A stretch of DNA of 64,000 nt from a virus. Below are positions 1-64,000 of the stretch, piece by piece. The stretch lies in the IMG/VR virus record IMGVR_UViG_3300049855_000474, positions 32,001 to 96,000 of that record; one strand, written 5' to 3'. Every line of letters starts with the position of its first letter. The first letter of the stretch is position 1. Both the position numbers and the translations under genes were made by a program. The notes under the pieces are model-generated. The model was not told the DNA's origin. It made no database searches and saw nothing but the letters and a program-made list of their open reading frames with translations.

Positions 1-260
1 CCGGCACAATAGGCATGGACTTGGTCCCTAAGTGTCCAATCTGGGTTAGCTTGTCGACGAAATTGCCATTGACGATACAAAGTCCAAAGAATAGCAGCGT
101 GGTCGGTAGTGGCTTGCCAACCAGCCTCAGAAACTAGTGCCTGAGCTAATAATACATGGGTTTCAGTGTCCCAGTTATCTACCTCTGGACCTGCAAAATC
201 CGCCTTTGCAGACGATATAAACATAAAAAACATAAAAATAGTTAGTAGAAGTTTGGTCAT
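1..260 (-). CDS. Secreted protein, possibly a SleB/Hydrolase_2-like cell-wall hydrolase (partial, runs off the window start)
   Basis: Not in the ORF track. Manual translation from ATG at 260 gives MTKLLLTIFMFFMFISSAKA|DFAGPEVDNWDTETHVLLAQALVSEAGWQATTDHAAILWTLYRQW..., i.e. a signal peptide plus an LLAxxxxxEA motif resembling the SleB catalytic helix. Confidence 0.45.
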   Translation of the reverse strand, partial: MTKLLLTIFMFFMFISSAKADFAGPEVDNWDTETHVLLAQALVSEAGWQATTDHAAILWTLYRQWQFRRQANPDWTLRDQVHAYCA

Positions 261-325
261 AAAGATACAATAAGGCATAAAACAGAGATAAGCAACCGAA
301 TAGATGTAAAAGAGACTGAGAGGTA

Positions 326-769
326 TTGCAGATGACAGACGAAACGATGAACTTGGATAACTTGGAATTTTATGCTATCAAAGTAGGGCAAGAGGATGGA
401 ATCCCGGCAGTGGAGCAGGATTTGTCTACAGGACAGTACAATGTTCTGATCTTCACTTCCTACGAGTCCGCAAGTAAATACTGTTATCTCCGTAAGCCGA
501 CGCACAAAGATAATATCTACAAACTAGACAAAAAGACAGAAAATAAAAGAATTATCCAAACGGGACTACTTAGGATTGCTAGAAAGTGTTGTGTAGATTA
601 TAAGTACATTGGTGGTGTAGTTTTCGATCATCCTGGGGTTTCTGGGAAAGATACAATATACGCTACCATGCAAGCAGTAGCGTTGGCAGCTCGACGACTG
701 GTTCCAAAGGAGAGTACCAATAATATCTTTGAGTTTCTAGCGAGAGCGGACGCTGAAGATAACATCTAA
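326..769 (+). CDS. Hypothetical protein
   Basis: 147-aa ORF with GAGG upstream, co-oriented with the tail genes. Confidence 0.6.
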   Translation: MQMTDETMNLDNLEFYAIKVGQEDGIPAVEQDLSTGQYNVLIFTSYESASKYCYLRKPTHKDNIYKLDKKTENKRIIQTGLLRIARKCCVDYKYIGGVVFDHPGVSGKDTIYATMQAVALAARRLVPKESTNNIFEFLARADAEDNI

Positions 770-786
770 AGGTCTTATTTGATAGG

Positions 787-1830
787 GTGGCATACCCAGA
801 AGACGAAAAGCCAGAAGATTTCATCTTCCAGGCGGTACCAAAGAGTGCCAGACAAGCCGCAGCCCAAACTGCGGAAAGTCGCGTAACTATGACGGTTAAG
901 AGCGCTATTCAATCCTATCTGGAGCGCTTCTTCAAAGAAGACGGCTGTTACAGGAAACAGTTACAACAAACGGCGCCTTATGCTATTCAGTACGAAACTA
1001 GTATTTCTGGCGCTAAAGACATCTCTGACCCTACAGTATACGAGTTGCAGCTCGCGAGACTTTGGAAAGAGCTTCGACAAAAGCTGCCTTGTATACTAAT
1101 AGTTGACCAAGAGTTCAAATACGAAATATCAGGTCTTGGGGGTATTTCAGGGTCTTTCCTCTTTAGTAGGAAGACCTCGTCTATTGAGCTTAAAATGGAT
1201 TGCTCAGTTACGATGTTAATCGAAGTAGCTGCCTGGGATGAGACCACATGCAGCGATCTTAGAGATCTTCTGGTCTACATATTTGGACCGCTGACAATAG
1301 CTAATAAAAGCCATGTAATCAGGAGTAGTAGGAATCAAGATAGATGGGAAATCAGGCTACCCCAGGCTTTTGACCCCCAAGGGCTAGAACGTAAAAATGT
1401 AGAAGGTGATTCTAAGGATTCTTTCTGGATCTCTGGAATAGAACTCACCGTAGATTTCGAAGGAACTATCGACCTAGCCTTTGCCAACCAAACCCAGCTT
1501 GTTACGGTTGGGGATTTTAGAGAAGGCATGATTCCTAATGGCTTTGATATCGATGGCGTAATGACCTATATCCCAGCGGAAGGAACACCGACAGTAGAAA
1601 GTATTTCCGTTCCCACGGAAGTGACGCTAGGTCGTCCTACTAATATTACAGCACATTGGATCCCAGCTCAGGCAATATTTATCAGTGATGACCCCCGTAT
1701 TGCAATTGTGGACGAAAAGGGTGTCATCATACCAAAAAGATTAGGAAAATTCCGTGTCCATTTGATGGATTATGGAAAAAACAACCCAGAGGCTTTATTG
1801 ACCTGGGAAGTGCAGGTTAAAACGATGTAA
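787..1830 (+). CDS. Putative tail completion/terminator-like virion protein with C-terminal Ig-like (Big_2-like) domain
   Basis: Lies upstream of the sheath; LPCILI segment typical of tail terminators; C-terminal ISDDPRIAIVDEKGVIIPKRLGK resembles Big_2. Confidence 0.5.
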   Translation: MAYPEDEKPEDFIFQAVPKSARQAAAQTAESRVTMTVKSAIQSYLERFFKEDGCYRKQLQQTAPYAIQYETSISGAKDISDPTVYELQLARLWKELRQKLPCILIVDQEFKYEISGLGGISGSFLFSRKTSSIELKMDCSVTMLIEVAAWDETTCSDLRDLLVYIFGPLTIANKSHVIRSSRNQDRWEIRLPQAFDPQGLERKNVEGDSKDSFWISGIELTVDFEGTIDLAFANQTQLVTVGDFREGMIPNGFDIDGVMTYIPAEGTPTVESISVPTEVTLGRPTNITAHWIPAQAIFISDDPRIAIVDEKGVIIPKRLGKFRVHLMDYGKNNPEALLTWEVQVKTM

Positions 1831-1850
1831 GCTGTACAGTGGAGGTGTAA

Positions 1851-2054
1851 ATGTCCTGGTCAACAAAAATATTGGTGTATTTACTTAATTTTGTACTAGG
1901 AAAACTCCTCCCTGATAGCAATTTCGTAATTTGGGCTTTCGATACTAAACAAAAACAGGTAAAGGCTTCAATATTCCTGAAGCGTAAAAGCGAAGGAAAC
2001 TACAGCTACAACATAATTACCTTACATAATAAAGCTAAAAAGTCGGGTACTTAG
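1851..2054 (+). CDS. Small hypothetical protein
   Basis: GGAGG Shine-Dalgarno upstream of ATG; hydrophobic N-terminus. Confidence 0.5.
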   Translation: MSWSTKILVYLLNFVLGKLLPDSNFVIWAFDTKQKQVKASIFLKRKSEGNYSYNIITLHNKAKKSGT

Positions 2055-2105
2055 CCCTGATTATTTAACTTTAGAGGCACACCTCGAAGGGATCTGGAGT
2101 TTCAA

Positions 2106-2498
2106 ATGAATATCGATAAACTATACAAGCTTGCTATTGCGTTGGAAGCGCAAGAGATGCATGACGAATCTGTCAAAATTGGTCGATTGATTCGAGAAAT
2201 CAACGCCGCTCCTTCGAAGGATTCGGATGTTGAGATTTCAAGCTGGCCTGACTTCCTCGGCTGGTGGAACAACAATCGTGGGCAAGCACTTTCATACATC
2301 TTCATCGATACTTACGGTGAAAATAGCGAGGAAGCCCAGGAAGTAATTAAACTCATTCAGGAGTCAAATGCTCTTGAGGAGCATTTACATAAGTTCTACA
2401 TGCAGCTTCGTCAGAAAGCACAGCAATCAGCTGCTCCTGGACCAGCGGCACCAGCGGCACCAGCAGCTGACGAAGACCTAGAAGACCTGACAGCGTAA
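2106..2498 (+). CDS. Putative internal head protein with leader motif
   Basis: N-terminus KLYKLAIALEAQEMHDESVKIGRLIREINAA; PAA repeats; C-terminus DEDLEDLTA. Confidence 0.55.
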   Translation: MNIDKLYKLAIALEAQEMHDESVKIGRLIREINAAPSKDSDVEISSWPDFLGWWNNNRGQALSYIFIDTYGENSEEAQEVIKLIQESNALEEHLHKFYMQLRQKAQQSAAPGPAAPAAPAADEDLEDLTA

Positions 2499-2502
2499 GT
2501 AA

Positions 2503-2727
2503 ATGAGACCCGACCTTCAGAAACGACTAGAAGCAGTAGCTTCAGTTCTAGATAAAACAGCGGATGTTGCGGAAAGAGCAATATCATCTGAAAAATATCG
2601 CCTACGTAAGCAAATACTAAAGGCAGTTGAAAAAATAGGATCTATTTCTCTGTCCCGAGAACAACAGACCAAAATAGTTGCCTATCTAGATTTGCTTGGT
2701 ACAAAACTAACTAGATTAGGTAAATAG
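2503..2727 (+). CDS. Putative internal head protein (MRxDLQKR leader family)
   Basis: Begins MRPDLQKRLEAVASVLDKTA, a leader shared with 8143, 29997 and 44811. Confidence 0.6.
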   Translation: MRPDLQKRLEAVASVLDKTADVAERAISSEKYRLRKQILKAVEKIGSISLSREQQTKIVAYLDLLGTKLTRLGK

Positions 2728-2736
2728 GCAATACCA

Positions 2737-4113
2737 TTGAGTACCTTTATATCGATAGCTAATAAACTGCAAAAGCTTGCGATTACAGCCTCTACGATGG
2801 CTGAGATACGCAAAGAGCTTATTAATGGCTATGGATGGGAGGCTGGTGATTACATCAACCTCAACAAGGTAATAGGCAAACAGTCTGTATCTATAGATCT
2901 AGAGGGTGACAAAGAGGGCGACCATGCCAAACTCCACGTAAGTTGGAGTTTCAAGGATCGTTCCGGAGTCTACATCTATAAGGATGAGGACATAGAAGAG
3001 ACTGCTCAGAATATCAATGACCTTGCCGAGACGCTACTAAATGAAAGTTCCGATGAGAGGAAAAAGCGTCAACAGAAAGAAAAAGCTGACCTAGTGCAGG
3101 TCCGTAAAGATCGCAAAGAACTAGAGGCTAAGGAAAAAGAAAAGAAAAAGCAGGAAAAAGCCAAAGAGAACTCTGCGGAGAAAATCAAAATTGACAGGAA
3201 TAAAATACACGAAATCAAGTCATGGCTTGTAGATCGTGGCTGGAAGTTAGCAAAAGTTTACGGATATTACAAGGAATTCGGCGATGTACGAGTATGGCTT
3301 ACGTTCGGACGGAATAGTGTATCTATAGGCTCTAGTATTAAAGCTTCCAGTCAAATTGATTTCGAAAATATGGACTCTTTTGAGGCAGCCCAGAAGATTG
3401 ATGAAACTGCTGAAAATCTGGCAATGATCCATACAGAAGGTCCTGATACAAACAAACCAGAGCATCAGGAACTTAAGTTAATCCATGCACTAAACGAGTT
3501 CGGCTGGAAAAATAGCCATATAGACGGCGGAGTACTCCGCACATCTAGGGAACTGCTAGGAACGGAACTCCCTTGTATTATTACAATGGCTATTGACCTG
3601 GAATCGGGTAGAACAAATTTTGCATGGATTGCTAATAATGAGCATCCGATCCAAATACTTTCATGGGTATTGGACATAGCAGATTTGAAGACTAAAGAGC
3701 TTACAGAGAAAATTAACCTACTGTATGATTCTGTCCAGAAGAGTGTTCGCAGAAAGGATGCTATTTTAGGAGAAGAAGTAGCTAAGCAGCAAGAGCAAAA
3801 GAAGAAAGATGATGAGTATAATGCCTGGAAAGCCAAGCAAACTCAAACAATAAATAAAAAAGATAAAGAAGAATCCTGGAAACGACGGCTAGAGCGTGAG
3901 TTAGCACAAAAGAAAGCACCTGCCAAAGCCATTAATCTAGACCCTGCTGCTCTTGAAAATCTCGTAAAAGCTGAAATTAAGACAGCCGAAACTAAAGTAA
4001 CCCCAGGTCGTTGGTTTATGCAAGTCGTAAAACCTGGGCAACGTCGGTATTTCCGAGGATTGAAAACCAAAAAAAAAACGGTGGAATTGCTGGCGTATTA
4101 TATGATGAGATGA
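2737..4113 (+). CDS. Putative internal head protein with three repeated domains; possible frameshifted C-terminal extension to 4229
   Basis: Leader ISIANKLQKLAITAS; three GW...AQ.I...AE.L-like units; A10 run at 4069-4078. Confidence 0.6.
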   Translation: MSTFISIANKLQKLAITASTMAEIRKELINGYGWEAGDYINLNKVIGKQSVSIDLEGDKEGDHAKLHVSWSFKDRSGVYIYKDEDIEETAQNINDLAETLLNESSDERKKRQQKEKADLVQVRKDRKELEAKEKEKKKQEKAKENSAEKIKIDRNKIHEIKSWLVDRGWKLAKVYGYYKEFGDVRVWLTFGRNSVSIGSSIKASSQIDFENMDSFEAAQKIDETAENLAMIHTEGPDTNKPEHQELKLIHALNEFGWKNSHIDGGVLRTSRELLGTELPCIITMAIDLESGRTNFAWIANNEHPIQILSWVLDIADLKTKELTEKINLLYDSVQKSVRRKDAILGEEVAKQQEQKKKDDEYNAWKAKQTQTINKKDKEESWKRRLERELAQKKAPAKAINLDPAALENLVKAEIKTAETKVTPGRWFMQVVKPGQRRYFRGLKTKKKTVELLAYYMMR

Positions 4114-4322
4114 ACACGAAGGCTATTAAAGCCAGCGTGTCCAAGGATAGTTTCAAGCTCTGGTGTGAACTACAAGAAGAACAAGTTCCTGCTTCTATCC
4201 GGAATAAGATTCTAGCGAAAATTTCGTAACATTACGGATTCTTACATCAAAAGCTTGGGCGCCAAGCTTATAACCTAAACGTCGACCTACAGCCATAAGC
4301 TGAGTATCGAAGGATAATAACT

Positions 4323-7300
4323 ATGGCTGATATTCTCACTACAACGCGTGCAACTAAGGCTGGCGTATACATTGGTCGCGTCTTTCGTCCGACGCCTGCG
4401 GGTCTTGCGGCATTTTCCCGAGTTCCTTGCCTTGTAGGTAAGGGAAACCGTCTCCAGACGGTTTTCAACCAACCGATTCGTCGCAGTTTCCGTAATAACG
4501 TAGCAATTGATTTCTCTCCTACGAGTCCTCATATTGCAACTTTGAGCTATGCGGCTCGAAATGACCAGACTGTAGCGAAATTATATAAATCGACGGGTCA
4601 ACCAGTTCCACAGAATCAATGGTCGTTCACAGAAAGCACCCCCAACGCGGGATACAATCAGGTTCTAATAGTTCCCGAAGTTTTCGATGCTAATGCTGAT
4701 TATTTCATTGACTACCAGTCTACGTCAGCGACCATTAGGGATGAATTGCCTTTCAATGAACTTCGAGAGATTCGTTTTATTGGTGATACCGAAAGCCAAG
4801 ATCGTTACGTAGAAAATAGGAATTATTACATCCCAATTACGCTTAGTACGACAGTTGCAGGTGTTCTAAACGCGGATACGGGGAATAACCACTATAACGA
4901 CCGTGACTTTACTACACCAGCGATTGCTAGTGGTACCAACAACGGTTCAGCGGTTTTGACGGTATTGGCTGGTACCTTCACGGGTGACTACAGCCGACTA
5001 TACACCGTGACTGTAACTGGTGTCAATACTACAGTTGACGCGAGTGTCAAAATTACGCTACTCAGCGGTGGTAACAGTGTGGAGGCGCCTTCACCTGTCC
5101 ATACATCACTAGCGGTCCCTGTGGGGCAAGTTGTCAACTTCCCAACGCCTGGTGGTACTTCTACGGATACGTTCACGGATCCTGCGACCGGTGACGTTGT
5201 TACTCTCCAGCTTGCCGATACGTCAACAACTGGTACCGGTGACACAATCAGCGGTACAGCACCCACGATGACACTTACGGATGCTGGCGGTACCTTCACA
5301 GCTACTGACGTTGGTCGGTATATCACCATTTCTGGTGCTACAACTCCTGCGAACAATGGCTCGTTCCTCATTGCTGGTTACACCAGCGGTACGGTTATTA
5401 CCTACACGAACGCTTCCGGCGTAGCCGAAGCTTTCACTGGTACGTATTCTATCCCTAACGTAAGCACGGGTGATGTGTTTACTTTCGCAGGACTAGGACC
5501 GAGTCTTATCGAGGTAGCTGGAGAAGTTCTCAATACCAACCAGTTCTCCACAATTGGTGCTGTCACAGAGACGGTCACCAATGCAAGCGTTGCCTTGACT
5601 ATTCGTAATGATGCTTCCTACACAGGAACCAACAACCGTAACTATCACGTACAGTGCACAGCGGCAGCGGGCGTGTCCCCCAGCCGTACGGCGACCTTCG
5701 TATGGACCGGTTATGGGGAAAACCCCGTAACTGAGGGAACTTTCTCTATCAGCGAGGCTGCTGAAACTAATCTAGAGAGAACACTTGAAAATGGAATCAA
5801 AGTAGACCTGGACTTCGGGTCAGTAAACTTTGTGGTAGGTGACAAGTTCACCTTTACCGCAACAGCTGCACGCTCTCTGATTACTGCCAAAGATAGTCGC
5901 AATTATACGCTTACCGTGCAATCTGCTGCTGCTGGTACGGTTTCACTTCAGTATGTCACGACTACACCTGAAGGTTCCTTCGCTATCGTCCCTGTCACCA
6001 CAAACGGAAGTCTTCGTCTTCCTGGCGGTGTTGACCTTCGTGTCCGTAACATTGGTACACTGACCGGTCAAAACCGGTACGTGGCTGCTGATGAGTGGAC
6101 ATTCTCCACAGTGGATGAGGAAGTTATCGACTGGACGCTTAAAACGCGTGTAGAAGAGACCATCAGCTCAACAGAGTTTTTTACTGACATGCTCGGTACC
6201 GTGACAGAAGTTGTTGGTGCTACATACATCATAATACAAAATATCCCCTCTAACATTCTTTATGTCAAGGATGCTGTGACGGGCGATATGTTGACAGCAA
6301 CAGCTCTTACAGATCAGCCTATCATCTGGTTCATTAATAGACCTGATAACAATGTCAAGGTGAGCTACGAGTACAGTGGTATTGAACCATCACCTGGGCA
6401 ATTATACTATATTACGGCTAACATACTGCGTCCTGACGAGTTGTACAATGTGCCGGTCTTGAGCCTCACATATGACGACGCGTCTCGTCTACTGGGTCCT
6501 TCTGCTACGAACAACGACTTGTTGATTGCTGCGGAAATCGCGCTGAACGATAACGGGGCGCCTGGCATCTACACCTGCCAAGCGAAGGACTCTGACTCAG
6601 ATGGAGTCATTTCCTCGGTCGATATCAATAACGCTGTTCTTGCCACAGAGAACAACAATAAACTAACAGACGTTATCGTACTGAACGGTAACACATCTCT
6701 TTCGACGGCTCTGACATCGAACGAAAAAATGAACGATCCTTTTGAGCGCAAAGAGCGTGCTCTTTGGGTCGGTCTGCCTGTTGGTTCTACTATCGGTAAT
6801 ACGGATTCGGCAGGTACCGTTGCTTTCACAGCAAAGCGTACTCTCCAGGTGTACGGCGATAACCACGCCCACGGCACCCGAGTACTACTGGCAAACAGTA
6901 GAGCTGTCAAAACTATTACCTTGACTGACGGTACGCAAACGGATGTGACTTTGGATGGCTCGTTCATCCAGACAGCAATCGCGGCAAAGAACGCCAGCTT
7001 CACGGATCCTGGTTCGACAATCCTTCGCCAGTTTATTTCAGGGTTCAAGTCCATTAACGTGTTCACGGAACCTGAGGAATATCAGCTCCAAGAGCTTAGC
7101 GTTCTCTACGTCAGTAACCAGGGTAGTTCTGATGCCCCTGTCTTCCGTATTGAAGAGTCTGTCACTGTAGACACTTCAGCACCAGATAATAACGAAATTT
7201 CCGTAGCTATCAACCAAAAGCAGTTTGTCACCAAGCAAGTTCGCGAAACTATGGAAAATGCACTAATCGCAGTCGTTCCCCCTAGCGAAGCTGCTGGCGT

Positions 7301-7544
7301 CGCCATCGTGCGTTCCTTCCTGGTAGGCAAATTGGTTGATATGATCGGTAAGGGTCTAATCGGACCCTACACTGACGACAGTGGAAATTCTCGCACAATC
7401 GATCCATCGGTTGACGTGGAAGTATTCCGAGATCGTACCGATAAGACATTGTACCACTTCAAGTATTACTGGATGGGAAGGTACCCCATCAAGCGTCTTT
7501 TTGGGATGTATTCAGTCGACAAAAGATTTTTTTCCCAGCAATAA
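4323..7544 (+). CDS. Contractile tail sheath protein (unusually long, with inserted beta-rich domains)
   Basis: 1073 aa. N-terminal AGVYI...VPCLVGKG; C-terminal sheath-like region (LDGSFI.TAIAA, ESVTVD, NEISV, YHFKYY...YPIKRLFG). Lies upstream of tube, chaperone and tape measure. Confidence 0.88.
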   Translation: MADILTTTRATKAGVYIGRVFRPTPAGLAAFSRVPCLVGKGNRLQTVFNQPIRRSFRNNVAIDFSPTSPHIATLSYAARNDQTVAKLYKSTGQPVPQNQWSFTESTPNAGYNQVLIVPEVFDANADYFIDYQSTSATIRDELPFNELREIRFIGDTESQDRYVENRNYYIPITLSTTVAGVLNADTGNNHYNDRDFTTPAIASGTNNGSAVLTVLAGTFTGDYSRLYTVTVTGVNTTVDASVKITLLSGGNSVEAPSPVHTSLAVPVGQVVNFPTPGGTSTDTFTDPATGDVVTLQLADTSTTGTGDTISGTAPTMTLTDAGGTFTATDVGRYITISGATTPANNGSFLIAGYTSGTVITYTNASGVAEAFTGTYSIPNVSTGDVFTFAGLGPSLIEVAGEVLNTNQFSTIGAVTETVTNASVALTIRNDASYTGTNNRNYHVQCTAAAGVSPSRTATFVWTGYGENPVTEGTFSISEAAETNLERTLENGIKVDLDFGSVNFVVGDKFTFTATAARSLITAKDSRNYTLTVQSAAAGTVSLQYVTTTPEGSFAIVPVTTNGSLRLPGGVDLRVRNIGTLTGQNRYVAADEWTFSTVDEEVIDWTLKTRVEETISSTEFFTDMLGTVTEVVGATYIIIQNIPSNILYVKDAVTGDMLTATALTDQPIIWFINRPDNNVKVSYEYSGIEPSPGQLYYITANILRPDELYNVPVLSLTYDDASRLLGPSATNNDLLIAAEIALNDNGAPGIYTCQAKDSDSDGVISSVDINNAVLATENNNKLTDVIVLNGNTSLSTALTSNEKMNDPFERKERALWVGLPVGSTIGNTDSAGTVAFTAKRTLQVYGDNHAHGTRVLLANSRAVKTITLTDGTQTDVTLDGSFIQTAIAAKNASFTDPGSTILRQFISGFKSINVFTEPEEYQLQELSVLYVSNQGSSDAPVFRIEESVTVDTSAPDNNEISVAINQKQFVTKQVRETMENALIAVVPPSEAAGVAIVRSFLVGKLVDMIGKGLIGPYTDDSGNSRTIDPSVDVEVFRDRTDKTLYHFKYYWMGRYPIKRLFGMYSVDKRFFSQQ

Positions 7545-7573
7545 CAAGTACTTAGCTCTAGTAGCTTAAACAA

Positions 7574-7616
7574 AGAAACCGTAGTGGCTTTGATGGCTTC
7601 TACGGTTTCTCTATTT
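7574..7616 (+). terminator. Stem-loop/intrinsic terminator after the sheath gene
   Basis: AGAAACCGTAG (7574-7584) pairs with CTACGGTTTCT (7600-7610), followed by CTATTTT. Confidence 0.6.
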
Positions 7617-7647
7617 TAACTGCCACTACCAGATTAATTGATTAAAG

Positions 7648-8097
7648 ATGGACGAAGATACACAAATTCCGGAACCCCGAAGGTCCCTACATACACAATT
7701 ACAGAAAACCAAGTCCTGGGTTGCTCTGGTGGCCGGGTCTATCTTTTCTATTGTAATGATTGGATTCCAGTCAGCGCAGTTTATAAACTCTCTGGCGACC
7801 AAGCAACAAGTTACAGAAATGCGGGATTACCTGATCAAGGAGAATACCAAAATCAAGGAGGATTTTGACTATTCTAAAAAGAATGAAATAGAAATGCAAA
7901 TTGAACTTAGTGCAGTTAAAAAAGCCTTCCTGGACCACATGGAAAAGCATTCAGGTAGATTAGCGGCTGAAAGAGAACCTAATAAGGCAAAGGCGGCTTC
8001 TTCGGCTAAGGAAGCACGACGTAAATTTAGGGAATCTATCAATGCAGGAAGAACTATAGAACAGGCGCTTTACGACTCTTCTCCGGACTGGTTTTGA
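7648..8097 (+). CDS. Membrane-anchored coiled-coil protein
   Basis: One hydrophobic helix (WVALVAGSIFSIVMIGF) followed by a charged coiled coil. Confidence 0.55.
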   Translation: MDEDTQIPEPRRSLHTQLQKTKSWVALVAGSIFSIVMIGFQSAQFINSLATKQQVTEMRDYLIKENTKIKEDFDYSKKNEIEMQIELSAVKKAFLDHMEKHSGRLAAEREPNKAKAASSAKEARRKFRESINAGRTIEQALYDSSPDWF

Positions 8098-8142
8098 GTA
8101 ACACGGTTATATATTAGAGACTAGTTATGGCAGGTATTTAAT

Positions 8143-8433
8143 ATGCGTAGAGAACTACAAAAACGAATAATAAATGTTTCTGCCTCTTTAGTCGCAATGA
8201 AACCCGCAACCAAATTGGCTCATGACGAGCCTGAAGTCGACGCAATAATGAATAAAGTCGACAGTTTACTGACAGAGTCTCTGGACAAAATAGAGCAATT
8301 GAAAGCACTACAACAGGCTTCAAAATATACAGAAGCTGCGGGTGCTTCGGATCTGGCTGCAAAAGCTGCCAGGGATATGTCGGTTCTATTATCAAAAGCT
8401 TCAATACTGCTCAACCAGCGAGCCACAACTTAA
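8143..8433 (+). CDS. Putative internal head protein (MRxELQKR leader family)
   Basis: Begins MRRELQKRIINVSASLVAMKPATKLA. Confidence 0.6.
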   Translation: MRRELQKRIINVSASLVAMKPATKLAHDEPEVDAIMNKVDSLLTESLDKIEQLKALQQASKYTEAAGASDLAAKAARDMSVLLSKASILLNQRATT

Positions 8434-8504
8434 TTACGTAGACTTCTTGTTTCTATTTCTGATGAGGGAAAAGTCAGTAAGACTTAGTACCGGAGGGTAT
8501 TAAT

Positions 8505-9023
8505 TTGGCATCCCCGAGTCCATACGCAACTAATAATCACGGCGTCGGAGTTCCTAAGATAAACTTCGATGCTCCAGGCTCGACAACGTCGATGACCTAC
8601 CACGGTCTTGCTATCGTGGTGGATAATAACATTGTGGGTCGAATCCAATCGTGGGCGCCTCAGATGTACTCGAGAGAGGGTGAGTGGGTTTACGAACTCA
8701 ATCACTTTACTTTTGGACGTCCGGTAGACTACGTCCCTGGCATCAACAGCAATTACACGATTAACTGCAATCGAGTAGAGGTTTGGGGTCAGGAACTTGA
8801 GCGTGCGTTAGGTTATCCGGCTGTGTGGTCGGATCTTATCGATCAAGATCGTCCTTTTGCTGTAAAGGAATTCTTGCTTAGAGGAAATAATCCGTACCGA
8901 ACCTGGGAGTACACAGGTTGTTGGTTCCGTAACAAGAACGTTCAAGAGTTTCAATCTAAAGAAACTCCTCAGGTTATGGTCACAGCAGAGCTTGCTTTCG
9001 TGGGTCGTCATAGATCAACGTAA
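8505..9023 (+). CDS. Tail tube protein
   Basis: 172 aa. VGRIQSWAP...R..EWVYEL...P...VPG, NRVEVW and WEYTGCWF are typical myovirus tube motifs; GGAGG before the TTG start; position between sheath and chaperone. Confidence 0.82.
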   Translation: MASPSPYATNNHGVGVPKINFDAPGSTTSMTYHGLAIVVDNNIVGRIQSWAPQMYSREGEWVYELNHFTFGRPVDYVPGINSNYTINCNRVEVWGQELERALGYPAVWSDLIDQDRPFAVKEFLLRGNNPYRTWEYTGCWFRNKNVQEFQSKETPQVMVTAELAFVGRHRST

Positions 9024-9087
9024 TATACAATTAGCCGCTTAAAGCGGTTTGGCGCTAGAACAATCAAACTATTCGGAGAATGTGGAA

Positions 9088-10050
9088 ATGGCTCAAAACA
9101 AAAATATGGAACTTATCGTAGCCGAGCTGGATCTTATGGCTCAGGAGCTAGAGACCAAGGGCAGTGTCGAGCTTGCTAGTCTCGTGGACGAAGTGGCAGC
9201 AGATCTTGTTAAGGAAGCTGCGGCGAAGTCGCCAAAGGCACCAAAGAATGAAAAGGCTCCTAAGGCTGGTAAGGGAAACGGTAAGCGTAAGAAGATCCAG
9301 AAGAAGAAAACAGCTAAGGCTACTACGGCTGTTAGCCGATCGGAAGCTAAGAAAATCCTCAAGGCTGCGCATGCGGAGCTTTTGGATATCGCTGGAGAGC
9401 TTCTAAAGGACAAGGACACCAAGAGTGCTTCGGCTATCCTCCGTTATGCGGAAGAAGTGGACGAGGAAGAGAAGGGCATTGAGGACGGTGATTCTCCCCT
9501 TATTAATGATGGTGAAGAGCCCAATGCGGGTGGTGACCTTTTCCCAGCCAAGGATGAAGATGAGCTAGATAGCGACCCTGCGGAGGGTGACGATCTTGAC
9601 GAGCCTGAGAAAGGCGATGATGACCTTGATCCAGACGCGGATGGCGATGTGGATGTCGATACAGATGACGACGATGACCTGGAGAAGGAAGTCGAAGCCA
9701 TGATGCGTAAGTACGATCTTGATAAGCCCAAGACTCCTGAAGCACCTAAGACGCCCGAGGCACCTAAGATGCCTGAAGCGCCTAAGTCCCCCAAAGCCCC
9801 TGAACCTCCCAAGGCTCCTGGCGCTCCTTCGGACGAAGACGACAAGGACGATGATGAGGAGGAGGAAGAGGACGACGACAAAGATGAGGCTGACAAGGAC
9901 GACGACAAGGACGACGACAAGGACGATGAAGAGAAGAAAGTCGCGGGAACGTTGTTTGAGCTAGCCAAGAAGCTAGGTTCAGCGGGCGAGAAGGACCTTG
10001 CCTACAGTATTGCCGAAATGCTTGATCGTCACAGCATTAAATCCAAGTAA
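9088..10050 (+). CDS. Highly acidic low-complexity protein with three copies of the helical leader motif (probable internal/core head protein)
   Basis: Likely start ATG at 9088 (GGAG upstream). Motif copies ELDLMAQELETKGSVELASLVDEVA, ELLDIAGELLKDKD..SASAIL and TLFELAKKLGSAGEKDLAYSIA; D/E tracts. Confidence 0.65.
   Translation: MAQNKNMELIVAELDLMAQELETKGSVELASLVDEVAADLVKEAAAKSPKAPKNEKAPKAGKGNGKRKKIQKKKTAKATTAVSRSEAKKILKAAHAELLDIAGELLKDKDTKSASAILRYAEEVDEEEKGIEDGDSPLINDGEEPNAGGDLFPAKDEDELDSDPAEGDDLDEPEKGDDDLDPDADGDVDVDTDDDDDLEKEVEAMMRKYDLDKPKTPEAPKTPEAPKMPEAPKSPKAPEPPKAPGAPSDEDDKDDDEEEEEDDDKDEADKDDDKDDDKDDEEKKVAGTLFELAKKLGSAGEKDLAYSIAEMLDRHSIKSK
9727..9828 (+). repeat. Coding tandem repeat PK(T/M/S)PEA, about 18-nt period
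   Basis: PKTPEAPKTPEAPKMPEAPKSPKAPEPPKAP in the translation. Confidence 0.8.
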
Positions 10051-10078
10051 TAGTATAAACATTACTACGTGAAGTAAG

Positions 10079-10112
10079 AAGTCCGAGCTTAACCGCTCGG
10101 ACTTTTTCGTTT
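10079..10112 (+). terminator. Intrinsic terminator
   Basis: AAGTCCGAGC-TTAACC-GCTCGGACTT followed by TTTCGTTT. Confidence 0.85.
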
Positions 10113-10198
10113 GGATCTGGTAAATGAATCCAGCAGACAGCAGATTATTTGATAGGGTGGATAACACAATTTCCACTGTATTTATTTGAGGTTTAGTA

Positions 10199-10984
10199 AT
10201 GACTGATAATCGTCTTGGTGATCGTGTTGATATTGATCAGATCTTGGAGGGTGATTTACCCTACCCAGGGCAACAACAAGCCCCCTCAGCCTTTTCAGGA
10301 GCTGAGGGGATGGATGCTCCCTTCAAGGTGAGCACGGGACAATCCAGCTCCACCAATAAAGCGGGTTTAGATGTAGGTAACTATGATCCTAAGTCTACAG
10401 CAGCCCAACAGACAACAAAAGCGGCAGAGAAGCCTATAGATAAAGAGCCCCCAGTAGCTTCAAAACCCACAACAGCGAATGTGTCAATGCAGCTACGAAA
10501 GTTCCGTGAAGCTTTCGGTGTGAAGCGCATTAGTACAAAAACCTATGTAGTTAAGCGTCAGAGTGAGGAAGGTGAGGTCAACTTCTCTTTCCAGCTTCGT
10601 CAATTGAACTATGAAGATTATCAGTGGGCTGTAATGAAGGCAACAGAGCATTCCATAGAGAATGATGTGCCTCTGATGTTCGCTTTCCACTTTGCGACAG
10701 TCGCAATCGCAATCTCTGCTATGGATGTAGACTTAGCAGAGGGTACTAAACCAACCCCAATCTACGAAGTATTCAATATTCCTGTAGAGAATACCGCACA
10801 TATTCGAGATCCTTTCTACCCAGCAACTCCAATTCGTACAGCGGCTGCTGCTCTCCTGTTCACGGAGCTGCATGACTCTCTTTTTGATATTGTTCAAGAA
10901 CTGCATGATGCTGTAGACGAGTACGTGACCAACAGGTCACAAGCGGTCCAGAAGGAGAAAGAAGAGGTTGGCCCTTTAGCATAG
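10199..10984 (+). CDS. Tail assembly chaperone (gpG-like)
   Basis: Lies between tube and tape measure; FQLRQLNYED motif; ends at the slippery heptamer C CCT TTA. Confidence 0.72.
   Translation: MTDNRLGDRVDIDQILEGDLPYPGQQQAPSAFSGAEGMDAPFKVSTGQSSSTNKAGLDVGNYDPKSTAAQQTTKAAEKPIDKEPPVASKPTTANVSMQLRKFREAFGVKRISTKTYVVKRQSEEGEVNFSFQLRQLNYEDYQWAVMKATEHSIENDVPLMFAFHFATVAIAISAMDVDLAEGTKPTPIYEVFNIPVENTAHIRDPFYPATPIRTAAAALLFTELHDSLFDIVQELHDAVDEYVTNRSQAVQKEKEEVGPLA
10972..10978 (+). other. Programmed -1 ribosomal frameshift site (CCCTTTA)
   Basis: X XXY YYZ heptamer in the correct phase (ggc cct tta gca tag); the -1 frame is open through to ORF 11041..11532. Confidence 0.78.
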
Positions 10985-11040
10985 AGCAGCTCAAGGAGGT
11001 TGATTACGACCTCTGGCTACGAGGTAAGCTTGCTGCAAAA

Positions 11041-11532
11041 ATGCGAACTACCGTTAATGATCCACGGCTGCTGGACCTCACGCATACACAGGCAGAGTTG
11101 TCATTACTATTCATTCATGATGATGAAAATGAATATTTCGATAGAGTCGAAGCTATGCTCGGTATTCTATGGACACGGGAGGAAGTGGCTGGAATGCTTG
11201 GTGGCGAGGTAGGGGATCAACAATTACAGCAAATAGAGAAGTTTGATATAAAAAGAGCTCGATACCCCTTAGCGCTGATACTACGACCCGATCTATTTAC
11301 CGAGTTGAAAGAACGTTTTGGTTTGGGTACAAGAGAAAAGAACGATAAGGGTATGCCAGGAATGCCACATGTCCCAAGTGATGCTCAGTCTCTTGGTATG
11401 CTTGATAAAGACTCGTTCTTGAACAAACTAGGATTCAAGAGTTATAAGGATGATGCAGTAGGCTCACCCAATCAAAGAGATGTTCAAACAGGATTTATTC
11501 CGACAACACCACGTCGTCTAGGCGGAAGATAA
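11041..11532 (+). CDS. Tail assembly chaperone frameshift extension (gpT-like)
   Basis: -1 frame relative to 10199..10984, open from at least 10921, and abuts the tape measure start. Confidence 0.68.
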   Translation: MRTTVNDPRLLDLTHTQAELSLLFIHDDENEYFDRVEAMLGILWTREEVAGMLGGEVGDQQLQQIEKFDIKRARYPLALILRPDLFTELKERFGLGTREKNDKGMPGMPHVPSDAQSLGMLDKDSFLNKLGFKSYKDDAVGSPNQRDVQTGFIPTTPRRLGGR

Positions 11533-14514
11533 ATGGCTGATAAGAAAGAAAAGGTCCTGTCAAAGCAGGATGTTGATATAATCAAAAAGCGCACTAAGCT
11601 GCTAGCAACAGAGCAGCGTTTATCTAAACTAGACAAAGAACTCAGGCAATCACGTGTAAAACTAGGGCGTATTGACAATGAGCAGTCCGAAGAAGCTATA
11701 AAGCTTAGAGAAAAGATAGCCCAGCTAGATCACGAAGCGGTTGGAATAACTAGAGAGCACGATAAACTCCACAAGAGCATTACAAGTTCTTATGCTGATG
11801 AATCCAAGCATATAGCTAATATACTCAAAAATCGTCTAGGACTCAACTCATTACAAGAACAAGTTAATAGAAAAGCAGGTAAGCAACTAGATTACGCTAG
11901 TGATATTACTAAAGAGATCTCTGGCTGGATCGGTTACCTTCAAAAAGCCAAAGGGTTGCTGGCTGATATCTCGAATCCGGATAGTAAGCCGGATACGATG
12001 TTTGGTAGGGCTGGAAAACTAGCCTATGAAGATGTTCAGTACGCAGCTAAGAACTATCTGGCTCTACAAGGCGAAGTACAACAGGCTAACGAAACTACCG
12101 CATCAAAAGCTACAGCTGCTGCTATGAGCACAGCCAAAGCTATCGGTAACATGTCCTCCTCTGGGTTTGATGAGAAGACAAGGAAAAACGTCTCAGGCTC
12201 GGTAGCTGTTATTTACGAGTTTCGCCAAGCTTACGAAGAGTTAGGCAAAGAAGCCAAGAAAACCAGCCAAGAACTTGGTGCCGATCTGTCGGAAGTGAAG
12301 AAGCTTCAGGCAGAGTTAGCTACAAAAATGACCCTGGACGTTCGTGACGAGAACGCCAGAAAAGCTGTAGCCTCTATGACTAAAGAGTTCATCTACATGC
12401 GAGAGCGGGGTATTTTACCTGCTGACGTTGGTATTGATGAGGTTATTAAAAGAGCCCAACAGTTCGGAACAGCTAGCCCCAGAAATATAGCTAAAGTAGC
12501 TAAAGAATTTGCTTACCTCTCTGCTCTGCCTGACGTAATGGCAAAGCGACTCAAGAAGCTCAATCCAGAGCTAGGACGATTCGTTGCTGCAAACAGGGAA
12601 GAACTAGCAAAATCTGTACGAGAGCTAAACGCAGAACTCGGGGACCAAAATACAGTCCTGGAGAATCTAGCTACCAACTACGCGGTGCTTACAGCTAAAG
12701 CTCATGCTTATGGTGCTTCGGCGGAAACAGCAGCCAAGGTAGGAAATGCTTTAGCTAAGGGACTATTCAAGACAGATACTTCAATCGATGCTATTTCTAT
12801 GGGGGCAGGCGAGAATCTTGCTAACCAAATCCGTAAGAATAAGCAAGTAGCTTACGATCTCGCCAGGCAACAAAAAGGTGATGACGGTAAAGAACGCACC
12901 AAGGAAGAAATTGAGCAAACTGCCCAAATTTACATCCGAAAAGCGAATGAGGGCGGTACATCCAATTCTACACTAGCGCGGATGACCTCTACTACTACCC
13001 AAGGCATGGAGGCTCTACTGGGTAGAATGCGGGAACTTATACCACAAGGAACAACAACAGAAAATGCTTCTCGAATCATGGCGTCCCAAGGCTTCACAAC
13101 TGGAAGCGCGATGGGCGATGAAATTATGGCACAGCTTGCTCTAGAAAAGCCTGACGCTAAAGCTACAGAAAAAGCATTAGGGGATATCAAAAAGTTCCAA
13201 GAGGAAGCAGCTAAAGAAGCTAAGGCTCTATTAGACAAAGAAAACGAGTATAAAGCAAAGCAAGAAGCCGCAACACTCGCGGTAACTCAGATGGTTGAAC
13301 CTGTCAAACTTCTCGAGAATATCGAGAAATGGACACTGGCTACATCTAACAACACTTTTGGTATAGCTGCAACACTCGCGGTACTTGGAGGTGGTAACCT
13401 ACTACTTAAAGCCCTACAAAGTCGTGGCGGACCAGGCGGCACCAACCCATTCCCTAATCTAGGGAAACCTAGAAGTGGTAGTGGAGGAACAGGGGGTTCA
13501 GGAGGAACAGGTGGTAGTGGTGGTAGCAGAGGAATACCGGGGGATATCGAAGCTCCCAAGACACACACATATAGCGCCACTACAGGCGAAGCAGTAAACC
13601 CTACTACAGGTAAGGCAATAGATGCGGTCTCTGATGCTGCAGATGACTTGGCAGAAGTAACTAAGAAGCAAACTCTTACCCAGAAGCTAATGACACTGGG
13701 TAAGAAGGATATAGGTAAAGCCCTAGCTGATACTACAAAAGGCATCACAAAAAATGGCGGAAAAAAAGTAGTAGAGGCAACTAAGAATTTGTGGGAGGGG
13801 ATTGGGAAGACAGCAGGCAGCGCCAAAGGCTCATTAGCTTCTGGTTGGCGTGGTATGACAGCTACATCCACCGAAATAAGTAAAAATACCGGCAAGGTGG
13901 GCAAAGCTCTAGGAGCTGTAGGTCTTGGATTAAGTGCCTATACGATATTGTCTGATGATAAAACTAACGCCTCCGAAAAGACCGCAAAAGTAGGCGAGGC
14001 GGTTGGAGAAGTAGGACTTGCCGCTATAAATCCGATAGCAGCAGCAGCCTTAGCAGCCAGAACTGTAGCTTCATTAGGAGCACGCTATGTGGCAGGTAAC
14101 GAAGGAGCTGCGGATTGGATTGATGACAATGTCAAACTCTCCAAAGTAGGAGAACTATTAGGTGAAGGGTTGTTTAAACTCTTCGGTGACGAAAATACAA
14201 ATACCCTAGTAAAAAGCACACAAAACGTTGCTCCTGCTCAGACCGGTCCAAACATAAGTAAGAACACAGGCAGTCCTGTAAAGACAGCAAACGTAGCACC
14301 TTCTCAGCGCACACCCGTTGGAGCACCAGGAGCTTCAGCATCAGGAGCCGTACCACCAGGTTCAATTACCGCCCTAGCTGCTACAGGTTCGGCTATTTCG
14401 AATCCAGATGGGAGTATTCGAGTCCCCTGTGAGTTTACTATCGCAGGATTTCAAGATGCGGTATTCGCCAATATTCGCCAATTTGATAGCAAAAAAGCCA
14501 CAGGTCTAACGTAA
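11533..14514 (+). CDS. Tape measure protein
   Basis: 993 aa, Ala/Lys-rich and helical, with hydrophobic GxxxG segments; directly follows the chaperone pair. Confidence 0.75.
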   Translation: MADKKEKVLSKQDVDIIKKRTKLLATEQRLSKLDKELRQSRVKLGRIDNEQSEEAIKLREKIAQLDHEAVGITREHDKLHKSITSSYADESKHIANILKNRLGLNSLQEQVNRKAGKQLDYASDITKEISGWIGYLQKAKGLLADISNPDSKPDTMFGRAGKLAYEDVQYAAKNYLALQGEVQQANETTASKATAAAMSTAKAIGNMSSSGFDEKTRKNVSGSVAVIYEFRQAYEELGKEAKKTSQELGADLSEVKKLQAELATKMTLDVRDENARKAVASMTKEFIYMRERGILPADVGIDEVIKRAQQFGTASPRNIAKVAKEFAYLSALPDVMAKRLKKLNPELGRFVAANREELAKSVRELNAELGDQNTVLENLATNYAVLTAKAHAYGASAETAAKVGNALAKGLFKTDTSIDAISMGAGENLANQIRKNKQVAYDLARQQKGDDGKERTKEEIEQTAQIYIRKANEGGTSNSTLARMTSTTTQGMEALLGRMRELIPQGTTTENASRIMASQGFTTGSAMGDEIMAQLALEKPDAKATEKALGDIKKFQEEAAKEAKALLDKENEYKAKQEAATLAVTQMVEPVKLLENIEKWTLATSNNTFGIAATLAVLGGGNLLLKALQSRGGPGGTNPFPNLGKPRSGSGGTGGSGGTGGSGGSRGIPGDIEAPKTHTYSATTGEAVNPTTGKAIDAVSDAADDLAEVTKKQTLTQKLMTLGKKDIGKALADTTKGITKNGGKKVVEATKNLWEGIGKTAGSAKGSLASGWRGMTATSTEISKNTGKVGKALGAVGLGLSAYTILSDDKTNASEKTAKVGEAVGEVGLAAINPIAAAALAARTVASLGARYVAGNEGAADWIDDNVKLSKVGELLGEGLFKLFGDENTNTLVKSTQNVAPAQTGPNISKNTGSPVKTANVAPSQRTPVGAPGASASGAVPPGSITALAATGSAISNPDGSIRVPCEFTIAGFQDAVFANIRQFDSKKATGLT

Positions 14515-14527
14515 ACCAAGAGGAAAA

Positions 14528-14767
14528 ATGTCTGCAAAATTACTAAAGTCACTAGCAAATGGAAAATGTACGGTCAAAAACACCATATCTGGTGATGTGG
14601 TTGTATATTACCCAAAAGAAGACACTAACGAGCTGGATCATATTATCATCCGAGCTAGTGGTACAGAAGTGAACTTGGTCAAGTTCGCTTCTATCAAGCA
14701 GCTGAGGAAATCCCCTAACCTCAAGAGACTTGTAAACGATGGTAGTCTCTCAGTCGTCACCAATTAG
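14528..14767 (+). CDS. Small protein sharing a domain with 60052..60771
   Basis: V.N..G...I...V.L....QLRKSPNLKRLV...L.VV pattern; GAGG SD. Confidence 0.6.
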   Translation: MSAKLLKSLANGKCTVKNTISGDVVVYYPKEDTNELDHIIIRASGTEVNLVKFASIKQLRKSPNLKRLVNDGSLSVVTN

Positions 14768-15044
14768 GGATAAGCCGATGACATCAAAAAGCCTCAAAAA
14801 GCAACCAGGAGCTGCTTACCTAATCCCTATAGAAGCTACAATAGAGCTTCGAAAGATCATACAGTATAACGACTCCTGCGCTTTCCCATACAAGCGAGTT
14901 CAGCGATCCGATGTGATCAAGTTACTCAAGCAGTACGGATGGGAGGGATCGGTACATAGCCTCAACAGGCTGATCCATGCCCACTTTGGACGTTCTTTCA
15001 CTAAAGCCTCAAATCAAAATACCGGAGCCTCTAAGAATGCCTGA
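14739..15044 (+). CDS. Hypothetical protein (likely start about 14778)
   Basis: ORF coupled to the downstream phosphoesterase gene. Confidence 0.5.
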   Translation: MVVSQSSPIRDKPMTSKSLKKQPGAAYLIPIEATIELRKIIQYNDSCAFPYKRVQRSDVIKLLKQYGWEGSVHSLNRLIHAHFGRSFTKASNQNTGASKNA

Positions 15045-16170
15045 AAACAAGTCGCGATGGTCTAAAACCGTAAATAAAGCTAAAAACCATCCAGCGGCAA
15101 AAGCGGCTGCCCTCCCAGAAGAACCTCGAAAAAAGATTACAGCAGAGGACCTTATAGCTCAAGCGGAAAGCCGAGATAAGGCAAAAGTCTACCCCTCGCT
15201 ACATAACCATAAAGCACCCCCAGGATACCACCTTCGAGGAGTGTCTACCCTACTAGATGCCGAAGGCACACCAGTGCAGACTTGGGTCAAGACCGTCAAG
15301 AGTCAAGATGATCCAATGGCAATATTAGATCAATTCCAAATTGCTGTAGCTAATAGGGACATCAAACAAGCAAAACCAGTAAAAGCACCCACAATTGCTG
15401 ATAAGGATTTGCTAACAGTGTTTCCGATAGGTGACCAACACGTTGGGCTTCTATCTTGGGGAGAAGAAACCGGTGAGGATTTCGATATTAATATCGTAGA
15501 AAAAGTACTATATGCGGCAGTAAATAGATTGGTAGAGTTAGCACCATCCAGCGAACAAGCTCTAATTATCAATCTAGGGGACTTCTATCATGCAGATAAT
15601 CCTGACTCGCGTACACGCAGCGGGCACGTTCTGGATGTAGACTCTAGGTGGGCTAAAGTATTCCGAATAGGCGTTATGATCATGACAAAGTGCATCGATC
15701 GTGCGCTAGAGAAACACAAAAAAGTCAGTGTTATCAACGCTTTAGGTAACCACGACTACTGTAGTGCTCTAATGCTAACCACCTGTCTAGCTCATCATTA
15801 CAGGAATGACCCTCGTGTGTATATCGATACATCACCAGCAATGTTTCACTGGTTTGAATTTGGAGAATGCTTGCTCGGTGTCCATCACGGACATACAGCA
15901 AAAGCAGCAGATCTACCAGCAATCATGGCTTTCGATAAAAAAGAAGCCTGGGCTAGGACATCTTTCAGGCAATTCTATTGCGGACATATTCATCACCAGA
16001 AAGTTCAAGAGTTCCGAGGCGTTACAGTAGAATACTTCCGGACATTAGCAGCTCGCGACGCCTGGCACGCAGGGCAAGGTTATAGGTCGGGACGTTCTAT
16101 GGTTTGCGATGTTTGGCATAAAAATCGTGGCAGGATCATGCGCCACGAAGTTGGAATTGAGTCTCTGTGA
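15037..16170 (+). CDS. Calcineurin-like metallophosphoesterase
   Basis: GDQHVG, LGDFYH, GNHD, HHGH and GHIHH motifs; likely start MPENK at 15037 (GGAG upstream). Confidence 0.85.
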   Translation: MPENKSRWSKTVNKAKNHPAAKAAALPEEPRKKITAEDLIAQAESRDKAKVYPSLHNHKAPPGYHLRGVSTLLDAEGTPVQTWVKTVKSQDDPMAILDQFQIAVANRDIKQAKPVKAPTIADKDLLTVFPIGDQHVGLLSWGEETGEDFDINIVEKVLYAAVNRLVELAPSSEQALIINLGDFYHADNPDSRTRSGHVLDVDSRWAKVFRIGVMIMTKCIDRALEKHKKVSVINALGNHDYCSALMLTTCLAHHYRNDPRVYIDTSPAMFHWFEFGECLLGVHHGHTAKAADLPAIMAFDKKEAWARTSFRQFYCGHIHHQKVQEFRGVTVEYFRTLAARDAWHAGQGYRSGRSMVCDVWHKNRGRIMRHEVGIESL

Positions 16171-16291
16171 GACGCGCGTACTGTGTATATAAAAGCCAAA
16201 GCCAAACCGGCTTAGTTGGCTTTAATGCCTTTTAATAGTTAAATCTTTATACGGTCTTACTACCCTCACCGAAAGGATACGACCACCAACG

Positions 16292-17308
16292 ATGACCACC
16301 CGGAAAAGCGCGGAACCCACTGTTTCTAGAGACATTGAAATAAACGATACGGGAGTGTTGCTTCAAGTTCTAGGTCCTAATGACGCTTACGTGAAGCTAA
16401 TCAAGAAGTCTTTCAGAATCAAAATCTGGTTGAGAGGAAACTTGGTTAAATTGGCTGGTGGCGAAAGCGGGGTTAGGTTAGCAGAAAAGGTGCTTGGTGA
16501 GTTAGAGGCTCTAGCCCGTAAGGGCAAAGAAGTTGGTCAATTGGAAGTTACTCAGTGCATCAATATGGTAGGCAACCAACCTAATATTGATCACAAAGCG
16601 TTACGCAAGAGTGCTGTTAGAACCGGTGTCAATAGAAAGACAGTAACCCCAAAGGGGGCGGCTCAGCAAGCGTATATGCAAGCTATCGAAGAGAACGATG
16701 TGACGTTCGGGATAGGTTCCGCAGGATCCGGGAAAAGTTTCGTTGCGATGGCAATGGCTATTTCTGCAGTACTAGACAATAAATACAAGAAAATCATCCT
16801 TACACGTCCTACCGTCGAGGCTGGAGAGAAGTTAGGATTCCTGCCTGGTGGTCTAGAAGACAAGATCAACCCATACCTGCGTCCTTTATTCGATGCCATG
16901 GAAGACCTTTTGGATAGAGAGAAGGCTACCGAATGGATGCAGAAGGGCATTGTAGAAGTAGCCCCACTAGCCTTCATGAGGGGTCGCACGCTCTCGAATG
17001 CCTTCATTATTCTAGATGAAGCTCAGAATACTACATGCGAGCAAATGAAGATGTTTCTAACTCGTATTGGGTTTGGGTCCAAAGCAGTTATTACTGGTGA
17101 TATGACACAGTCTGACATAGAAGGCAGACGCAATGGTTTGATGGATGCAGTTCAGCTACTGCACAACACAGAAAGTGTTTACATTAACCGGTTCACGGAT
17201 ATTGACGTGGTGAGGCATCCTCTGGTACAAAGGATAGTACGCGTATATGACGCTCGAGATGAGCGCCGCCAGAAAGAAAGAGAAGCTGAAAATGGACCAA
17301 AAGGGTGA
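16292..17308 (+). CDS. phoH: PhoH-family ATPase (full-length, YbeZ-like with N-terminal extension)
   Basis: GSAGSGKS Walker A; RPTVEAGEKLGFLPG, FMRGRTL, ILDEAQN and VVRHPLVQRIV motifs. Confidence 0.95.
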   Translation: MTTRKSAEPTVSRDIEINDTGVLLQVLGPNDAYVKLIKKSFRIKIWLRGNLVKLAGGESGVRLAEKVLGELEALARKGKEVGQLEVTQCINMVGNQPNIDHKALRKSAVRTGVNRKTVTPKGAAQQAYMQAIEENDVTFGIGSAGSGKSFVAMAMAISAVLDNKYKKIILTRPTVEAGEKLGFLPGGLEDKINPYLRPLFDAMEDLLDREKATEWMQKGIVEVAPLAFMRGRTLSNAFIILDEAQNTTCEQMKMFLTRIGFGSKAVITGDMTQSDIEGRRNGLMDAVQLLHNTESVYINRFTDIDVVRHPLVQRIVRVYDARDERRQKEREAENGPKG

Positions 17309-17543
17309 TTGGTTTTCTAAGCCAGGTGATACAATTGTAGATCTCCTCAATGAGAGGTGCATGCCTATCTGGGAATTTGCTAAAAAATCAGGTCTATCTT
17401 TTAGTGAAGCTGTTGACTTGATTGATGGTAAAATTGCTATCACTACCGAAGTAGCTCGGGGACTAGAAGCTGCTTTTGGTGCTCCAGCGTCTTTTTGGCT
17501 CCAACGTGATAGTAATTATAGGAAGAAGATCTCTTGTTCGTAA
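17292..17543 (+). CDS. HigA-like HTH antitoxin/transcriptional regulator
   Basis: DWFSKPGDTIVDLLNER...LIDGKIAITTEVARGLEAAFGAPASFWLQRDSNY matches the HigA-family pattern. Confidence 0.8.
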   Translation: MDQKGDWFSKPGDTIVDLLNERCMPIWEFAKKSGLSFSEAVDLIDGKIAITTEVARGLEAAFGAPASFWLQRDSNYRKKISCS

Positions 17544-17989
17544 AGTGTCACGTTCACGGGCAGCCCTTCCCAAAGTCTGCCTGCCATTCTCATCACGAAA
17601 AACCCAGGTCTACTGGTGGCGGTGACGAAGCTTCGAACCTAATTTGGCTCTGTGCTAATTGCCACAGTACCGCACATCGGGTAGCCCAGCTGGTAGAGAA
17701 GGGTCGCGGGGGCGAAGCTGAGGATATCAGTACAGGCTCCTATCCTCTACCTGCACAAAGGCAACGCTTCAAGCTTGTAGTTGCGGAGATTCTTCAAGCG
17801 ACGGAAGACTCTAAGGTCACAGGCAAGAGGAAAGCCAAGGCTATGATCGAGCTTGAGCTACCTCACGAGGTCAACGACCGCATTAAGCTGCTGCTGGCTG
17901 ACAGTCGTGGCAAAGGGAAAAAGCTTAGCGTGGCTAAGTACATCGAGGCTTTAGTTGTCACCCACTTGAAGCAAAAAGGCCTTCTGTAG
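17534..17989 (+). CDS. HNH-motif protein with C-terminal RHH-like region
   Basis: HHEKPRSTGGGDEASNLIWLCANCHSTAH. Confidence 0.75.
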   Translation: MFVKCHVHGQPFPKSACHSHHEKPRSTGGGDEASNLIWLCANCHSTAHRVAQLVEKGRGGEAEDISTGSYPLPAQRQRFKLVVAEILQATEDSKVTGKRKAKAMIELELPHEVNDRIKLLLADSRGKGKKLSVAKYIEALVVTHLKQKGLL

Positions 17990-18051
17990 AAGATTATTGT
18001 GGAAGTAGGCTTTTGTGTTGAAATTATGAGGCTCGTGTTGAAAATATGAGA

Positions 18052-18086
18052 AAGGCGCCTGAACAGTTTGAATGTTCAGGCGCCTT
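18052..18086. terminator. Perfect 14-bp hairpin between converging units; terminator of the tRNA operon
   Basis: AAGGCGCCTGAACA-GTTTGAA-TGTTCAGGCGCCTT, T-rich downstream on the - strand. Confidence 0.75.
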
Positions 18087-18092
18087 CCAGTT

Positions 18093-18169
18093 TGGCTCTA
18101 GGGGCAGGGCTTGAACCTGCGACCCTTCGTTTAACAGACGAACGCTCTTACCAACTGAGCTACCCTAGA
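18093..18169 (-). tRNA. tRNA-Asn(GTT)
   Basis: Cloverleaf: acceptor TCTAGGG/CCCTAGA, anticodon arm TTCGT-CTGTTAA-ACGAA, GGTTCAA T-loop, encoded CCA. Confidence 0.93.
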
Positions 18170-18180
18170 ATAATAATAAT

Positions 18181-18256
18181 TGGTCCCTGGGATCGGTATC
18201 GAACCGATTGCCTCTGCGGCTTCACTGCAGCGCTCTACCATTTGAGCTACCCAGGG
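18181..18256 (-). tRNA. tRNA-Phe(GAA), atypical anticodon arm
   Basis: Acceptor CCCTGGG/CCCAGGG, anticodon arm CTGCA-GTGAAGC-CGCAG (A31-C39 mismatch, G32), GGTTCGA T-loop, CCA. Confidence 0.8.
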
Positions 18257-18257
18257 T

Positions 18258-18332
18258 TGGTTCCTGGGGTGAGATTCGAACTCACGACTTGTCGATTAAG
18301 AATCGACGACTCTACCGCTGAGTTACCCAGGA
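18258..18332 (-). tRNA. tRNA-Lys(CTT)
   Basis: Acceptor TCCTGGG/CCCAGGA, anticodon arm GTCGA-TTCTTAA-TCGAC, TTCGAAT T-loop, CCA. Confidence 0.9.
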
Positions 18333-18334
18333 AT

Positions 18335-18444
18335 ATGTTGTATCAGTTGCTAAACAACTGTCGCTTACCAAACACCTTGCAATTGCTATTATTAGGCAAT
18401 TGAAGGTAGCTGGGTTGCGACAATAGATTTACAACGATACACAT
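18335..18444 (-). ncRNA. Long imperfect hairpin (about 110 nt) directly 5' of the tRNA cluster
   Basis: The arms pair over about 45 bp with bulges; G-U wobbles favour the - strand. Confidence 0.45.
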
Positions 18445-18529
18445 AACCTGAACTCCAAACGGTACAAACGGGTCTAGATTTTCTTGCTAGGCTGAAATAC
18501 ACCTAGAAGAACATATAACACAGGTAACA

Positions 18530-19327
18530 CTATGGTGCAAGCGTCCCAACGATGATTATCCTCCTAGAGGGCGGATAAAGGAACAACCTTTCCTCCTGTG
18601 AGGTACCTAACAAGCTTTGAAAGTAGCGAATCCTGTAGAGCTTGTAGCCTAGAGTCCCAGGTTCTTGTACTTTCTTTCGACCCAGCTTCCAGTCCGCTCG
18701 AGCCACCTTCCAAATATCGAAGTTTTCAGTTTCTAGAATCTGGAACTGGATTGTTACTTTCTTAGCAGGACCACTACCATACAGGGCGATATGGACAATC
18801 CCAGGTATAGAAATATCCGTAACTATCTTAACAGGAAACGGGTAGGTGTTCTTTACTTGTAGATCCTTCACTCCCCAGATAACTGTCGCGTCTAGAGATG
18901 GCTGGATATAAGAACTAGCACGAGAATGTGGGGAGTGCTCTACTATATCTAAGCCAGCATAGAGAAATACGGCATGAAGAGTGCTGGCAGCTTGGCATAC
19001 ACCACCACCGAAATCCTTACGAAGGCGCTTCTTAAAGATGACCTTCGCTTTCTTGAAACCCTGCTTTTCTGTCCGTGGTCCTACAGTTTTATTAAACGAA
19101 AATAACTCGTTAGGTTGTATTACAACGCCATCAAGCAGTTGTGCGGCAAGTTTGATATTGGCAGCTCTAGCGCCGTGTGCCTTACCACGATAAGAAAACT
19201 CAGTCTTATACTCAGAGAGTAGTGTAGATTGAGCATGAGCCCGAGGACACGAGCCCAATAAAACCAAGATCAGTAATACTAAAAGTAGCGACAATAAAGC
19301 ATTTTTCAGCACAAAAACCCTATTCAA
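18530..19327 (-). CDS. VanW-domain exported protein
   Basis: Signal/TM N-terminus; RAANIKLAA..LDGVVIQPNELFSFNKTVGPR, GGGVCQAASTL, HSPHS and DATVIWG motifs. Confidence 0.9.
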   Translation of the reverse strand: MNRVFVLKNALLSLLLVLLILVLLGSCPRAHAQSTLLSEYKTEFSYRGKAHGARAANIKLAAQLLDGVVIQPNELFSFNKTVGPRTEKQGFKKAKVIFKKRLRKDFGGGVCQAASTLHAVFLYAGLDIVEHSPHSRASSYIQPSLDATVIWGVKDLQVKNTYPFPVKIVTDISIPGIVHIALYGSGPAKKVTIQFQILETENFDIWKVARADWKLGRKKVQEPGTLGYKLYRIRYFQSLLGTSQEERLFLYPPSRRIIIVGTLAP

Positions 19328-19572
19328 TCTGGAAGTACCTTAACCCAAGCTTCGCATTTAGAATACTGATAAGCAGGACAAAGCATATAGGCAATTTCTT
19401 TGGTTGTTTTACCTACACACTTAGAGTTACCGCTAGGTAACGGTGACTCGCAAAAAACTTTTGCGTTAGGTATTTGAAGAACCAAGGTTGTATAATGAGC
19501 ATTGTAATAGGCATAATCTGACCAGTTAGGACTTGCCACAAGCACATTAATAAACAAGAAAAACAACTTCAT
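19324..19572 (-). CDS. Small secreted Cys-containing protein
   Basis: Hydrophobic N-terminus, four Cys, GGAGG SD. Confidence 0.55.
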   Translation of the reverse strand: MKLFFLFINVLVASPNWSDYAYYNAHYTTLVLQIPNAKVFCESPLPSGNSKCVGKTTKEIAYMLCPAYQYSKCEAWVKVLPD

Positions 19573-19600
19573 AAAACCTCCTACAAACGAACTTTACAGG

Positions 19601-19993
19601 TTAGTTCTTAATAAGCAAGAGGTCTTCTCTAGAAAAACGACCAGTAGGTTCAGACTCCTCGTCGTCAAGAGGTGCCGGATAAAGAATATGATCAACGATA
19701 GAAATAGTAGAAACTACCTCTTCCGTGGGTCTCTTGAAGACCTTAACCGCAGGATCCTGCTTAGAAGCAAAACTAGATCGATTAGCTTTAGCCTGAGCTA
19801 CCTGTAGGTCAAAATCTTTTTGAATCTTATCAGCTTGCATAGAGTTCCGAATATTATAGACTCCGAATAACACTAAAATAAAAAGACAACCTACTATAAA
19901 ACCTACAGCAAGACCCAAACTAAACAACTGTTCTCCACCCATGACATTCTCCTCACAATGATAAAGATTTCTTCCACGAACGCAATTTTGCAT
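19601..19993 (-). CDS. Membrane protein (likely start about 19942)
   Basis: TM helix LGLAVGFIVGCLFILVLFGVY. Confidence 0.55.
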   Translation of the reverse strand: MQNCVRGRNLYHCEENVMGGEQLFSLGLAVGFIVGCLFILVLFGVYNIRNSMQADKIQKDFDLQVAQAKANRSSFASKQDPAVKVFKRPTEEVVSTISIVDHILYPAPLDDEESEPTGRFSREDLLLIKN

Positions 19994-20264
19994 TTAAGTT
20001 ATCTCGACCCTGAGGATTGGCACTATGAACATGCCAATCCGGTGGTCCTTCCTCATAATAGTTTTCGGAAAGCCAGTTGACAAAAGACATAACATCAACA
20101 GTGTTACCGGCTGAATCCAGACCGAGGTCATGGTCCAAAGACATAAAAGAAGGAAGTCCAAGTTCTAGGACAATAGCCTTGGCGTCTTCGAATGTTCGTG
20201 CTAACACATAGCTATCGTCCGGTGGAGTACGTTCATCATCTAGATACAAGATGTAACCAGTCAT
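19953..20264 (-). CDS. Cyclic-phosphate processing receiver-like domain protein
   Basis: LYLDDERTPP...SLDHDLG...VHSANPQG signature. Confidence 0.85.
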   Translation of the reverse strand: MTGYILYLDDERTPPDDSYVLARTFEDAKAIVLELGLPSFMSLDHDLGLDSAGNTVDVMSFVNWLSENYYEEGPPDWHVHSANPQGRDNLNAKLRSWKKSLSL

Positions 20265-20286
20265 GACCTAGTGATACAACAAATTT

Positions 20287-21873
20287 TTGTTGGTGGCAAG
20301 AAAAATCACTCTTAGCGAGATCAAAATGCAGCTAAAGACAATTAAAAAGTTGCTACGAGAAGGCAAGCTGGAGGAAGCTGAACGAGAGTTCATGTATTCT
20401 CTATACAGTACAGAAGGTTTAAAACTCTGGAAAGAGGCTTTGTTGATCAAGAATCCTGAGGATAAAATTCCTCATCTTCTCGGGTTCGCCACAAAGATTG
20501 TATTCTGCGAGAAAATAACAACAGCCTCTGTAAATTTCCATACCAAGGTAATTAAACTAGGGTCAACGTTCTTCTGTGATTATATTTCATCCTGGGGAGA
20601 TGTCATATTCATCCTGATGCACGAACGAAATCACCTTCTTATAGACTACTTCTATACGTCCAGAATGAACGAATTTAAAAACCGCATATTTGCCAACATG
20701 TGGGAAGATATCTACATAAACAATACAATACTAGAACATGTTGATAGCCAACTATGTCAGAGGTTCTACGCGAATCCTGATGCCAATAATCTGGATTGGT
20801 TAATGAGCCAATCAAAGATTTACGAATGGTTCAGTTGGTTCAATAAAGAGCATGCTAGGGTAGTTGTTGCCTGTCCTACCTTTTTCGAGTTTGCGGAACA
20901 ATTAAGCGAGGGTCTGCTGGACCCTAAAAATGTAGGTTATTACAGCTGGATGGAAATTGGGTTAGCTGTAGAACTCGAAATTACGACGGAGAGATATCTT
21001 GACATTGGAGGACTTCCAGAGAACAATGGAGAAAGTGGAGGCTCTCTTCCAGAGCTAGAAGAGGGGTCCTCATCATCAGAGGACTCCACAGAGGATTTGG
21101 TTCTGGAGGAGAGAGACAAAGAACTAACTATTGACAGTTATCCGGTGACAAAAACACGCGTAGGTCCACAAAGCTTACCTGAGCATATAAAAGAGCTGTT
21201 AGCATTAAAACTTTCCAGTGATGAGTATATTTACAGAAATACGGATAGACAGGCTACGTACAAAGAAGTGATAAGTAGACAAGTTGTTCAACCGTTATTA
21301 GCTTCCAGAATAATAGATGACGAGTACAAAGTACTTTCACCTTTCCCCTCGTCTATCTCAAGACGAGACATTTTTTCTCTTGCCTGCGGACTAGTACCCA
21401 CATACTGGGAACAAAATCGACATAAACCGGTAGAGGAAAAAGCAATTTCACTCTATATAGATACAAGTGGGAGTATGCAAGAGTGGTACCCGATGATACC
21501 ACAAATCGTAAAGGAATTAAACGGTTTTTGTTCTCTGGTTTACAACTTCGACACCCACGTAATACAGGTCGAAGACCCCTTGAGCAGCGTAATATACAAT
21601 ACCACACAAGGAACAAACTACAATAAAGTCTGTAAGCACATTACAGAAAACGAGATTAATAGCATTATAGTTTTCTCTGACAGTACGGAGTCGATCCAGA
21701 AAAGCTATATAAAGAGCCTGGGACTGCGACTGAAACAATTCATATACATCACCACATCTAAAAAAGATGGTAAGAGCTGTGGCTTTATAGAGTTAGCCAA
21801 AGAGATGGGTGACAAAAAAGCTAAAGTAGTATATCTAGGCAACGTAACAGCTACAAAGAAGGAGTTCTCTTGA
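20287..21873 (+). CDS. Metallopeptidase (HExxH) plus VWA domain protein (DUF2201-like)
   Basis: ILMHERNH near the N-terminus, acidic linker, MIDAS YIDTSGSM, GT and FSD motifs. Confidence 0.8.
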   Translation: MLVARKITLSEIKMQLKTIKKLLREGKLEEAEREFMYSLYSTEGLKLWKEALLIKNPEDKIPHLLGFATKIVFCEKITTASVNFHTKVIKLGSTFFCDYISSWGDVIFILMHERNHLLIDYFYTSRMNEFKNRIFANMWEDIYINNTILEHVDSQLCQRFYANPDANNLDWLMSQSKIYEWFSWFNKEHARVVVACPTFFEFAEQLSEGLLDPKNVGYYSWMEIGLAVELEITTERYLDIGGLPENNGESGGSLPELEEGSSSSEDSTEDLVLEERDKELTIDSYPVTKTRVGPQSLPEHIKELLALKLSSDEYIYRNTDRQATYKEVISRQVVQPLLASRIIDDEYKVLSPFPSSISRRDIFSLACGLVPTYWEQNRHKPVEEKAISLYIDTSGSMQEWYPMIPQIVKELNGFCSLVYNFDTHVIQVEDPLSSVIYNTTQGTNYNKVCKHITENEINSIIVFSDSTESIQKSYIKSLGLRLKQFIYITTSKKDGKSCGFIELAKEMGDKKAKVVYLGNVTATKKEFS

Positions 21874-23042
21874 TTGAACAATTAGGAATTATTGGATGGG
21901 GTAAGATAGAACCTATCATCCTATCCGCCCTTCTGGCTGGTGAGCCTATCCTTTTTGTAGGGTCTCATGGTGTCAACAAGACTGATGGTGCTCAAGCTCT
22001 GAGTGAAGGGGTTCTGGGGTTAGGAACAAATTACGTTAAATACGAAACACCAATCATCCAAAACGATGATATCCTTGGATATATCAATGCTAAGGACATG
22101 ATGGAAGGCAAGTTGAGTTACCTACAAACCCCAGCATCCTTATGGGCAGCTGACGCAGTTGGTTTGGATGAGCTTAATCGAGCTAATCCTATGACAGCCG
22201 CTAAGCTCATGGAGACCGTGCGTACGAAAAGTATCATGGGAATGAAGACAAATCTAAAACTTGTCTTCGCCATGATAAATCCACCACAGGATTATGATAC
22301 TATCTATATTGACGTGGCTTTAGCTTCCAGATTCGTGATTATCAAGGTGCCTGGAACAAAGCAGTTGAGCACATCGGATCTTACAGAAATTATTCAGGGT
22401 ACCGAAAAAGACCCAAAGAGTTTTAAGGATTTCAAAGAGGAATTCGAGAAAATTCAGGCTGTAGAGCTTGACACTGAAGACAAGCAACAAATAACAAAAA
22501 TGGTTGTCAATATTGGGCGTAAACTCAAAGAGGTAGAGATTGAGCCTAGAGAGCTAAAGACCATTGCCAAGCTGCTGGTAACAGCACAAAAGTTGAAAAG
22601 AAGCAACTTTCCTCTTGACGAAGGTGTAATGGCTGACATAATCCTAAGCAAGATACCCCAAGCATGGGGCATCACGCGACATCAAGTCGATGCTAAAAAC
22701 ATACGCCCAACACTGCTTCAAAACCTAATAGGCTTTGCTCTCAATGATCCACTAAGTAAAGCCACTACAATTGAAGAAGTATTAAAAGCGCCGAAAGCGG
22801 ATAATCTTGCTTGGGCAAGCGCTCTCCTAGCTGTAATTTCTAAGGAAACCGACGCTAGCAAGTTACGATCCCTATTGGGTCAGTTGAACACCGTAACAAA
22901 TGCAGAAATAACAAACCACTGCATGCAAGCTGCCGTTACTCGTATACTAGAGATTTCCGAAAAGGGTATGATCCCAAAAGACTACCTAACATGGGATCGC
23001 GAGGAAATGAAGGATCTTGTGAAGGAAATTGTCAATGCTTGA
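21870..23042 (+). CDS. MoxR-like AAA+ ATPase
   Basis: GSHGVNKT Walker A, LDELNRA Walker B, AMINP, ALASRF; overlaps the VWA gene by 4 nt. Confidence 0.88.
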   Translation: MIEQLGIIGWGKIEPIILSALLAGEPILFVGSHGVNKTDGAQALSEGVLGLGTNYVKYETPIIQNDDILGYINAKDMMEGKLSYLQTPASLWAADAVGLDELNRANPMTAAKLMETVRTKSIMGMKTNLKLVFAMINPPQDYDTIYIDVALASRFVIIKVPGTKQLSTSDLTEIIQGTEKDPKSFKDFKEEFEKIQAVELDTEDKQQITKMVVNIGRKLKEVEIEPRELKTIAKLLVTAQKLKRSNFPLDEGVMADIILSKIPQAWGITRHQVDAKNIRPTLLQNLIGFALNDPLSKATTIEEVLKAPKADNLAWASALLAVISKETDASKLRSLLGQLNTVTNAEITNHCMQAAVTRILEISEKGMIPKDYLTWDREEMKDLVKEIVNA

Positions 23043-23550
23043 ATTGGGTTTGGGCGAGTTGAACAGAGTTCTACATACGAATGCCAGTCTAAATTACTAT
23101 TTCACAAACAAAGGGCTGATAAACTCGGGTTCTGCTGTGAATATTCCTGCTTATGCTACATCCCGCCCACTACCGAAAATAGAGCTATCGAAGTTACTGC
23201 TGCTCCAGCTTATAAACAAGAAGGACAACAGTACAATACTGGTAGAATTTTTCGGTAACCAAACACGTGCCTTCGGTGTACCTACAAAACCAGGATTCGA
23301 GAATCAATACAAAGCAAGCGGTTTGCATGCCTTGTTTATGCCAGAACCTGGTCTGAATTTGGATAAGAAAGAGTGGGAATTAGAACGACTGTTTATATCA
23401 CCAACATTACACGAATTAGCACTGCACAACTTTCTTCCTATGCTACTGTCTGCGCCAGTCCCTAATAACATTTGCACAGTTCTAACAAAAAACAATAGAG
23501 GGCAGAAAGCCTACCAACCCGATTACATTAATCTAATGGCAAAGAAATAA
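23029..23550 (+). CDS. Hypothetical protein
   Basis: 173-aa ORF in the operon. Confidence 0.55.
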   Translation: MSMLELGLGELNRVLHTNASLNYYFTNKGLINSGSAVNIPAYATSRPLPKIELSKLLLLQLINKKDNSTILVEFFGNQTRAFGVPTKPGFENQYKASGLHALFMPEPGLNLDKKEWELERLFISPTLHELALHNFLPMLLSAPVPNNICTVLTKNNRGQKAYQPDYINLMAKK

Positions 23551-23561
23551 AGGAGACCAAA

Positions 23562-24350
23562 GTGATTGAAATTTATTTGATGGATGGTTGTGAAGAGGAA
23601 TCGCTCCGTAAGTTCTTGACGCGGCTGGTTGATATGCAACTCGCTTATACGATCAAGAAGCTCCCCAAGAAGCCTTACCGCCTGCTGAGTTGTTACGTTG
23701 AAGGTGCTTTCAAACAGGCTGGGATTTGGGGTTTGCCTGTTGAGCGTGGACATCTGCGACTACTCTGTGCTAGCGAGCAAGTAGGACCTTTGTTCGGTCA
23801 ATCGGTTACACTCAAGCGCAAGGATGGCGTCCAAAAGCTGATGTTTGCTTCACATCCAGATCCAGATACCTTGTGCACAGTAGCGCTCCACGAGCTTGGA
23901 CACGCCTTGAAGGCTGTTCGTAAGAAGACTCATGATTGTGTCATGGTTGTGAAGACCAAGAAAGAGTTGTCTGCGGAGACCACCAGGACGCTTATCCAGC
24001 AAGGTGCCCTGGAAAAGTTAGGCAAGCTTTACCCGGAGTCAATGGTAGAGCTGGGAGGATCCCACTGTCTTGAGGCTGCATGTATTATGCAGGTAGCCCC
24101 ATCTAATAGCGCAATTGGCTTTGATCAGCCATTCTGCGATCTTTGTTTCGAAAACGTAAAAGACGAAGTGAAGAAGGTAAATGCCGAGTTTGATGCTGTC
24201 AAGAACAAGTGTGGAGAATGCACTTATCTTAAGCGGTGCATGAATACGAAGGAGTGGGTATGGGACGGCTCCGACCCCTGTGACGAGTTTGAGCAAGATC
24301 CTACTTTGATGGCGAATAATACGCCGCCCCAACAAGCGAAGGCAGACTGA
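23562..24350 (+). CDS. Archaemetzincin-like zinc metalloprotease with C-terminal Cys cluster
   Basis: ALHELGHAL...SHCLEAACIM...FCDLC; AGGAG SD. Confidence 0.65.
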   Translation: MIEIYLMDGCEEESLRKFLTRLVDMQLAYTIKKLPKKPYRLLSCYVEGAFKQAGIWGLPVERGHLRLLCASEQVGPLFGQSVTLKRKDGVQKLMFASHPDPDTLCTVALHELGHALKAVRKKTHDCVMVVKTKKELSAETTRTLIQQGALEKLGKLYPESMVELGGSHCLEAACIMQVAPSNSAIGFDQPFCDLCFENVKDEVKKVNAEFDAVKNKCGECTYLKRCMNTKEWVWDGSDPCDEFEQDPTLMANNTPPQQAKAD

Positions 24351-24353
24351 TCA

Positions 24354-24596
24354 ATGGATAAAACAGACTCTATAATTGCAGGCATAGTATGCACAGTTAT
24401 TATAACCTTAATCTGGTTCATCGTCGAAGGAGCCCCGTATAGCCCCTGCGCAGCACCCAAGTGCTACGGCAAGCTCGTAACAGCACAGCAATGCCAAACC
24501 AGCTGTCACCCTCTCAAAGTGAAAGCATTCGATACCTCAGCTACATGGGATCACTACGGTCGCATGAAACCAGACAACTGCCTCTGCTCACACTAA
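24354..24596 (+). CDS. Small membrane protein with Cys-rich domain
   Basis: N-terminal TM helix, six Cys downstream. Confidence 0.55.
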   Translation: MDKTDSIIAGIVCTVIITLIWFIVEGAPYSPCAAPKCYGKLVTAQQCQTSCHPLKVKAFDTSATWDHYGRMKPDNCLCSH

Positions 24597-24618
24597 AACA
24601 TTCTGAAATAAGGCAAAT

Positions 24619-25743
24619 ATGACTAACTCCGATATCCGCTCGAAACTTATTCCTTATTTTACAAATTTACATTATCGAGAGGTACCAACAGCTCAACGGG
24701 CTGTTGGTTGTCTTGTCCTACTTGATAATGTGAAGACTTACGATGAAATTGTAGCGGATTTCGAGTCAGAAGAAAACTACAAATCCTTCCTTAGACCAGT
24801 TAAAGCACTACTCACAGATTCCTTTTGTGCTCGAAATGCCTGGCGAGCTGCTTTATATGCAACCGGTCAAAATATTGACTTAAACAAAGCAGCACAAGCC
24901 TTCAAAGTCAACCAGAGTGATTTTTATTTTCTCTGGGATGGTCTAAAGGAAGAAGATCGGGATATTATCAGACATAATGCCAAGGAATCGCCTGTACTAC
25001 TCAAACAGTTAGCAAAGGAAGATTTGCGAGGTTTGATGAACAGGCTTAGCAAATTTTGTAAGCAAATTGCTTATCAGAAACTTCGATTCCTACAGACGAC
25101 AGACAATGCTATACTTATGGAGGATATTCATAGTGAACTCCTAACAAAAGCCCTTAAGATGGTAAGACATTACGAACATATGTCTGAGGATGGAAAAACT
25201 CATGCTATTCTAAAAATAGAAAATTATGCCAGATCCGGCATAGCCAACTATGTTACGAATATGATCAACTTTTATACCACAAAGAAGCGGGCTCGTGTCC
25301 AGAATACCACGGAAATCTGCGGTACCTGTGATTATTGCCTAGCTGGACATATTACACATTGCCGTAATGCCGTCAATAGCTTCCAAGCAACTACCTTGCG
25401 AATTGATCTCCCAGCTAATGCTGACAATCCAGCCTCAATTGCTTCCAGCCTGAGAACTTCCCTGCGTCCCTACGACGAAACTTTAGTAGAGGACGAGATG
25501 CTGCAAACCATGTTGAGGGGAAGCAGTGACGAGCTGAAAAACTTCGTTAATATCGTAACTGACGTGCAAACTCCAGAAGAATTTGAAAGATGGCTCCAGC
25601 TACACTATGATGTCCGTGTAGATGAAATTACAGACGATCGCAAAATGACAAATTACGCCCTAGAATACTTAGACCTGCAGAAACCTCAAACTAGACGTAT
25701 GCTACAAGCTAAGTATAATAAATACGCGGGTGACCGACGATGA
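24619..25743 (+). CDS. Divergent sigma-factor-like protein
   Basis: Region-2-like KQIAYQKLRFL...EDIHSELLTKALKMVRHYE...ENYARSGIANYVTNMINFYTTKKRAR, plus a CxxCxxC insertion. Confidence 0.5.
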   Translation: MTNSDIRSKLIPYFTNLHYREVPTAQRAVGCLVLLDNVKTYDEIVADFESEENYKSFLRPVKALLTDSFCARNAWRAALYATGQNIDLNKAAQAFKVNQSDFYFLWDGLKEEDRDIIRHNAKESPVLLKQLAKEDLRGLMNRLSKFCKQIAYQKLRFLQTTDNAILMEDIHSELLTKALKMVRHYEHMSEDGKTHAILKIENYARSGIANYVTNMINFYTTKKRARVQNTTEICGTCDYCLAGHITHCRNAVNSFQATTLRIDLPANADNPASIASSLRTSLRPYDETLVEDEMLQTMLRGSSDELKNFVNIVTDVQTPEEFERWLQLHYDVRVDEITDDRKMTNYALEYLDLQKPQTRRMLQAKYNKYAGDRR

Positions 25744-25943
25744 CAGATACCGCGCACGTAGTAGGTTTTGTAGCTACTATCGTAGCTTCCGCAGGAAAGC
25801 CAGATTCTTTCGGTAATATCTTGACACTAGAAGAAATAAACAATCTAGCAACCAAATCCGCTGGACTTTGCTGGGTGGAAGATGGTAGCCTGGTGACGCA
25901 TGTACTTTTAGAAAGTACGAACAAGTTTCGATTGGATGGATGA
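25740..25943 (+). CDS. Small hypothetical protein
   Basis: Overlaps the upstream gene (ATGA) and the downstream gene. Confidence 0.45.
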   Translation: MTDTAHVVGFVATIVASAGKPDSFGNILTLEEINNLATKSAGLCWVEDGSLVTHVLLESTNKFRLDG

Positions 25944-26508
25944 CTCGATGAGATTTGACGCAATTTCAAGCGATCCACATTTTTCGCACTTTAATATAAT
26001 TCAATACTGCGGTCGTCCTTTCAAGGACGTCTACCATATGCAAGAGGAGTTAATTCAACGGCATAACGAAGTAGTTGGTCCTGATGATACTATTCTTTAC
26101 CTTGGGGACATGTTCTTCATGAAGCCACATGAAGCCGAAAAGCTCATGAAGAGACTAAACGGTAAAAAGTATCTTCTGCGTGGAAACCACGACAAAAGGA
26201 TCACAGATTCCCAGTTTCTAAACATTGGATTTGAGATGGTTTTCCCTATGTATTTTCAAGCATACCTAGGCAAGTACCCCGTATGGTATTCCCATTACCC
26301 CTTTGCAGGATATTCCGAGGATAAGCGATACGAGGATCGTCGTCCACCAAAGGACGGTACAGTAATTGTACACGGGCATACTCACGATAAGACTAGGCTA
26401 ACCAAACAAAACACAGTCCACGTAGGTGTGGATGGCTGGGATTATCGACCTGCTCGATTTGAGGAAGTAGAAGCGCTAGTAGCAGAAGCTTACGAAAGGA
26501 AGAAATGA
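25936..26508 (+). CDS. Calcineurin-like metallophosphoesterase
   Basis: SDPHFSH, LGDM, RGNHD, SHYP and HGHTH motifs. Confidence 0.9.
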   Translation: MDDSMRFDAISSDPHFSHFNIIQYCGRPFKDVYHMQEELIQRHNEVVGPDDTILYLGDMFFMKPHEAEKLMKRLNGKKYLLRGNHDKRITDSQFLNIGFEMVFPMYFQAYLGKYPVWYSHYPFAGYSEDKRYEDRRPPKDGTVIVHGHTHDKTRLTKQNTVHVGVDGWDYRPARFEEVEALVAEAYERKK

Positions 26509-26509
26509 T

Positions 26510-26833
26510 ATGCCATACATCCAGCAAGAACAAAGAGTTCCTCTCGAGGAACCTATCAAGCAGCTTACTGCTGAAATAGTCAAGCTATCCCTAAAAGGCG
26601 ACCTGACTGGAATGTCAGGGCTATTGAACTACTCCTTCTCCCGTATCCTCATGGGTGTCATCCGAGGAACAGGCGGCATCCGGTATCACAAGATTGCATC
26701 CGTATCCGGGATGCTGAAGAATGTGTCGGATGAATTCTATCGAAGGGTGGTTGTTCCCTACGAAGATCGACAAAGCAAGGCTAACGGCGATATTCCGGAG
26801 TACGAGAGCAATGACGATCTTAATCGAATCTAA
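26510..26833 (+). CDS. Conserved phage protein (DUF6899-like)
   Basis: MPYIQQEQR...GLLNY...RY...EFYRRVVVPYED...NGDI. Confidence 0.7.
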   Translation: MPYIQQEQRVPLEEPIKQLTAEIVKLSLKGDLTGMSGLLNYSFSRILMGVIRGTGGIRYHKIASVSGMLKNVSDEFYRRVVVPYEDRQSKANGDIPEYESNDDLNRI

Positions 26834-27086
26834 AGGCACTCAGTTGCCTGGCGAGGATACTATTCCTATAGTAGAAGTAACTTCTCTTCTACGTAAAATC
26901 CGGAGAGAACAGAAGCTCTCCCAGAAGGTTTTTGCCAAGCAGATCGGAATTTCAGTTAAAAAGCTACGGGACTTCGAGAAATCTGAAGACCCAGAGGTCA
27001 TTCTGCTACAAAGAGTTCTCATGGGCTTAGGCGGAAAATTGGAAATTGTTGCTTGCTTTGACGATAAGAAAGAACGTATACTCTAG
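26811..27086 (+). CDS. XRE-family HTH protein
   Basis: LRKIRREQKLSQKVFAKQIGISVKKLRDFEK...LGGKLEIVA; likely start at 26811. Confidence 0.82.
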   Translation: MTILIESKGTQLPGEDTIPIVEVTSLLRKIRREQKLSQKVFAKQIGISVKKLRDFEKSEDPEVILLQRVLMGLGGKLEIVACFDDKKERIL

Positions 27087-27089
27087 CCT

Positions 27090-27320
27090 ATGCCTATCCT
27101 AACCAAAATAGTGATACAGTGCGACGCTAAAGACTGTGAAAGCACCTGCGAAGCTGATGTCGAATGGCACAACCAAGATCGCTATCCTAGTCTAAGGAAT
27201 ATTACAGAAACTTGGAAAGTTGAAAGAGGAATACCTAACTTTGGTAAGATAAAATACTGGTGTGATAAACATGCAGCTAAAAGCTTAGTAGTCAGCTACT
27301 GGAGGGGTGACAATGATTAG
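27090..27320 (+). CDS. Small Zn-finger-like protein
   Basis: CDAKDC ... WCDKH. Confidence 0.55.
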   Translation: MPILTKIVIQCDAKDCESTCEADVEWHNQDRYPSLRNITETWKVERGIPNFGKIKYWCDKHAAKSLVVSYWRGDND

Positions 27321-28065
27321 AGACCACGTCAAAGCCAGAGTTGAAGCCGTCAAAGCCGGTCATATGCCCAAGGTAACTCTGGAGGAATACGAAACACTTC
27401 GTATGAATACAGATGAATGGCGAGCAATTGCCCCTATCCTAACGGATGAGGCATTGAAGCAAGCTATAACTAACACATTGAAAAATTGCAGTAATCGTAG
27501 CGGTACCTACGAAGACGCCTTACAGAATGTGTACGTTCCGCTACTGATGGAACGCGTGTTCGGCTCCTCAGCAGAAGAGGACGATATCAAGGAACCTGCG
27601 CGTACTTATACATGCAGCGAAATGTGGGATATCTGCCTTGAAAATCCTAATGCTCGCTTTGCAGCCAGCTACCTACGCGGACTGCAAACGGGCTACCTGC
27701 TCAGAGCAGGGACACTCCCAAATACTAAAAAGTTCTGTATCATGAATGAGGTTGGTAATCATCCTTTTATGGATTTCAGGAACGACTATGATTTCTACAA
27801 AGTCACTCGTCTACCAGACGCTCCATCAAGTGTTGAGGAACCCACCCGCACCTATTCCACTATTGAGATGTGGGATATTTGCAGAGCAAATCCTAAAGCC
27901 CGATTTTTAACCATTCTGGAAAATAGAGAGCACGTCCTCAAAGGTGGACAACATCCAAAAACTTTTGAGTACTGTGTCAATTATCCTGATAGAACTGGCT
28001 TCTTTATGGGTGCCAGAATTGATTATGATGGTTGCACAATCACACGTCTCCCCGATGCCGATTAA
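27307..28065 (+). CDS. Hypothetical protein with a tandemly duplicated domain of about 80 aa
   Basis: EPARTYTCSEMWDICLENPNARF...TRLPDA versus EPTRTYSTIEMWDICRANPKARF...TRLPDA. Confidence 0.7.
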   Translation: MTMIRDHVKARVEAVKAGHMPKVTLEEYETLRMNTDEWRAIAPILTDEALKQAITNTLKNCSNRSGTYEDALQNVYVPLLMERVFGSSAEEDDIKEPARTYTCSEMWDICLENPNARFAASYLRGLQTGYLLRAGTLPNTKKFCIMNEVGNHPFMDFRNDYDFYKVTRLPDAPSSVEEPTRTYSTIEMWDICRANPKARFLTILENREHVLKGGQHPKTFEYCVNYPDRTGFFMGARIDYDGCTITRLPDAD

Positions 28066-28071
28066 AAGCAA

Positions 28072-28100
28072 AAAGCCCTCTGGCATAACCAGAAGGCTTT
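28072..28100. terminator. Bidirectional terminator between the convergent accessory and head operons
   Basis: AAAGCCCTCTGG-CATAA-CCAGAAGGCTTT with A/T flanks. Confidence 0.7.
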
Positions 28101-28129
28101 CAACAGTTAGCTGCCTAAGCAGCGCGAGC

Positions 28130-28846
28130 TTAGCTCTTGAGGGGAAGGTCGAACTTCACACCAAGCATGCCGTTAGCAACGCTGGGAGTCTGCGACACGA
28201 AGCCAATGGCGTTAGCCGCACCACCCGCAGCGGACGACACCTTACCAGCAGCCGCAGGATACACAAGTGCACCCACAGTGTAAGCAACCGAGGTATCGAA
28301 CATCGTGGTGAAGATCTCACCTTCATGAGCACCCACGCTGACCGTCGAGAAGTAATCCTGAGCACGATTATTGACCGAACGCTCATGGAAACGCGACAGG
28401 CTCTCCTGCATGGTGAGCGTGTAACGGTAGGTCACCGTAACAGTCTCGCCAGCCTGAGCAGAGTGGAACGTCACGACAGCATTCACGAGACTGACGGCAT
28501 ACTCGCCCGACGCCGAAGCGTCATCAAGAGTAAGCACGCCAGTCGTGCTCGCCACAGCGCGGGTCGAACCCGACACGAGGTTAGCATTGCTAAGCGTAAC
28601 AGTGTAGGGAGCTGACGAAGGAACGGTCACAGTCTCAACAACCGTATCCGTCAACTTCTTCATTGCATCGGTAATCGCGAAACCCGCAATCGCCTGGTTA
28701 GCACCCGCTCCGCAGGGCTGAACCACCATCGTGCCATCACCGCCGTCAACATAGACAAGCAGCTGGCCTTCCTCAGTGATGCTGGCTCCAGCAGCGACGG
28801 GACGCTCCTTAAGATCAGCAAAGTACGAACGCATCAAATCAAACAT
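28130..28846 (-). CDS. Capsid cement/decoration-like structural protein
   Basis: Ala/Thr/Val-rich beta protein with a C-terminal VGALVY.AAAGKV...IGFV..P pattern typical of decoration proteins; strong GAGGAG SD; last gene of the portal-protease cluster. Confidence 0.6.
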   Translation of the reverse strand: MFDLMRSYFADLKERPVAAGASITEEGQLLVYVDGGDGTMVVQPCGAGANQAIAGFAITDAMKKLTDTVVETVTVPSSAPYTVTLSNANLVSGSTRAVASTTGVLTLDDASASGEYAVSLVNAVVTFHSAQAGETVTVTYRYTLTMQESLSRFHERSVNNRAQDYFSTVSVGAHEGEIFTTMFDTSVAYTVGALVYPAAAGKVSSAAGGAANAIGFVSQTPSVANGMLGVKFDLPLKS

Positions 28847-28897
28847 TTTATATACTCCTCTGTAGAATTCTTACACTAGACGGATGTCTAGATTGGA

Positions 28898-29863
28898 TTA
28901 GCGACTGGACTTGCCAGCCTGGTGACGTGCACGGAAGCCAAAGACCTCACGCAACTGCTCTTTAGGATCGGTCTCTTCAGAGAAACCTGCGGTGTATGTC
29001 ATGAGAGGAACATTCTTCGATGCAGGAGCGACGGCAGTCGAGGCTTCGACCGTGGGCGTACGCTGAGGCATGTCATTGATCTGCTCCTGGATCTCGTTAT
29101 AAGATTCAGGCGAAAGATCCATCCACTTCATGGCTTGCTTGAAAGCGTCATCGAAATACTCTGAGGACTTCTCCTGCCAAGCAGCTTCGATAATCGCAAC
29201 AGCACGATCCGACTCAATACCCGCCGAACGCATACGATTGAAGAGAGCATCCTTGAGCGCGTTAGCGACAATGAAGTTCTTCGTTTGCGCAGTCACAACA
29301 AGGTTAAGCGTATTAACCATGTCATTACGGAGGTTAGCCTTCGCACGACGAAGCTCGTCGGTCGATGCAGCCTTGAGATGAGCTTCGAGCGCCTGGTAGG
29401 CGTCGGAACCCTTGACGGAAGCAACGTAAGCTCGAGCACGAACACCAGCAAGAATCTCTTCAAGATCCATACGGGTAGCCGCGTTCACGATGCCGTGCGC
29501 ATAAGCGTCAGTCGAAAAGACCTTCGCAACGCGCTCCACATCTTCCTGGTCACTCAAACGAATCTGAGCAACGGGCTGACCATCAGCGCACACAAGCCAA
29601 TGAGGATCCGAAGACCTTTCATTGAACAAATGCATGGTGAGTTCAGCAGTCTTCGTCACATTCCTGGGATCGAGTACAGCCGCTGTGAGAGTTTCCGTAG
29701 ACATAATCTCTGCAGTAGGCGCCACGGCGGGCGTAACAGCAGGAGTTACATCACTAGAAACAGTTGCGGTGGGCTGAGACTGTTGTGCGGTCGTGGGAGC
29801 GCCCTGCTTGTTAGCAAGTCGCTTCTGTCGATCCGCCCTTAAGGCTGCCTTGTCGATTGTCAT
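28898..29863 (-). CDS. Putative scaffold/core head protein
   Basis: Ala-rich and helical, between protease and cement, with several x-x-A|S/A sites. Confidence 0.5.
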   Translation of the reverse strand: MTIDKAALRADRQKRLANKQGAPTTAQQSQPTATVSSDVTPAVTPAVAPTAEIMSTETLTAAVLDPRNVTKTAELTMHLFNERSSDPHWLVCADGQPVAQIRLSDQEDVERVAKVFSTDAYAHGIVNAATRMDLEEILAGVRARAYVASVKGSDAYQALEAHLKAASTDELRRAKANLRNDMVNTLNLVVTAQTKNFIVANALKDALFNRMRSAGIESDRAVAIIEAAWQEKSSEYFDDAFKQAMKWMDLSPESYNEIQEQINDMPQRTPTVEASTAVAPASKNVPLMTYTAGFSEETDPKEQLREVFGFRARHQAGKSSR

Positions 29864-29996
29864 AGCATTATCCTTTAATACTAGCCTTGTTGGGTTTCAT
29901 AATATCCTCAGCACCAGTACCGAGGACTTTGGCTCCAGCTAGAGGAGCAACTAAGGGCAATTAAATCACCCTTGAAATTATATAACTAGTCTATGA

Positions 29997-30236
29997 TTAA
30001 GCCAAATCCTGAAGAGTATCACCACCAGCCATCTGGGTAAGCTCATTGTGCTTCGCCCAAAGCTGAGCCAAAGCACTGTGCGCCTTAGGCAACTTGTCCT
30101 TACCTATTTTACCAGATTGTAGGTTTAATGAGATCTTATGAATAAGATTCTCAATATCCTTCAGTTCCTCAGGTCCAGCAAGCTTCTCAATAGCCGCCGC
30201 CACAACATACACTCGCTTTTGTAGATCTTTACGCAT
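29997..30236 (-). CDS. Putative internal head protein (MRKDLQKR leader family)
   Basis: Begins MRKDLQKRVYVVAAAIEKLA; C-terminus GDTLQDLA. Confidence 0.6.
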   Translation of the reverse strand: MRKDLQKRVYVVAAAIEKLAGPEELKDIENLIHKISLNLQSGKIGKDKLPKAHSALAQLWAKHNELTQMAGGDTLQDLA

Positions 30237-30419
30237 TCTTCTTATTCCTGTGAAAATCTCCAGAAAATGGAGAAATTGTAGATCGCTTACAGAATTATAT
30301 AACCAGGTCTTCCAATTTAGTGCAATAGGAGAGAAGATCTTCTAAACTGGTGACTGGGTACTTGGAAAGGTCTTTCCTAAGTAAGAAAATTGTTTTATTG
30401 GCTAATTCAGGGCATTCCA

Positions 30420-30600
30420 TTGACATCCTCCCCTTCTCTAAAGAAGGAGATTCCTAACTCACTTCAGAGCCTACCGTTAGACAGCAGGAACAGGTTTGGC
30501 TTGTGAGGTACTCATTTACCTCAGTGTAAGTCCCTGAGCGCCTAATGGCTTTGTACTTCAGGAACGTCCTTAGCATAGCCCAACCAGCGTTAGTAAACAT
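30420..30600 (-). mobile_element. tnpB: IS200/IS605-family remnant: tnpB fragment plus intact right end
   Basis: AGWAMLRTFLKYKAIRRSGTYTEVNEYLTSQTCSCC is a TnpB RuvC-II/Zn-ribbon segment. It is followed by GGAATCTCCTTCTTTAGAGAAGGGGAGGATGTCAA, the typical right-end hairpin ending in TCAA. Confidence 0.85.
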
Positions 30601-30613
30601 AAGTCCTTGTAAT

Positions 30614-31360
30614 TTATAGCTTATCCCAAGGAGAGCGCCAACGATCATATGCAGTATGATCGGCGGGGCAAACTCCAGGCAAAATTGAAGTTTCAATGTA
30701 GTTTAAATTAAAACAATTTTCATACAATAGTTGTCCGTTGACAACCTGTCCCTTACCTTTACCGTGCTGCATGTGACTACAAGCAATTCGTCCATTAGGA
30801 CTAGTAGCCCCACAACCCGGATAAGAACATTCCGTATAACCAACAAAGGCTCCCATAGAAAAACCAAGACGATCACCACGCAACATTTGCGCAATCATCT
30901 CTGGATCCTTTGTGCGATCCCAAGCAGCAAGTACTACAATTTTGTACTGACCATTAGCTAGCTTCTGTAGTGATGCATCAAGATGCACACCACGGGCTTT
31001 ACGGATGTCCTTGTTGTCGTGATCTCGATGTGTCGGCTTGGAAATAAATGTTTGATAGGCAATTCTTCCAATGTCGGGATTGAACGCTGACACAGCATCA
31101 AAAGTAAAAGCATCAAGGTTTCGATTGGGGACATCTACTGTCACAATGGGGATTTCATTGATGATGTAATCTTTAATATCTGGTGATATATGATACTTTT
31201 CAGCGGCTAGGGGTAGCCAACTGATATCAATGTGTCCGGTTTTATTGAAGATATGGTTTGATGCCATACGGAGCTTACCGGTGGTAGGGTCCCGGAATTG
31301 CTCGCACTTATGCCCTTCGAACTGTCGAGTGGCTGGGGTGGTTTCACCTAGTTTTATCAT
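30614..31360 (-). CDS. Prohead (maturation) protease
   Basis: PNRNLDAF, FISKPTHRDHDN (His), GFSMGA (Ser), Cys-rich Zn insert; directly downstream of portal. Confidence 0.78.
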   Translation of the reverse strand: MIKLGETTPATRQFEGHKCEQFRDPTTGKLRMASNHIFNKTGHIDISWLPLAAEKYHISPDIKDYIINEIPIVTVDVPNRNLDAFTFDAVSAFNPDIGRIAYQTFISKPTHRDHDNKDIRKARGVHLDASLQKLANGQYKIVVLAAWDRTKDPEMIAQMLRGDRLGFSMGAFVGYTECSYPGCGATSPNGRIACSHMQHGKGKGQVVNGQLLYENCFNLNYIETSILPGVCPADHTAYDRWRSPWDKL

Positions 31361-31420
31361 TTATGAAGCCTTTTCACGTAGCAATTAGAGCAATAACCCT
31401 TACATAATAGATAATCTTAG

Positions 31421-33733
31421 TTATTTCATCTTTTTCAGGGCATTAGAATCATCAATGAAACCAGTGAGAAGTCTATCACCGCCGCGTTCGCCGGGAATAG
31501 AAACTCTACTGAAGTCAATGGGCATAGCGGGTTTTGGTTTCTCTACTGCCCCTGGTGCTTCTGGACGAACAAGGGTGTAGGCATAGACATACTGAAGTTC
31601 TGTCTTGAGCGCTGTCTTATCATGAATAGAATCTAGTAGCCCGTCAGTAATATCAGAAGCGATATCTTGACTTAGGGTGATACCGTGAAGTAGACCAGCG
31701 CGAGCAAGTAGGTACTGCAGCACTTGGTCTCTCTTGACATTTCCGGTATCAATGATACTGGAAACTCTTTTTTGCTTGCCGACGACTTTGCTGGATTGGT
31801 TACCGAGATAATCCAGCAATACTTTGGTCGAGTATTCAGCCTGTTCCCTGGTTATACCTAGGAACGAGCCTCGGATAAAATGAGGGAGAGTAGCTACAGC
31901 AGCGATGGAATCCCCATAATCAGAAGTAGTTGTTTCTTTTACGGAGGCTCCAAGAGTGGGAAGTGAGATATTAGAAGGTGCTCCACCTGGGGCACCTCCT
32001 GGTGCTCCACCTCCACCGAGGTCACCACCCATACCACCTGGTGCACCGCCAAGGTCACCTAACCCACCGAGATCACCACCTAAATCAGGGGGAGGACCTC
32101 CACCAGGAGATCCTGTATCAAGGTCCAAACCTGGACCCATGCCACCGCCACCGATACCGCCACCGATACCACCGCCCAAACCACCACCAAGCCCACCACC
32201 ACCTGGAGCACCCATGGTTTCAGGAGCGACTTCTTGTATTTTCTTAGCATGAGCAGAAAGTTGTTTTCTAATTTCGATATCGTCATCAAATTGTGCAATT
32301 TCTGAATCTAGGCTGAAGCCTGCGGAGGCTGCCCAGGTACGCATAGTGACAGGAATACCTTTAGAATTCATGAACTCCAGGATTTCCAGGTAATCTCTAT
32401 CAGCCACAGGGCGAAGGGATTTTTCCCACTTGAAATCTGGGAGCAGAAGGGTTTCATTTGTAGCGTCTTTAGCAACTCGAACCCGGTGATTCAATTCCGC
32501 AGTTGTTCGCTTTACAAAATTATGCTTTTGAGCAATGGGCTTAAGTAGGCGATCAATCAGCAAGTAATGCGTCATGAAATTACGATGCGCCCTAATCTTC
32601 TCTAGGAAGATAGACATTTGCTGTTCGAGGGTGGAGAAGTTAGCATCACCTCTAAGAAAAGCTTCACTTACACCTAGCGAGTTTAGTTTTCCTGATTGCA
32701 GGAAACTCCACTCATCACTGATCTTGAGTATATCCTGTGGAGTACCTCCACCGACCTCATTGGTCTGAACGCCTGTTCGTGTTACAACGATAGCACCAAC
32801 AGGGTCTTCATCTGCTTGCATGAACAAGCTACTGATACCATCAAGTTCTTGGGGACTGGGCTCCCAATCATCAAGACCTACCTGGATGTGACGAATTCTA
32901 GAAAGTCTACGCTTAGCAGAAGCAATTGTACCATTGACAAGTGCCTTCTCGTATGCGACAAACATGAGAATACGTGTATAAGCAGAAGCACCAATAGTAT
33001 CGTAAGGAGCTGTTTTTCTTGGAATATAGAAAGATTGTTCTGGTGGTAGTGGAATTTCTTTACCACTTCGAATCAAATCAACCAGTTCTTTAATTTCACT
33101 CTGGGCGGCTACGTCACGTTCATCTACACTGACAGCCCACCTGCGGTGCTGGGGTGTTGGGATAATATCCAACTTAGGCTGAAAACCTGGAATCGGGATA
33201 GGGTCCACACGAATCCAGTCAGGATCGTGGATAATCATTTTAGTGAAATAGCCTTTGGAATCATCCATATGAAGATGACCAATAACCTTACCCATTTTGA
33301 GAAATTCTGCGCTGATTTCAGGCAGTTGAGCAGTTATATTAATGGCATTCAAGCAATCGGTGTAGGTCTGAAGGACCTCTTTATCTTCAATACCAGTCAG
33401 TTGGAAATCTGACCAAGGAAGTTCTGTATACAAGTCGAGAGCTGGACCAGCAACAGGGTCTTGCAAATGAATACGCCGCCAGATACGATGCAAACGCCTG
33501 GGGTCAACGGGCATAAACTGTTCGATGATTGTACCTTCAGACAAGTCATCGTAAACAGGATTGAATTGGGTACGTCCACCTGCGCCTTGAGCAGGGACCA
33601 TACCACCGGATTGACCACCGAAACCGAAAGTACCAGGATTAGAGTTGCTTGGACTGCCACCGCCAAAAGGAGCTGCTGTCTTCCTACGAAGGGAAGCGAT
33701 GCGCATGCGGTCTGGATGAAATTTAATGGACAT
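31421..33733 (-). CDS. Portal protein with Gly/Pro-rich linker and C-terminal extension
   Basis: DPVAGPALDLYTELPWSDF, EFLKMGKVIG, IHDPDWI and LGVSEAFLRGDANFS motifs; upstream of the protease. Confidence 0.8.
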   Translation of the reverse strand: MSIKFHPDRMRIASLRRKTAAPFGGGSPSNSNPGTFGFGGQSGGMVPAQGAGGRTQFNPVYDDLSEGTIIEQFMPVDPRRLHRIWRRIHLQDPVAGPALDLYTELPWSDFQLTGIEDKEVLQTYTDCLNAINITAQLPEISAEFLKMGKVIGHLHMDDSKGYFTKMIIHDPDWIRVDPIPIPGFQPKLDIIPTPQHRRWAVSVDERDVAAQSEIKELVDLIRSGKEIPLPPEQSFYIPRKTAPYDTIGASAYTRILMFVAYEKALVNGTIASAKRRLSRIRHIQVGLDDWEPSPQELDGISSLFMQADEDPVGAIVVTRTGVQTNEVGGGTPQDILKISDEWSFLQSGKLNSLGVSEAFLRGDANFSTLEQQMSIFLEKIRAHRNFMTHYLLIDRLLKPIAQKHNFVKRTTAELNHRVRVAKDATNETLLLPDFKWEKSLRPVADRDYLEILEFMNSKGIPVTMRTWAASAGFSLDSEIAQFDDDIEIRKQLSAHAKKIQEVAPETMGAPGGGGLGGGLGGGIGGGIGGGGMGPGLDLDTGSPGGGPPPDLGGDLGGLGDLGGAPGGMGGDLGGGGAPGGAPGGAPSNISLPTLGASVKETTTSDYGDSIAAVATLPHFIRGSFLGITREQAEYSTKVLLDYLGNQSSKVVGKQKRVSSIIDTGNVKRDQVLQYLLARAGLLHGITLSQDIASDITDGLLDSIHDKTALKTELQYVYAYTLVRPEAPGAVEKPKPAMPIDFSRVSIPGERGGDRLLTGFIDDSNALKKMK

Positions 33734-34722
33734 TAAGCCTCTGACTTAGAATCGGTACGCTTTTTCAGCGAGGAAGCTAGAGCTAGCTCCAGGGCTGTAG
33801 TATCTACGCCATCTACATTCTGTATGAATAATCGAAGGTAATGAGCATTGCCTGCTTTGATCAGGTACTTCTCGGCGGCAGGAATGTTGGCGCCTTCGAT
33901 ATTTTTAGCAAAAACGTAAATAGTTTGAAGGTCAGCGGAGTCTAAAACCTTCTGTTCCAACCTCTTTATATCTGCACCTTTTACATCTTTAGCGAAAAAA
34001 TAAGCCATAGAAGGTGTACCGTTTTCAAATACAACAGCTTCCAATTTCTGGAGAACAGCAGTGGAAAGGTCTTCCTGGTAACGTGAAGCTACACGGAGTG
34101 CTTGTTCAGCATCCTTAGCCACAACGATCCTGTTTATCTCTCCATATGCCACCTTTAACGCACCTGTAGTTAGATACTTTCCAACACCGCTAAAAATTTC
34201 ACTTAGACTGTCCGCTAAAAGATACATTTGAAACAATGCGTTGGCGTAGTAAATGTTTTTGTTATCCTCAGTTATATAGACGCTTCCACCGTTGAGGGAG
34301 ATCTCTGTGAAGAATCCAGATACTTTTCTTTTGAATTGCGATGGAATCATTTCATGGGAAAAAGGGGCAGGAATCTTGATAAGATACACTTCAGGACTAT
34401 GAAGTAGGCTTCTAAGCTCAGCTCGGATAGGTTCTTCGATATTCAAGTTTTTAACGTTTTCAACAGAATAAGAAATATGAATATCGTCAAAATCAGATGG
34501 TGGGCGATTCTGTTCAGAGGTATTAGGTGGAGGGAGAGGCGAAAGTTCTACGCCATGGGACACCTGGAAAGCGCGCTCAAGAGAATAGTTCTGGCACACT
34601 TTAGTAGTGCACTGTGTTGTTTTGGGTCCATTTTCTGCTTGTAGGTCTCCACACAAAGGGCAAGCCCCTGCAAACTTACGCAGATGCGCAATCAAAGTGC
34701 GTACCCTAGACAAGGAACCCAT
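33733..34722 (-). CDS. Putative head protein with Zn finger and C-terminal helical repeats
   Basis: Leader MGSLSRVRTLIAHLRKFA, then CPLC..C....C; repeats FAK(D/N)(V/I).GA(D/N)I..(L/A)E. Confidence 0.55.
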   Translation of the reverse strand: MGSLSRVRTLIAHLRKFAGACPLCGDLQAENGPKTTQCTTKVCQNYSLERAFQVSHGVELSPLPPPNTSEQNRPPSDFDDIHISYSVENVKNLNIEEPIRAELRSLLHSPEVYLIKIPAPFSHEMIPSQFKRKVSGFFTEISLNGGSVYITEDNKNIYYANALFQMYLLADSLSEIFSGVGKYLTTGALKVAYGEINRIVVAKDAEQALRVASRYQEDLSTAVLQKLEAVVFENGTPSMAYFFAKDVKGADIKRLEQKVLDSADLQTIYVFAKNIEGANIPAAEKYLIKAGNAHYLRLFIQNVDGVDTTALELALASSLKKRTDSKSEA

Positions 34723-34733
34723 AAGTAAAACCC

Positions 34734-35069
34734 TTATCGGACAGGAACTGTCACGTGACAACTGGAACAGTAATAAGCTTCAACTGCGTTAGACAGCTTT
34801 ACGCCATTCATTACTGAGTTACAGCGAGGACACGGAGCCATACGACTAGTCGAAGCCGAGGCTGTTCGAATAGAAGAAGCCGACTTAGGCTGCAGCTCCG
34901 CAAGAACTAGGTCTAGAGCCAAAGTAGTATCCTCTGGACGAACGGAATCCTTAATATCAGCAAGAGCTAGCTTGAAGCGGATCTCACGACGACGCAGTGT
35001 GGTGAGTGGTTCAAAGCCATAAACCTGAGCAGTATCGTTCAAAAATTCGTCAATTGTCTTTTTCGCCAT
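34734..35069 (-). CDS. Small protein with C-terminal Zn ribbon
   Basis: CPRC...YYCSSCHV; internal IRTASAS. Confidence 0.65.
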   Translation of the reverse strand: MAKKTIDEFLNDTAQVYGFEPLTTLRRREIRFKLALADIKDSVRPEDTTLALDLVLAELQPKSASSIRTASASTSRMAPCPRCNSVMNGVKLSNAVEAYYCSSCHVTVPVR

Positions 35070-35134
35070 AGCAAACCCTCAATTACCAGATAACCAGTAG
35101 AGACAAAGTTTTATAAGTACCCGTAAATTCAAGA

Positions 35135-35668
35135 CTATTTCTTACTTAGCAAGTCATCCAAGGTATCTTCTGAAGTTTTCGATGCAGGGGACTTCATATC
35201 TTCTGTCCGGCGAAGCTTGTGCTTGACGGGCTGATGTTTCTCTTGAGCCTTGTGTTTAATCGAAAGCCGTTTCATAGTAGAAGCAAGCTCCTGAAGATCA
35301 CCAAAGTTCTTGGAGTATTGTTCCAATTGGGCTGATAGCTCATTAAGCTCGGAAGTAGCTTTAATTTTAGCTACCTCTTTAGTGTCCTGCCCAGGCTGAA
35401 GGACCTCGGAGAGCTGAGTAGAGATCTTATTGAGGTACTTCTCAATCTGAGTAGCCGCATCATCCAAGGCATTAATAGCTTGTTTTATTTCTGACTTTTC
35501 TGGTAAGTCCTGCAGAAGAGCCACAAATTCATCAGTATTATCCTGAAGTAGCCCCAGAGGGGTGACTTTAACGGTCTTATCCTCACCTTTGTAACCAACA
35601 CCTCGGGTATTAGTAGTATCAGCGAGCTTAGTAAGCCCCTCAGCGATTTTCTGTATTTTAGTAGACAT
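35135..35668 (-). CDS. Putative internal head protein
   Basis: Leader MSTKIQKIAEGLTKLA; C-terminus EDTLDDLL. Confidence 0.55.
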   Translation of the reverse strand: MSTKIQKIAEGLTKLADTTNTRGVGYKGEDKTVKVTPLGLLQDNTDEFVALLQDLPEKSEIKQAINALDDAATQIEKYLNKISTQLSEVLQPGQDTKEVAKIKATSELNELSAQLEQYSKNFGDLQELASTMKRLSIKHKAQEKHQPVKHKLRRTEDMKSPASKTSEDTLDDLLSKK

Positions 35669-38232
35669 TACTCGCTCTTTTTGCTGGGTGATGCTACATC
35701 CGGAGTCAAGAAACGAATCTTTGGACGACCCATCCCCATCGGTCCACCGTCAACAGGGGAAAAAGTAACGAAAGTACCACCATCAGGAGGAGCCTCCTCT
35801 TCAGAGGAATTATCGTCTTCCTCTTCATCAAGTTCCTCAGTCTCTTCCTCTTCCTCTTCCTCTTCCTCTTCCTCTCCATCAGAATCCTGAGGATTGTCCT
35901 CAACCAACATAGGAGGTGGCGGAGGGGGTGGAATAATCATAGCAGGAGGTGGAGCCATAGGCTCTTGGGGAGGAGGAATAAAAGAAGGCTGAGGTACTCG
36001 AAGCAGATTCATCAGAGAGCTAAAAGCTTCTGGTGTAATTTTGATAGTGACACAATCGACGCCCTCAGAGCCGATCACCATGGAGTGTGGCACTGCCTCA
36101 GCGGCAACAAAAGCAAGCTCTTCCTCGACAACTTCACCAGTTTTGATATCCCTGATGCAATCTTCATCCAGTTCTACAATACGACCAGCTTCCGTAAGGA
36201 CCCGAGCCCCGACAGGCTGATTGACACCAATAAAACCATCTTGCTCGTAGACTTCATCAGCACAAGCTATGACAAAGAAGTCACTGACACGCAGACTAGC
36301 GGCAACAACTTGAAGCTTGCTAGCAACAGTACCGGTAGATTGAGCAGCAATATCGTACAACTTATCAGAAAGCCTCAACATAGGAGGTTTACGGTCAAAG
36401 TCAGAAGCAGCTACAATCTTAGCTTGCGAAACGATGGTCATAGCACAAACGTCATGCTGCCGATAATCAAATAATTCAGGACTCTCGACAACCTGGAAAA
36501 CTTGAATAGGATAACCAAAGTCACACTGAAGCTCAGTCAGGATACGACCCTTATCAGCCTCTAGCTTAAAGGGAACATCCCAAGTGTTTTCAGTGAGCTT
36601 TAGGGCATTGAGCTTCCGCATATAATCAAGGAAGTTCGTATCCATGCGAGCATTGGACGTGAAGGTCATACGCATAACTGCGCTTGTTCGTACAGTGGCA
36701 ACTTTAGGCATAGGCGTTCCTTTATCAAGATCTTCAAGCAACTGACGGTCGGCGCAGATAGCTACCTCGTTTGTCATCAAAAGAGGTTCTCCTGCTACGT
36801 GATACATTGTATAGCTATGAATACCAACACGCTTAGAACTAGGATAACGATCCAAAACAACTGTAATACGATCATCAGAGATCCGAGCGTAATACAATTT
36901 ATCGTCTCGAGACTCTGCCACTTTGAACAAAGCCAAGATTTGGGGGTCATCCTTAGAAATATCCTTGAGCTGATCAATCAATGCTTGATCATCTAATTCC
37001 TCAATCAGACTGAAAAAGGAAGCCAAACGATGCGTTCCAGCAGCAGAACAAATCACATTCTCCCCATGAACACCCTGGTAAGCCGGACACTTTTTATCAT
37101 TAGCCATTTTGCAGTAAGCAAATTTGTCAGTAATATTAGTGTTCTTGGTAGGGAACTCTGGAGCCGGGCAATCATCCAGGTAAACCATCCAAGCACTTCC
37201 CGTGGTAGCAATAGCGGGAATATGACCACCAGAGAAACTCTCTTCCTTGGCAGCTTGGATTAAACCTTCCAAGTCTTCAGCATTTCGCAAATGAAGATTC
37301 TTACGCAGAAGCTGTTGAATAGTAACCAAACGATTCAATGAAGCTTCTTTCATAATAGACAGGGAAGTGTTCAATTCCTGCAATCGACCAGGAAAACTAT
37401 TGACGACATCCACCCATTGAGGGTACAATACCTCACGGTAGTCATTCCAGACACCAGACAAAGTGTCCCAATGAGCTGTCAGATCCTCAAGAAATGCTTG
37501 ACGAGGACGACTAGAAATCTCTACGAACTTATTTACAGTAGCAGCAGAAACGTTCCGAAGCTCTGTATACATTGCCTGGGTTTCAACTTGCAGGGTGTGC
37601 AAGTCATCACGAAGGCGATCTAGAGTCTCATCCTTAGCGAGACGTTCAGCAATAGAATCTACAATTTCTTCAATTTGGTCCTTGACCTTATCGAAACGAG
37701 TAGACAACTCATGCTCGTGAAGCTGGTCAAAGAACCATTGGCATTCATCTACCAAGGCTTCAAAGGTCATAAGCTGAGGTATGACCGTCGTTAGATATTG
37801 GGCAAAGTTGGAATCTTGGAGGTCTTCCCACTCTACAATAGAAAGACCAAGTTCTTTTCGAATATCAGTAGCATCAACAGAGGCTGTAAGGAGACCAAGA
37901 GCAGCAGGTGTTCCACCTTTTCCACCCTTGCCGCCTTTACCCTTGCTCTTTTTCTTATTGACCTTGTGCTTTTGACGCATCAACTTCAAGCGCTGGTGGT
38001 CCTGCTCAGTTCGAATCTTGAGAGTATAAACACCAGTCTCTTCACCCTGCTGGGTATTCTCAGCACGATAATGAAGCTTGTACTTACGCATAGTGGACTT
38101 GAAATGCTGAACACGAGCCTGGTCCGTCAGCTTGTAGTGAAGAACTCCGCTCTGGGAAAGTCCTTTGAAAGCGAGCCCATGCTGCTCACAAAGCATCTTG
38201 ATTAATTTACGTCCCTTTGCGTTAATCGGCAT
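35668..38232 (-). CDS. Large multi-segment protein (putative processed head protein) with Pro/Glu-rich C-terminus
   Basis: 854 aa with repeated x-x-A|S/A sites (LLTAS, KEAS, RLAS, IVAAS, VVAAS). Confidence 0.6.
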   Translation of the reverse strand: MPINAKGRKLIKMLCEQHGLAFKGLSQSGVLHYKLTDQARVQHFKSTMRKYKLHYRAENTQQGEETGVYTLKIRTEQDHQRLKLMRQKHKVNKKKSKGKGGKGGKGGTPAALGLLTASVDATDIRKELGLSIVEWEDLQDSNFAQYLTTVIPQLMTFEALVDECQWFFDQLHEHELSTRFDKVKDQIEEIVDSIAERLAKDETLDRLRDDLHTLQVETQAMYTELRNVSAATVNKFVEISSRPRQAFLEDLTAHWDTLSGVWNDYREVLYPQWVDVVNSFPGRLQELNTSLSIMKEASLNRLVTIQQLLRKNLHLRNAEDLEGLIQAAKEESFSGGHIPAIATTGSAWMVYLDDCPAPEFPTKNTNITDKFAYCKMANDKKCPAYQGVHGENVICSAAGTHRLASFFSLIEELDDQALIDQLKDISKDDPQILALFKVAESRDDKLYYARISDDRITVVLDRYPSSKRVGIHSYTMYHVAGEPLLMTNEVAICADRQLLEDLDKGTPMPKVATVRTSAVMRMTFTSNARMDTNFLDYMRKLNALKLTENTWDVPFKLEADKGRILTELQCDFGYPIQVFQVVESPELFDYRQHDVCAMTIVSQAKIVAASDFDRKPPMLRLSDKLYDIAAQSTGTVASKLQVVAASLRVSDFFVIACADEVYEQDGFIGVNQPVGARVLTEAGRIVELDEDCIRDIKTGEVVEEELAFVAAEAVPHSMVIGSEGVDCVTIKITPEAFSSLMNLLRVPQPSFIPPPQEPMAPPPAMIIPPPPPPPMLVEDNPQDSDGEEEEEEEEEEETEELDEEEDDNSSEEEAPPDGGTFVTFSPVDGGPMGMGRPKIRFLTPDVASPSKKSE

Positions 38233-38236
38233 CGAA

Positions 38237-40525
38237 TTATCCTCTAAGAGCCTTGCGAAGCCCTGAAGCTATACGCACAAATGCCTTTACAGATTTCTGT
38301 TTATCTAAGTACTCCAACAGCTTAGAATACAGCTCTTTCTTCATGTCAGATAAGCCATCAACGTACTTTTCTAGACGTTTGGGATCGGCATCAGACATGC
38401 GAGTATAATGATTGACCAATAGAGGGTAGTTATCAGCTTCAGGATGCTTTTTAATGTGGTCGAAAAGCATATTTTCGATTTTCTTACCATCTAAAAGATC
38501 CATATCAGCAACATTAACCAATTTTTGCATAGTAAGATAATCACCGACTTTAAACACGTAGTCTTGAACCTTCTCAACTGCCTTTTTATCTTTATACCAT
38601 TTACCCGCTGTCAGAGCGTTTACGACATAAGCAGGTTCCTCAAGCTCCATAAGACCCTCAAGACAGATCATAAATAGGTCTTCTACCGGAACATTTTTCT
38701 TATCAACTCGAGGAAACAGCTGGGACAAACGAACAATTTCCTGACTCGATACTGCGATGCTTGTATACCTCTCTACCAAAGAATGATAAGGAATACCTTC
38801 AATATCATGACCTACCATTTTACTGATAAATCCAGACAGAGGCATCAGGTCAGCATTCTCTAGGTAGAACTTGGAGATCTTTTTACGGTCTGTACCATCA
38901 AGGGTAGTCAGTTCGGACAGTACAGGCCACATACCAGCGGAGGAATCATCTTTAGCGCGAAGCAAAATAGCATCTTGAAAAAGCTGTAGAACTTCAGGCT
39001 TCTTATTGCGAGATTTAAGGAAGCCACCAACTATCTTAAATAGAAAGCCAGAGTCTGCCTCATCAACAATAGGATAAATCAGTTGCTTGTATTGCTTAGG
39101 TGTAAGTTCCAGTTTTGGATTTACAATTATGGCATACTTTATTCTGGAACCTTCAATGGTTAGGGCATTACCCAGCATGGAATCCAGGTCCAGAAGATCA
39201 CCGTACTCCGTATAGAATTGACCAAGAATACTCACCTTCTGGATTTTCTCGATTAGAGGCTGGAGCTGTTTAGCATATCTATCACCTAAATAATCAAGAG
39301 CATCGTAGGCATTATCAGGTGCTTCCTCATCCGTACAAGTGAGCAAAGCAGCCACGATATCAGAATTGGTAAAATAGTCATGAGCACGACGTCTAACAGA
39401 TAATACTATAATAGAGTTTTTAGAAGCTAATGCTTTGTTGTATAGCTTCTTAGATCCCTCCTCATTTATGCCATGAAGAGCACTGGCGACCTCGACAAGC
39501 ATAAGATCCTCAGCTTTTTCTCCAAAAGCTAAAAGCTCAGGAGAAATCAAGGTCATGTACTCATCACCTGCAAATTCCGCCAACATTTCCGAAACTACAG
39601 TTTCATCACCGTTCTTCAAGATATTCCGAGCTATATCTACATTGAAGCCATTACGTTGCATTTGCGTCATAAGAAAATGAGGGTCTGTATTGAGGTACTC
39701 AGTTATCTTTTCTTGGTATTCTGGAGTACGGGCTATTTCCCAGTTGGAAACAATACGAGCCCAATGCTTCAATTTCGGTTCTGAAAGAAACCAAGCTAAA
39801 ATATACTTCTGGTATTTAGCGACAGGTGGTTGATTTTCTTTACCATAAATCTGAGTTACGGTAAACTCCTGAGCTTCGATAGTCACGTGGGGCTGATTTT
39901 TAGAATCTCTTAAAGAGAAAATCTTGCTATGTCCAGAAGATACGTTATCACAATAAGTACCTACGCAGTGACCCATTAGGTTGCCCTCAACCTCCAGGTC
40001 ATCAGGATCCTCAATAGCCACTATCGTAAAGCCATCAGAAAGTTTACTAACAACTTTCTTGGTCTTATAACTACCTACGGGTCCGTCACCTTTAAGGTGC
40101 TCATGCCAGTGCTGTGATTCCTTGAATGCCTGGTCATACGACAACCTAGAAATATCAGTACCGGTACCACGAGCCCAATCCAGAACAAAAGGAAGATTAT
40201 AATGGGTATCACCCTGCTGCTTCATCAGCTGGTTAGCGAACCACTTAATCTCGTTTTTATCCATATCAAAAGGAACTTGACGTAGAGTATCAATAACTTT
40301 GCTAGGGAATACAGGACCGTCCAGCGCCATACGCTGAAGATTCTGAAAGAACTCCTTCTTGTCTTGCTCAGGAGTAGGCTTATGCTCCGCATTCAACTTA
40401 TCAAAATTGAGTTGCTGAAGATACTTAGCGGCATTGAAAGTAGCTACCTTGTAGGTTCCTAGACTCCTGCGCTGGGCGCGAGCTACCAATGTCAGCAATT
40501 TCCTAGCTAGTACAAGTTTTTTCAT
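38237..40525 (-). CDS. PcfJ-like domain protein with helical repeats
   Basis: DLEVEGNLMGHCVGTY...IFSLRDSKNQPHVTIE...QIYGKENQPP; N-terminal leader ending YKVA. Confidence 0.75.
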   Translation of the reverse strand: MKKLVLARKLLTLVARAQRRSLGTYKVATFNAAKYLQQLNFDKLNAEHKPTPEQDKKEFFQNLQRMALDGPVFPSKVIDTLRQVPFDMDKNEIKWFANQLMKQQGDTHYNLPFVLDWARGTGTDISRLSYDQAFKESQHWHEHLKGDGPVGSYKTKKVVSKLSDGFTIVAIEDPDDLEVEGNLMGHCVGTYCDNVSSGHSKIFSLRDSKNQPHVTIEAQEFTVTQIYGKENQPPVAKYQKYILAWFLSEPKLKHWARIVSNWEIARTPEYQEKITEYLNTDPHFLMTQMQRNGFNVDIARNILKNGDETVVSEMLAEFAGDEYMTLISPELLAFGEKAEDLMLVEVASALHGINEEGSKKLYNKALASKNSIIVLSVRRRAHDYFTNSDIVAALLTCTDEEAPDNAYDALDYLGDRYAKQLQPLIEKIQKVSILGQFYTEYGDLLDLDSMLGNALTIEGSRIKYAIIVNPKLELTPKQYKQLIYPIVDEADSGFLFKIVGGFLKSRNKKPEVLQLFQDAILLRAKDDSSAGMWPVLSELTTLDGTDRKKISKFYLENADLMPLSGFISKMVGHDIEGIPYHSLVERYTSIAVSSQEIVRLSQLFPRVDKKNVPVEDLFMICLEGLMELEEPAYVVNALTAGKWYKDKKAVEKVQDYVFKVGDYLTMQKLVNVADMDLLDGKKIENMLFDHIKKHPEADNYPLLVNHYTRMSDADPKRLEKYVDGLSDMKKELYSKLLEYLDKQKSVKAFVRIASGLRKALRG

Positions 40526-40854
40526 GAGCGCCTTCGAGTCCTATTCACAAGGTCAGAAAGTGCCTGCAGTTGCTTTTTCTGGTCCTCAGTGGTAGCAACG
40601 GGCATATTAGTAATATAAGTAACTTCTTGCTTGATTTCTGCTTCTCGTCCCTGCGCTTTACCAATCTCCAAAGCAGCCTGGATACGAACATCAGCCAAAC
40701 GCTTCTGCAATACTACAGCAGCTTTATCAATAGTCTCTTTTTGAATGTCCTTCTTCCGGAAGGCAAACCAAAGTAGAAGACCACCAAATACAGCAGCACC
40801 TACAATTAAGTACCACTTCTCTTTGAACCAAAGTTTTATTGCTGGGCTAATCAT
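40522..40854 (-). CDS. Membrane-anchored coiled-coil protein
   Basis: N-terminal TM helix YLIVGAAVFGGLLLWFAF. Confidence 0.6.
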   Translation of the reverse strand: MISPAIKLWFKEKWYLIVGAAVFGGLLLWFAFRKKDIQKETIDKAAVVLQKRLADVRIQAALEIGKAQGREAEIKQEVTYITNMPVATTEDQKKQLQALSDLVNRTRRRS

Positions 40855-41270
40855 ATAATTGTCGGTGGGTAGGTGGGGGTTATCAACATAGACTCCTCAT
40901 AGAGTCCCTCAAACCAAACATGAACTATTTCAGTGACTAAACCCTGATTAGTGACTTCAATGCTATGAAAGTCCAATATCCCATCCACAGCTATCGTCTC
41001 CAGAGTAACGGCAGTGCGGTCACCCAAAGCAGACAACACTTCATCATGCAATGTTGAGGTGTAGTTAGCGGACAACAGAGGATTAGCATTGGGTCCAACA
41101 GTAAAACGCCTCTTCACCACCACACGAACCGTAGAAACAGCAGCCGTGTTCAGGAAAAATAACTTAGGGAACAAGACATTCGGAACAGCCGCCACAGCCT
41201 CAAGAGAGAAAATAGTGGTGGCTCCAGCAGCAATACTGCAAGGAAAATGTTGCTTGACAGGCACTAACAT
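40851..41270 (-). CDS. Hypothetical beta-rich protein
   Basis: Overlaps neighbouring genes in the - strand operon. Confidence 0.5.
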   Translation of the reverse strand: MLVPVKQHFPCSIAAGATTIFSLEAVAAVPNVLFPKLFFLNTAAVSTVRVVVKRRFTVGPNANPLLSANYTSTLHDEVLSALGDRTAVTLETIAVDGILDFHSIEVTNQGLVTEIVHVWFEGLYEESMLITPTYPPTII

Positions 41271-41530
41271 ACAGTTCTCCTAAGACCCGAAGAGATTTCA
41301 CGTAACTTAGCGGATTTTGCCACGCTATGACTTTTACAATTATAAGGCTCAATACCTCGAGACTGACAAGCCCGCTCAAACATTTTGAATGCCCTGGACC
41401 ACTGGTCACTAATTTCACCAGAACTGAAAATCAAGTCAGCGTACCGACTCAATACATGAATCCAGATATGACTCGCCTGCTGATTCATACCAGAAGGGAA
41501 GTTGAATTTACCGGGAGAATTAAATCTCAT
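41264..41530 (-). CDS. Hypothetical protein
   Basis: ATGA-coupled; C-terminal helix KLREISSGLRRT resembles the leader motif. Confidence 0.5.
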   Translation of the reverse strand: MRFNSPGKFNFPSGMNQQASHIWIHVLSRYADLIFSSGEISDQWSRAFKMFERACQSRGIEPYNCKSHSVAKSAKLREISSGLRRTVC

Positions 41531-41916
41531 AACCCCTCATCCTTCCGCTTCTGACTACGGAAGTCATCCGATTTCAGGACATTGGAAGCCAAAGGAATCT
41601 CATCCTCACCATCAGTACGAATCGCGACAGTCCTAGAAAGTGCTGTAGTATCTACAAGAACGATATCTACCTTAAACTGTAGATTCTTGATCTTGGGTGG
41701 GTGCGAAAAAGTAAACTTGAAAGCACCATCCGAGTTGCCCATACGCTTATCGAAAGCCACAAGCTTAGTGATGGCAGTCCCCAAGAAAGTCACCGTAGCT
41801 GTACCCGAAGCAACAAGCTCCGGATGGAATACGTCGTCAATCTCGTCAAGGACATAAGCCTCGGCAAGGATCGTATCCCCATCAGGAATATACTCAGCGG
41901 TAATATCCAATATCAC
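41527..41916 (-). CDS. Hypothetical protein
   Basis: Translationally coupled ORF. Confidence 0.5.
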   Translation of the reverse strand: MILDITAEYIPDGDTILAEAYVLDEIDDVFHPELVASGTATVTFLGTAITKLVAFDKRMGNSDGAFKFTFSHPPKIKNLQFKVDIVLVDTTALSRTVAIRTDGEDEIPLASNVLKSDDFRSQKRKDEGL

Positions 41917-42350
41917 TTAGATGGCTTCTTCCTGAATAGTTTATCGACATTGTCCTCTTCCCATCGAAGAGACTTTGTGAAGTACTTGTACTTAGCTTCT
42001 TCTTGCTTGAATGTCTCTGTGTGAAGTATTACTTTATGAGGCTCCCCTACAGGATGCTCCCATGGTACAACCGAGTGAAGCATTTCATGGAATAAGATGT
42101 ATTTTACAAAATAACGAGGAACTGTTTTACAGTCCAAAACAGGACTAATCACTATCAAGTTAGGACCAGAATAATAAGCACCCATTCGGATATTAGAGGA
42201 ACCTGCACGAGGCCACCGACCCCAACTAACTGTAAGCCCCAAATCCTTATGATCGAAATACTCTTCTTGTAAATCTTCCATATACTCTGCAAGGTCATGA
42301 CACTTCCCATACTGGGAACGTCTCATTAAAGGCAAGGAAATTAGCATCAA
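41913..42350 (-). CDS. SprT/YgjP(DUF45)-like zinc metallopeptidase
   Basis: RMGAY...ISPVLD...VPRYFVKYILFHEMLH...H...F. Confidence 0.78.
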   Translation of the reverse strand: MMLISLPLMRRSQYGKCHDLAEYMEDLQEEYFDHKDLGLTVSWGRWPRAGSSNIRMGAYYSGPNLIVISPVLDCKTVPRYFVKYILFHEMLHSVVPWEHPVGEPHKVILHTETFKQEEAKYKYFTKSLRWEEDNVDKLFRKKPSK

Positions 42351-42376
42351 AACCCCAGGAATACAGGATATAAGTA

Positions 42377-42979
42377 TTAAATTTTTGCGGCTAACCTCTG
42401 TTTACGAGCAGCTGTCGCATCCGCTCTAAGATTGATGGGCATCATAGGACGCTGAAGAAACCCATTAGCATTCAGAAATTTAGTACCCTCAGCAAGGTCT
42501 GCGGGATCCCAGCAGTGAGAAACTGCCAGACTCAAATATTCATGAGCAACTTTGTACTTGACATACATCTCAGCCATCTGCTCGATGACCTTTTGGTCAC
42601 GAATAGCTAGTTGTTTCATTCTAGACAAAAAGTCCTCAAGATACTGAGGAGGGAGAGCCTTCTCCAATAGAAGGTACCAAGCATTATCCTCAGCAACAAT
42701 CTGCCAAAGCTTCTCCTTAGGAGCATACTGAACCACAGCTTTCTGCTGCTCCAAATGAAGCGTAGGTATTTCCTCTGGCTGGGCATTCGGATCGGGCTTA
42801 TTAGAGTCAGGAACATTAGGTTCCGCGTACTCCACAGTCGAGGCAGGCTCTGAACTATTGATCACCTTCTCAATCAGACTCTTTAATAGCCCAACTTCCT
42901 CCGGTGTAAACAAGGAGCCCAGTAATACACTTTTCTGATTTTCCATTTGTAGTACTTGTTCTCCCAAGAAATTACCCAA
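42377..42979 (-). CDS. Hypothetical protein
   Basis: 200-aa ORF, co-oriented. Confidence 0.55.
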   Translation of the reverse strand: MGNFLGEQVLQMENQKSVLLGSLFTPEEVGLLKSLIEKVINSSEPASTVEYAEPNVPDSNKPDPNAQPEEIPTLHLEQQKAVVQYAPKEKLWQIVAEDNAWYLLLEKALPPQYLEDFLSRMKQLAIRDQKVIEQMAEMYVKYKVAHEYLSLAVSHCWDPADLAEGTKFLNANGFLQRPMMPINLRADATAARKQRLAAKI

Positions 42980-43003
42980 CTACCTAAATAGACAACGCAG
43001 AAA

Positions 43004-44542
43004 TCATACCGATTTAAGCCACTCACGCAGTTTAGTGGCTGCATCTAAACTGTAGTTACGTTCCATGAAAGGAACTGCCTTATTACTAACTGGCATTTCA
43101 GCAGGATGAGACTGCGTCTGAGGACCCCTACGACGAGGAGTAGCATGAGAATCATTTCCATCATTGTAAGGAACAGAAGGAACACCCGCCTCTACCCCAC
43201 CACCAGCATCACCACCGTCACCACCGTCACCACCGTCACCACCGGCATCACCACCGGCATCACCACCGGCATCACCACCGTCACCACCAGCGTCAGGTGC
43301 TTCATCAGTATCCCGACCATTGTCATCAGTGAGTAGATTCAAAACCTTATCGGTCGCATGATCCAAATGCTCAGGCAACACGTAAACCCCAAGCTGGGAC
43401 CGGAGCTTAGTAATGAACTTACCTACAGACTTATCCTGCTTTTTCTTCTTTTTCTTCGCCACAATAGCCCCCGCTAAACGCTCCACAGTCTCAGCCCCTC
43501 GACTGTACCCAAGCGCTTCCAATCTACTAGAAATGCTATCCGCCAAATCTTCCAAGCTCCGGTCAGTCAAAACAGAAGCCTCTAGTTGCTGACCTGGCTT
43601 GATACACGTAGGCTCACCATGTAGATCGCGCGTAAACGACAAGGGATAACCAAATTTCTTGGTTCCTTTAAAGGACAACGAGACATCCTTCACCAACCAA
43701 GCAATAGGCTTGATCACAGGAAGAGGCTCATCCTTATCCACATACTGCACAGTCAAATGAGGAACAAAGCTAGGAAACGACTCCGTATCCACTAAGTCAG
43801 GATCCAACGATTGCAAACAAGAAACCAATTGATCCCGAAACTTAACAAGCATCGGAGCCTGTATCCGAGCAAAATGAGGAACCTTAGCCTTGTCAGAAGG
43901 AAAAGAACCAGAACCAGAAATAGTCACATGGAAAGGTGCCCAAGTAGAACACAACTCTTGTACAACAGCCTGAACATCCTCAAGCTGATTCTTCTTCAGA
44001 GTCAGGGAACAAAGAGTAATATGCGGTGGATCCTCAAGGTCCTTCGCCCCAGGTACCCGACCACAAACCTGAGCCCAGATATTCTCAGGTACTAGAACCT
44101 CTACGATACTCGACTCATGAGCCTTCGCATCAACCACTAGAGAAGCCTGAGTAATACTAGCTGACCGAATGCTAGTAACTACCATAATAAACTTGTGATT
44201 CAAAGCATCAGCAGCATCAGCCCCAGCAACCAACTTAGTCGTATCTGCCAAAACCCCTAAAAATTCCTCTCTACCAACCTTGAAACGCATCGCATTGTTA
44301 ATAGAAGAACGAAGTGAATTGTAGATTTTTAGAAACTCGTTAGAGTCCTCGTACCGCCAAAGGAACTCCAAACTAAGCTCATCATCCGACTTATCACCAG
44401 TTGCACTCGCACGCAAAAAAGTGATAGGATGAGAAGAGCCATTTAACGACAACTCCACATCCATCCCGTTGTATTTGCCCAAAGCATGGACAGCGACCTG
44501 GGGATTTGTAATGCTTTGCTCAGCCGTGACTACTCTAAACAT
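43004..44542 (-). CDS. 2H phosphoesterase (LigT/Acb1-like) domain embedded in a leader-bearing head-type protein
   Basis: Two HxT motifs (PPHITL, VPHLTV) about 88 aa apart; N-terminus MFRVVTA; internal helical motif copy; GGD(A) repeats. Confidence 0.8.
   Translation of the reverse strand: MFRVVTAEQSITNPQVAVHALGKYNGMDVELSLNGSSHPITFLRASATGDKSDDELSLEFLWRYEDSNEFLKIYNSLRSSINNAMRFKVGREEFLGVLADTTKLVAGADAADALNHKFIMVVTSIRSASITQASLVVDAKAHESSIVEVLVPENIWAQVCGRVPGAKDLEDPPHITLCSLTLKKNQLEDVQAVVQELCSTWAPFHVTISGSGSFPSDKAKVPHFARIQAPMLVKFRDQLVSCLQSLDPDLVDTESFPSFVPHLTVQYVDKDEPLPVIKPIAWLVKDVSLSFKGTKKFGYPLSFTRDLHGEPTCIKPGQQLEASVLTDRSLEDLADSISSRLEALGYSRGAETVERLAGAIVAKKKKKKQDKSVGKFITKLRSQLGVYVLPEHLDHATDKVLNLLTDDNGRDTDEAPDAGGDGGDAGGDAGGDAGGDGGDGGDGGDAGGGVEAGVPSVPYNDGNDSHATPRRRGPQTQSHPAEMPVSNKAVPFMERNYSLDAATKLREWLKSV
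43199..43294 (-). repeat. Coding GGD/GGDA repeat (9-nt and 12-nt units)
   Basis: caccaccgt and caccaccggcat units. Confidence 0.85.
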
Positions 44543-44544
44543 AA

Positions 44545-44814
44545 TTAAATCTTCCTATCCATCTCGCGAAGTAAGCGACGACAAATTGCATCCCATTGAG
44601 GATCCTCTAAAACTTTCTCAATAGCCTCTCTAAGCTCAAGCTCTGCACTAGAGTTCTTTACAGGTACAGGAGAAAATTCAGGATAAGCCGGTCGAGCTAT
44701 AGACCCCCAAGGATGAGGTCCATTATAACCCTGAGCCATGTAATATAAAGTTCGCACTAACTCAGACTTAAACTTAACCCTGGCTCTCTCCGTAGTTAGA
44801 GAGTTTCGACTCAC
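44545..44814 (-). CDS. Hypothetical protein
   Basis: GTGA-coupled ORF. Confidence 0.5.
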   Translation of the reverse strand: MSRNSLTTERARVKFKSELVRTLYYMAQGYNGPHPWGSIARPAYPEFSPVPVKNSSAELELREAIEKVLEDPQWDAICRRLLREMDRKI

Positions 44815-45386
44815 TTACTAGCCTCAATATGTGCCTTAAGCTGCTCGGAAAAAGAAGCTGTTTTAACCGCTGCTTCACGTGCAGCTATACGAGCCTTCCG
44901 TGCCTCACCAGCAGCAGAAACCTTAGCCAACTTCTGTCCGCCAACGTACTTTCGAAGCATCTTAGCCATGAAAGAAACAACGGACTTCACATCCTTAGCG
45001 CTAATAGCCCCTGCATTAGCCATCGACTTAGCCATCTGAGCCAAAGGATTCACCACCTCAAAAGGCACAAGCCCACCCTTCAAGAACTCAGCAAAAGCAG
45101 CCACATCCTCTTTCTTAGCCACAGGCAATTCATCAGTCGCAGGAAGAGGGGGATGAACTTTGTCCTTAGGCTTATCAAGAACACGCTGATTCTGATGGAG
45201 AGCGCCAGTATCATCCTTCTCCTGAAGATCATTCAAAGTTTTCTCTTGCTCTTTACGAAAAAACTTCTTCCAGAAAGGCGATTCCGCCTGCGGCTTCTGC
45301 TGTTCCAGAGCTAGACGCGTCATACCCGCCGTACGGTCCAATACCGCAGCAACCGTCAATAGGCGCTTTTGCACATCTTTTCGCAT
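44811..45386 (-). CDS. Putative internal head protein (MRKDVQKR leader family)
   Basis: Start ATG at 45386: MRKDVQKRLLTVAAVLDRTA; near the C-terminus VKTASF. Confidence 0.6.
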   Translation of the reverse strand: MRKDVQKRLLTVAAVLDRTAGMTRLALEQQKPQAESPFWKKFFRKEQEKTLNDLQEKDDTGALHQNQRVLDKPKDKVHPPLPATDELPVAKKEDVAAFAEFLKGGLVPFEVVNPLAQMAKSMANAGAISAKDVKSVVSFMAKMLRKYVGGQKLAKVSAAGEARKARIAAREAAVKTASFSEQLKAHIEASK

Positions 45387-45537
45387 TGTTACAATCCCCA
45401 AGGTTAGTAGAATGGCTTGAACCGCTAATTAAACGCGGAAAGCACTGTCCCTACCAAATAACCAGGGTTGTAGGTATGCTCGGAACTTAGGGAGATAGCT
45501 AGGAAATCAGAGTTCTCACCACAGGAAAGTATGTCAA

Positions 45538-46578
45538 TCAAACCACAAAATCCAACTGCTTTTGAAGCTCAGAAAAGGAACCAAAAATCTGCTTCTTAAT
45601 AGACTTACCCAAGATGTAGATAGATGTAGGTACATTCCAGTCCTGCTGGATAGCGGGAAGTACCTTATCGTTCCAACGCTCCCAAGCCTTAGGATGTCCC
45701 TTAACTTCAATAATACAATCATATTCCGGCAAGTAGAAATCTGGGAGATAAAGGATTCCACCAAATTCATACGGAACTTCCATAAGGTAGTCAATCCCAA
45801 GACTAATTAAGACATTGGCTAAGTCAGCCTCCCAAGAACTGCGGAACATTTGAATTGATCCATCCACCATTACAAAGTCCCTGACAGGGATTCCTAACGC
45901 TGCCTTTACACGCGCAATTTTAACATCAAGCGGCATATTAGCCCAATCGTCCTGAACACTTGAAGCAATCTTAGAATTGATTTCGTGGCGATAGGGAGCT
46001 TTTGTAGCCACTGCCTTGGCACGAGCTTCTGGAGAATTGCAATTTACGAAGTTATCCATATTCTTCAACTTGGACTCTTCACTGCGAGTATCCCAAGCTT
46101 GTTTGGCTAGATCGATGTACTTCTCGGGATTACTATTCCTGGTTTCAGAGATCTTTCTTCCATGATCCGGGTTATTCCGTATCTTAGCTCCAATTAGCTC
46201 ACCCCGACGCCTCTTCTGTTCCGACGTTTCCGCAGCCCGGATGGCCTTCATCTTATTAGATTGAGCTTTTCTCTTCTCCTCAGTATAAGAAGCTTTGGTT
46301 TTTGCAGCTATTTTCGCTTTTTGCTCAAGAGTCTGATTTGCACATCGGATTTTATTTACTGCACTAATTTTAGTATCAGAATCGTTTTTAGCTCTAGTTT
46401 CCAGAATAACCTCAATAACTTTTTGTTTTTGTTCAGTACTACGAGCTGCATGCATCGCCTTACTATTTTCACTAATCTTCTTACGGGTTTCCTCTGATAC
46501 CTTAGTTTTTCTATTCAAAGCAGCTAACCGCTGACGCTCTTTTGTCTCTTCGCTGACTACCTGACCTTTTCTCGGCAT
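45538..46578 (-). CDS. Free-standing endonuclease: NUMOD3-like repeats plus PD-(D/E)xK nuclease
   Basis: SEETKERQR and SEETRKKISE repeats; C-terminal FRSSWEA...YLPDFYLPEYDCIIEVKG. Confidence 0.85.
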   Translation of the reverse strand: MPRKGQVVSEETKERQRLAALNRKTKVSEETRKKISENSKAMHAARSTEQKQKVIEVILETRAKNDSDTKISAVNKIRCANQTLEQKAKIAAKTKASYTEEKRKAQSNKMKAIRAAETSEQKRRRGELIGAKIRNNPDHGRKISETRNSNPEKYIDLAKQAWDTRSEESKLKNMDNFVNCNSPEARAKAVATKAPYRHEINSKIASSVQDDWANMPLDVKIARVKAALGIPVRDFVMVDGSIQMFRSSWEADLANVLISLGIDYLMEVPYEFGGILYLPDFYLPEYDCIIEVKGHPKAWERWNDKVLPAIQQDWNVPTSIYILGKSIKKQIFGSFSELQKQLDFVV

Positions 46579-46586
46579 AAACTAAT

Positions 46587-46656
46587 ACTCTGTAATGTGG
46601 GTTAAAGAGGAAAACCTCATTACTCGACAAGGTAACGAGGCTCTATCTTTTGTCAA
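46587..46656 (-). promoter_or_regulatory. Sigma70-like promoter with overlapping inverted repeat (copy 1)
   Basis: TTGACA-16nt-TACCTT; CCTCGTTAC...GTAATGAGG overlaps the -10 box. Confidence 0.7.
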
Positions 46657-46676
46657 GCTAATTGAAAGCACTGAAG

Positions 46677-47054
46677 TCACTTTTGCTGCTTTAGGTCCAA
46701 AGAAACTTCCCTTGCACGAATTGCTCGCACAGACTCCGCCTGTTCCTGCCTCTTCTCCTCAGTATAAATAGCCTTCAGCTTAGCAGTCCGTTGATTCCTC
46801 TGTTCCTCGGTTTCTTCCGCTCTAGCCTTCCTTTGACTTTCACTAAGCTTCGCATCAGTTCCATTTTTAGCTCTAGTTTCAAGTTTTGCTTCTTTAACTT
46901 TCTGTTTTTGTTCTGAACTGCGTGCGGCGTGCTGTGCTTTACTTTTCTCGCTAAGCTTCCTGCGCGTTTCTTCTGACATAGGCTTCCTAGTCAGGGCAGC
47001 TAATCGTTGTCGCTCTTTCGTTTCTGCACTAACCGTTTCACCTTTTTTTGACAT
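46677..47054 (-). CDS. NUMOD3-like DNA-binding protein lacking a nuclease domain (paralog of the N-terminus of 45538..46578)
   Basis: Aligns residue by residue (ETKERQRLAAL, SEETR.K.SE.SKA.HAARS.EQKQKV, LETRAKN, YTEEKR). Confidence 0.8.
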   Translation of the reverse strand: MSKKGETVSAETKERQRLAALTRKPMSEETRRKLSEKSKAQHAARSSEQKQKVKEAKLETRAKNGTDAKLSESQRKARAEETEEQRNQRTAKLKAIYTEEKRQEQAESVRAIRAREVSLDLKQQK

Positions 47055-47060
47055 AAATAA

Positions 47061-47131
47061 ACTCCGTAATGTTGGTTAAAAGAGGAAAACCTCGTTACCA
47101 ACACAGTAACGAGGCTCCATATATTTGTCAA
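47061..47131 (-). promoter_or_regulatory. Sigma70-like promoter with overlapping inverted repeat (copy 2)
   Basis: TTGACA-17nt-TACTGT; perfect CCTCGTTAC-7nt-GTAACGAGG. Confidence 0.75.
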
Positions 47132-47169
47132 CTGCTTTGAAGCAGAAACCTTCTTTACAAGTTTACAGC

Positions 47170-48306
47170 TTAGACGCGGATACCACGAACCAAACCACGC
47201 GTGTTACCCAAAACTTGCGCCTGAATTTGCTGCAAAAACCAGCCGCGAGCAGCTCTTGACTGGTTGTAAAGATCAATGGCTCGGCTGTCAAGTTCCTTGA
47301 TCTGACAGATGGTACCGAGAGTCACGGGGCTCGAAACCACGAACACCTCACCAGGCTGCAAGACCTGAAGGGTGGGGTAACGGTAACCGTCCGTGAGGAT
47401 TTCCATACCAAGTAGGCTGCCGAGGCGACCTTCAAGGATAAGCTCATGCTTGTGAACCTGGTCGTACCAAGCAGTGAACTCACTATGTGCGATGATGTCG
47501 TTCCAAAGGTCGAACGAGATAATCATCGTCGCAGCGGGGGTGCCCCAACGATTGACCGCAGTACGCATCGTGGTCAACACCGAGGGAGTGAACGAGGGGA
47601 AAAGAGTGAGGTCGTTATGGACCGTCGCGCCTTGCACCATAAGTGCGCGCGAGATATTGTCCTCCTTACGAAGAACAGCCTCAAGACCGTCCTGGAACTT
47701 CTGGTCCAAGAGATCCGTGGAAGCCTGAGCAATTTCCTTGTCTTCGATGATGATCGAAGCCGTGATGTAATACTCGGGAGGATAGATCCAATCCTGACGA
47801 ATGCGCTGCTCTTGAATCTTGGTATCCGACGTCACCTGGTAGGCAATGACGTCCTTTTTGCGAACCTTGACTCGGGCGTTCTGACCGGGCGCAACGTTCT
47901 GCATCGCAAAGATCTTACGGCTGAAACCTTCGCGACCGAGGGTCTCCCAGATCTCATCCGAATACACTTCACCAAGAACCGAGAACTTCTCACTCGAACG
48001 GTCATGGAAAGCCTGGACCAGCTGAGCCTGACGCTCCGCAGCAGCTTCCTTCGTGATACCACGACTCATAACGGTCTCAGTTGCCGACTGCTGAACAAGC
48101 TGCGCAATCACTTGCAACAGCTCCTTATTCGAGCTAGCATTCAGCTGACCATTCGCGCCGAAAGCAGGACCATCCGACATGCGGACAGAACTACCAACGC
48201 GCACACCACCACGAAGACCATCCTGCGAAACGGCAGGAACATCACTGGCACTCGCCATCACTCGAACAGGCTTATTGGCACCACCAGGTGCGTAGGGACT
48301 AGACAT
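47170..48306 (-). CDS. Major capsid protein
   Basis: 378 aa with HK97-like sequence features (REGFSRK, PPEYYI, DLLDQKF.DGLEA..RKED, GRLGSLLGMEILTD, LQPGEVFVV); strong AGGAG SD; C-ending codon bias. Confidence 0.85.
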   Translation of the reverse strand: MSSPYAPGGANKPVRVMASASDVPAVSQDGLRGGVRVGSSVRMSDGPAFGANGQLNASSNKELLQVIAQLVQQSATETVMSRGITKEAAAERQAQLVQAFHDRSSEKFSVLGEVYSDEIWETLGREGFSRKIFAMQNVAPGQNARVKVRKKDVIAYQVTSDTKIQEQRIRQDWIYPPEYYITASIIIEDKEIAQASTDLLDQKFQDGLEAVLRKEDNISRALMVQGATVHNDLTLFPSFTPSVLTTMRTAVNRWGTPAATMIISFDLWNDIIAHSEFTAWYDQVHKHELILEGRLGSLLGMEILTDGYRYPTLQVLQPGEVFVVSSPVTLGTICQIKELDSRAIDLYNQSRAARGWFLQQIQAQVLGNTRGLVRGIRV

Positions 48307-48438
48307 TACAGTTTCTCCTTACAAACTAATTTTTGTTTGTATCAATTTGAATCAGTTTTCCGTTTGTAATTCTGTTAAGTCTATCGAACTAGTTCTGGTG
48401 GATAGTTCAGCCGTAAATTAGGGTAGTTATTCTTATCG

Positions 48439-48498
48439 TGTCTAAAGTCGTCAATTTGCTGACATTTTTTAGGTCAGCAAAACTGACCAACTAAGACA
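48439..48498 (-). promoter_or_regulatory. Long stem-loop in the intergenic region upstream of the MCP gene
   Basis: TGTCT..AGTCGTCAATTTGCTGAC / GTCAGCAAAACTGACCAACT..AGACA. Confidence 0.55.
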
Positions 48499-48502
48499 AT
48501 CC

Positions 48503-48763
48503 TCACAGGAAGCGAGTGACGCGAACGCGAGGAGAACCGGTGGCAAAGTCAGTATCGGGAGCCGTGATGAGTACAGGTGACCCATTTAGCGGTGCGATAA
48601 TTGCTTTGAACCTATTAATAGATACTCTGGGCAAATCATTAGCGATTTTGACGCTAGATTCCGTAGTATTATCGGCATAGGTAATATCCACAGCAGAGTC
48701 CACTGTGTTATCCCTCTGAGCAGTGAGGGTCTCGCCAAAATACACACCAGATTTCATTGACAT
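48503..48763 (-). CDS. Small hypothetical protein
   Basis: 86-aa ORF upstream of the MCP gene. Confidence 0.5.
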   Translation of the reverse strand: MSMKSGVYFGETLTAQRDNTVDSAVDITYADNTTESSVKIANDLPRVSINRFKAIIAPLNGSPVLITAPDTDFATGSPRVRVTRFL

Positions 48764-48815
48764 ACAAAAATATAATATGTCAAATTAGTAGTTTAGCCTC
48801 CTAAGATAGGGCTTC

Positions 48816-49454
48816 ATGGTAGAAATCGTCCAAAAAGTACCAAAAATCGACAGGATGCCATGTAAAAGAGTAGATACGATGCCAGAACTCACAAAAACAC
48901 AAATCGGAACATTCAAGTCTGAGGACTCTATAGTCGCTGGGGATCTGGCGGCTGGGGCGGATTCGGGGCTGATCTTTGCAGCTAAGCCGGGAATATGGAA
49001 AATATTCCGCTTAGCGGATGAGACTCACACGCATGAATTGATAATAATTCATGAAAGTGTGAAGTCCTTTTCTGAGGAGAGGGCGTCTTGGATTGCTGAA
49101 CCTGCTGAAGTGTCTATAGTTTCTGAAAATTGTGGGTTGTTTGACTTGCAGGGATTTCAGACAAACAAAGAAGAAATAGAACTTATGTTTGATCGAAAAA
49201 TAGGTACAGCAGGGTATCTTACAACAGAGTTAGGCTGTTTGACTAAGGCTGGGTACGGAATAGGCTCGTACAATTTGCTTTTGTGCTATAATAAGGATGG
49301 CGAGGCTATCGCTGGCAAGTTGATTTTTATTGACGAAGTTTACGATAATGATTTTGAGAGTTATGAAGACGATAAGTCAATTGACGAGTGGGCTCCATCG
49401 CTTTGGGACGAAGATTTAGATTTTGGAGAAGATGATGACTACGAAGAAAACTAA
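48816..49454 (+). CDS. DUF4241-like protein
   Basis: PGIW, CGLFD and AGYGIGSY..L...DGE.IA..LIFI pattern; acidic tail. Confidence 0.5.
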   Translation: MVEIVQKVPKIDRMPCKRVDTMPELTKTQIGTFKSEDSIVAGDLAAGADSGLIFAAKPGIWKIFRLADETHTHELIIIHESVKSFSEERASWIAEPAEVSIVSENCGLFDLQGFQTNKEEIELMFDRKIGTAGYLTTELGCLTKAGYGIGSYNLLLCYNKDGEAIAGKLIFIDEVYDNDFESYEDDKSIDEWAPSLWDEDLDFGEDDDYEEN

Positions 49455-49866
49455 AGTTAGCAAGAAGAAAGCCAAGACGCCAAAGCAGGCAAAGCCTAAA
49501 GGTCGTCCTAAGAAGATTAGGGTGGTGGTTCTGGAATCAGAAGTACCACCTCTTGGTGAGGATGGGGCTGTTGATGTAGTTGACGCACCAAAGCCAGAGG
49601 ACCCCACGCCGGAAGGTGAGAAGTTGGACTTTGACGGTCAAGCTTCGAAGGTAGAAATCTACTCTTCTTATTGGGGTCCTTGGGGAACGCCGGACACGTC
49701 TAAAGAAACAATAATCCCTACTGCACTTCCGCAGGAAGTTATGTCAGAGGAGCAGATTCAGGACTTCAAGGATATTGTGAACAGCAAGCACCTGCAACTC
49801 AGGATAGAGTTACCTTGGTACAAGCGATGGTGGGTAGCTATCTGGAAGTTTTTGAAATCTAAGTGA
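49423..49866 (+). CDS. Hypothetical protein
   Basis: Basic N-terminus, amphipathic LPWYKRWW C-terminus. Confidence 0.55.
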   Translation: MEKMMTTKKTKVSKKKAKTPKQAKPKGRPKKIRVVVLESEVPPLGEDGAVDVVDAPKPEDPTPEGEKLDFDGQASKVEIYSSYWGPWGTPDTSKETIIPTALPQEVMSEEQIQDFKDIVNSKHLQLRIELPWYKRWWVAIWKFLKSK

Positions 49867-49872
49867 AGCAGC

Positions 49873-49900
49873 AGAAAGGGAGCCAATTGGCTCCCTTTCT
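49873..49900. terminator. Bidirectional terminator
   Basis: Perfect 28-nt palindrome AGAAAGGGAGCCAATTGGCTCCCTTTCT between convergent genes. Confidence 0.8.
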
Positions 49901-50457
49901 CATTTCTGCCTCTTACCTAGCGAACTTGTCGGACCCATCTGACCTTGGTAGTGGGAACCCAGAGCTTTATTTCCGTAGGGTACAGCGACAGGAGTTGACA
50001 TCCTAGTGAAGTTCATTTGGGCAATTTCCATGCCTTCGTATAGCTTAATTGGCCAGGGACCTAGATTGACAATCTCTAGAGTGACTTGACCAGTGAAACC
50101 TGGGTGGATCCAACCGGCTGCTACGTGGGGTAGGAGGAACAGACGGGCGAGGCTGGATTTGCCTTCAACTCGAATAGCGATGTCCTTAGGGCAAGTAATA
50201 ACTTGCTGGGTTGATCCTAATACACAGTGTCCTGGGTCTAGTCTCCAGACAGGAGAGTCGACTTCCTTCATGTAGTCTCTAGGATTATGAATCCTGAGAT
50301 CCAAGCCATCAGCCTCCACAAGCTGATTAGAATGAAAGGGAACAAGGAACCCTCGGGCTAAAGAGAGGTCATAGCTAGCAGGCTGGACCCTGTCGGCATC
50401 GTAAGGATGGACGATAGAAGGACAAATTTCTCTAATATGGACATCACTTAATAGCAT
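49900..50457 (-). CDS. dcd: dCTP deaminase
   Basis: VQPASYDL, EGKSSLARL, AGWIHPGFTGQVTLEI, IAQM and YQGQMGP motifs. Confidence 0.93.
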   Translation of the reverse strand: MLLSDVHIREICPSIVHPYDADRVQPASYDLSLARGFLVPFHSNQLVEADGLDLRIHNPRDYMKEVDSPVWRLDPGHCVLGSTQQVITCPKDIAIRVEGKSSLARLFLLPHVAAGWIHPGFTGQVTLEIVNLGPWPIKLYEGMEIAQMNFTRMSTPVAVPYGNKALGSHYQGQMGPTSSLGKRQK

Positions 50458-50466
50458 AAATCTCTT

Positions 50467-50745
50467 TCAGCTAATACAGAAGTTGGGGCTGTTTTTAATG
50501 GTTTCATATACAGTTGCGAAATCTTTTTGCTCGTGAAGATACTCACAAAGTGCCAAATCTAGAGCAGCTAAGGCTCTGGCTTCCTCGGGGCAATTTTGCT
50601 TGAAAGCAAGCCACTCTTCGGAAGTATCTAAGTTGAAACGTAAGAGATAGTAGCTATTTAAGCAGTTCTCTAGGTACTGTACGGTTATAATTCCAATAGA
50701 GTAATTCTTAGCTAGCAAATCGATTTGATCTACGGTTAGTCTCAT
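50467..50745 (-). CDS. Hypothetical protein
   Basis: ATGA-coupled ORF. Confidence 0.5.
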   Translation of the reverse strand: MRLTVDQIDLLAKNYSIGIITVQYLENCLNSYYLLRFNLDTSEEWLAFKQNCPEEARALAALDLALCEYLHEQKDFATVYETIKNSPNFCIS

Positions 50746-52082
50746 AATTTCTTCTTCATCGGGGCAGCTGGAATTGTTGAACGTTGCGCATCATAATTAT
50801 AGGAAGGTGGGAGAACTGCTGGGATGGTCAGTTTATCATCAGTGCGCTTACGTTCAATAGCAGTCTGCGATATTTCCAGAGATAAGTCCAGTTTAAACAT
50901 ACCAGAGGTAGAATCAACAGTGACATCCCAATTTGTTATCTTCAGGTCTTTAGAAATCTGATGGATACTAGCAGGGTCGACTGTTTTAGATTCCACAGGA
51001 GGATCCGTGGGAATCCAAGAAGATATTTCTACATCAGGGTTATCGAGATCCACAGTTTGTCCTTGCAGTGGGCGATCTGACCAAAACTGCACAGAGCGAT
51101 GAACCTGATCAGAACTAGATCGATCTACTTCTGAGGCGGTCAGAAAGTAGAGAGGAAGGCAATTGGGAGATGAGAGATTGACACCAAACTGGTCACTATA
51201 ATCCCGAGCGACATTCGCCGCCTCGACACACTCCCCAGATACACCTTTATGTGCCCATAGAAAGGAAGGAAAGGGATCGGATCCGGAACTGGTTCCGGCT
51301 GTAAAACCTGGACTGCCTACAGAACTATGTTGAACTAATACCTCGTTACGAATGCCCCAGTTGGCTATGTCGTTACGAAGGAGTGTACTCGCCATGCTTC
51401 CTCGCGAGGCAAGCCCTAGGTCAAGGCGATCCACAAACAAGGTTTCGGAAGAAATATTTCGATTGCAATCCGAGAATTCTCCACGTTCACGAGCTAAGTG
51501 GATGGATGTTCTATAAGCCCAATGCGAAATACTGAAGAACAGTTCATCAAGGAAAAGCCGGCATAGGTCGTTATTTCCATAAGGGATACCAAGGCGAATC
51601 AGCAATTCAGCCAAGCCAAAAGAACCTAGACTGAGGTGACGTCGAGGATGAGTGCATACGGAATCTAGAAAATGAACAGCTGTTTCTATTACATGCTGCA
51701 GTTCCAGCCACTTCACTTTCTGGCAAACCTCAACAACCTGATGTTCTACCACAGAGGAACTACAGGTAAAAAACGTCTCAGGTCCGAACTTAGAGAGGTT
51801 CAAATAGCCACAGGATTCTTTGGTATCTAGGATATCCTTGGCAGGAAAAAACAAACCACTATCAAGGATTTCCCTATAGAGTGCCTCTTCCGAGGCAAGA
51901 GCCGGCATATCCCAAGTGCACAAACCCCTTGAAAGAGCAGGGTTTACCGCCCAGTCAGAGGAGAAACCCTGGGCTTCAGACCTAGAAGACACTAAAAGTG
52001 ACATAAGTCTGGAGAGATCTTTGTAGCCTAATAAATCAGTCATAATACTTTCTAAGTTATCAGGAGCACTTAGACGACCCAC
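50742..52082 (-). CDS. Degenerate ribonucleotide-reductase barrel paralog (no NPCxE)
   Basis: RRHLSLGSFGLAELLIRLGIPYG, AYRTSIHLARERGEF, GIRN and GTSSGSDPF mirror the NrdJ C-terminal barrel; the catalytic finger loop is absent. Confidence 0.7.
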   Translation of the reverse strand: MGRLSAPDNLESIMTDLLGYKDLSRLMSLLVSSRSEAQGFSSDWAVNPALSRGLCTWDMPALASEEALYREILDSGLFFPAKDILDTKESCGYLNLSKFGPETFFTCSSSVVEHQVVEVCQKVKWLELQHVIETAVHFLDSVCTHPRRHLSLGSFGLAELLIRLGIPYGNNDLCRLFLDELFFSISHWAYRTSIHLARERGEFSDCNRNISSETLFVDRLDLGLASRGSMASTLLRNDIANWGIRNEVLVQHSSVGSPGFTAGTSSGSDPFPSFLWAHKGVSGECVEAANVARDYSDQFGVNLSSPNCLPLYFLTASEVDRSSSDQVHRSVQFWSDRPLQGQTVDLDNPDVEISSWIPTDPPVESKTVDPASIHQISKDLKITNWDVTVDSTSGMFKLDLSLEISQTAIERKRTDDKLTIPAVLPPSYNYDAQRSTIPAAPMKKKL

Positions 52083-55000
52083 AGGTCATACAAGTGACAC
52101 AACCCTGCTGATACGACAGCTCGGTGGACTTGCACTCTTTACAGTGCTTTTCTGAAGTAGTTTTAGTTCCATCTGGAATGTAATGCTTGCTGAGCACTCT
52201 GGCGATGACAGTGCTAAAGGACCACATATCGCTGTGTTTGTCTTTACGCAGCTGCTCCACTAGGAACTTTACGGGAACACCATGCCTAAGAGCAAGAGAA
52301 ATCGTACGTGTGAAGGCGCCGTAGATTGGATTATCGAATACCGTGACAATGTCCTTAATGACAAGCTGGTCATCGTCCCCGATGGGGATTTCTAGGTTAT
52401 ACAGAGAAATACCATCTGCATTCTTGCCGTTCTTAACTAGGCGACCTTCTTTGACACGCTTCGGAATCTCTACATTCAAGGAGAGACCGCAGAACAATTC
52501 GTAAGGACGATCATCGAGCCTACCTACTACTACAAGGTAGGACTCGCCCTTAACGTTAGCACGATGTATATCACAAGGAAGAACCTTGGGTCGCTTGGGA
52601 GCATGAGTGTCTACAATAATAATTTCTTTGGCGGCTTCCTCGCTAAACATCACACCATCACGACTACCTTCTCGGTAGATCGTTACGCCCTTACAACCAC
52701 TTTCCCAGCCTCGCATGTAGATCTGCTTGACGGTATCAACGGTGGTTTCCTTTGGAATATTTGTAGTATTCGAAATAGAATGGCAAATCCACTTCTGAGC
52801 TGCCGCCTGGATATCAATCTTTTTGACCCAGTCAATGTCCTCAGAGGTAGCTTTCCAGTAGGGGGATTCCTCAATATTCACATTGCCAGTAACTTCCATC
52901 CACGTCTTTACGCCATGATGGAACACTGTGTAATGCTGCCACTTGTCCCCAAGCTCATCAACGAAATCAATCTTAGCGTCCTGATCGTTAGGATTGTGTT
53001 TCTTCCTTCTAGTATAGGCGAGCTTGAAAACAGGCTCACAACCCGAAGTAGACTGTGTCAAAATAGAAACACTACCCGCAGGGGCTGTTGTAGTTAGCCC
53101 GATGTTGCGTCGTCCATAGAGAAGGTAACGACCTTCAAGTGCCTGGTCTTCAGCCATAATTTGGCGAAGAAAGGGATGATTACGTTCAATTTTGAGATCA
53201 AAGGCAGGAAAAGCACCTCGCTCTTCCGCCATCTGAACCGAGGAACGATAAGCTCCCATAGCAAGAGCCCGGTAGATATCATGGGTAGCTGTTACGGATT
53301 CATCAGAACCATAACGAATACCCAAAGCAGCTAAAGCATCCCCCAGTGCTGTAATACCCAGACCTGTTCTGCGTCCTCGAACAGCAGAGTTTCTGATTTT
53401 ATTCCATAGAGTAACTTCAAGACTCTTGACATCCTCAGGCTCTGGGTCCTGCTCGACTTTAGCAAGAATGCGATCAATGCACTCAAGCTCTAGGTCAATC
53501 ATGTTATCCATAAGACGTTGTGCCTTCTGCACGACACAATCAAACCTAGAGTAATTAAAACGAGCTTTAGACGTAAACGGGTCATCCACAAACCGATACA
53601 AATTGACCAACATTAGCCGGCAGCTGTCATTGGAATTTAATGTGATCTCGCCGCATTGGCGTGACACTGTAAAAAGTGCGGCAGGAGTGGAAAACCCGTC
53701 CAAACTTTCCTCACCAAGAGCCATACAAAGGTTGTGAAAGTTATCTACTGTTCCATTGTAAACATCTTCAGTACCTACATATTCCACACTAACCACCCGA
53801 TGATTGTAGGTGGCAGCAGTAGATTTAACGTCAGCCCAATCACGAAAACCAAATTTAGTTCCAGTACGATATGAAAAACCAAGAGAGTGACAACGAGATT
53901 CCAATTCCTTTTGATAAGGATCTCGACCTAACTCCAAACGAAGTTGAGTAAAAGTATCAAGAATAGCGGTCTTGGATTTTTCAGCTTTAGCTTGATAAGT
54001 GGTGTGTAAAGAAGCCGTTCGATTGACATTAGCAGAAGTTTTACTATTAGCATAGTAATTAGAACAGCTAATAGAGCAAAAGCAGCCTTCACGTTTAGAG
54101 TAGGACGAAACAAAGGAAGAACCACAGTGCTCGCAACAACGCTCAACAGTTACTTCATTATCAATAATGTCTGCAGTATACCCTTGTTCTAGAGCCTTCG
54201 TCAAGGTACGGTGCAGACGTGGGTCTAAGGAAGGATAAGTAATACCACACTCAGTAGCTGCCCAAATTGATAGATCATAGAAAGAGCCGAGAGTAGAACT
54301 TCTCCAACAAGAAAAACTTTGGGGAAGATTATTTTCTTTTGCATACTTGTACCAAATCTTAATGGACGCACGACAACCCAGGCTTCTAGTCAAAAGAATA
54401 ACGTGCTGTCTTATGTCTTCATCAGATACTGTCGCGTAAGCATTCCCGTTATCACTACCGCTAGTAGCCAAGGACATTGTCTTTGAATACTGCGCAAATC
54501 TCTCAGGGTCAGCTTTGATCTTGAAGATAGGATTTAGATCTCCTTTGATACATTCCGCATGAAGCTGATCATAGTCTCTTTTTTGCATAAGATGCAAGTT
54601 TTCTACAGAATTATTGCTAGCGTGGAAATCTGCATGATGTATCACATGACCAGGAGGAACTTTACAATTGTGATGATGCTCCCAAATTAAACGATGCTCT
54701 GTTCGCCACCTAGAAGAGTTACAATCCTTAACCCACCAATAATTTTGAGATTGTGTAGCTTTATAATAAGGCAACGCTTCATGAAAACGAGCGGAAACCC
54801 TATGAGCTATCCATAACGAGTCCCCATTTTTAAGCTCGTCCACTCTCTTTTCTGAGCCGTCACGCAAAATCATTTTATGATTAGGTGTAGCCTTGAACGA
54901 ATGTCCCCCTTCAAGTGTCACCTTGTAAACAGGCTGATTATGTCCTGTTAGTCGTGGGTGTCGCATCTTACGAACAGCAATTTTCCCTGTGGCTGTATCC

Positions 55001-56013
55001 ATACAGTACACAGGAACATCAACCTCCGCCGCTGCAAGGTCCTTAATAGGAACGTAACCACGACCGTCAGCCACAGCAATTTTAGTATCTCCAGTTAAAC
55101 AGGGGTTAGTAGACGTAGATCGGAACTCCGGATACACATCAGCAGGTCCTCTACCAAGGATAGTATCCCAGAAAAGCAAACCAGGTTCTGCACAAACGTG
55201 AGCGGCTTCAATTATTTCAGTCCACAATTCCCGTGCATCAACGTCATTAGAAATCTGGTGAGTAGCTTCCTTCTCTACAGGAAAGCGGAGTTGGACAGTG
55301 TCTCCATGCTTCACTGCATTCATAAATTCGTCGGTCAAACGAATTGAAATATTAGCTCCAGTGACCTTCTTCTTATCACGCTTGATATTGATGAAGGTAC
55401 GAATTTCTGGATGATGCACCGACACGGAAAGCATCAAAGCACCACGGCGCCCACCTTGAGCTACTTCCCGGCAGGTATTACTAAAACGCTCCATAAACAC
55501 ACCGATACCATCTGTGGTACTAGCGGCATTGGCTGTAAGGAGTCCTCGGGGACGAATAGTCGAAATATCAAAACCTACACCGCCACGCCGCTTCATCAGC
55601 TGGGCTTGTTCTTGGTCGGTCTTCATGATTCCACCATAGGAATCATAAGGTGACTCAATTACAAAGCAGTTCGACAATGACTGAAATTGGTGAATGTTTC
55701 CAACGGCAGACATAGGGCTGCCCTGAGGAATCACATCACCCATCCCACGCTGACCTGTGACAGGGTCAAAAGAGGAGAAGAGATCAAAGATCTCTTCGTA
55801 GGACATGGGGTTAGGGTACTTAGATTCTACACGATAGAACTCTCTAGCGAGACGTTCGTGCATAGCAGTAGGGGTAAGCTCTGTATAAGCACCAGAGGGT
55901 AACTTCAGTGCATACTTACCAGCGAATACTTCAGCCGCTAACTGGTCATTATCGAAATAGGCAAGAGACGCATTACGAACGTCGTCGTAGGTCAAGTTCT
56001 CACTCTTTGTCAT
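52060..56013 (-). CDS. nrdJ: Class II (AdoCbl-dependent) ribonucleotide reductase with intein
   Basis: SLSNCFV, RRGGVG, VAQGGRRGALM, EPGLLFWD, TNP|intein|CGEI, TTAPAGS, CKGVTIYREGSR, C-terminal Zn ribbon. Confidence 0.95.
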   Translation of the reverse strand: MTKSENLTYDDVRNASLAYFDNDQLAAEVFAGKYALKLPSGAYTELTPTAMHERLAREFYRVESKYPNPMSYEEIFDLFSSFDPVTGQRGMGDVIPQGSPMSAVGNIHQFQSLSNCFVIESPYDSYGGIMKTDQEQAQLMKRRGGVGFDISTIRPRGLLTANAASTTDGIGVFMERFSNTCREVAQGGRRGALMLSVSVHHPEIRTFINIKRDKKKVTGANISIRLTDEFMNAVKHGDTVQLRFPVEKEATHQISNDVDARELWTEIIEAAHVCAEPGLLFWDTILGRGPADVYPEFRSTSTNPCLTGDTKIAVADGRGYVPIKDLAAAEVDVPVYCMDTATGKIAVRKMRHPRLTGHNQPVYKVTLEGGHSFKATPNHKMILRDGSEKRVDELKNGDSLWIAHRVSARFHEALPYYKATQSQNYWWVKDCNSSRWRTEHRLIWEHHHNCKVPPGHVIHHADFHASNNSVENLHLMQKRDYDQLHAECIKGDLNPIFKIKADPERFAQYSKTMSLATSGSDNGNAYATVSDEDIRQHVILLTRSLGCRASIKIWYKYAKENNLPQSFSCWRSSTLGSFYDLSIWAATECGITYPSLDPRLHRTLTKALEQGYTADIIDNEVTVERCCEHCGSSFVSSYSKREGCFCSISCSNYYANSKTSANVNRTASLHTTYQAKAEKSKTAILDTFTQLRLELGRDPYQKELESRCHSLGFSYRTGTKFGFRDWADVKSTAATYNHRVVSVEYVGTEDVYNGTVDNFHNLCMALGEESLDGFSTPAALFTVSRQCGEITLNSNDSCRLMLVNLYRFVDDPFTSKARFNYSRFDCVVQKAQRLMDNMIDLELECIDRILAKVEQDPEPEDVKSLEVTLWNKIRNSAVRGRRTGLGITALGDALAALGIRYGSDESVTATHDIYRALAMGAYRSSVQMAEERGAFPAFDLKIERNHPFLRQIMAEDQALEGRYLLYGRRNIGLTTTAPAGSVSILTQSTSGCEPVFKLAYTRRKKHNPNDQDAKIDFVDELGDKWQHYTVFHHGVKTWMEVTGNVNIEESPYWKATSEDIDWVKKIDIQAAAQKWICHSISNTTNIPKETTVDTVKQIYMRGWESGCKGVTIYREGSRDGVMFSEEAAKEIIIVDTHAPKRPKVLPCDIHRANVKGESYLVVVGRLDDRPYELFCGLSLNVEIPKRVKEGRLVKNGKNADGISLYNLEIPIGDDDQLVIKDIVTVFDNPIYGAFTRTISLALRHGVPVKFLVEQLRKDKHSDMWSFSTVIARVLSKHYIPDGTKTTSEKHCKECKSTELSYQQGCVTCMTCGSSKCS
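53656..55101 (-). mobile_element. Intein (482 aa) with HNH endonuclease and C-terminal Gln
   Basis: Begins CLTGDTKIAVADG, block B ATPNHKM, block F VYNGTVDNFHN, ends SRQ|C; internal HRLIWE...VIHHAD...NN.VENL. Confidence 0.92.
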
Positions 56014-56294
56014 TACACGAAAACTCCAAGGTCAATTTACGATTGAAAACGTTTAGATAACTCCACCATACGCGGTGTACCGGTTAGGCAGGCACAAGTA
56101 AAGATCACATTCTGTACTGCAGTCATTGTGAAGCGTTTGCCTTTACAAACAGGACACACAACTGGTAATTTTTCGCCTTTAGTATTACTATTGAGAGCCA
56201 ATTTACAGTTTCTTCCCAGAAGTAAATTCCGCAAATATGGTGTGTAAAAGCACATAATGATTTAGCATTTACAATCCTACGGTAAGGAGTACCG

Positions 56295-56618
56295 TTACAA
56301 CCATTTTCGTAATGATTTCGTCAGCAGTTCAAGATAATACAGAGTGAGTTGGTAGGTGGAATCTACAGATTCTTCAGTATCCATAGTTGTTACAGCTGAA
56401 AATAATTCGTCTTGTGCTTTTTTATACAAAACTTCGTCTATTTTGTACAAGTGAAGAAGCTTAAAATAGCTTCCTACTACAAAAGTTATTACATGAACCT
56501 TATCACTATAAGTCATGTCCTCTGACAACATAAAAACCTTAAATTTCCTAATTACTAAAGTTAGATGGGTTGCCAGTTCAACGGTTGCCGCCTTATTGAT
56601 AGAAGCCACTGTTCTCAT
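56295..56618 (-). CDS. Hypothetical protein
   Basis: ATGA-coupled to the Cas4-like gene. Confidence 0.55.
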   Translation of the reverse strand: MRTVASINKAATVELATHLTLVIRKFKVFMLSEDMTYSDKVHVITFVVGSYFKLLHLYKIDEVLYKKAQDELFSAVTTMDTEESVDSTYQLTLYYLELLTKSLRKWL

Positions 56619-57418
56619 ATCTTTACAGCTGCTCCATCGGATAAATTAAGTTTCTTGGCAAGGTCTGGACGAAAGCAGATAGGGGTATAGATACAATACT
56701 TTTCCTCCCCTTCTTTCTGGTTATTACATATGCCTTCAGGGAGGACCTTGAGACGCACACAATCCTTACCAAACTCGTGAGCTTGAACCTGCCCATCCAA
56801 AGTAGTTTTGATGGCAGGGACTACGAAAATCTTACGAACATTAGGATTTTCTCGTGAAATGTAAAGCATGGCAATCTTATCAAGATTCCAGCCATACATT
56901 CTGTTGAGAGCTGTTGCGTAGACACTAGCCTGAAGAGACCACTCGTACCAGATAGGTTCGGTCATTTCTTCAATTCGCCTAGTGCTCTTTGACTTTATCT
57001 CAAGTACAGCATTATATTCAGGTATAACACCGTCAATAAAGCCACCGATACCATTCATAGCCTTATCAATACGGTATTCTCTGTAATGAGGCCACTTGCC
57101 ACAGACCAAGCACTTGGAGGCTTTTCTGTTCTTTAAAACTAAACCACAGCACTTCCAGTCACCAAACAATAAACCAGCTTTACCCAAGTGTTGCTGCGTC
57201 ACAGCATGGATTACATGTCCCTGCTGGGTATAGAATTCACCAGAGTAACCCCAGGACTGACAGGCTTGGATGTCTTCAGTAGCATGATGGTATATTACAT
57301 AACGGCGAGGGCAGAATGGTAGAGTACTAGGACTAAACTTATCCTTGTATCGGCTAATATCGACAAAGTTGAAAGCTTCTCGAATAGCATGATCTAAGGT
57401 TTTTGGTTTCAGTTCCAT
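56615..57418 (-). CDS. Cas4-like PD-(D/E)xK exonuclease
   Basis: SPSTLPFCPR, GHVIH, GFIDG, LEIKS, QASVY, C-terminal C...CIY..IC. Confidence 0.82.
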   Translation of the reverse strand: MELKPKTLDHAIREAFNFVDISRYKDKFSPSTLPFCPRRYVIYHHATEDIQACQSWGYSGEFYTQQGHVIHAVTQQHLGKAGLLFGDWKCCGLVLKNRKASKCLVCGKWPHYREYRIDKAMNGIGGFIDGVIPEYNAVLEIKSKSTRRIEEMTEPIWYEWSLQASVYATALNRMYGWNLDKIAMLYISRENPNVRKIFVVPAIKTTLDGQVQAHEFGKDCVRLKVLPEGICNNQKEGEEKYCIYTPICFRPDLAKKLNLSDGAAVKI

Positions 57419-58411
57419 TTATACGCTCACATGATTCTTAAGCCAGGAAAGCTGGTCAAGGGCTAAAGAGCCAGGATCCGTGCCTTCAGGCAAGACAATG
57501 TTATCAACATGATTGAAATAAACAGTGCCTTTAGAGTCCCCAACAAGCGAGCCAAAAGATTCTGTGCCTTGAAATAGATTTTTGGCAGCTAGGCGCCCAG
57601 CGCTATCTCCATCCATACAGACATAGACGTTATCAATGCCTAGAGTCATAAGAAGAGTACGTTTGTCATCTGACCAGTTGTTTGTTCCCATCAGGCAAAG
57701 AGCAGGAATCCCGAACTGAACCAATACAAGAGCATCGATTTGACCCTCAACCAAAACAATTGTTTTTGGTCGCATAGCTGCTACGTAATCAAACGGGAAT
57801 AGAATTTTACGAGCCTTAGCCCAGGGTGCGTTGTAATACTTTTGAGTAGTATTATCATCAAGACGCCTACCCGTATATCCCACAAGCTCCCTTTTCTGCA
57901 TAAAAGGGAGCAGGATTCTATTGGTAGTGTATCCATTTCTCAGGTTACGCTGACGCCAGTACTGCGCATTGATGGAAGTTAGAAAAGAAACGGATAGACC
58001 ACGCCAGGGTTGATTCGTATAGTCAGCCCATGGGATAATATTATCTGGTAACTTCCCTGCGTCCGAAGATTCCTCCTCCTCTTCCGCTATAAGCTGAGCA
58101 TGTACATGATCTACCAGATCTATACCACTTGTGTAGCTTTCTTTGGAATAACCGTGACCACCTTTGAGGGTTTGGAGTCCTAGATTCTTAGCAACAGAAT
58201 CCCAGGAACCTTTCCAGTCACAAACCCAACAATGAGCCCGCCTACCGTCTTTAGTAATCTCGAGCTTCATTTTCAGTCCATCTTCTAATGAAGGACAGGC
58301 TGGGTTTAGACAAATAGTAACAAAGTCCTTACGTTTTTCGATAAAACGTCGAGCGGACTTCAGCAACTCCTGCCTAATTATGTGTTCGGCTTGTGGATTA
58401 GGAGTGAACAT
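57419..58411 (-). CDS. DNA primase (Zn finger plus TOPRIM)
   Basis: HCWVCDWKG, RILLPF, GYTGRR, KYYN, VLVEGQIDAL, MDGDSAG and DPG motifs. Confidence 0.9.
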   Translation of the reverse strand: MFTPNPQAEHIIRQELLKSARRFIEKRKDFVTICLNPACPSLEDGLKMKLEITKDGRRAHCWVCDWKGSWDSVAKNLGLQTLKGGHGYSKESYTSGIDLVDHVHAQLIAEEEEESSDAGKLPDNIIPWADYTNQPWRGLSVSFLTSINAQYWRQRNLRNGYTTNRILLPFMQKRELVGYTGRRLDDNTTQKYYNAPWAKARKILFPFDYVAAMRPKTIVLVEGQIDALVLVQFGIPALCLMGTNNWSDDKRTLLMTLGIDNVYVCMDGDSAGRLAAKNLFQGTESFGSLVGDSKGTVYFNHVDNIVLPEGTDPGSLALDQLSWLKNHVSV

Positions 58412-58460
58412 ACCTAATCATTTACAAGACAAGCAAGCAATTCAGTAGAAAAGGATTTCT

Positions 58461-58922
58461 CTAGACTAGACCATATAAAGCTAAAGGATTACCGTAATCT
58501 CTTGTAGCTCGAACGGGGTCTTGTTGGAATTGTTCTAGAAAAAACTTTTGATTTTGGTTAGGGTTGCCCTCCCAGCTCGGGAGTTCAACTACTAGGTCAT
58601 TACCTACAGAAGTCCAGTTAAAGTCGTACATATAAGCAGGAGCCACCACATAACGATAGGGTCTTTTAGCACTGGACAACCGTTGGTGTCTCATTACCTG
58701 ATGAAAGAAAGGAATATCCTTAGCGAAAATCTCACTCATATGCAAATAGGGCATATAGTAACCTCGGTAAGCATAGGTATGTCCCCAAAGATGTATAAGC
58801 TTAACCAAAGGTTTATCCTTTCTTTGTGCAGACGCTGCGTAAAAGTTAGTTGTATTACCTACAGTACCTGCTACATGTCTCTGTAGAAAAGGGTCCTGCT
58901 CTATAGGTACCCTGACTTCCAT
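58461..58922 (-). CDS. Hypothetical protein
   Basis: 153-aa co-oriented ORF. Confidence 0.5.
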   Translation of the reverse strand: MEVRVPIEQDPFLQRHVAGTVGNTTNFYAASAQRKDKPLVKLIHLWGHTYAYRGYYMPYLHMSEIFAKDIPFFHQVMRHQRLSSAKRPYRYVVAPAYMYDFNWTSVGNDLVVELPSWEGNPNQNQKFFLEQFQQDPVRATRDYGNPLALYGLV

Positions 58923-58950
58923 CTGCTGATGTTTAGCATCAGCTTGGTAA

Positions 58951-59262
58951 TCAGCTATTTGGAGGCTGAAGGATTCCTCTAGCTTGCAACAGCCAGCTGT
59001 CGAGATTACTCTTGAGCTGCCCGTCTACCTGCTGCGCCACGTTCTCAATTACAGGTAGAATAGCTTCAAGCAAGGCATTATGCACGTGGGGAGTAACAAA
59101 TAACTGAAGTAGTATCATAGGATCTGAGGTATCGAATTTGACATCTAGAGCTATTTTACCTAGTTCAAAGATACCAGTGGGTGTTTCAGTAAAATAGGTG
59201 ACTATCTTCTCACCGTTTTCAAATGTGACTGTATACTTTACAAGTGTCTCTGCTAGTAACAT
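58951..59262 (-). CDS. Hypothetical protein
   Basis: Abuts the upstream gene. Confidence 0.5.
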   Translation of the reverse strand: MLLAETLVKYTVTFENGEKIVTYFTETPTGIFELGKIALDVKFDTSDPMILLQLFVTPHVHNALLEAILPVIENVAQQVDGQLKSNLDSWLLQARGILQPPNS

Positions 59263-59997
59263 TTAGAGCTCCAGTTCCAATTCATCAAGAGTGAGACTTG
59301 TCATAGCAAATTGAGAAGCCCAGGCATCACGTAGTTTAGACCCATCGTGAAGTGGCGGGTTTGATTGACTAACTCGAAAAGTTGCTGCCCATGTGACACT
59401 AGCAGGTTTTTGCGCGTCCTCAGTTACTGTAATAGGACTTTCGGGCTCAAAGAAACCACGAAGTAGTATTGTAGGATAAAGAAGACTGTGATACACAATA
59501 TTTACGAAGTTTGGTCTCCCACTAGAAAGAATTTTAGGCTCATCCAGAAGAGAGAAAAAATCGTAGTAGTCTAAAAGACCAGGAGGAAGAAAGATAAGAG
59601 AAGCTGTGCCATCAGCCCGAACAGCTTCCCTTACAGGCATGATATTACCAGTCTGGAAGGTAAAGGATACAGAAGGGTCATCAAAGAAAGTAGTGCGCTT
59701 ATTATCCAACCAATAGTGAGCAATATAACCAGTCCTAGTCTGCTGGGTCACACCACGCTGCTGGAAAGTCCAAGTAGTATTCTGGGGACCGGACCAAAAC
59801 AGAATATACTTACCGCGATCACCAAGCGTGACTTGCTGATCGGTAGTAATTATCATGGGTATAAATTCACGAGAAACACGTTGACCACGAGCGAGCCTTG
59901 CAGACTCTATCTCGGAAGTACGATCCGAAAAAGCCCCCAAGGAGGTTAATTGCTGTAGGATCCTGTCAGAGTTGATTACTTCAGTACCCATCAGCAA
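59263..59997 (-). CDS. Possible tube-initiator/baseplate hub-like protein
   Basis: P.N..W.F..R....QTR.G....YW...SFTFQTG and LRGFFE...VTEDAQKP resemble tube-fold baseplate proteins. Confidence 0.4.
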   Translation of the reverse strand: MLMGTEVINSDRILQQLTSLGAFSDRTSEIESARLARGQRVSREFIPMIITTDQQVTLGDRGKYILFWSGPQNTTWTFQQRGVTQQTRTGYIAHYWLDNKRTTFFDDPSVSFTFQTGNIMPVREAVRADGTASLIFLPPGLLDYYDFFSLLDEPKILSSGRPNFVNIVYHSLLYPTILLRGFFEPESPITVTEDAQKPASVTWAATFRVSQSNPPLHDGSKLRDAWASQFAMTSLTLDELELEL

Positions 59998-60051
59998 AAC
60001 CTCAATAGGAAAAGGAAATAAGACTGTGTTTGAGGCTATAACAGCTACGGA

Positions 60052-60771
60052 TTAATCTTCGTCGGAGTCACCCGACACATCGAGGCTCTGACCACGACGA
60101 GCAGCAAATTCCTGCTTAGCGTACTTCTCTACAAGACCCTGGCTATTAGCCACGATGTAGGCAAGATCTGCCTCACTAAGGTCGAGCCCCTCAAGCTCGC
60201 TACGAACTTCTCGAGCCTTCTTTTCCCTTGTAGTAAGAGCTGCGACAAGGACCTTGACACGAGCCTGGACATCGCCATCCTCATCATTGTCAGCAATCCC
60301 GACATCTTGAGGATCAACAGGCTGCGACAACGAAACGCCAGGGTTCTCCCCAACCACGATAGCATCGTGCTGCTTATGGTAGAGCAAGGCATCGTCCTCG
60401 GGACGACCAGTCTCTCGCATCTTTCGAATCTCAGGATTACCGTAATCCAGATACTGATAGGCGCGATCGACATCCTCACGAGCGCGAGGATTAGTCTCGT
60501 AATAAGCCTCCGCCTCAGCAGGAGGCACGATCTCAAGAACGCGACGCATGATCAAATCACGGAGGTCACGACTGTTCCGGAGAGTATCGGGAGTAACACG
60601 ATCCGAAAGGCAGACAGGGTGCTTGACACCAGGGATATCAAGCTTCTGAACGCGACCGGAGCGATCCGTCATCGTGAGGATGATAAGTCCTCGCGGCTTG
60701 TGGACGTTACGTACCCAAATTGGCTTATTTTCATCTAGAATTTGATCGATGTGACGAATGCTATAACTCAT
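60052..60771 (-). CDS. Hypothetical protein; N-terminal domain shared with 14528..14767
   Basis: WVRN...G...IP....PVCLS.......LRNSRDLRDLI...VLEIV; AAGGAG SD. Confidence 0.65.
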   Translation of the reverse strand: MSYSIRHIDQILDENKPIWVRNVHKPRGLIILTMTDRSGRVQKLDIPGVKHPVCLSDRVTPDTLRNSRDLRDLIMRRVLEIVPPAEAEAYYETNPRAREDVDRAYQYLDYGNPEIRKMRETGRPEDDALLYHKQHDAIVVGENPGVSLSQPVDPQDVGIADNDEDGDVQARVKVLVAALTTREKKAREVRSELEGLDLSEADLAYIVANSQGLVEKYAKQEFAARRGQSLDVSGDSDED

Positions 60772-60908
60772 GAATTAGTCTCCTTAATTAAGTCTTTATC
60801 GGAAGTTTCTTTAGTAACTTCTTCCTTAGAAGACTCTTCCTTCAAATCAGGCTGTTGTTTATCGGTCTCAACAATCTTTTCTTCTCGAACTACACCATAC
60901 CGTATCAT
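60768..60908 (-). CDS. Small acidic peptide (46 aa, not in ORF track)
   Basis: MIRYGVVREEKIVETDK...; its TGA overlaps the ATG of 60052..60771. Confidence 0.45.
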   Translation of the reverse strand: MIRYGVVREEKIVETDKQQPDLKEESSKEEVTKETSDKDLIKETNS

Positions 60909-61056
60909 ACACTACCACTCACCTGCTCTCATCGAGCTTTCTGTTTCATAGACATGCTGTTAGCAGTGGCCTCAACAGACTGTCGCCGGGGCGGAACTCG
61001 GCGAAGATACTAATTACTTTGTAAGTTGCTATCGGCAGTTGCCTAGTAACACAGAT

Positions 61057-61401
61057 TTACATCTGTGATAACGAATCTGCGATAAGAAAAGCAATTGTTT
61101 TACTTGTCTTTTCTACATCTATAACGCAAAGGAGCTTCTTCTCCCCAGAAACAGGCTTCCAATGAACCAAGTACTCAAAACGAATATCAAATTTCTGCAG
61201 GGTCAGCGATCCTATCTTCGTCTCTGTAATCCTGGAAAATACATCAAACTCTACAGGAGACTTAAAGAGAATCAGCTTACCTATACTGTCTTTTACAAGT
61301 TTGTGGTTAATAAGCGACTCTATGTCGGGAAGCTTAGAAGCTAAATGCTCCTCAGGAGTTCCACGACAACAAGACATTCTATTTAGTATCCACGTTAGCA
61401 C
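61057..61401 (-). CDS. Hypothetical protein
   Basis: Overlaps the tubulin stop region. Confidence 0.5.
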   Translation of the reverse strand: MLTWILNRMSCCRGTPEEHLASKLPDIESLINHKLVKDSIGKLILFKSPVEFDVFSRITETKIGSLTLQKFDIRFEYLVHWKPVSGEKKLLCVIDVEKTSKTIAFLIADSLSQM

Positions 61402-62503
61402 TTAGCTGTTTCAACTCCTGCAATCGGGCAGCTGGGGGCTCCAGACCCGAAATCATAGTAAAGACCTTCATCCCAGAGTTAGCACTTTCATAAACACCGT
61501 TATGAAGAGTAATTCCTTCATTTCCAATGATACGTCCTAAGCTGTGGAAAGCTGAATCAAGATGTTCCATAGGAAGCTCGGCAAGAACATCATCGTGAGC
61601 TACAATAATAGCCCCTGCCATATCAGCCTTGGTTAGATCAAAACCATCAGCCAGAAGAGTACCTGCCAAGTTCTGACGAATAGCTTTACTGATATCTTCC
61701 TTGGAGTCCCATTTCTCCACAGAAGTCATACCGAAGATAAGAATGCCGTTCCGGAGAATAGAACGAAAATCAGAACGGTCAAAAGTACTGTACTCGCTAT
61801 TCTGAGCTGCCAGAATATTGAATGTATGAAGCACAGAAGCGAAATTCTGATTGGCAACCTTCCAGAAGTTCTTCACGGAAAGCCCAGGCAAAATAGAATG
61901 AATCTTAGCATTATCAACAAGAATTAAAGTCTTGATATCACCACGGTCACAAAGCTCGATAGCTTCTTCCAAAGCTTTGAGCGCATTTGCCTGGACGCGT
62001 GCACCTTCTGAGCGTTTTGGCATAGTCATAATAACGCCAACTTTTCGCTCAGTAGTCGACTCAATCTGAGTCGTACTCAAATATTCCTTCAACGCCCGTA
62101 AAGCAACAGACCAAGAGCCTGTACCAGAACCACCACCAGCACCAACACACAAAAAGGCTTGCTCTACATCCTGACCATACACCCGGAGAAGCATCTCCAT
62201 AATGTCTTCAAATGATTCCTCAGCCGCAAGTCTTCCTTGTTCTGGGTCTTTTCCAGCACCACCGCGATCTTTACCAATAACCAATTTATTTGGAATTGAA
62301 AGACTTGCAAGGTCCTGGTCTGTCGTATTCAGAGCACAGACGCGAACGTAGCCAAGGTCATGAAAAGCTTGAGCAACACGACCACCGCCCTGACCAACGC
62401 CAAGAAAAGCCATCTTCAAGGCAGAAACAAATTGATCTTTAATCACAACTGTATCAAACTTAGGCTGTTCAGCTGCTTTAAACTCGGGTAATTCGATTGC
62501 CAT
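61379..62503 (-). CDS. Tubulin/FtsZ-family GTPase (PhuZ/TubZ-like)
   Basis: FLGVGQGGGRVA, GGAGKDPEQG, GAGGGSGTG signature, ILVDN and FDRSD; likely start ATG at 62503 (GAGG SD) rather than TTG at 62650. Confidence 0.9.
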   Translation of the reverse strand: MAIELPEFKAAEQPKFDTVVIKDQFVSALKMAFLGVGQGGGRVAQAFHDLGYVRVCALNTTDQDLASLSIPNKLVIGKDRGGAGKDPEQGRLAAEESFEDIMEMLLRVYGQDVEQAFLCVGAGGGSGTGSWSVALRALKEYLSTTQIESTTERKVGVIMTMPKRSEGARVQANALKALEEAIELCDRGDIKTLILVDNAKIHSILPGLSVKNFWKVANQNFASVLHTFNILAAQNSEYSTFDRSDFRSILRNGILIFGMTSVEKWDSKEDISKAIRQNLAGTLLADGFDLTKADMAGAIIVAHDDVLAELPMEHLDSAFHSLGRIIGNEGITLHNGVYESANSGMKVFTMISGLEPPAARLQELKQLSANVDTK

Positions 62504-62660
62504 AGGTGACCTCTTCGTGGAAGATTGGGGAACAGTCTGTTCTAATTTTACAGGAACAATAGTACTTTCGGCATAAGAGGGAACTACTTTATAGTTCTCT
62601 ATGCCAGGTAAAGGCGTTCCAAAACGCAATGTCCCTTTTACATTTGTCAAGAAACAAATC

Positions 62661-63191
62661 TCAAGATTTTTTCAAAAAATTGTACAAATCAGCAGGAGTA
62701 ATAGAGGAGGGTTCCAGATCAGCAGAACCCGGATAATCGCCTGCTTTAAGCATAATTACTATAGCTTCGGAGCAAAAAATGGCTTTAGTATTGAATGGAT
62801 TACTCCATTTAAGCCGCAACCAACGACCTAACAAAACAAAAATCGTACCAAAAACACCAAAGTAGTCATACCTACGACCTAACCACTGAGTGGCTTTCTG
62901 GATAGCTGATTCTTTTAAATTATCAAGTGGGATAATGTATACAATTTTATGTTTCTTATCAAAAGAAGACAAAGTCACCAGTTGAAAGCCACCAGGCACA
63001 GCTTCAAGAACCATATCTATACCAAGAAAAGAATTACGAAGAATGAGGAATGCGTGACTAACAGTGCTACGGGTAAAAAACCGTATAACTTTCGAACCTA
63101 TATTTCGACTTCGAGAAAAGCCAATACTTACCTGGACTGTCATTTTAAGTTCTCCAATGATCCAAAGCGTACCAAATAAACAAGACACCAA
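62661..63191 (-). CDS. Permuted papain-like (YaeF/YiiX-type NlpC/P60) protein
   Basis: SHAF (His), LGRRYDY, FCSE (Cys) and ITPADL motifs; likely start at 63143. Confidence 0.75.
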   Translation of the reverse strand: MVSCLFGTLWIIGELKMTVQVSIGFSRSRNIGSKVIRFFTRSTVSHAFLILRNSFLGIDMVLEAVPGGFQLVTLSSFDKKHKIVYIIPLDNLKESAIQKATQWLGRRYDYFGVFGTIFVLLGRWLRLKWSNPFNTKAIFCSEAIVIMLKAGDYPGSADLEPSSITPADLYNFLKKS

Positions 63192-63453
63192 CGACGCAAG
63201 TCAAAGGGTCACTAACCCACGCATTCAGCCAGGACTCGGGTGTAAGCCAAATGTCAGGCTTCCGAGGCTCCATAATTCTCTCAAAAACTTCCCAAGCGAA
63301 AGCTAGGAACAAACAGAGACCCATAGAAAACCAGCGGTTCCACTGGAAGGACCACGTGATAGAGCCAAAATAGATCCAAAAGCTGATGTGGACAATAGTC
63401 CAAACATCAACAAAAGTTCGACCAGTCTTAATAGGAAAAAGCCAATCCATCAT
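63145..63453 (-). CDS. Multi-pass membrane protein
   Basis: Three hydrophobic helices; H..F and WEVFE...ESWLN...D motifs. Confidence 0.65.
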   Translation of the reverse strand: MMDWLFPIKTGRTFVDVWTIVHISFWIYFGSITWSFQWNRWFSMGLCLFLAFAWEVFERIMEPRKPDIWLTPESWLNAWVSDPLTCVVGVLFIWYALDHWRT

Positions 63454-64000
63454 TCACTCTCCGATCTACAATAAAAGGTTGCGGTAGCCATATAACCAAC
63501 AAAAGGTTCATGGTGCTCTAAATATACACGAAGCTCCATACCTTTTGCACTAGATAACGAGACGCTACCCAGGTAGTCCCAATCAAAAGTAGTTACAGCA
63601 TGATGCTGTGAACGCCAGTTGTCAGGATCGCCTAGGGCTGGGTAGGAAGGATACGAACGAAAAGCATCATTATGAAAGTCAGCCATGGTTTTATACGCCA
63701 ATCGCTGTAGGCGAATCTTATAACCAATACCATAAGGTATTCCATACGCTGTCATTTGGGCTGATGTCAGGAAGAAGTCTGCGATACCCCAAGCCTCAAA
63801 TAAAACAGTGTCTCTTGGATCTACATCAGAAGAGAATTGTACCTCAGCAATATCGATCAAAAGTTGTTTACCAGCCAAAGGCTTAACTGTATATATACTA
63901 TTTATGGCGTAGTGGTACGTTACTTTGATAACATCAGCAACATCTTTTACTGATTCAAAAATAACTTTACCAAGTTCGTAATTAATCGTATAATCTCCAC
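63450..64000 (-). CDS. Virion structural protein (partial; frame open beyond the window end)
   Basis: The frame continues upstream of 63878 as GDYTINYELGKVIF...VIKVTYHYA, a motif common in tail/baseplate proteins. Confidence 0.55.
   Translation of the reverse strand, partial: GDYTINYELGKVIFESVKDVADVIKVTYHYAINSIYTVKPLAGKQLLIDIAEVQFSSDVDPRDTVLFEAWGIADFFLTSAQMTAYGIPYGIGYKIRLQRLAYKTMADFHNDAFRSYPSYPALGDPDNWRSQHHAVTTFDWDYLGSVSLSSAKGMELRVYLEHHEPFVGYMATATFYCRSESE

Follow-up and report, generated by a model that had tools for sequence, protein, structure and literature searches.

A short N-terminal leader on small proteins of an uncultured huge phage: a possible prohead docking helix

The leader genes and their surroundings

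The DNA studied here comes from an uncultured huge phage of freshwater sediment, with a contig of 153,375 bases; by the window we mean the whole stretch of 64,000 nucleotides that was analyzed. Four small genes of the window, located on both strands, start with almost the same ~20 amino acids, and the positions and sequences that a sequence-only reading gave for these N-termini were confirmed. g2503 (2503..2727, plus strand) encodes a protein of 74 amino acids, in which the leader MRPDLQKRLEAVASVLDKTAD takes up codons 1-21 (2503-2565) and is followed by a basic body. g8143 (8143..8433, plus strand) encodes 96 amino acids and starts with MRRELQKRIINVSASLVAMKP (8143-8205). Both are accessory genes, which are absent at the syntenic positions of the nearest relative, G001, in surroundings that are otherwise syntenic. 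They sit in a block of unknown genes that continues into SbcD-like and PhoH-like genes. g30236 (29997..30236, minus strand; 79 amino acids) carries the leader MRKDLQKRVYVVAAAIEKLAG at 30174-30236, followed by a G-P helix break. g45386 (44811..45386, minus strand) encodes 191 amino acids from the ATG at 45386; its leader helix is followed by an FWKKFF motif, a linker that is disordered and rich in Pro, and a conserved C-terminal helical domain.

The AF2 models of g30236 and g45386 are of modest confidence (mean pLDDT 64-68) and predict a separate first helix. In the g30236 model (mean pLDDT 68) three helices are predicted, H2-18, H23-40 and H46-71, of which the first is ended by the G-P, and in the g45386 model the first helix is followed by a disordered linker of 60 residues. 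Pfam gave nothing above threshold for the four leader proteins and the relatives tested, PHROGs gave no match for the leader proteins, and the ESM Atlas gave no meaningful neighbour for g45386 (best feature score 0.78, TM below 0.35).

The head genes of the phage lie on the minus strand. The gene at 30614..31360, which had been taken for a protease, encodes a head maturation protease (phrog_18299, E 6.2e-52). In the alignment of its family (102 homologues) His113 and Ser167 are invariant, and such a His...Ser pair would fit an assemblin-like serine protease; no Pfam family and no PDB relative was found for it by sequence, the protease profile included. The portal protein is encoded at 31421..33733 (phrog_16240, E 2.6e-104). 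A scaffold-like protein (28898..29863, phrog_20988) is a homologue of phiRSL1 ORF134, which is annotated as 'ATPase' and has the same position, and its conserved N-terminus contains RADRQKRL. A virion structural protein of 238 amino acids (28130..28846; phrog_16710, E 1.8e-18) is of the phiRSL1 ORF135 type, also by synteny. The major capsid protein (MCP; 47170..48306; phrog_2522, E 2.4e-59) shares ~34% identity with those of phiRSL1 and BcepSauron. No cultured phage matched the head region in a Megablast comparison, and a PDB sequence search with the neighbour proteins of 1073 and 993 amino acids gave nothing useful.

Two of the leader genes are found in this region. g30236 is placed between the protease and scaffold-like genes, and the order protease-g30236-scaffold is kept in G001, with an orthologue at the same position. 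g45386 is separated from the MCP gene by two endonuclease-like genes that are present in this phage only; G001 lacks these inserts, and there the MCP gene is followed immediately by a leader gene of the g45386 type. Both the scaffold-like gene and the 238-amino acid gene are covered by RNA-library contigs that match the window exactly, and none of these contigs is placed on g30236; DNA carry-over is possible in such contigs and transcript ends are not readable from them.

The leader is a protein-level module

The N-terminal motif M-R-x-[DE]-[LV]-Q-K-R..V-[AS] occurs in exactly four ORFs of the 153-kb contig (2503+, 8143+, 30236- and 45386-). A six-frame scan of the whole contig with M[RK]x[DE][LVIM][QK][KR]R gives the same four matches only, every one of them at an ATG start. 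An HMM of the leader gives 40-45 bits for the four carriers and 2.6 bits for the next best of the 200 predicted proteins. When all N-termini were compared against each other, five of the six carrier pairs scored 46-65, where the null never exceeded 42; the sixth, with 39, lies above the 99.99th percentile of the null (38).

The consensus of the leader is M-R-x-D-L-Q-K-R-h-x-x-V-A-x-x-L-[DE]-[KR]-x-A, where h is hydrophobic, with a length of ~20 residues. The best-conserved stretch is residues 1-13, in which the polar residues R2, D4, Q6 and R8 are almost fixed. Residues 9-16 form an amphipathic stretch with charged residues flanking it and at variable positions inside it (E10 in g2503, K14 in several relatives), and position 17 (D/E) and position 18 (K/R) are both conserved. 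The leader does not fit a Sec/Tat signal peptide or a membrane anchor, as it has no basic N-region with an uninterrupted hydrophobic core of ~10-20 residues behind it. The conserved positions point towards the hydrophobic face of the helix, but their clustering on one face is not significant (permutation p = 0.18).

Among the carriers, 38 of 55 identical leader residues (69%) are encoded by different codons, and the DNA upstream of the four genes does not align between them, which indicates that selection acts on the peptide. Beyond about residue 21-24 no similarity between the four proteins is detectable, in agreement with the complete divergence that had been described. Profile-profile comparison (hhalign) of the g30236 family with the g45386 family likewise gives an alignment confined to columns 1-24.

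Orthologues of the carriers allow the leader to be compared with the body that follows it. They were found for g2503 (P0008 and P0023), for g8143 (P0009, with a 4-residue indel directly past the leader) and for g45386 (P0004 and P0010-12, with 40-47% overall identity and leaders that are ~80-85% identical in P0010-12 and 70% identical in P0004). In orthologue pairs, leader identities of 21/21, 20/21 and 14/20 stand against body identities of 81%, 75% and 41%, respectively; the leader is at least as well conserved as the body.

Carriers in other phages

An exhaustive profile search of 1.84 billion protein representatives gave 20 real clusters with at least eight body types, whose carriers are 64-262 amino acids long throughout. 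The called protein has the motif at its Met1 in 19 of these clusters and at Met11 in the remaining one. In P0014, a read-through tandem pair, the second copy of the motif, at residue 132, scores best. A further hit of 1899 amino acids (P0016) was a false match to a YadA-like adhesin repeat. This fragment has four carriers and complete relatives have 0-4 per genome.

Leader genes come after the MCP gene in G001, G002, G003, G006 and other relatives, and in G004 they are part of the same module; tandem leader genes are present in G002. Two lineages, arranged as protease-X-scaffold and MCP-X, are located in head modules and kept in relatives. The complete genome G003 also has two carriers outside the head genes, of 363 and 388 amino acids, which are paralogues of each other; their neighbours are genes of DNA metabolism and of the tRNA region. 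Among the post-MCP proteins of 113-137 amino acids the helix passes without a break into the remainder of the chain and varies among orthologues (MEKSIAERLRQV, MDSGLQKRVVLA), and here the leader may be no more than the helix with which the fold starts.

None of the cultured relatives carries the leader, including phiRSL1, of which ORF133 and ORF137 were checked. Searches of IMG/VR and the JGI metagenomes with the leader alignment gave pattern matches, none of which was confirmed by tblastn, where the short query is limiting. A literature search for the motif returned only apolipoprotein E helices.

Looser helices and alanine sites

The sequence-only reading went further than the four strict leaders. 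A looser amphipathic helix, usually ending in [KR]-x-A, which it placed at 2106, 2737, 9088, 34722, 35668 and 40525, gives zero matches to the leader profile, and the same is true of the internal copies that it saw in 9088, 43004 and 35668..38232. The first 30 residues contain [KR]xA in 52 of 194 proteins and in 45 +/- 5 after shuffling, so the loose motif is not enriched, and a narrower post-hoc form, [KR][LTVM]A, loses its significance once the four family members are removed.

Cleavage of the leader after Ala was also suggested. In most close members the leader ends in [DE][KR][LVIT]A and the next residue is G, A or P, yet relatives that retain residues 1-13 have LDRLEHI, VHLLHRI or NKVGQ in place of [KR]-x-A, and the end of the leader is not conserved. 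The strings that were read as similar sites in the portal (RRKTAA) and the MCP (RVMAS) are present, but the similarity of portal, MCP and scaffold to the leader is not significant (profile-profile E 0.66, 0.25 and 0.21, respectively). In relatives the VMA|S string of the MCP is replaced by VMRQA, VMRSA or VMRDA, and the VERLAG string of the 512-amino acid protein is kept in 0 orthologues. The proteome has 11 copies of [LIVMA][DE][KR][LIVTM]A, and three of the eight outside the family are in head-module proteins; this is a post-hoc motif whose enrichment is not significant and of which the single site checked is not conserved. Mimicry of the scaffold N-terminus by the leader, with the best local alignment on scaffold residues 9-16 (RADRQKRL), is no more than a lead, since E is 0.21.

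The description of the cargo as diverse is not supported. All clusters are of 64-262 amino acids, without a Pfam domain above threshold among those tested, complete relatives have 0-4 carriers each, and no large or enzymatic carrier was found by the 1.84-billion-protein profile search and Pfam. What stands of the address-tag model is a discrete N-terminal module on small unrelated bodies, under protein-level selection and linked to head genes; its loose form, the shared sites, cleavage after Ala and injection are not supported.

Discussion

In this paper we looked at a module that exists as a short N-terminal peptide, conserved at the protein level, on bodies that are unrelated; two of its lineages belong to head modules, and two of its genes are accessory. 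The closest known parallel is the capsid targeting sequence (CTS) of phage T4. The T4 CTS has ~10 residues, and the T4 prohead protease cuts after Glu in L/I-x-E. It was shown that the CTS directs internal proteins into the scaffolding core, that the internal-protein genes of T-even phages are variable with the CTS alone in common, and that the CTS can package foreign proteins, as demonstrated with GFP and a nuclease (PMC3012670). Like the CTS of IPI, IPII, IPIII and Alt, the leader is a short peptide at the extreme N-terminus and the sole feature common to small, diverse proteins, and its set of carriers varies among relatives (g2503 and g8143 are missing in G001, with 0-4 carriers in complete relatives). 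The likeness is read from the genes, two of the carriers being encoded inside head modules. Unlike the CTS, the leader is a ~20-residue amphipathic helix of unrelated sequence, its end has no conserved cleavage motif and the candidate sites in the MCP and the 512-amino acid protein are not conserved. The protease also differs from the T4 gp21 family in matching phrog_18299 only, with no Pfam or PDB relative by sequence.

Other systems share single features with the leader. To our knowledge, the propeptides of phiKZ-like phages have only a cleavage motif in common and no common leader sequence. Reports on the phiKZ-like giant phages SPN3US and 201phi2-1 describe many head proteins that are trimmed by the prohead protease (PMC7411985, PMC10052503). 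In our phage, by contrast, there is a common leader and no demonstrable cleavage motif, and the MCP and protease are of the phiRSL1 type and not of the phiKZ type. In Staphylococcus phage 80alpha, the capsid and scaffold proteins have an N-terminal extension in common, a mimic of ribosomal protein L27 that the host protease Prp cleaves off. There, as here, several proteins begin with the same short motif, but the 80alpha motif is a host-enzyme cleavage signal on capsid and scaffold, whereas MCP, portal and scaffold of our phage lack the leader. The cargo-loading peptides of encapsulins are short terminal peptides that dock varied cargo inside an HK97-fold shell; they are usually C-terminal and extended and belong to bacterial compartments. 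The leader has no sequence similarity to them and is an N-terminal, phage-encoded helix. The gene order protease, small ORF, scaffold (ORF134), structural protein, MCP, small ORF is that of phiRSL1 ORF132-137, but the small ORFs 133 and 137 of phiRSL1 have no common N-terminus, either with each other or with the leader.

An N-terminal module that is under protein-level selection and linked to head genes makes the analogy with the T4 CTS reasonable. We suggest tentatively, as something possible rather than probable, that the leader is a portable prohead docking helix; both the docking and the prohead partner are inferred. All carriers would use the leader to bind the same component of the prohead during assembly, which may be the scaffold core, the inner capsid surface, the portal or the protease, and by this docking several small helical proteins would be recruited into or onto the head. 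The helix probably originated as the first helix of the conserved small protein that is encoded just after the MCP gene in this clade. It would then have spread by duplication onto new small genes, with selection maintaining the helix while the bodies changed or gave way to others; duplication is suggested as the mode of spread because of the tandem pairs (G002, P0014) and the clear paralogy of the 363- and 388-amino acid carriers.

One alternative is that the docking module is real but that its partner is found outside the capsid, as a host or phage hub such as a polymerase, a chaperone, a protease adaptor or a membrane component, and that the proximity to head genes reflects late co-expression alone. 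The two leader proteins of G003 among DNA-metabolism and tRNA-region genes would fit such a partner, together with g2503 and g8143 in their block of unknown genes that runs into the SbcD-like and PhoH-like genes. Yet both evolutionarily stable lineages lie inside head modules, and no enzyme or other non-head gene recurs beside the leader genes at the loci inspected; we consider a partner of this kind rather unlikely.

Another explanation, which we regard as unlikely, does without a portable function. The carriers would form one fast-evolving family of small helical paralogues, in which the first helix is the most constrained and the bodies have diverged past detection. That the carriers are all small and helical agrees with it, as do the tandem pairs (G002 and the read-through P0014), the clear paralogues of 363 and 388 amino acids and the continuity of helix and body in the post-MCP family of 113-137 amino acids. 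The bodies, however, differ in length (64-262 amino acids) and in architecture, with three helices in one case and a helix, a 60-residue disordered linker and a C-terminal domain in the other, hhalign gives no match past column 24, and a motif at the extreme N-terminus with R2, D4, Q6 and R8 almost fixed is unusual for a helix that is merely structural.

The full model of the sequence-only reading appears very improbable. It combined strict and loose tags on many cargoes, large ones included, with cleavage after Ala by the prohead protease, at a [KR]-x-A site that portal, MCP and scaffold would have too, and with injection. It can point to the [DE][KR][LVIT]A end of most close members, with G, A or P after it, and to the head maturation protease gene that adjoins one member, but the loose motif is not enriched and is missed by the profile search, the end motif is lost in relatives that retain residues 1-13, the MCP and 512-amino acid sites are not conserved, portal, MCP and scaffold show no significant similarity to the leader, and large or enzymatic carriers were not found. 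Finally, the likeness could be due to chance, to recent duplication of DNA or gene conversion, or to a signal carried by the RNA or DNA of the 5' coding region. Nothing but the shortness of the motif speaks for this, and it is effectively refuted by the four scores of 40-45 bits against a background of at most 2.6, by the different codons of 69% of the identical residues together with flanks that do not align, and by the presence of the motif in distant relatives with a different nucleotide sequence.

Returning to the docking helix, its family is small and narrow (~20 clusters in 1.84 billion proteins, few genes per genome and no enzymatic cargo), which makes the leader a limited addition to a known idea rather than a system of a new kind. 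The broader statement, that one clade of huge phages from fresh water and sediment (350-425 kb) has its own head-docking helix, taken from the first helix of a post-capsid protein and duplicated onto small genes, is still doubtful. If the leader is a head-docking tag, N-terminal address peptides for capsid cargo would have arisen independently of T4, in phages with a phiRSL1-type capsid and a different protease. The packaged, and perhaps injected, proteins of uncultured phages would then be readable from sequence, with a tag and a protease family that are unrelated to those of T4, and accessory proteins associated with the head could be recognised by the leader in phages that are not amenable to culture.

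The shared leader

Four small genes, named here by their start positions (g2503 and g8143 on the plus strand, g30236 and g45386 on the minus strand), open with a helical leader of about 20 residues that starts M-R-x-[DE]-[LV]-Q-K-R. Their N-termini are present in the window as a sequence-only reading had quoted them, and when the entire contig was scanned in six frames for M[RK]x[DE][LVIM][QK][KR]R, exactly four matches appeared, all at the ATG that opens an ORF. A leader profile scored the four carriers at 40–45 bits; of 200 predicted proteins, none of the others exceeded 2.6 bits. When all N-termini were compared with each other, five of the six leader pairs scored 46–65, with 42 as the highest null score, and the remaining pair scored 39, above the null's 99.99th percentile (38); the sole other pair comparable to these was that of two endonuclease paralogues. 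No alignment was found between the DNA stretches upstream of the four starts, and different codons are used at 38 of the 55 residues that are identical between leader paralogues. From these two observations we infer that the conservation of the leader is old and acts on the peptide, and that it is neither a recent copy nor an RNA signal. The complete divergence claimed after the leader was confirmed: nothing is common to the four proteins past about residue 21, and profile–profile comparison of the g30236 and g45386 families gave an alignment confined to columns 1–24.

AF2 models of g30236 and g45386 were built on shallow alignments. The g30236 model (mean pLDDT 68) has three helices, the first being the leader (residues 2–18), which is terminated by G-P. 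In the g45386 model the leader helix (3–28) leads into a disordered stretch of about 60 residues, after which come a small domain of helices (92–150, pLDDT ~80) and, at the end, a long helix. The leader helix has its hydrophobic positions 5, 9, 12, 13 and 16 on a single side; permutation gave no significant one-sidedness of conservation (p = 0.18).

Among 1.84 billion representatives, searched exhaustively in HMMER with a leader profile of 30 columns, 21 matched at E ≤ 0.001, one of which, a YadA-like adhesin repeat, is a false match. The 20 real carriers are 64–262 aa long, and 18 have a best-scoring match that begins at Met1. In P0021 it lies at Met11, and translation probably begins there. 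P0014 (262 aa, one ORF) carries one copy at residue 1 and another at residue 132; probably these are two leader genes in tandem read as one, the alternative being a genuine fusion. Leader genes in tandem are also found after the MCP (major capsid protein) gene in the relative G002. The consensus is M-R-x-D-L-Q-K-R-h-x-x-V-A-x-x-L-[DE]-[KR]-x-A, with M1, R8 and V12 invariant and R2, D4, L5, Q6, A13 and L16 nearly so. Between orthologues the leader is kept at least as well as the body (21/21 vs 81%, 20/21 vs 75%, 14/20 vs 41%); the g45386 orthologues P0010–12 have 40–47% identity overall and ~80–85% in the leader. At least eight types of body follow it: the three-helix g30236-like type (alignment A6), the g45386 type (A8), those of g2503 and g8143, and several besides. 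None of the carriers that were tested in Pfam matched above threshold.

The leader family is narrower than had been proposed. The looser members at 2106, 2737, 9088, 34722, 35668 and 40525 were not detected by the leader profile, and neither were the internal copies described in 9088, 43004 and 35668..38232. The [KR]xA motif occurs in the first 30 residues of 52 of 194 proteins, compared with 45 ± 5 after shuffling, and a narrower post-hoc version is at most marginally enriched once the leader family is left out. Profile–profile comparison of the leader with portal, MCP and scaffold, where similar sites had been suggested, gave E = 0.66, 0.25 and 0.21, respectively; the putative MCP site, VMA|S, reads VMRQA, VMRSA or VMRDA in relatives, and the VERLAG of a 512-aa protein is missing in its orthologues. 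The N-termini at 35135 and 84362 are alike by eye and score within the noise for 18,721 comparisons.

Genomic context

The 153,375-base IMG/VR record, of which the window is bases 32001–96000, is 36% complete according to CheckV and its complete relatives have 350–424 kb; the record is therefore a fragment of a huge phage. The DNA may come from a sequencing run labelled as a freshwater sediment metagenome. The phiRSL1-type head genes all lie on the minus strand: MCP (47170–48306; phrog_2522, ~34% identical to phiRSL1, BcepSauron and Motura), portal (31421–33733), head maturation protease (30614–31360; phrog_18299), a scaffold-like protein (28898–29863) and a 238-aa structural protein (28130–28846). 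The gene order in phiRSL1 is identical: protease, small ORF, scaffold, structural protein, MCP, small ORF. In all inner-clade relatives the portal N-terminus has a conserved SIKFNxxRMRxASLRK segment and then a long Gly-rich low-complexity stretch. The head-gene block also encodes a 762-aa protein (38237–40525, minus strand) with a PcfJ-like domain (PF14284, E 2.5e-14, residues 162–241). A three-tRNA cluster (18093–18332, minus strand; Asn-GTT, Phe-GAA, Lys-CTT) lies where the gene blocks switch strand.

In the nearest relative, G001 (protease 73% identical), one leader gene, MKNSIKKRITVVAKSLEKLA, occupies the g30236 position between protease and scaffold, and a second, MKKDTQKRLLTVAHVLNKVG, directly follows the MCP gene. 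In the window, two paralogous endonuclease-like genes (45538–46578 and 46677–47054, minus strand), which are absent from G001, stand between the MCP gene and g45386. They share a common N-terminus, match Holliday junction resolvase and endonuclease families in PHROG, and look like mobile insertions. G001 has a syntenic counterpart of the block that holds g2503 and g8143, but it lacks both small genes, which are thus accessory. Distant clade members (protease 54–66% identical) have small genes with related N-termini after the MCP gene or within that module, frequently as two genes in tandem (for example MRPDLEKRFLKV.., MRPDLQKRFLKV.., MRPDIQERLIRV.., MREDLQTRIAKV..). The complete 424-kb genome of G003 has four leader-type starts, and two of these genes are full-length paralogues (363 and 388 aa, 33% identical) outside the head genes. 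G002 has two strong matches, G004 has one leader-type start and G005 zero.

At the g30236 locus, the database protein P0003 (154 aa), a close relative of g30236 (79 aa), has an identical leader, a body 81% identical and, at its C-terminus, a long extension that is helical. The scaffold gene starts only 133 bases after the g30236 stop, so about 75 codons were lost in the window copy or gained in P0003. The gap between protease and g30236 (30237–30613) has 377 non-coding bases, compared with 25 at the G001 junction. In the likely source run, contigs break in this gap, with loose ends at 30418–30590 and a depth spike (142 vs ~50), suggesting a repeat or variable element; a second copy was not found in the 153-kb contig. 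Within 28413–29931, three sediment metatranscriptome contigs match the scaffold-like and 238-aa structural genes with zero differences, DNA carry-over being possible; none of the matching contigs from this sediment library covers g30236. The N-terminus of the scaffold-like protein is conserved clade-wide (..AALRAARQKRLAAR..), and its residues 9–16, RADRQKRL, are the best match to leader residues 2–9, which is not significant (E 0.21). This may be a hint that the two bind the same site.

Discussion

The most economical reading is that the leader is a portable N-terminal docking helix. A common partner would recognise it on otherwise unrelated proteins, as suggested by the constant Met1 position, the polar residues that hardly vary and the unrelated bodies. 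One alternative, which we regard as rather unlikely, is that this helix has its docking partner outside the capsid. A fast-diverging paralogue family, constrained most strongly in its first helix, is less likely still. In the post-MCP family (113–137 aa) the helix is continuous with the rest of the protein. The full model of the sequence-only reading, in which the leader, in strict and looser forms, addresses diverse cargo to the head for injection and is cleaved after Ala, is very improbable: the proposed site is not conserved, and distant clade members have lost the leader's [KR]-x-A-G end (LDRLEHI, VHLLHRI). Chance or a nucleotide-level signal is excluded.

For the portable docking helix, we tentatively place the partner in the prohead. 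This would be its most likely place because one of the two stable leader lineages has its gene between protease and scaffold and the other after the MCP gene, and because the accessory and variable membership of the carriers recalls the T-even internal proteins, of which the capsid targeting sequence is the only shared part (PMC3012670).
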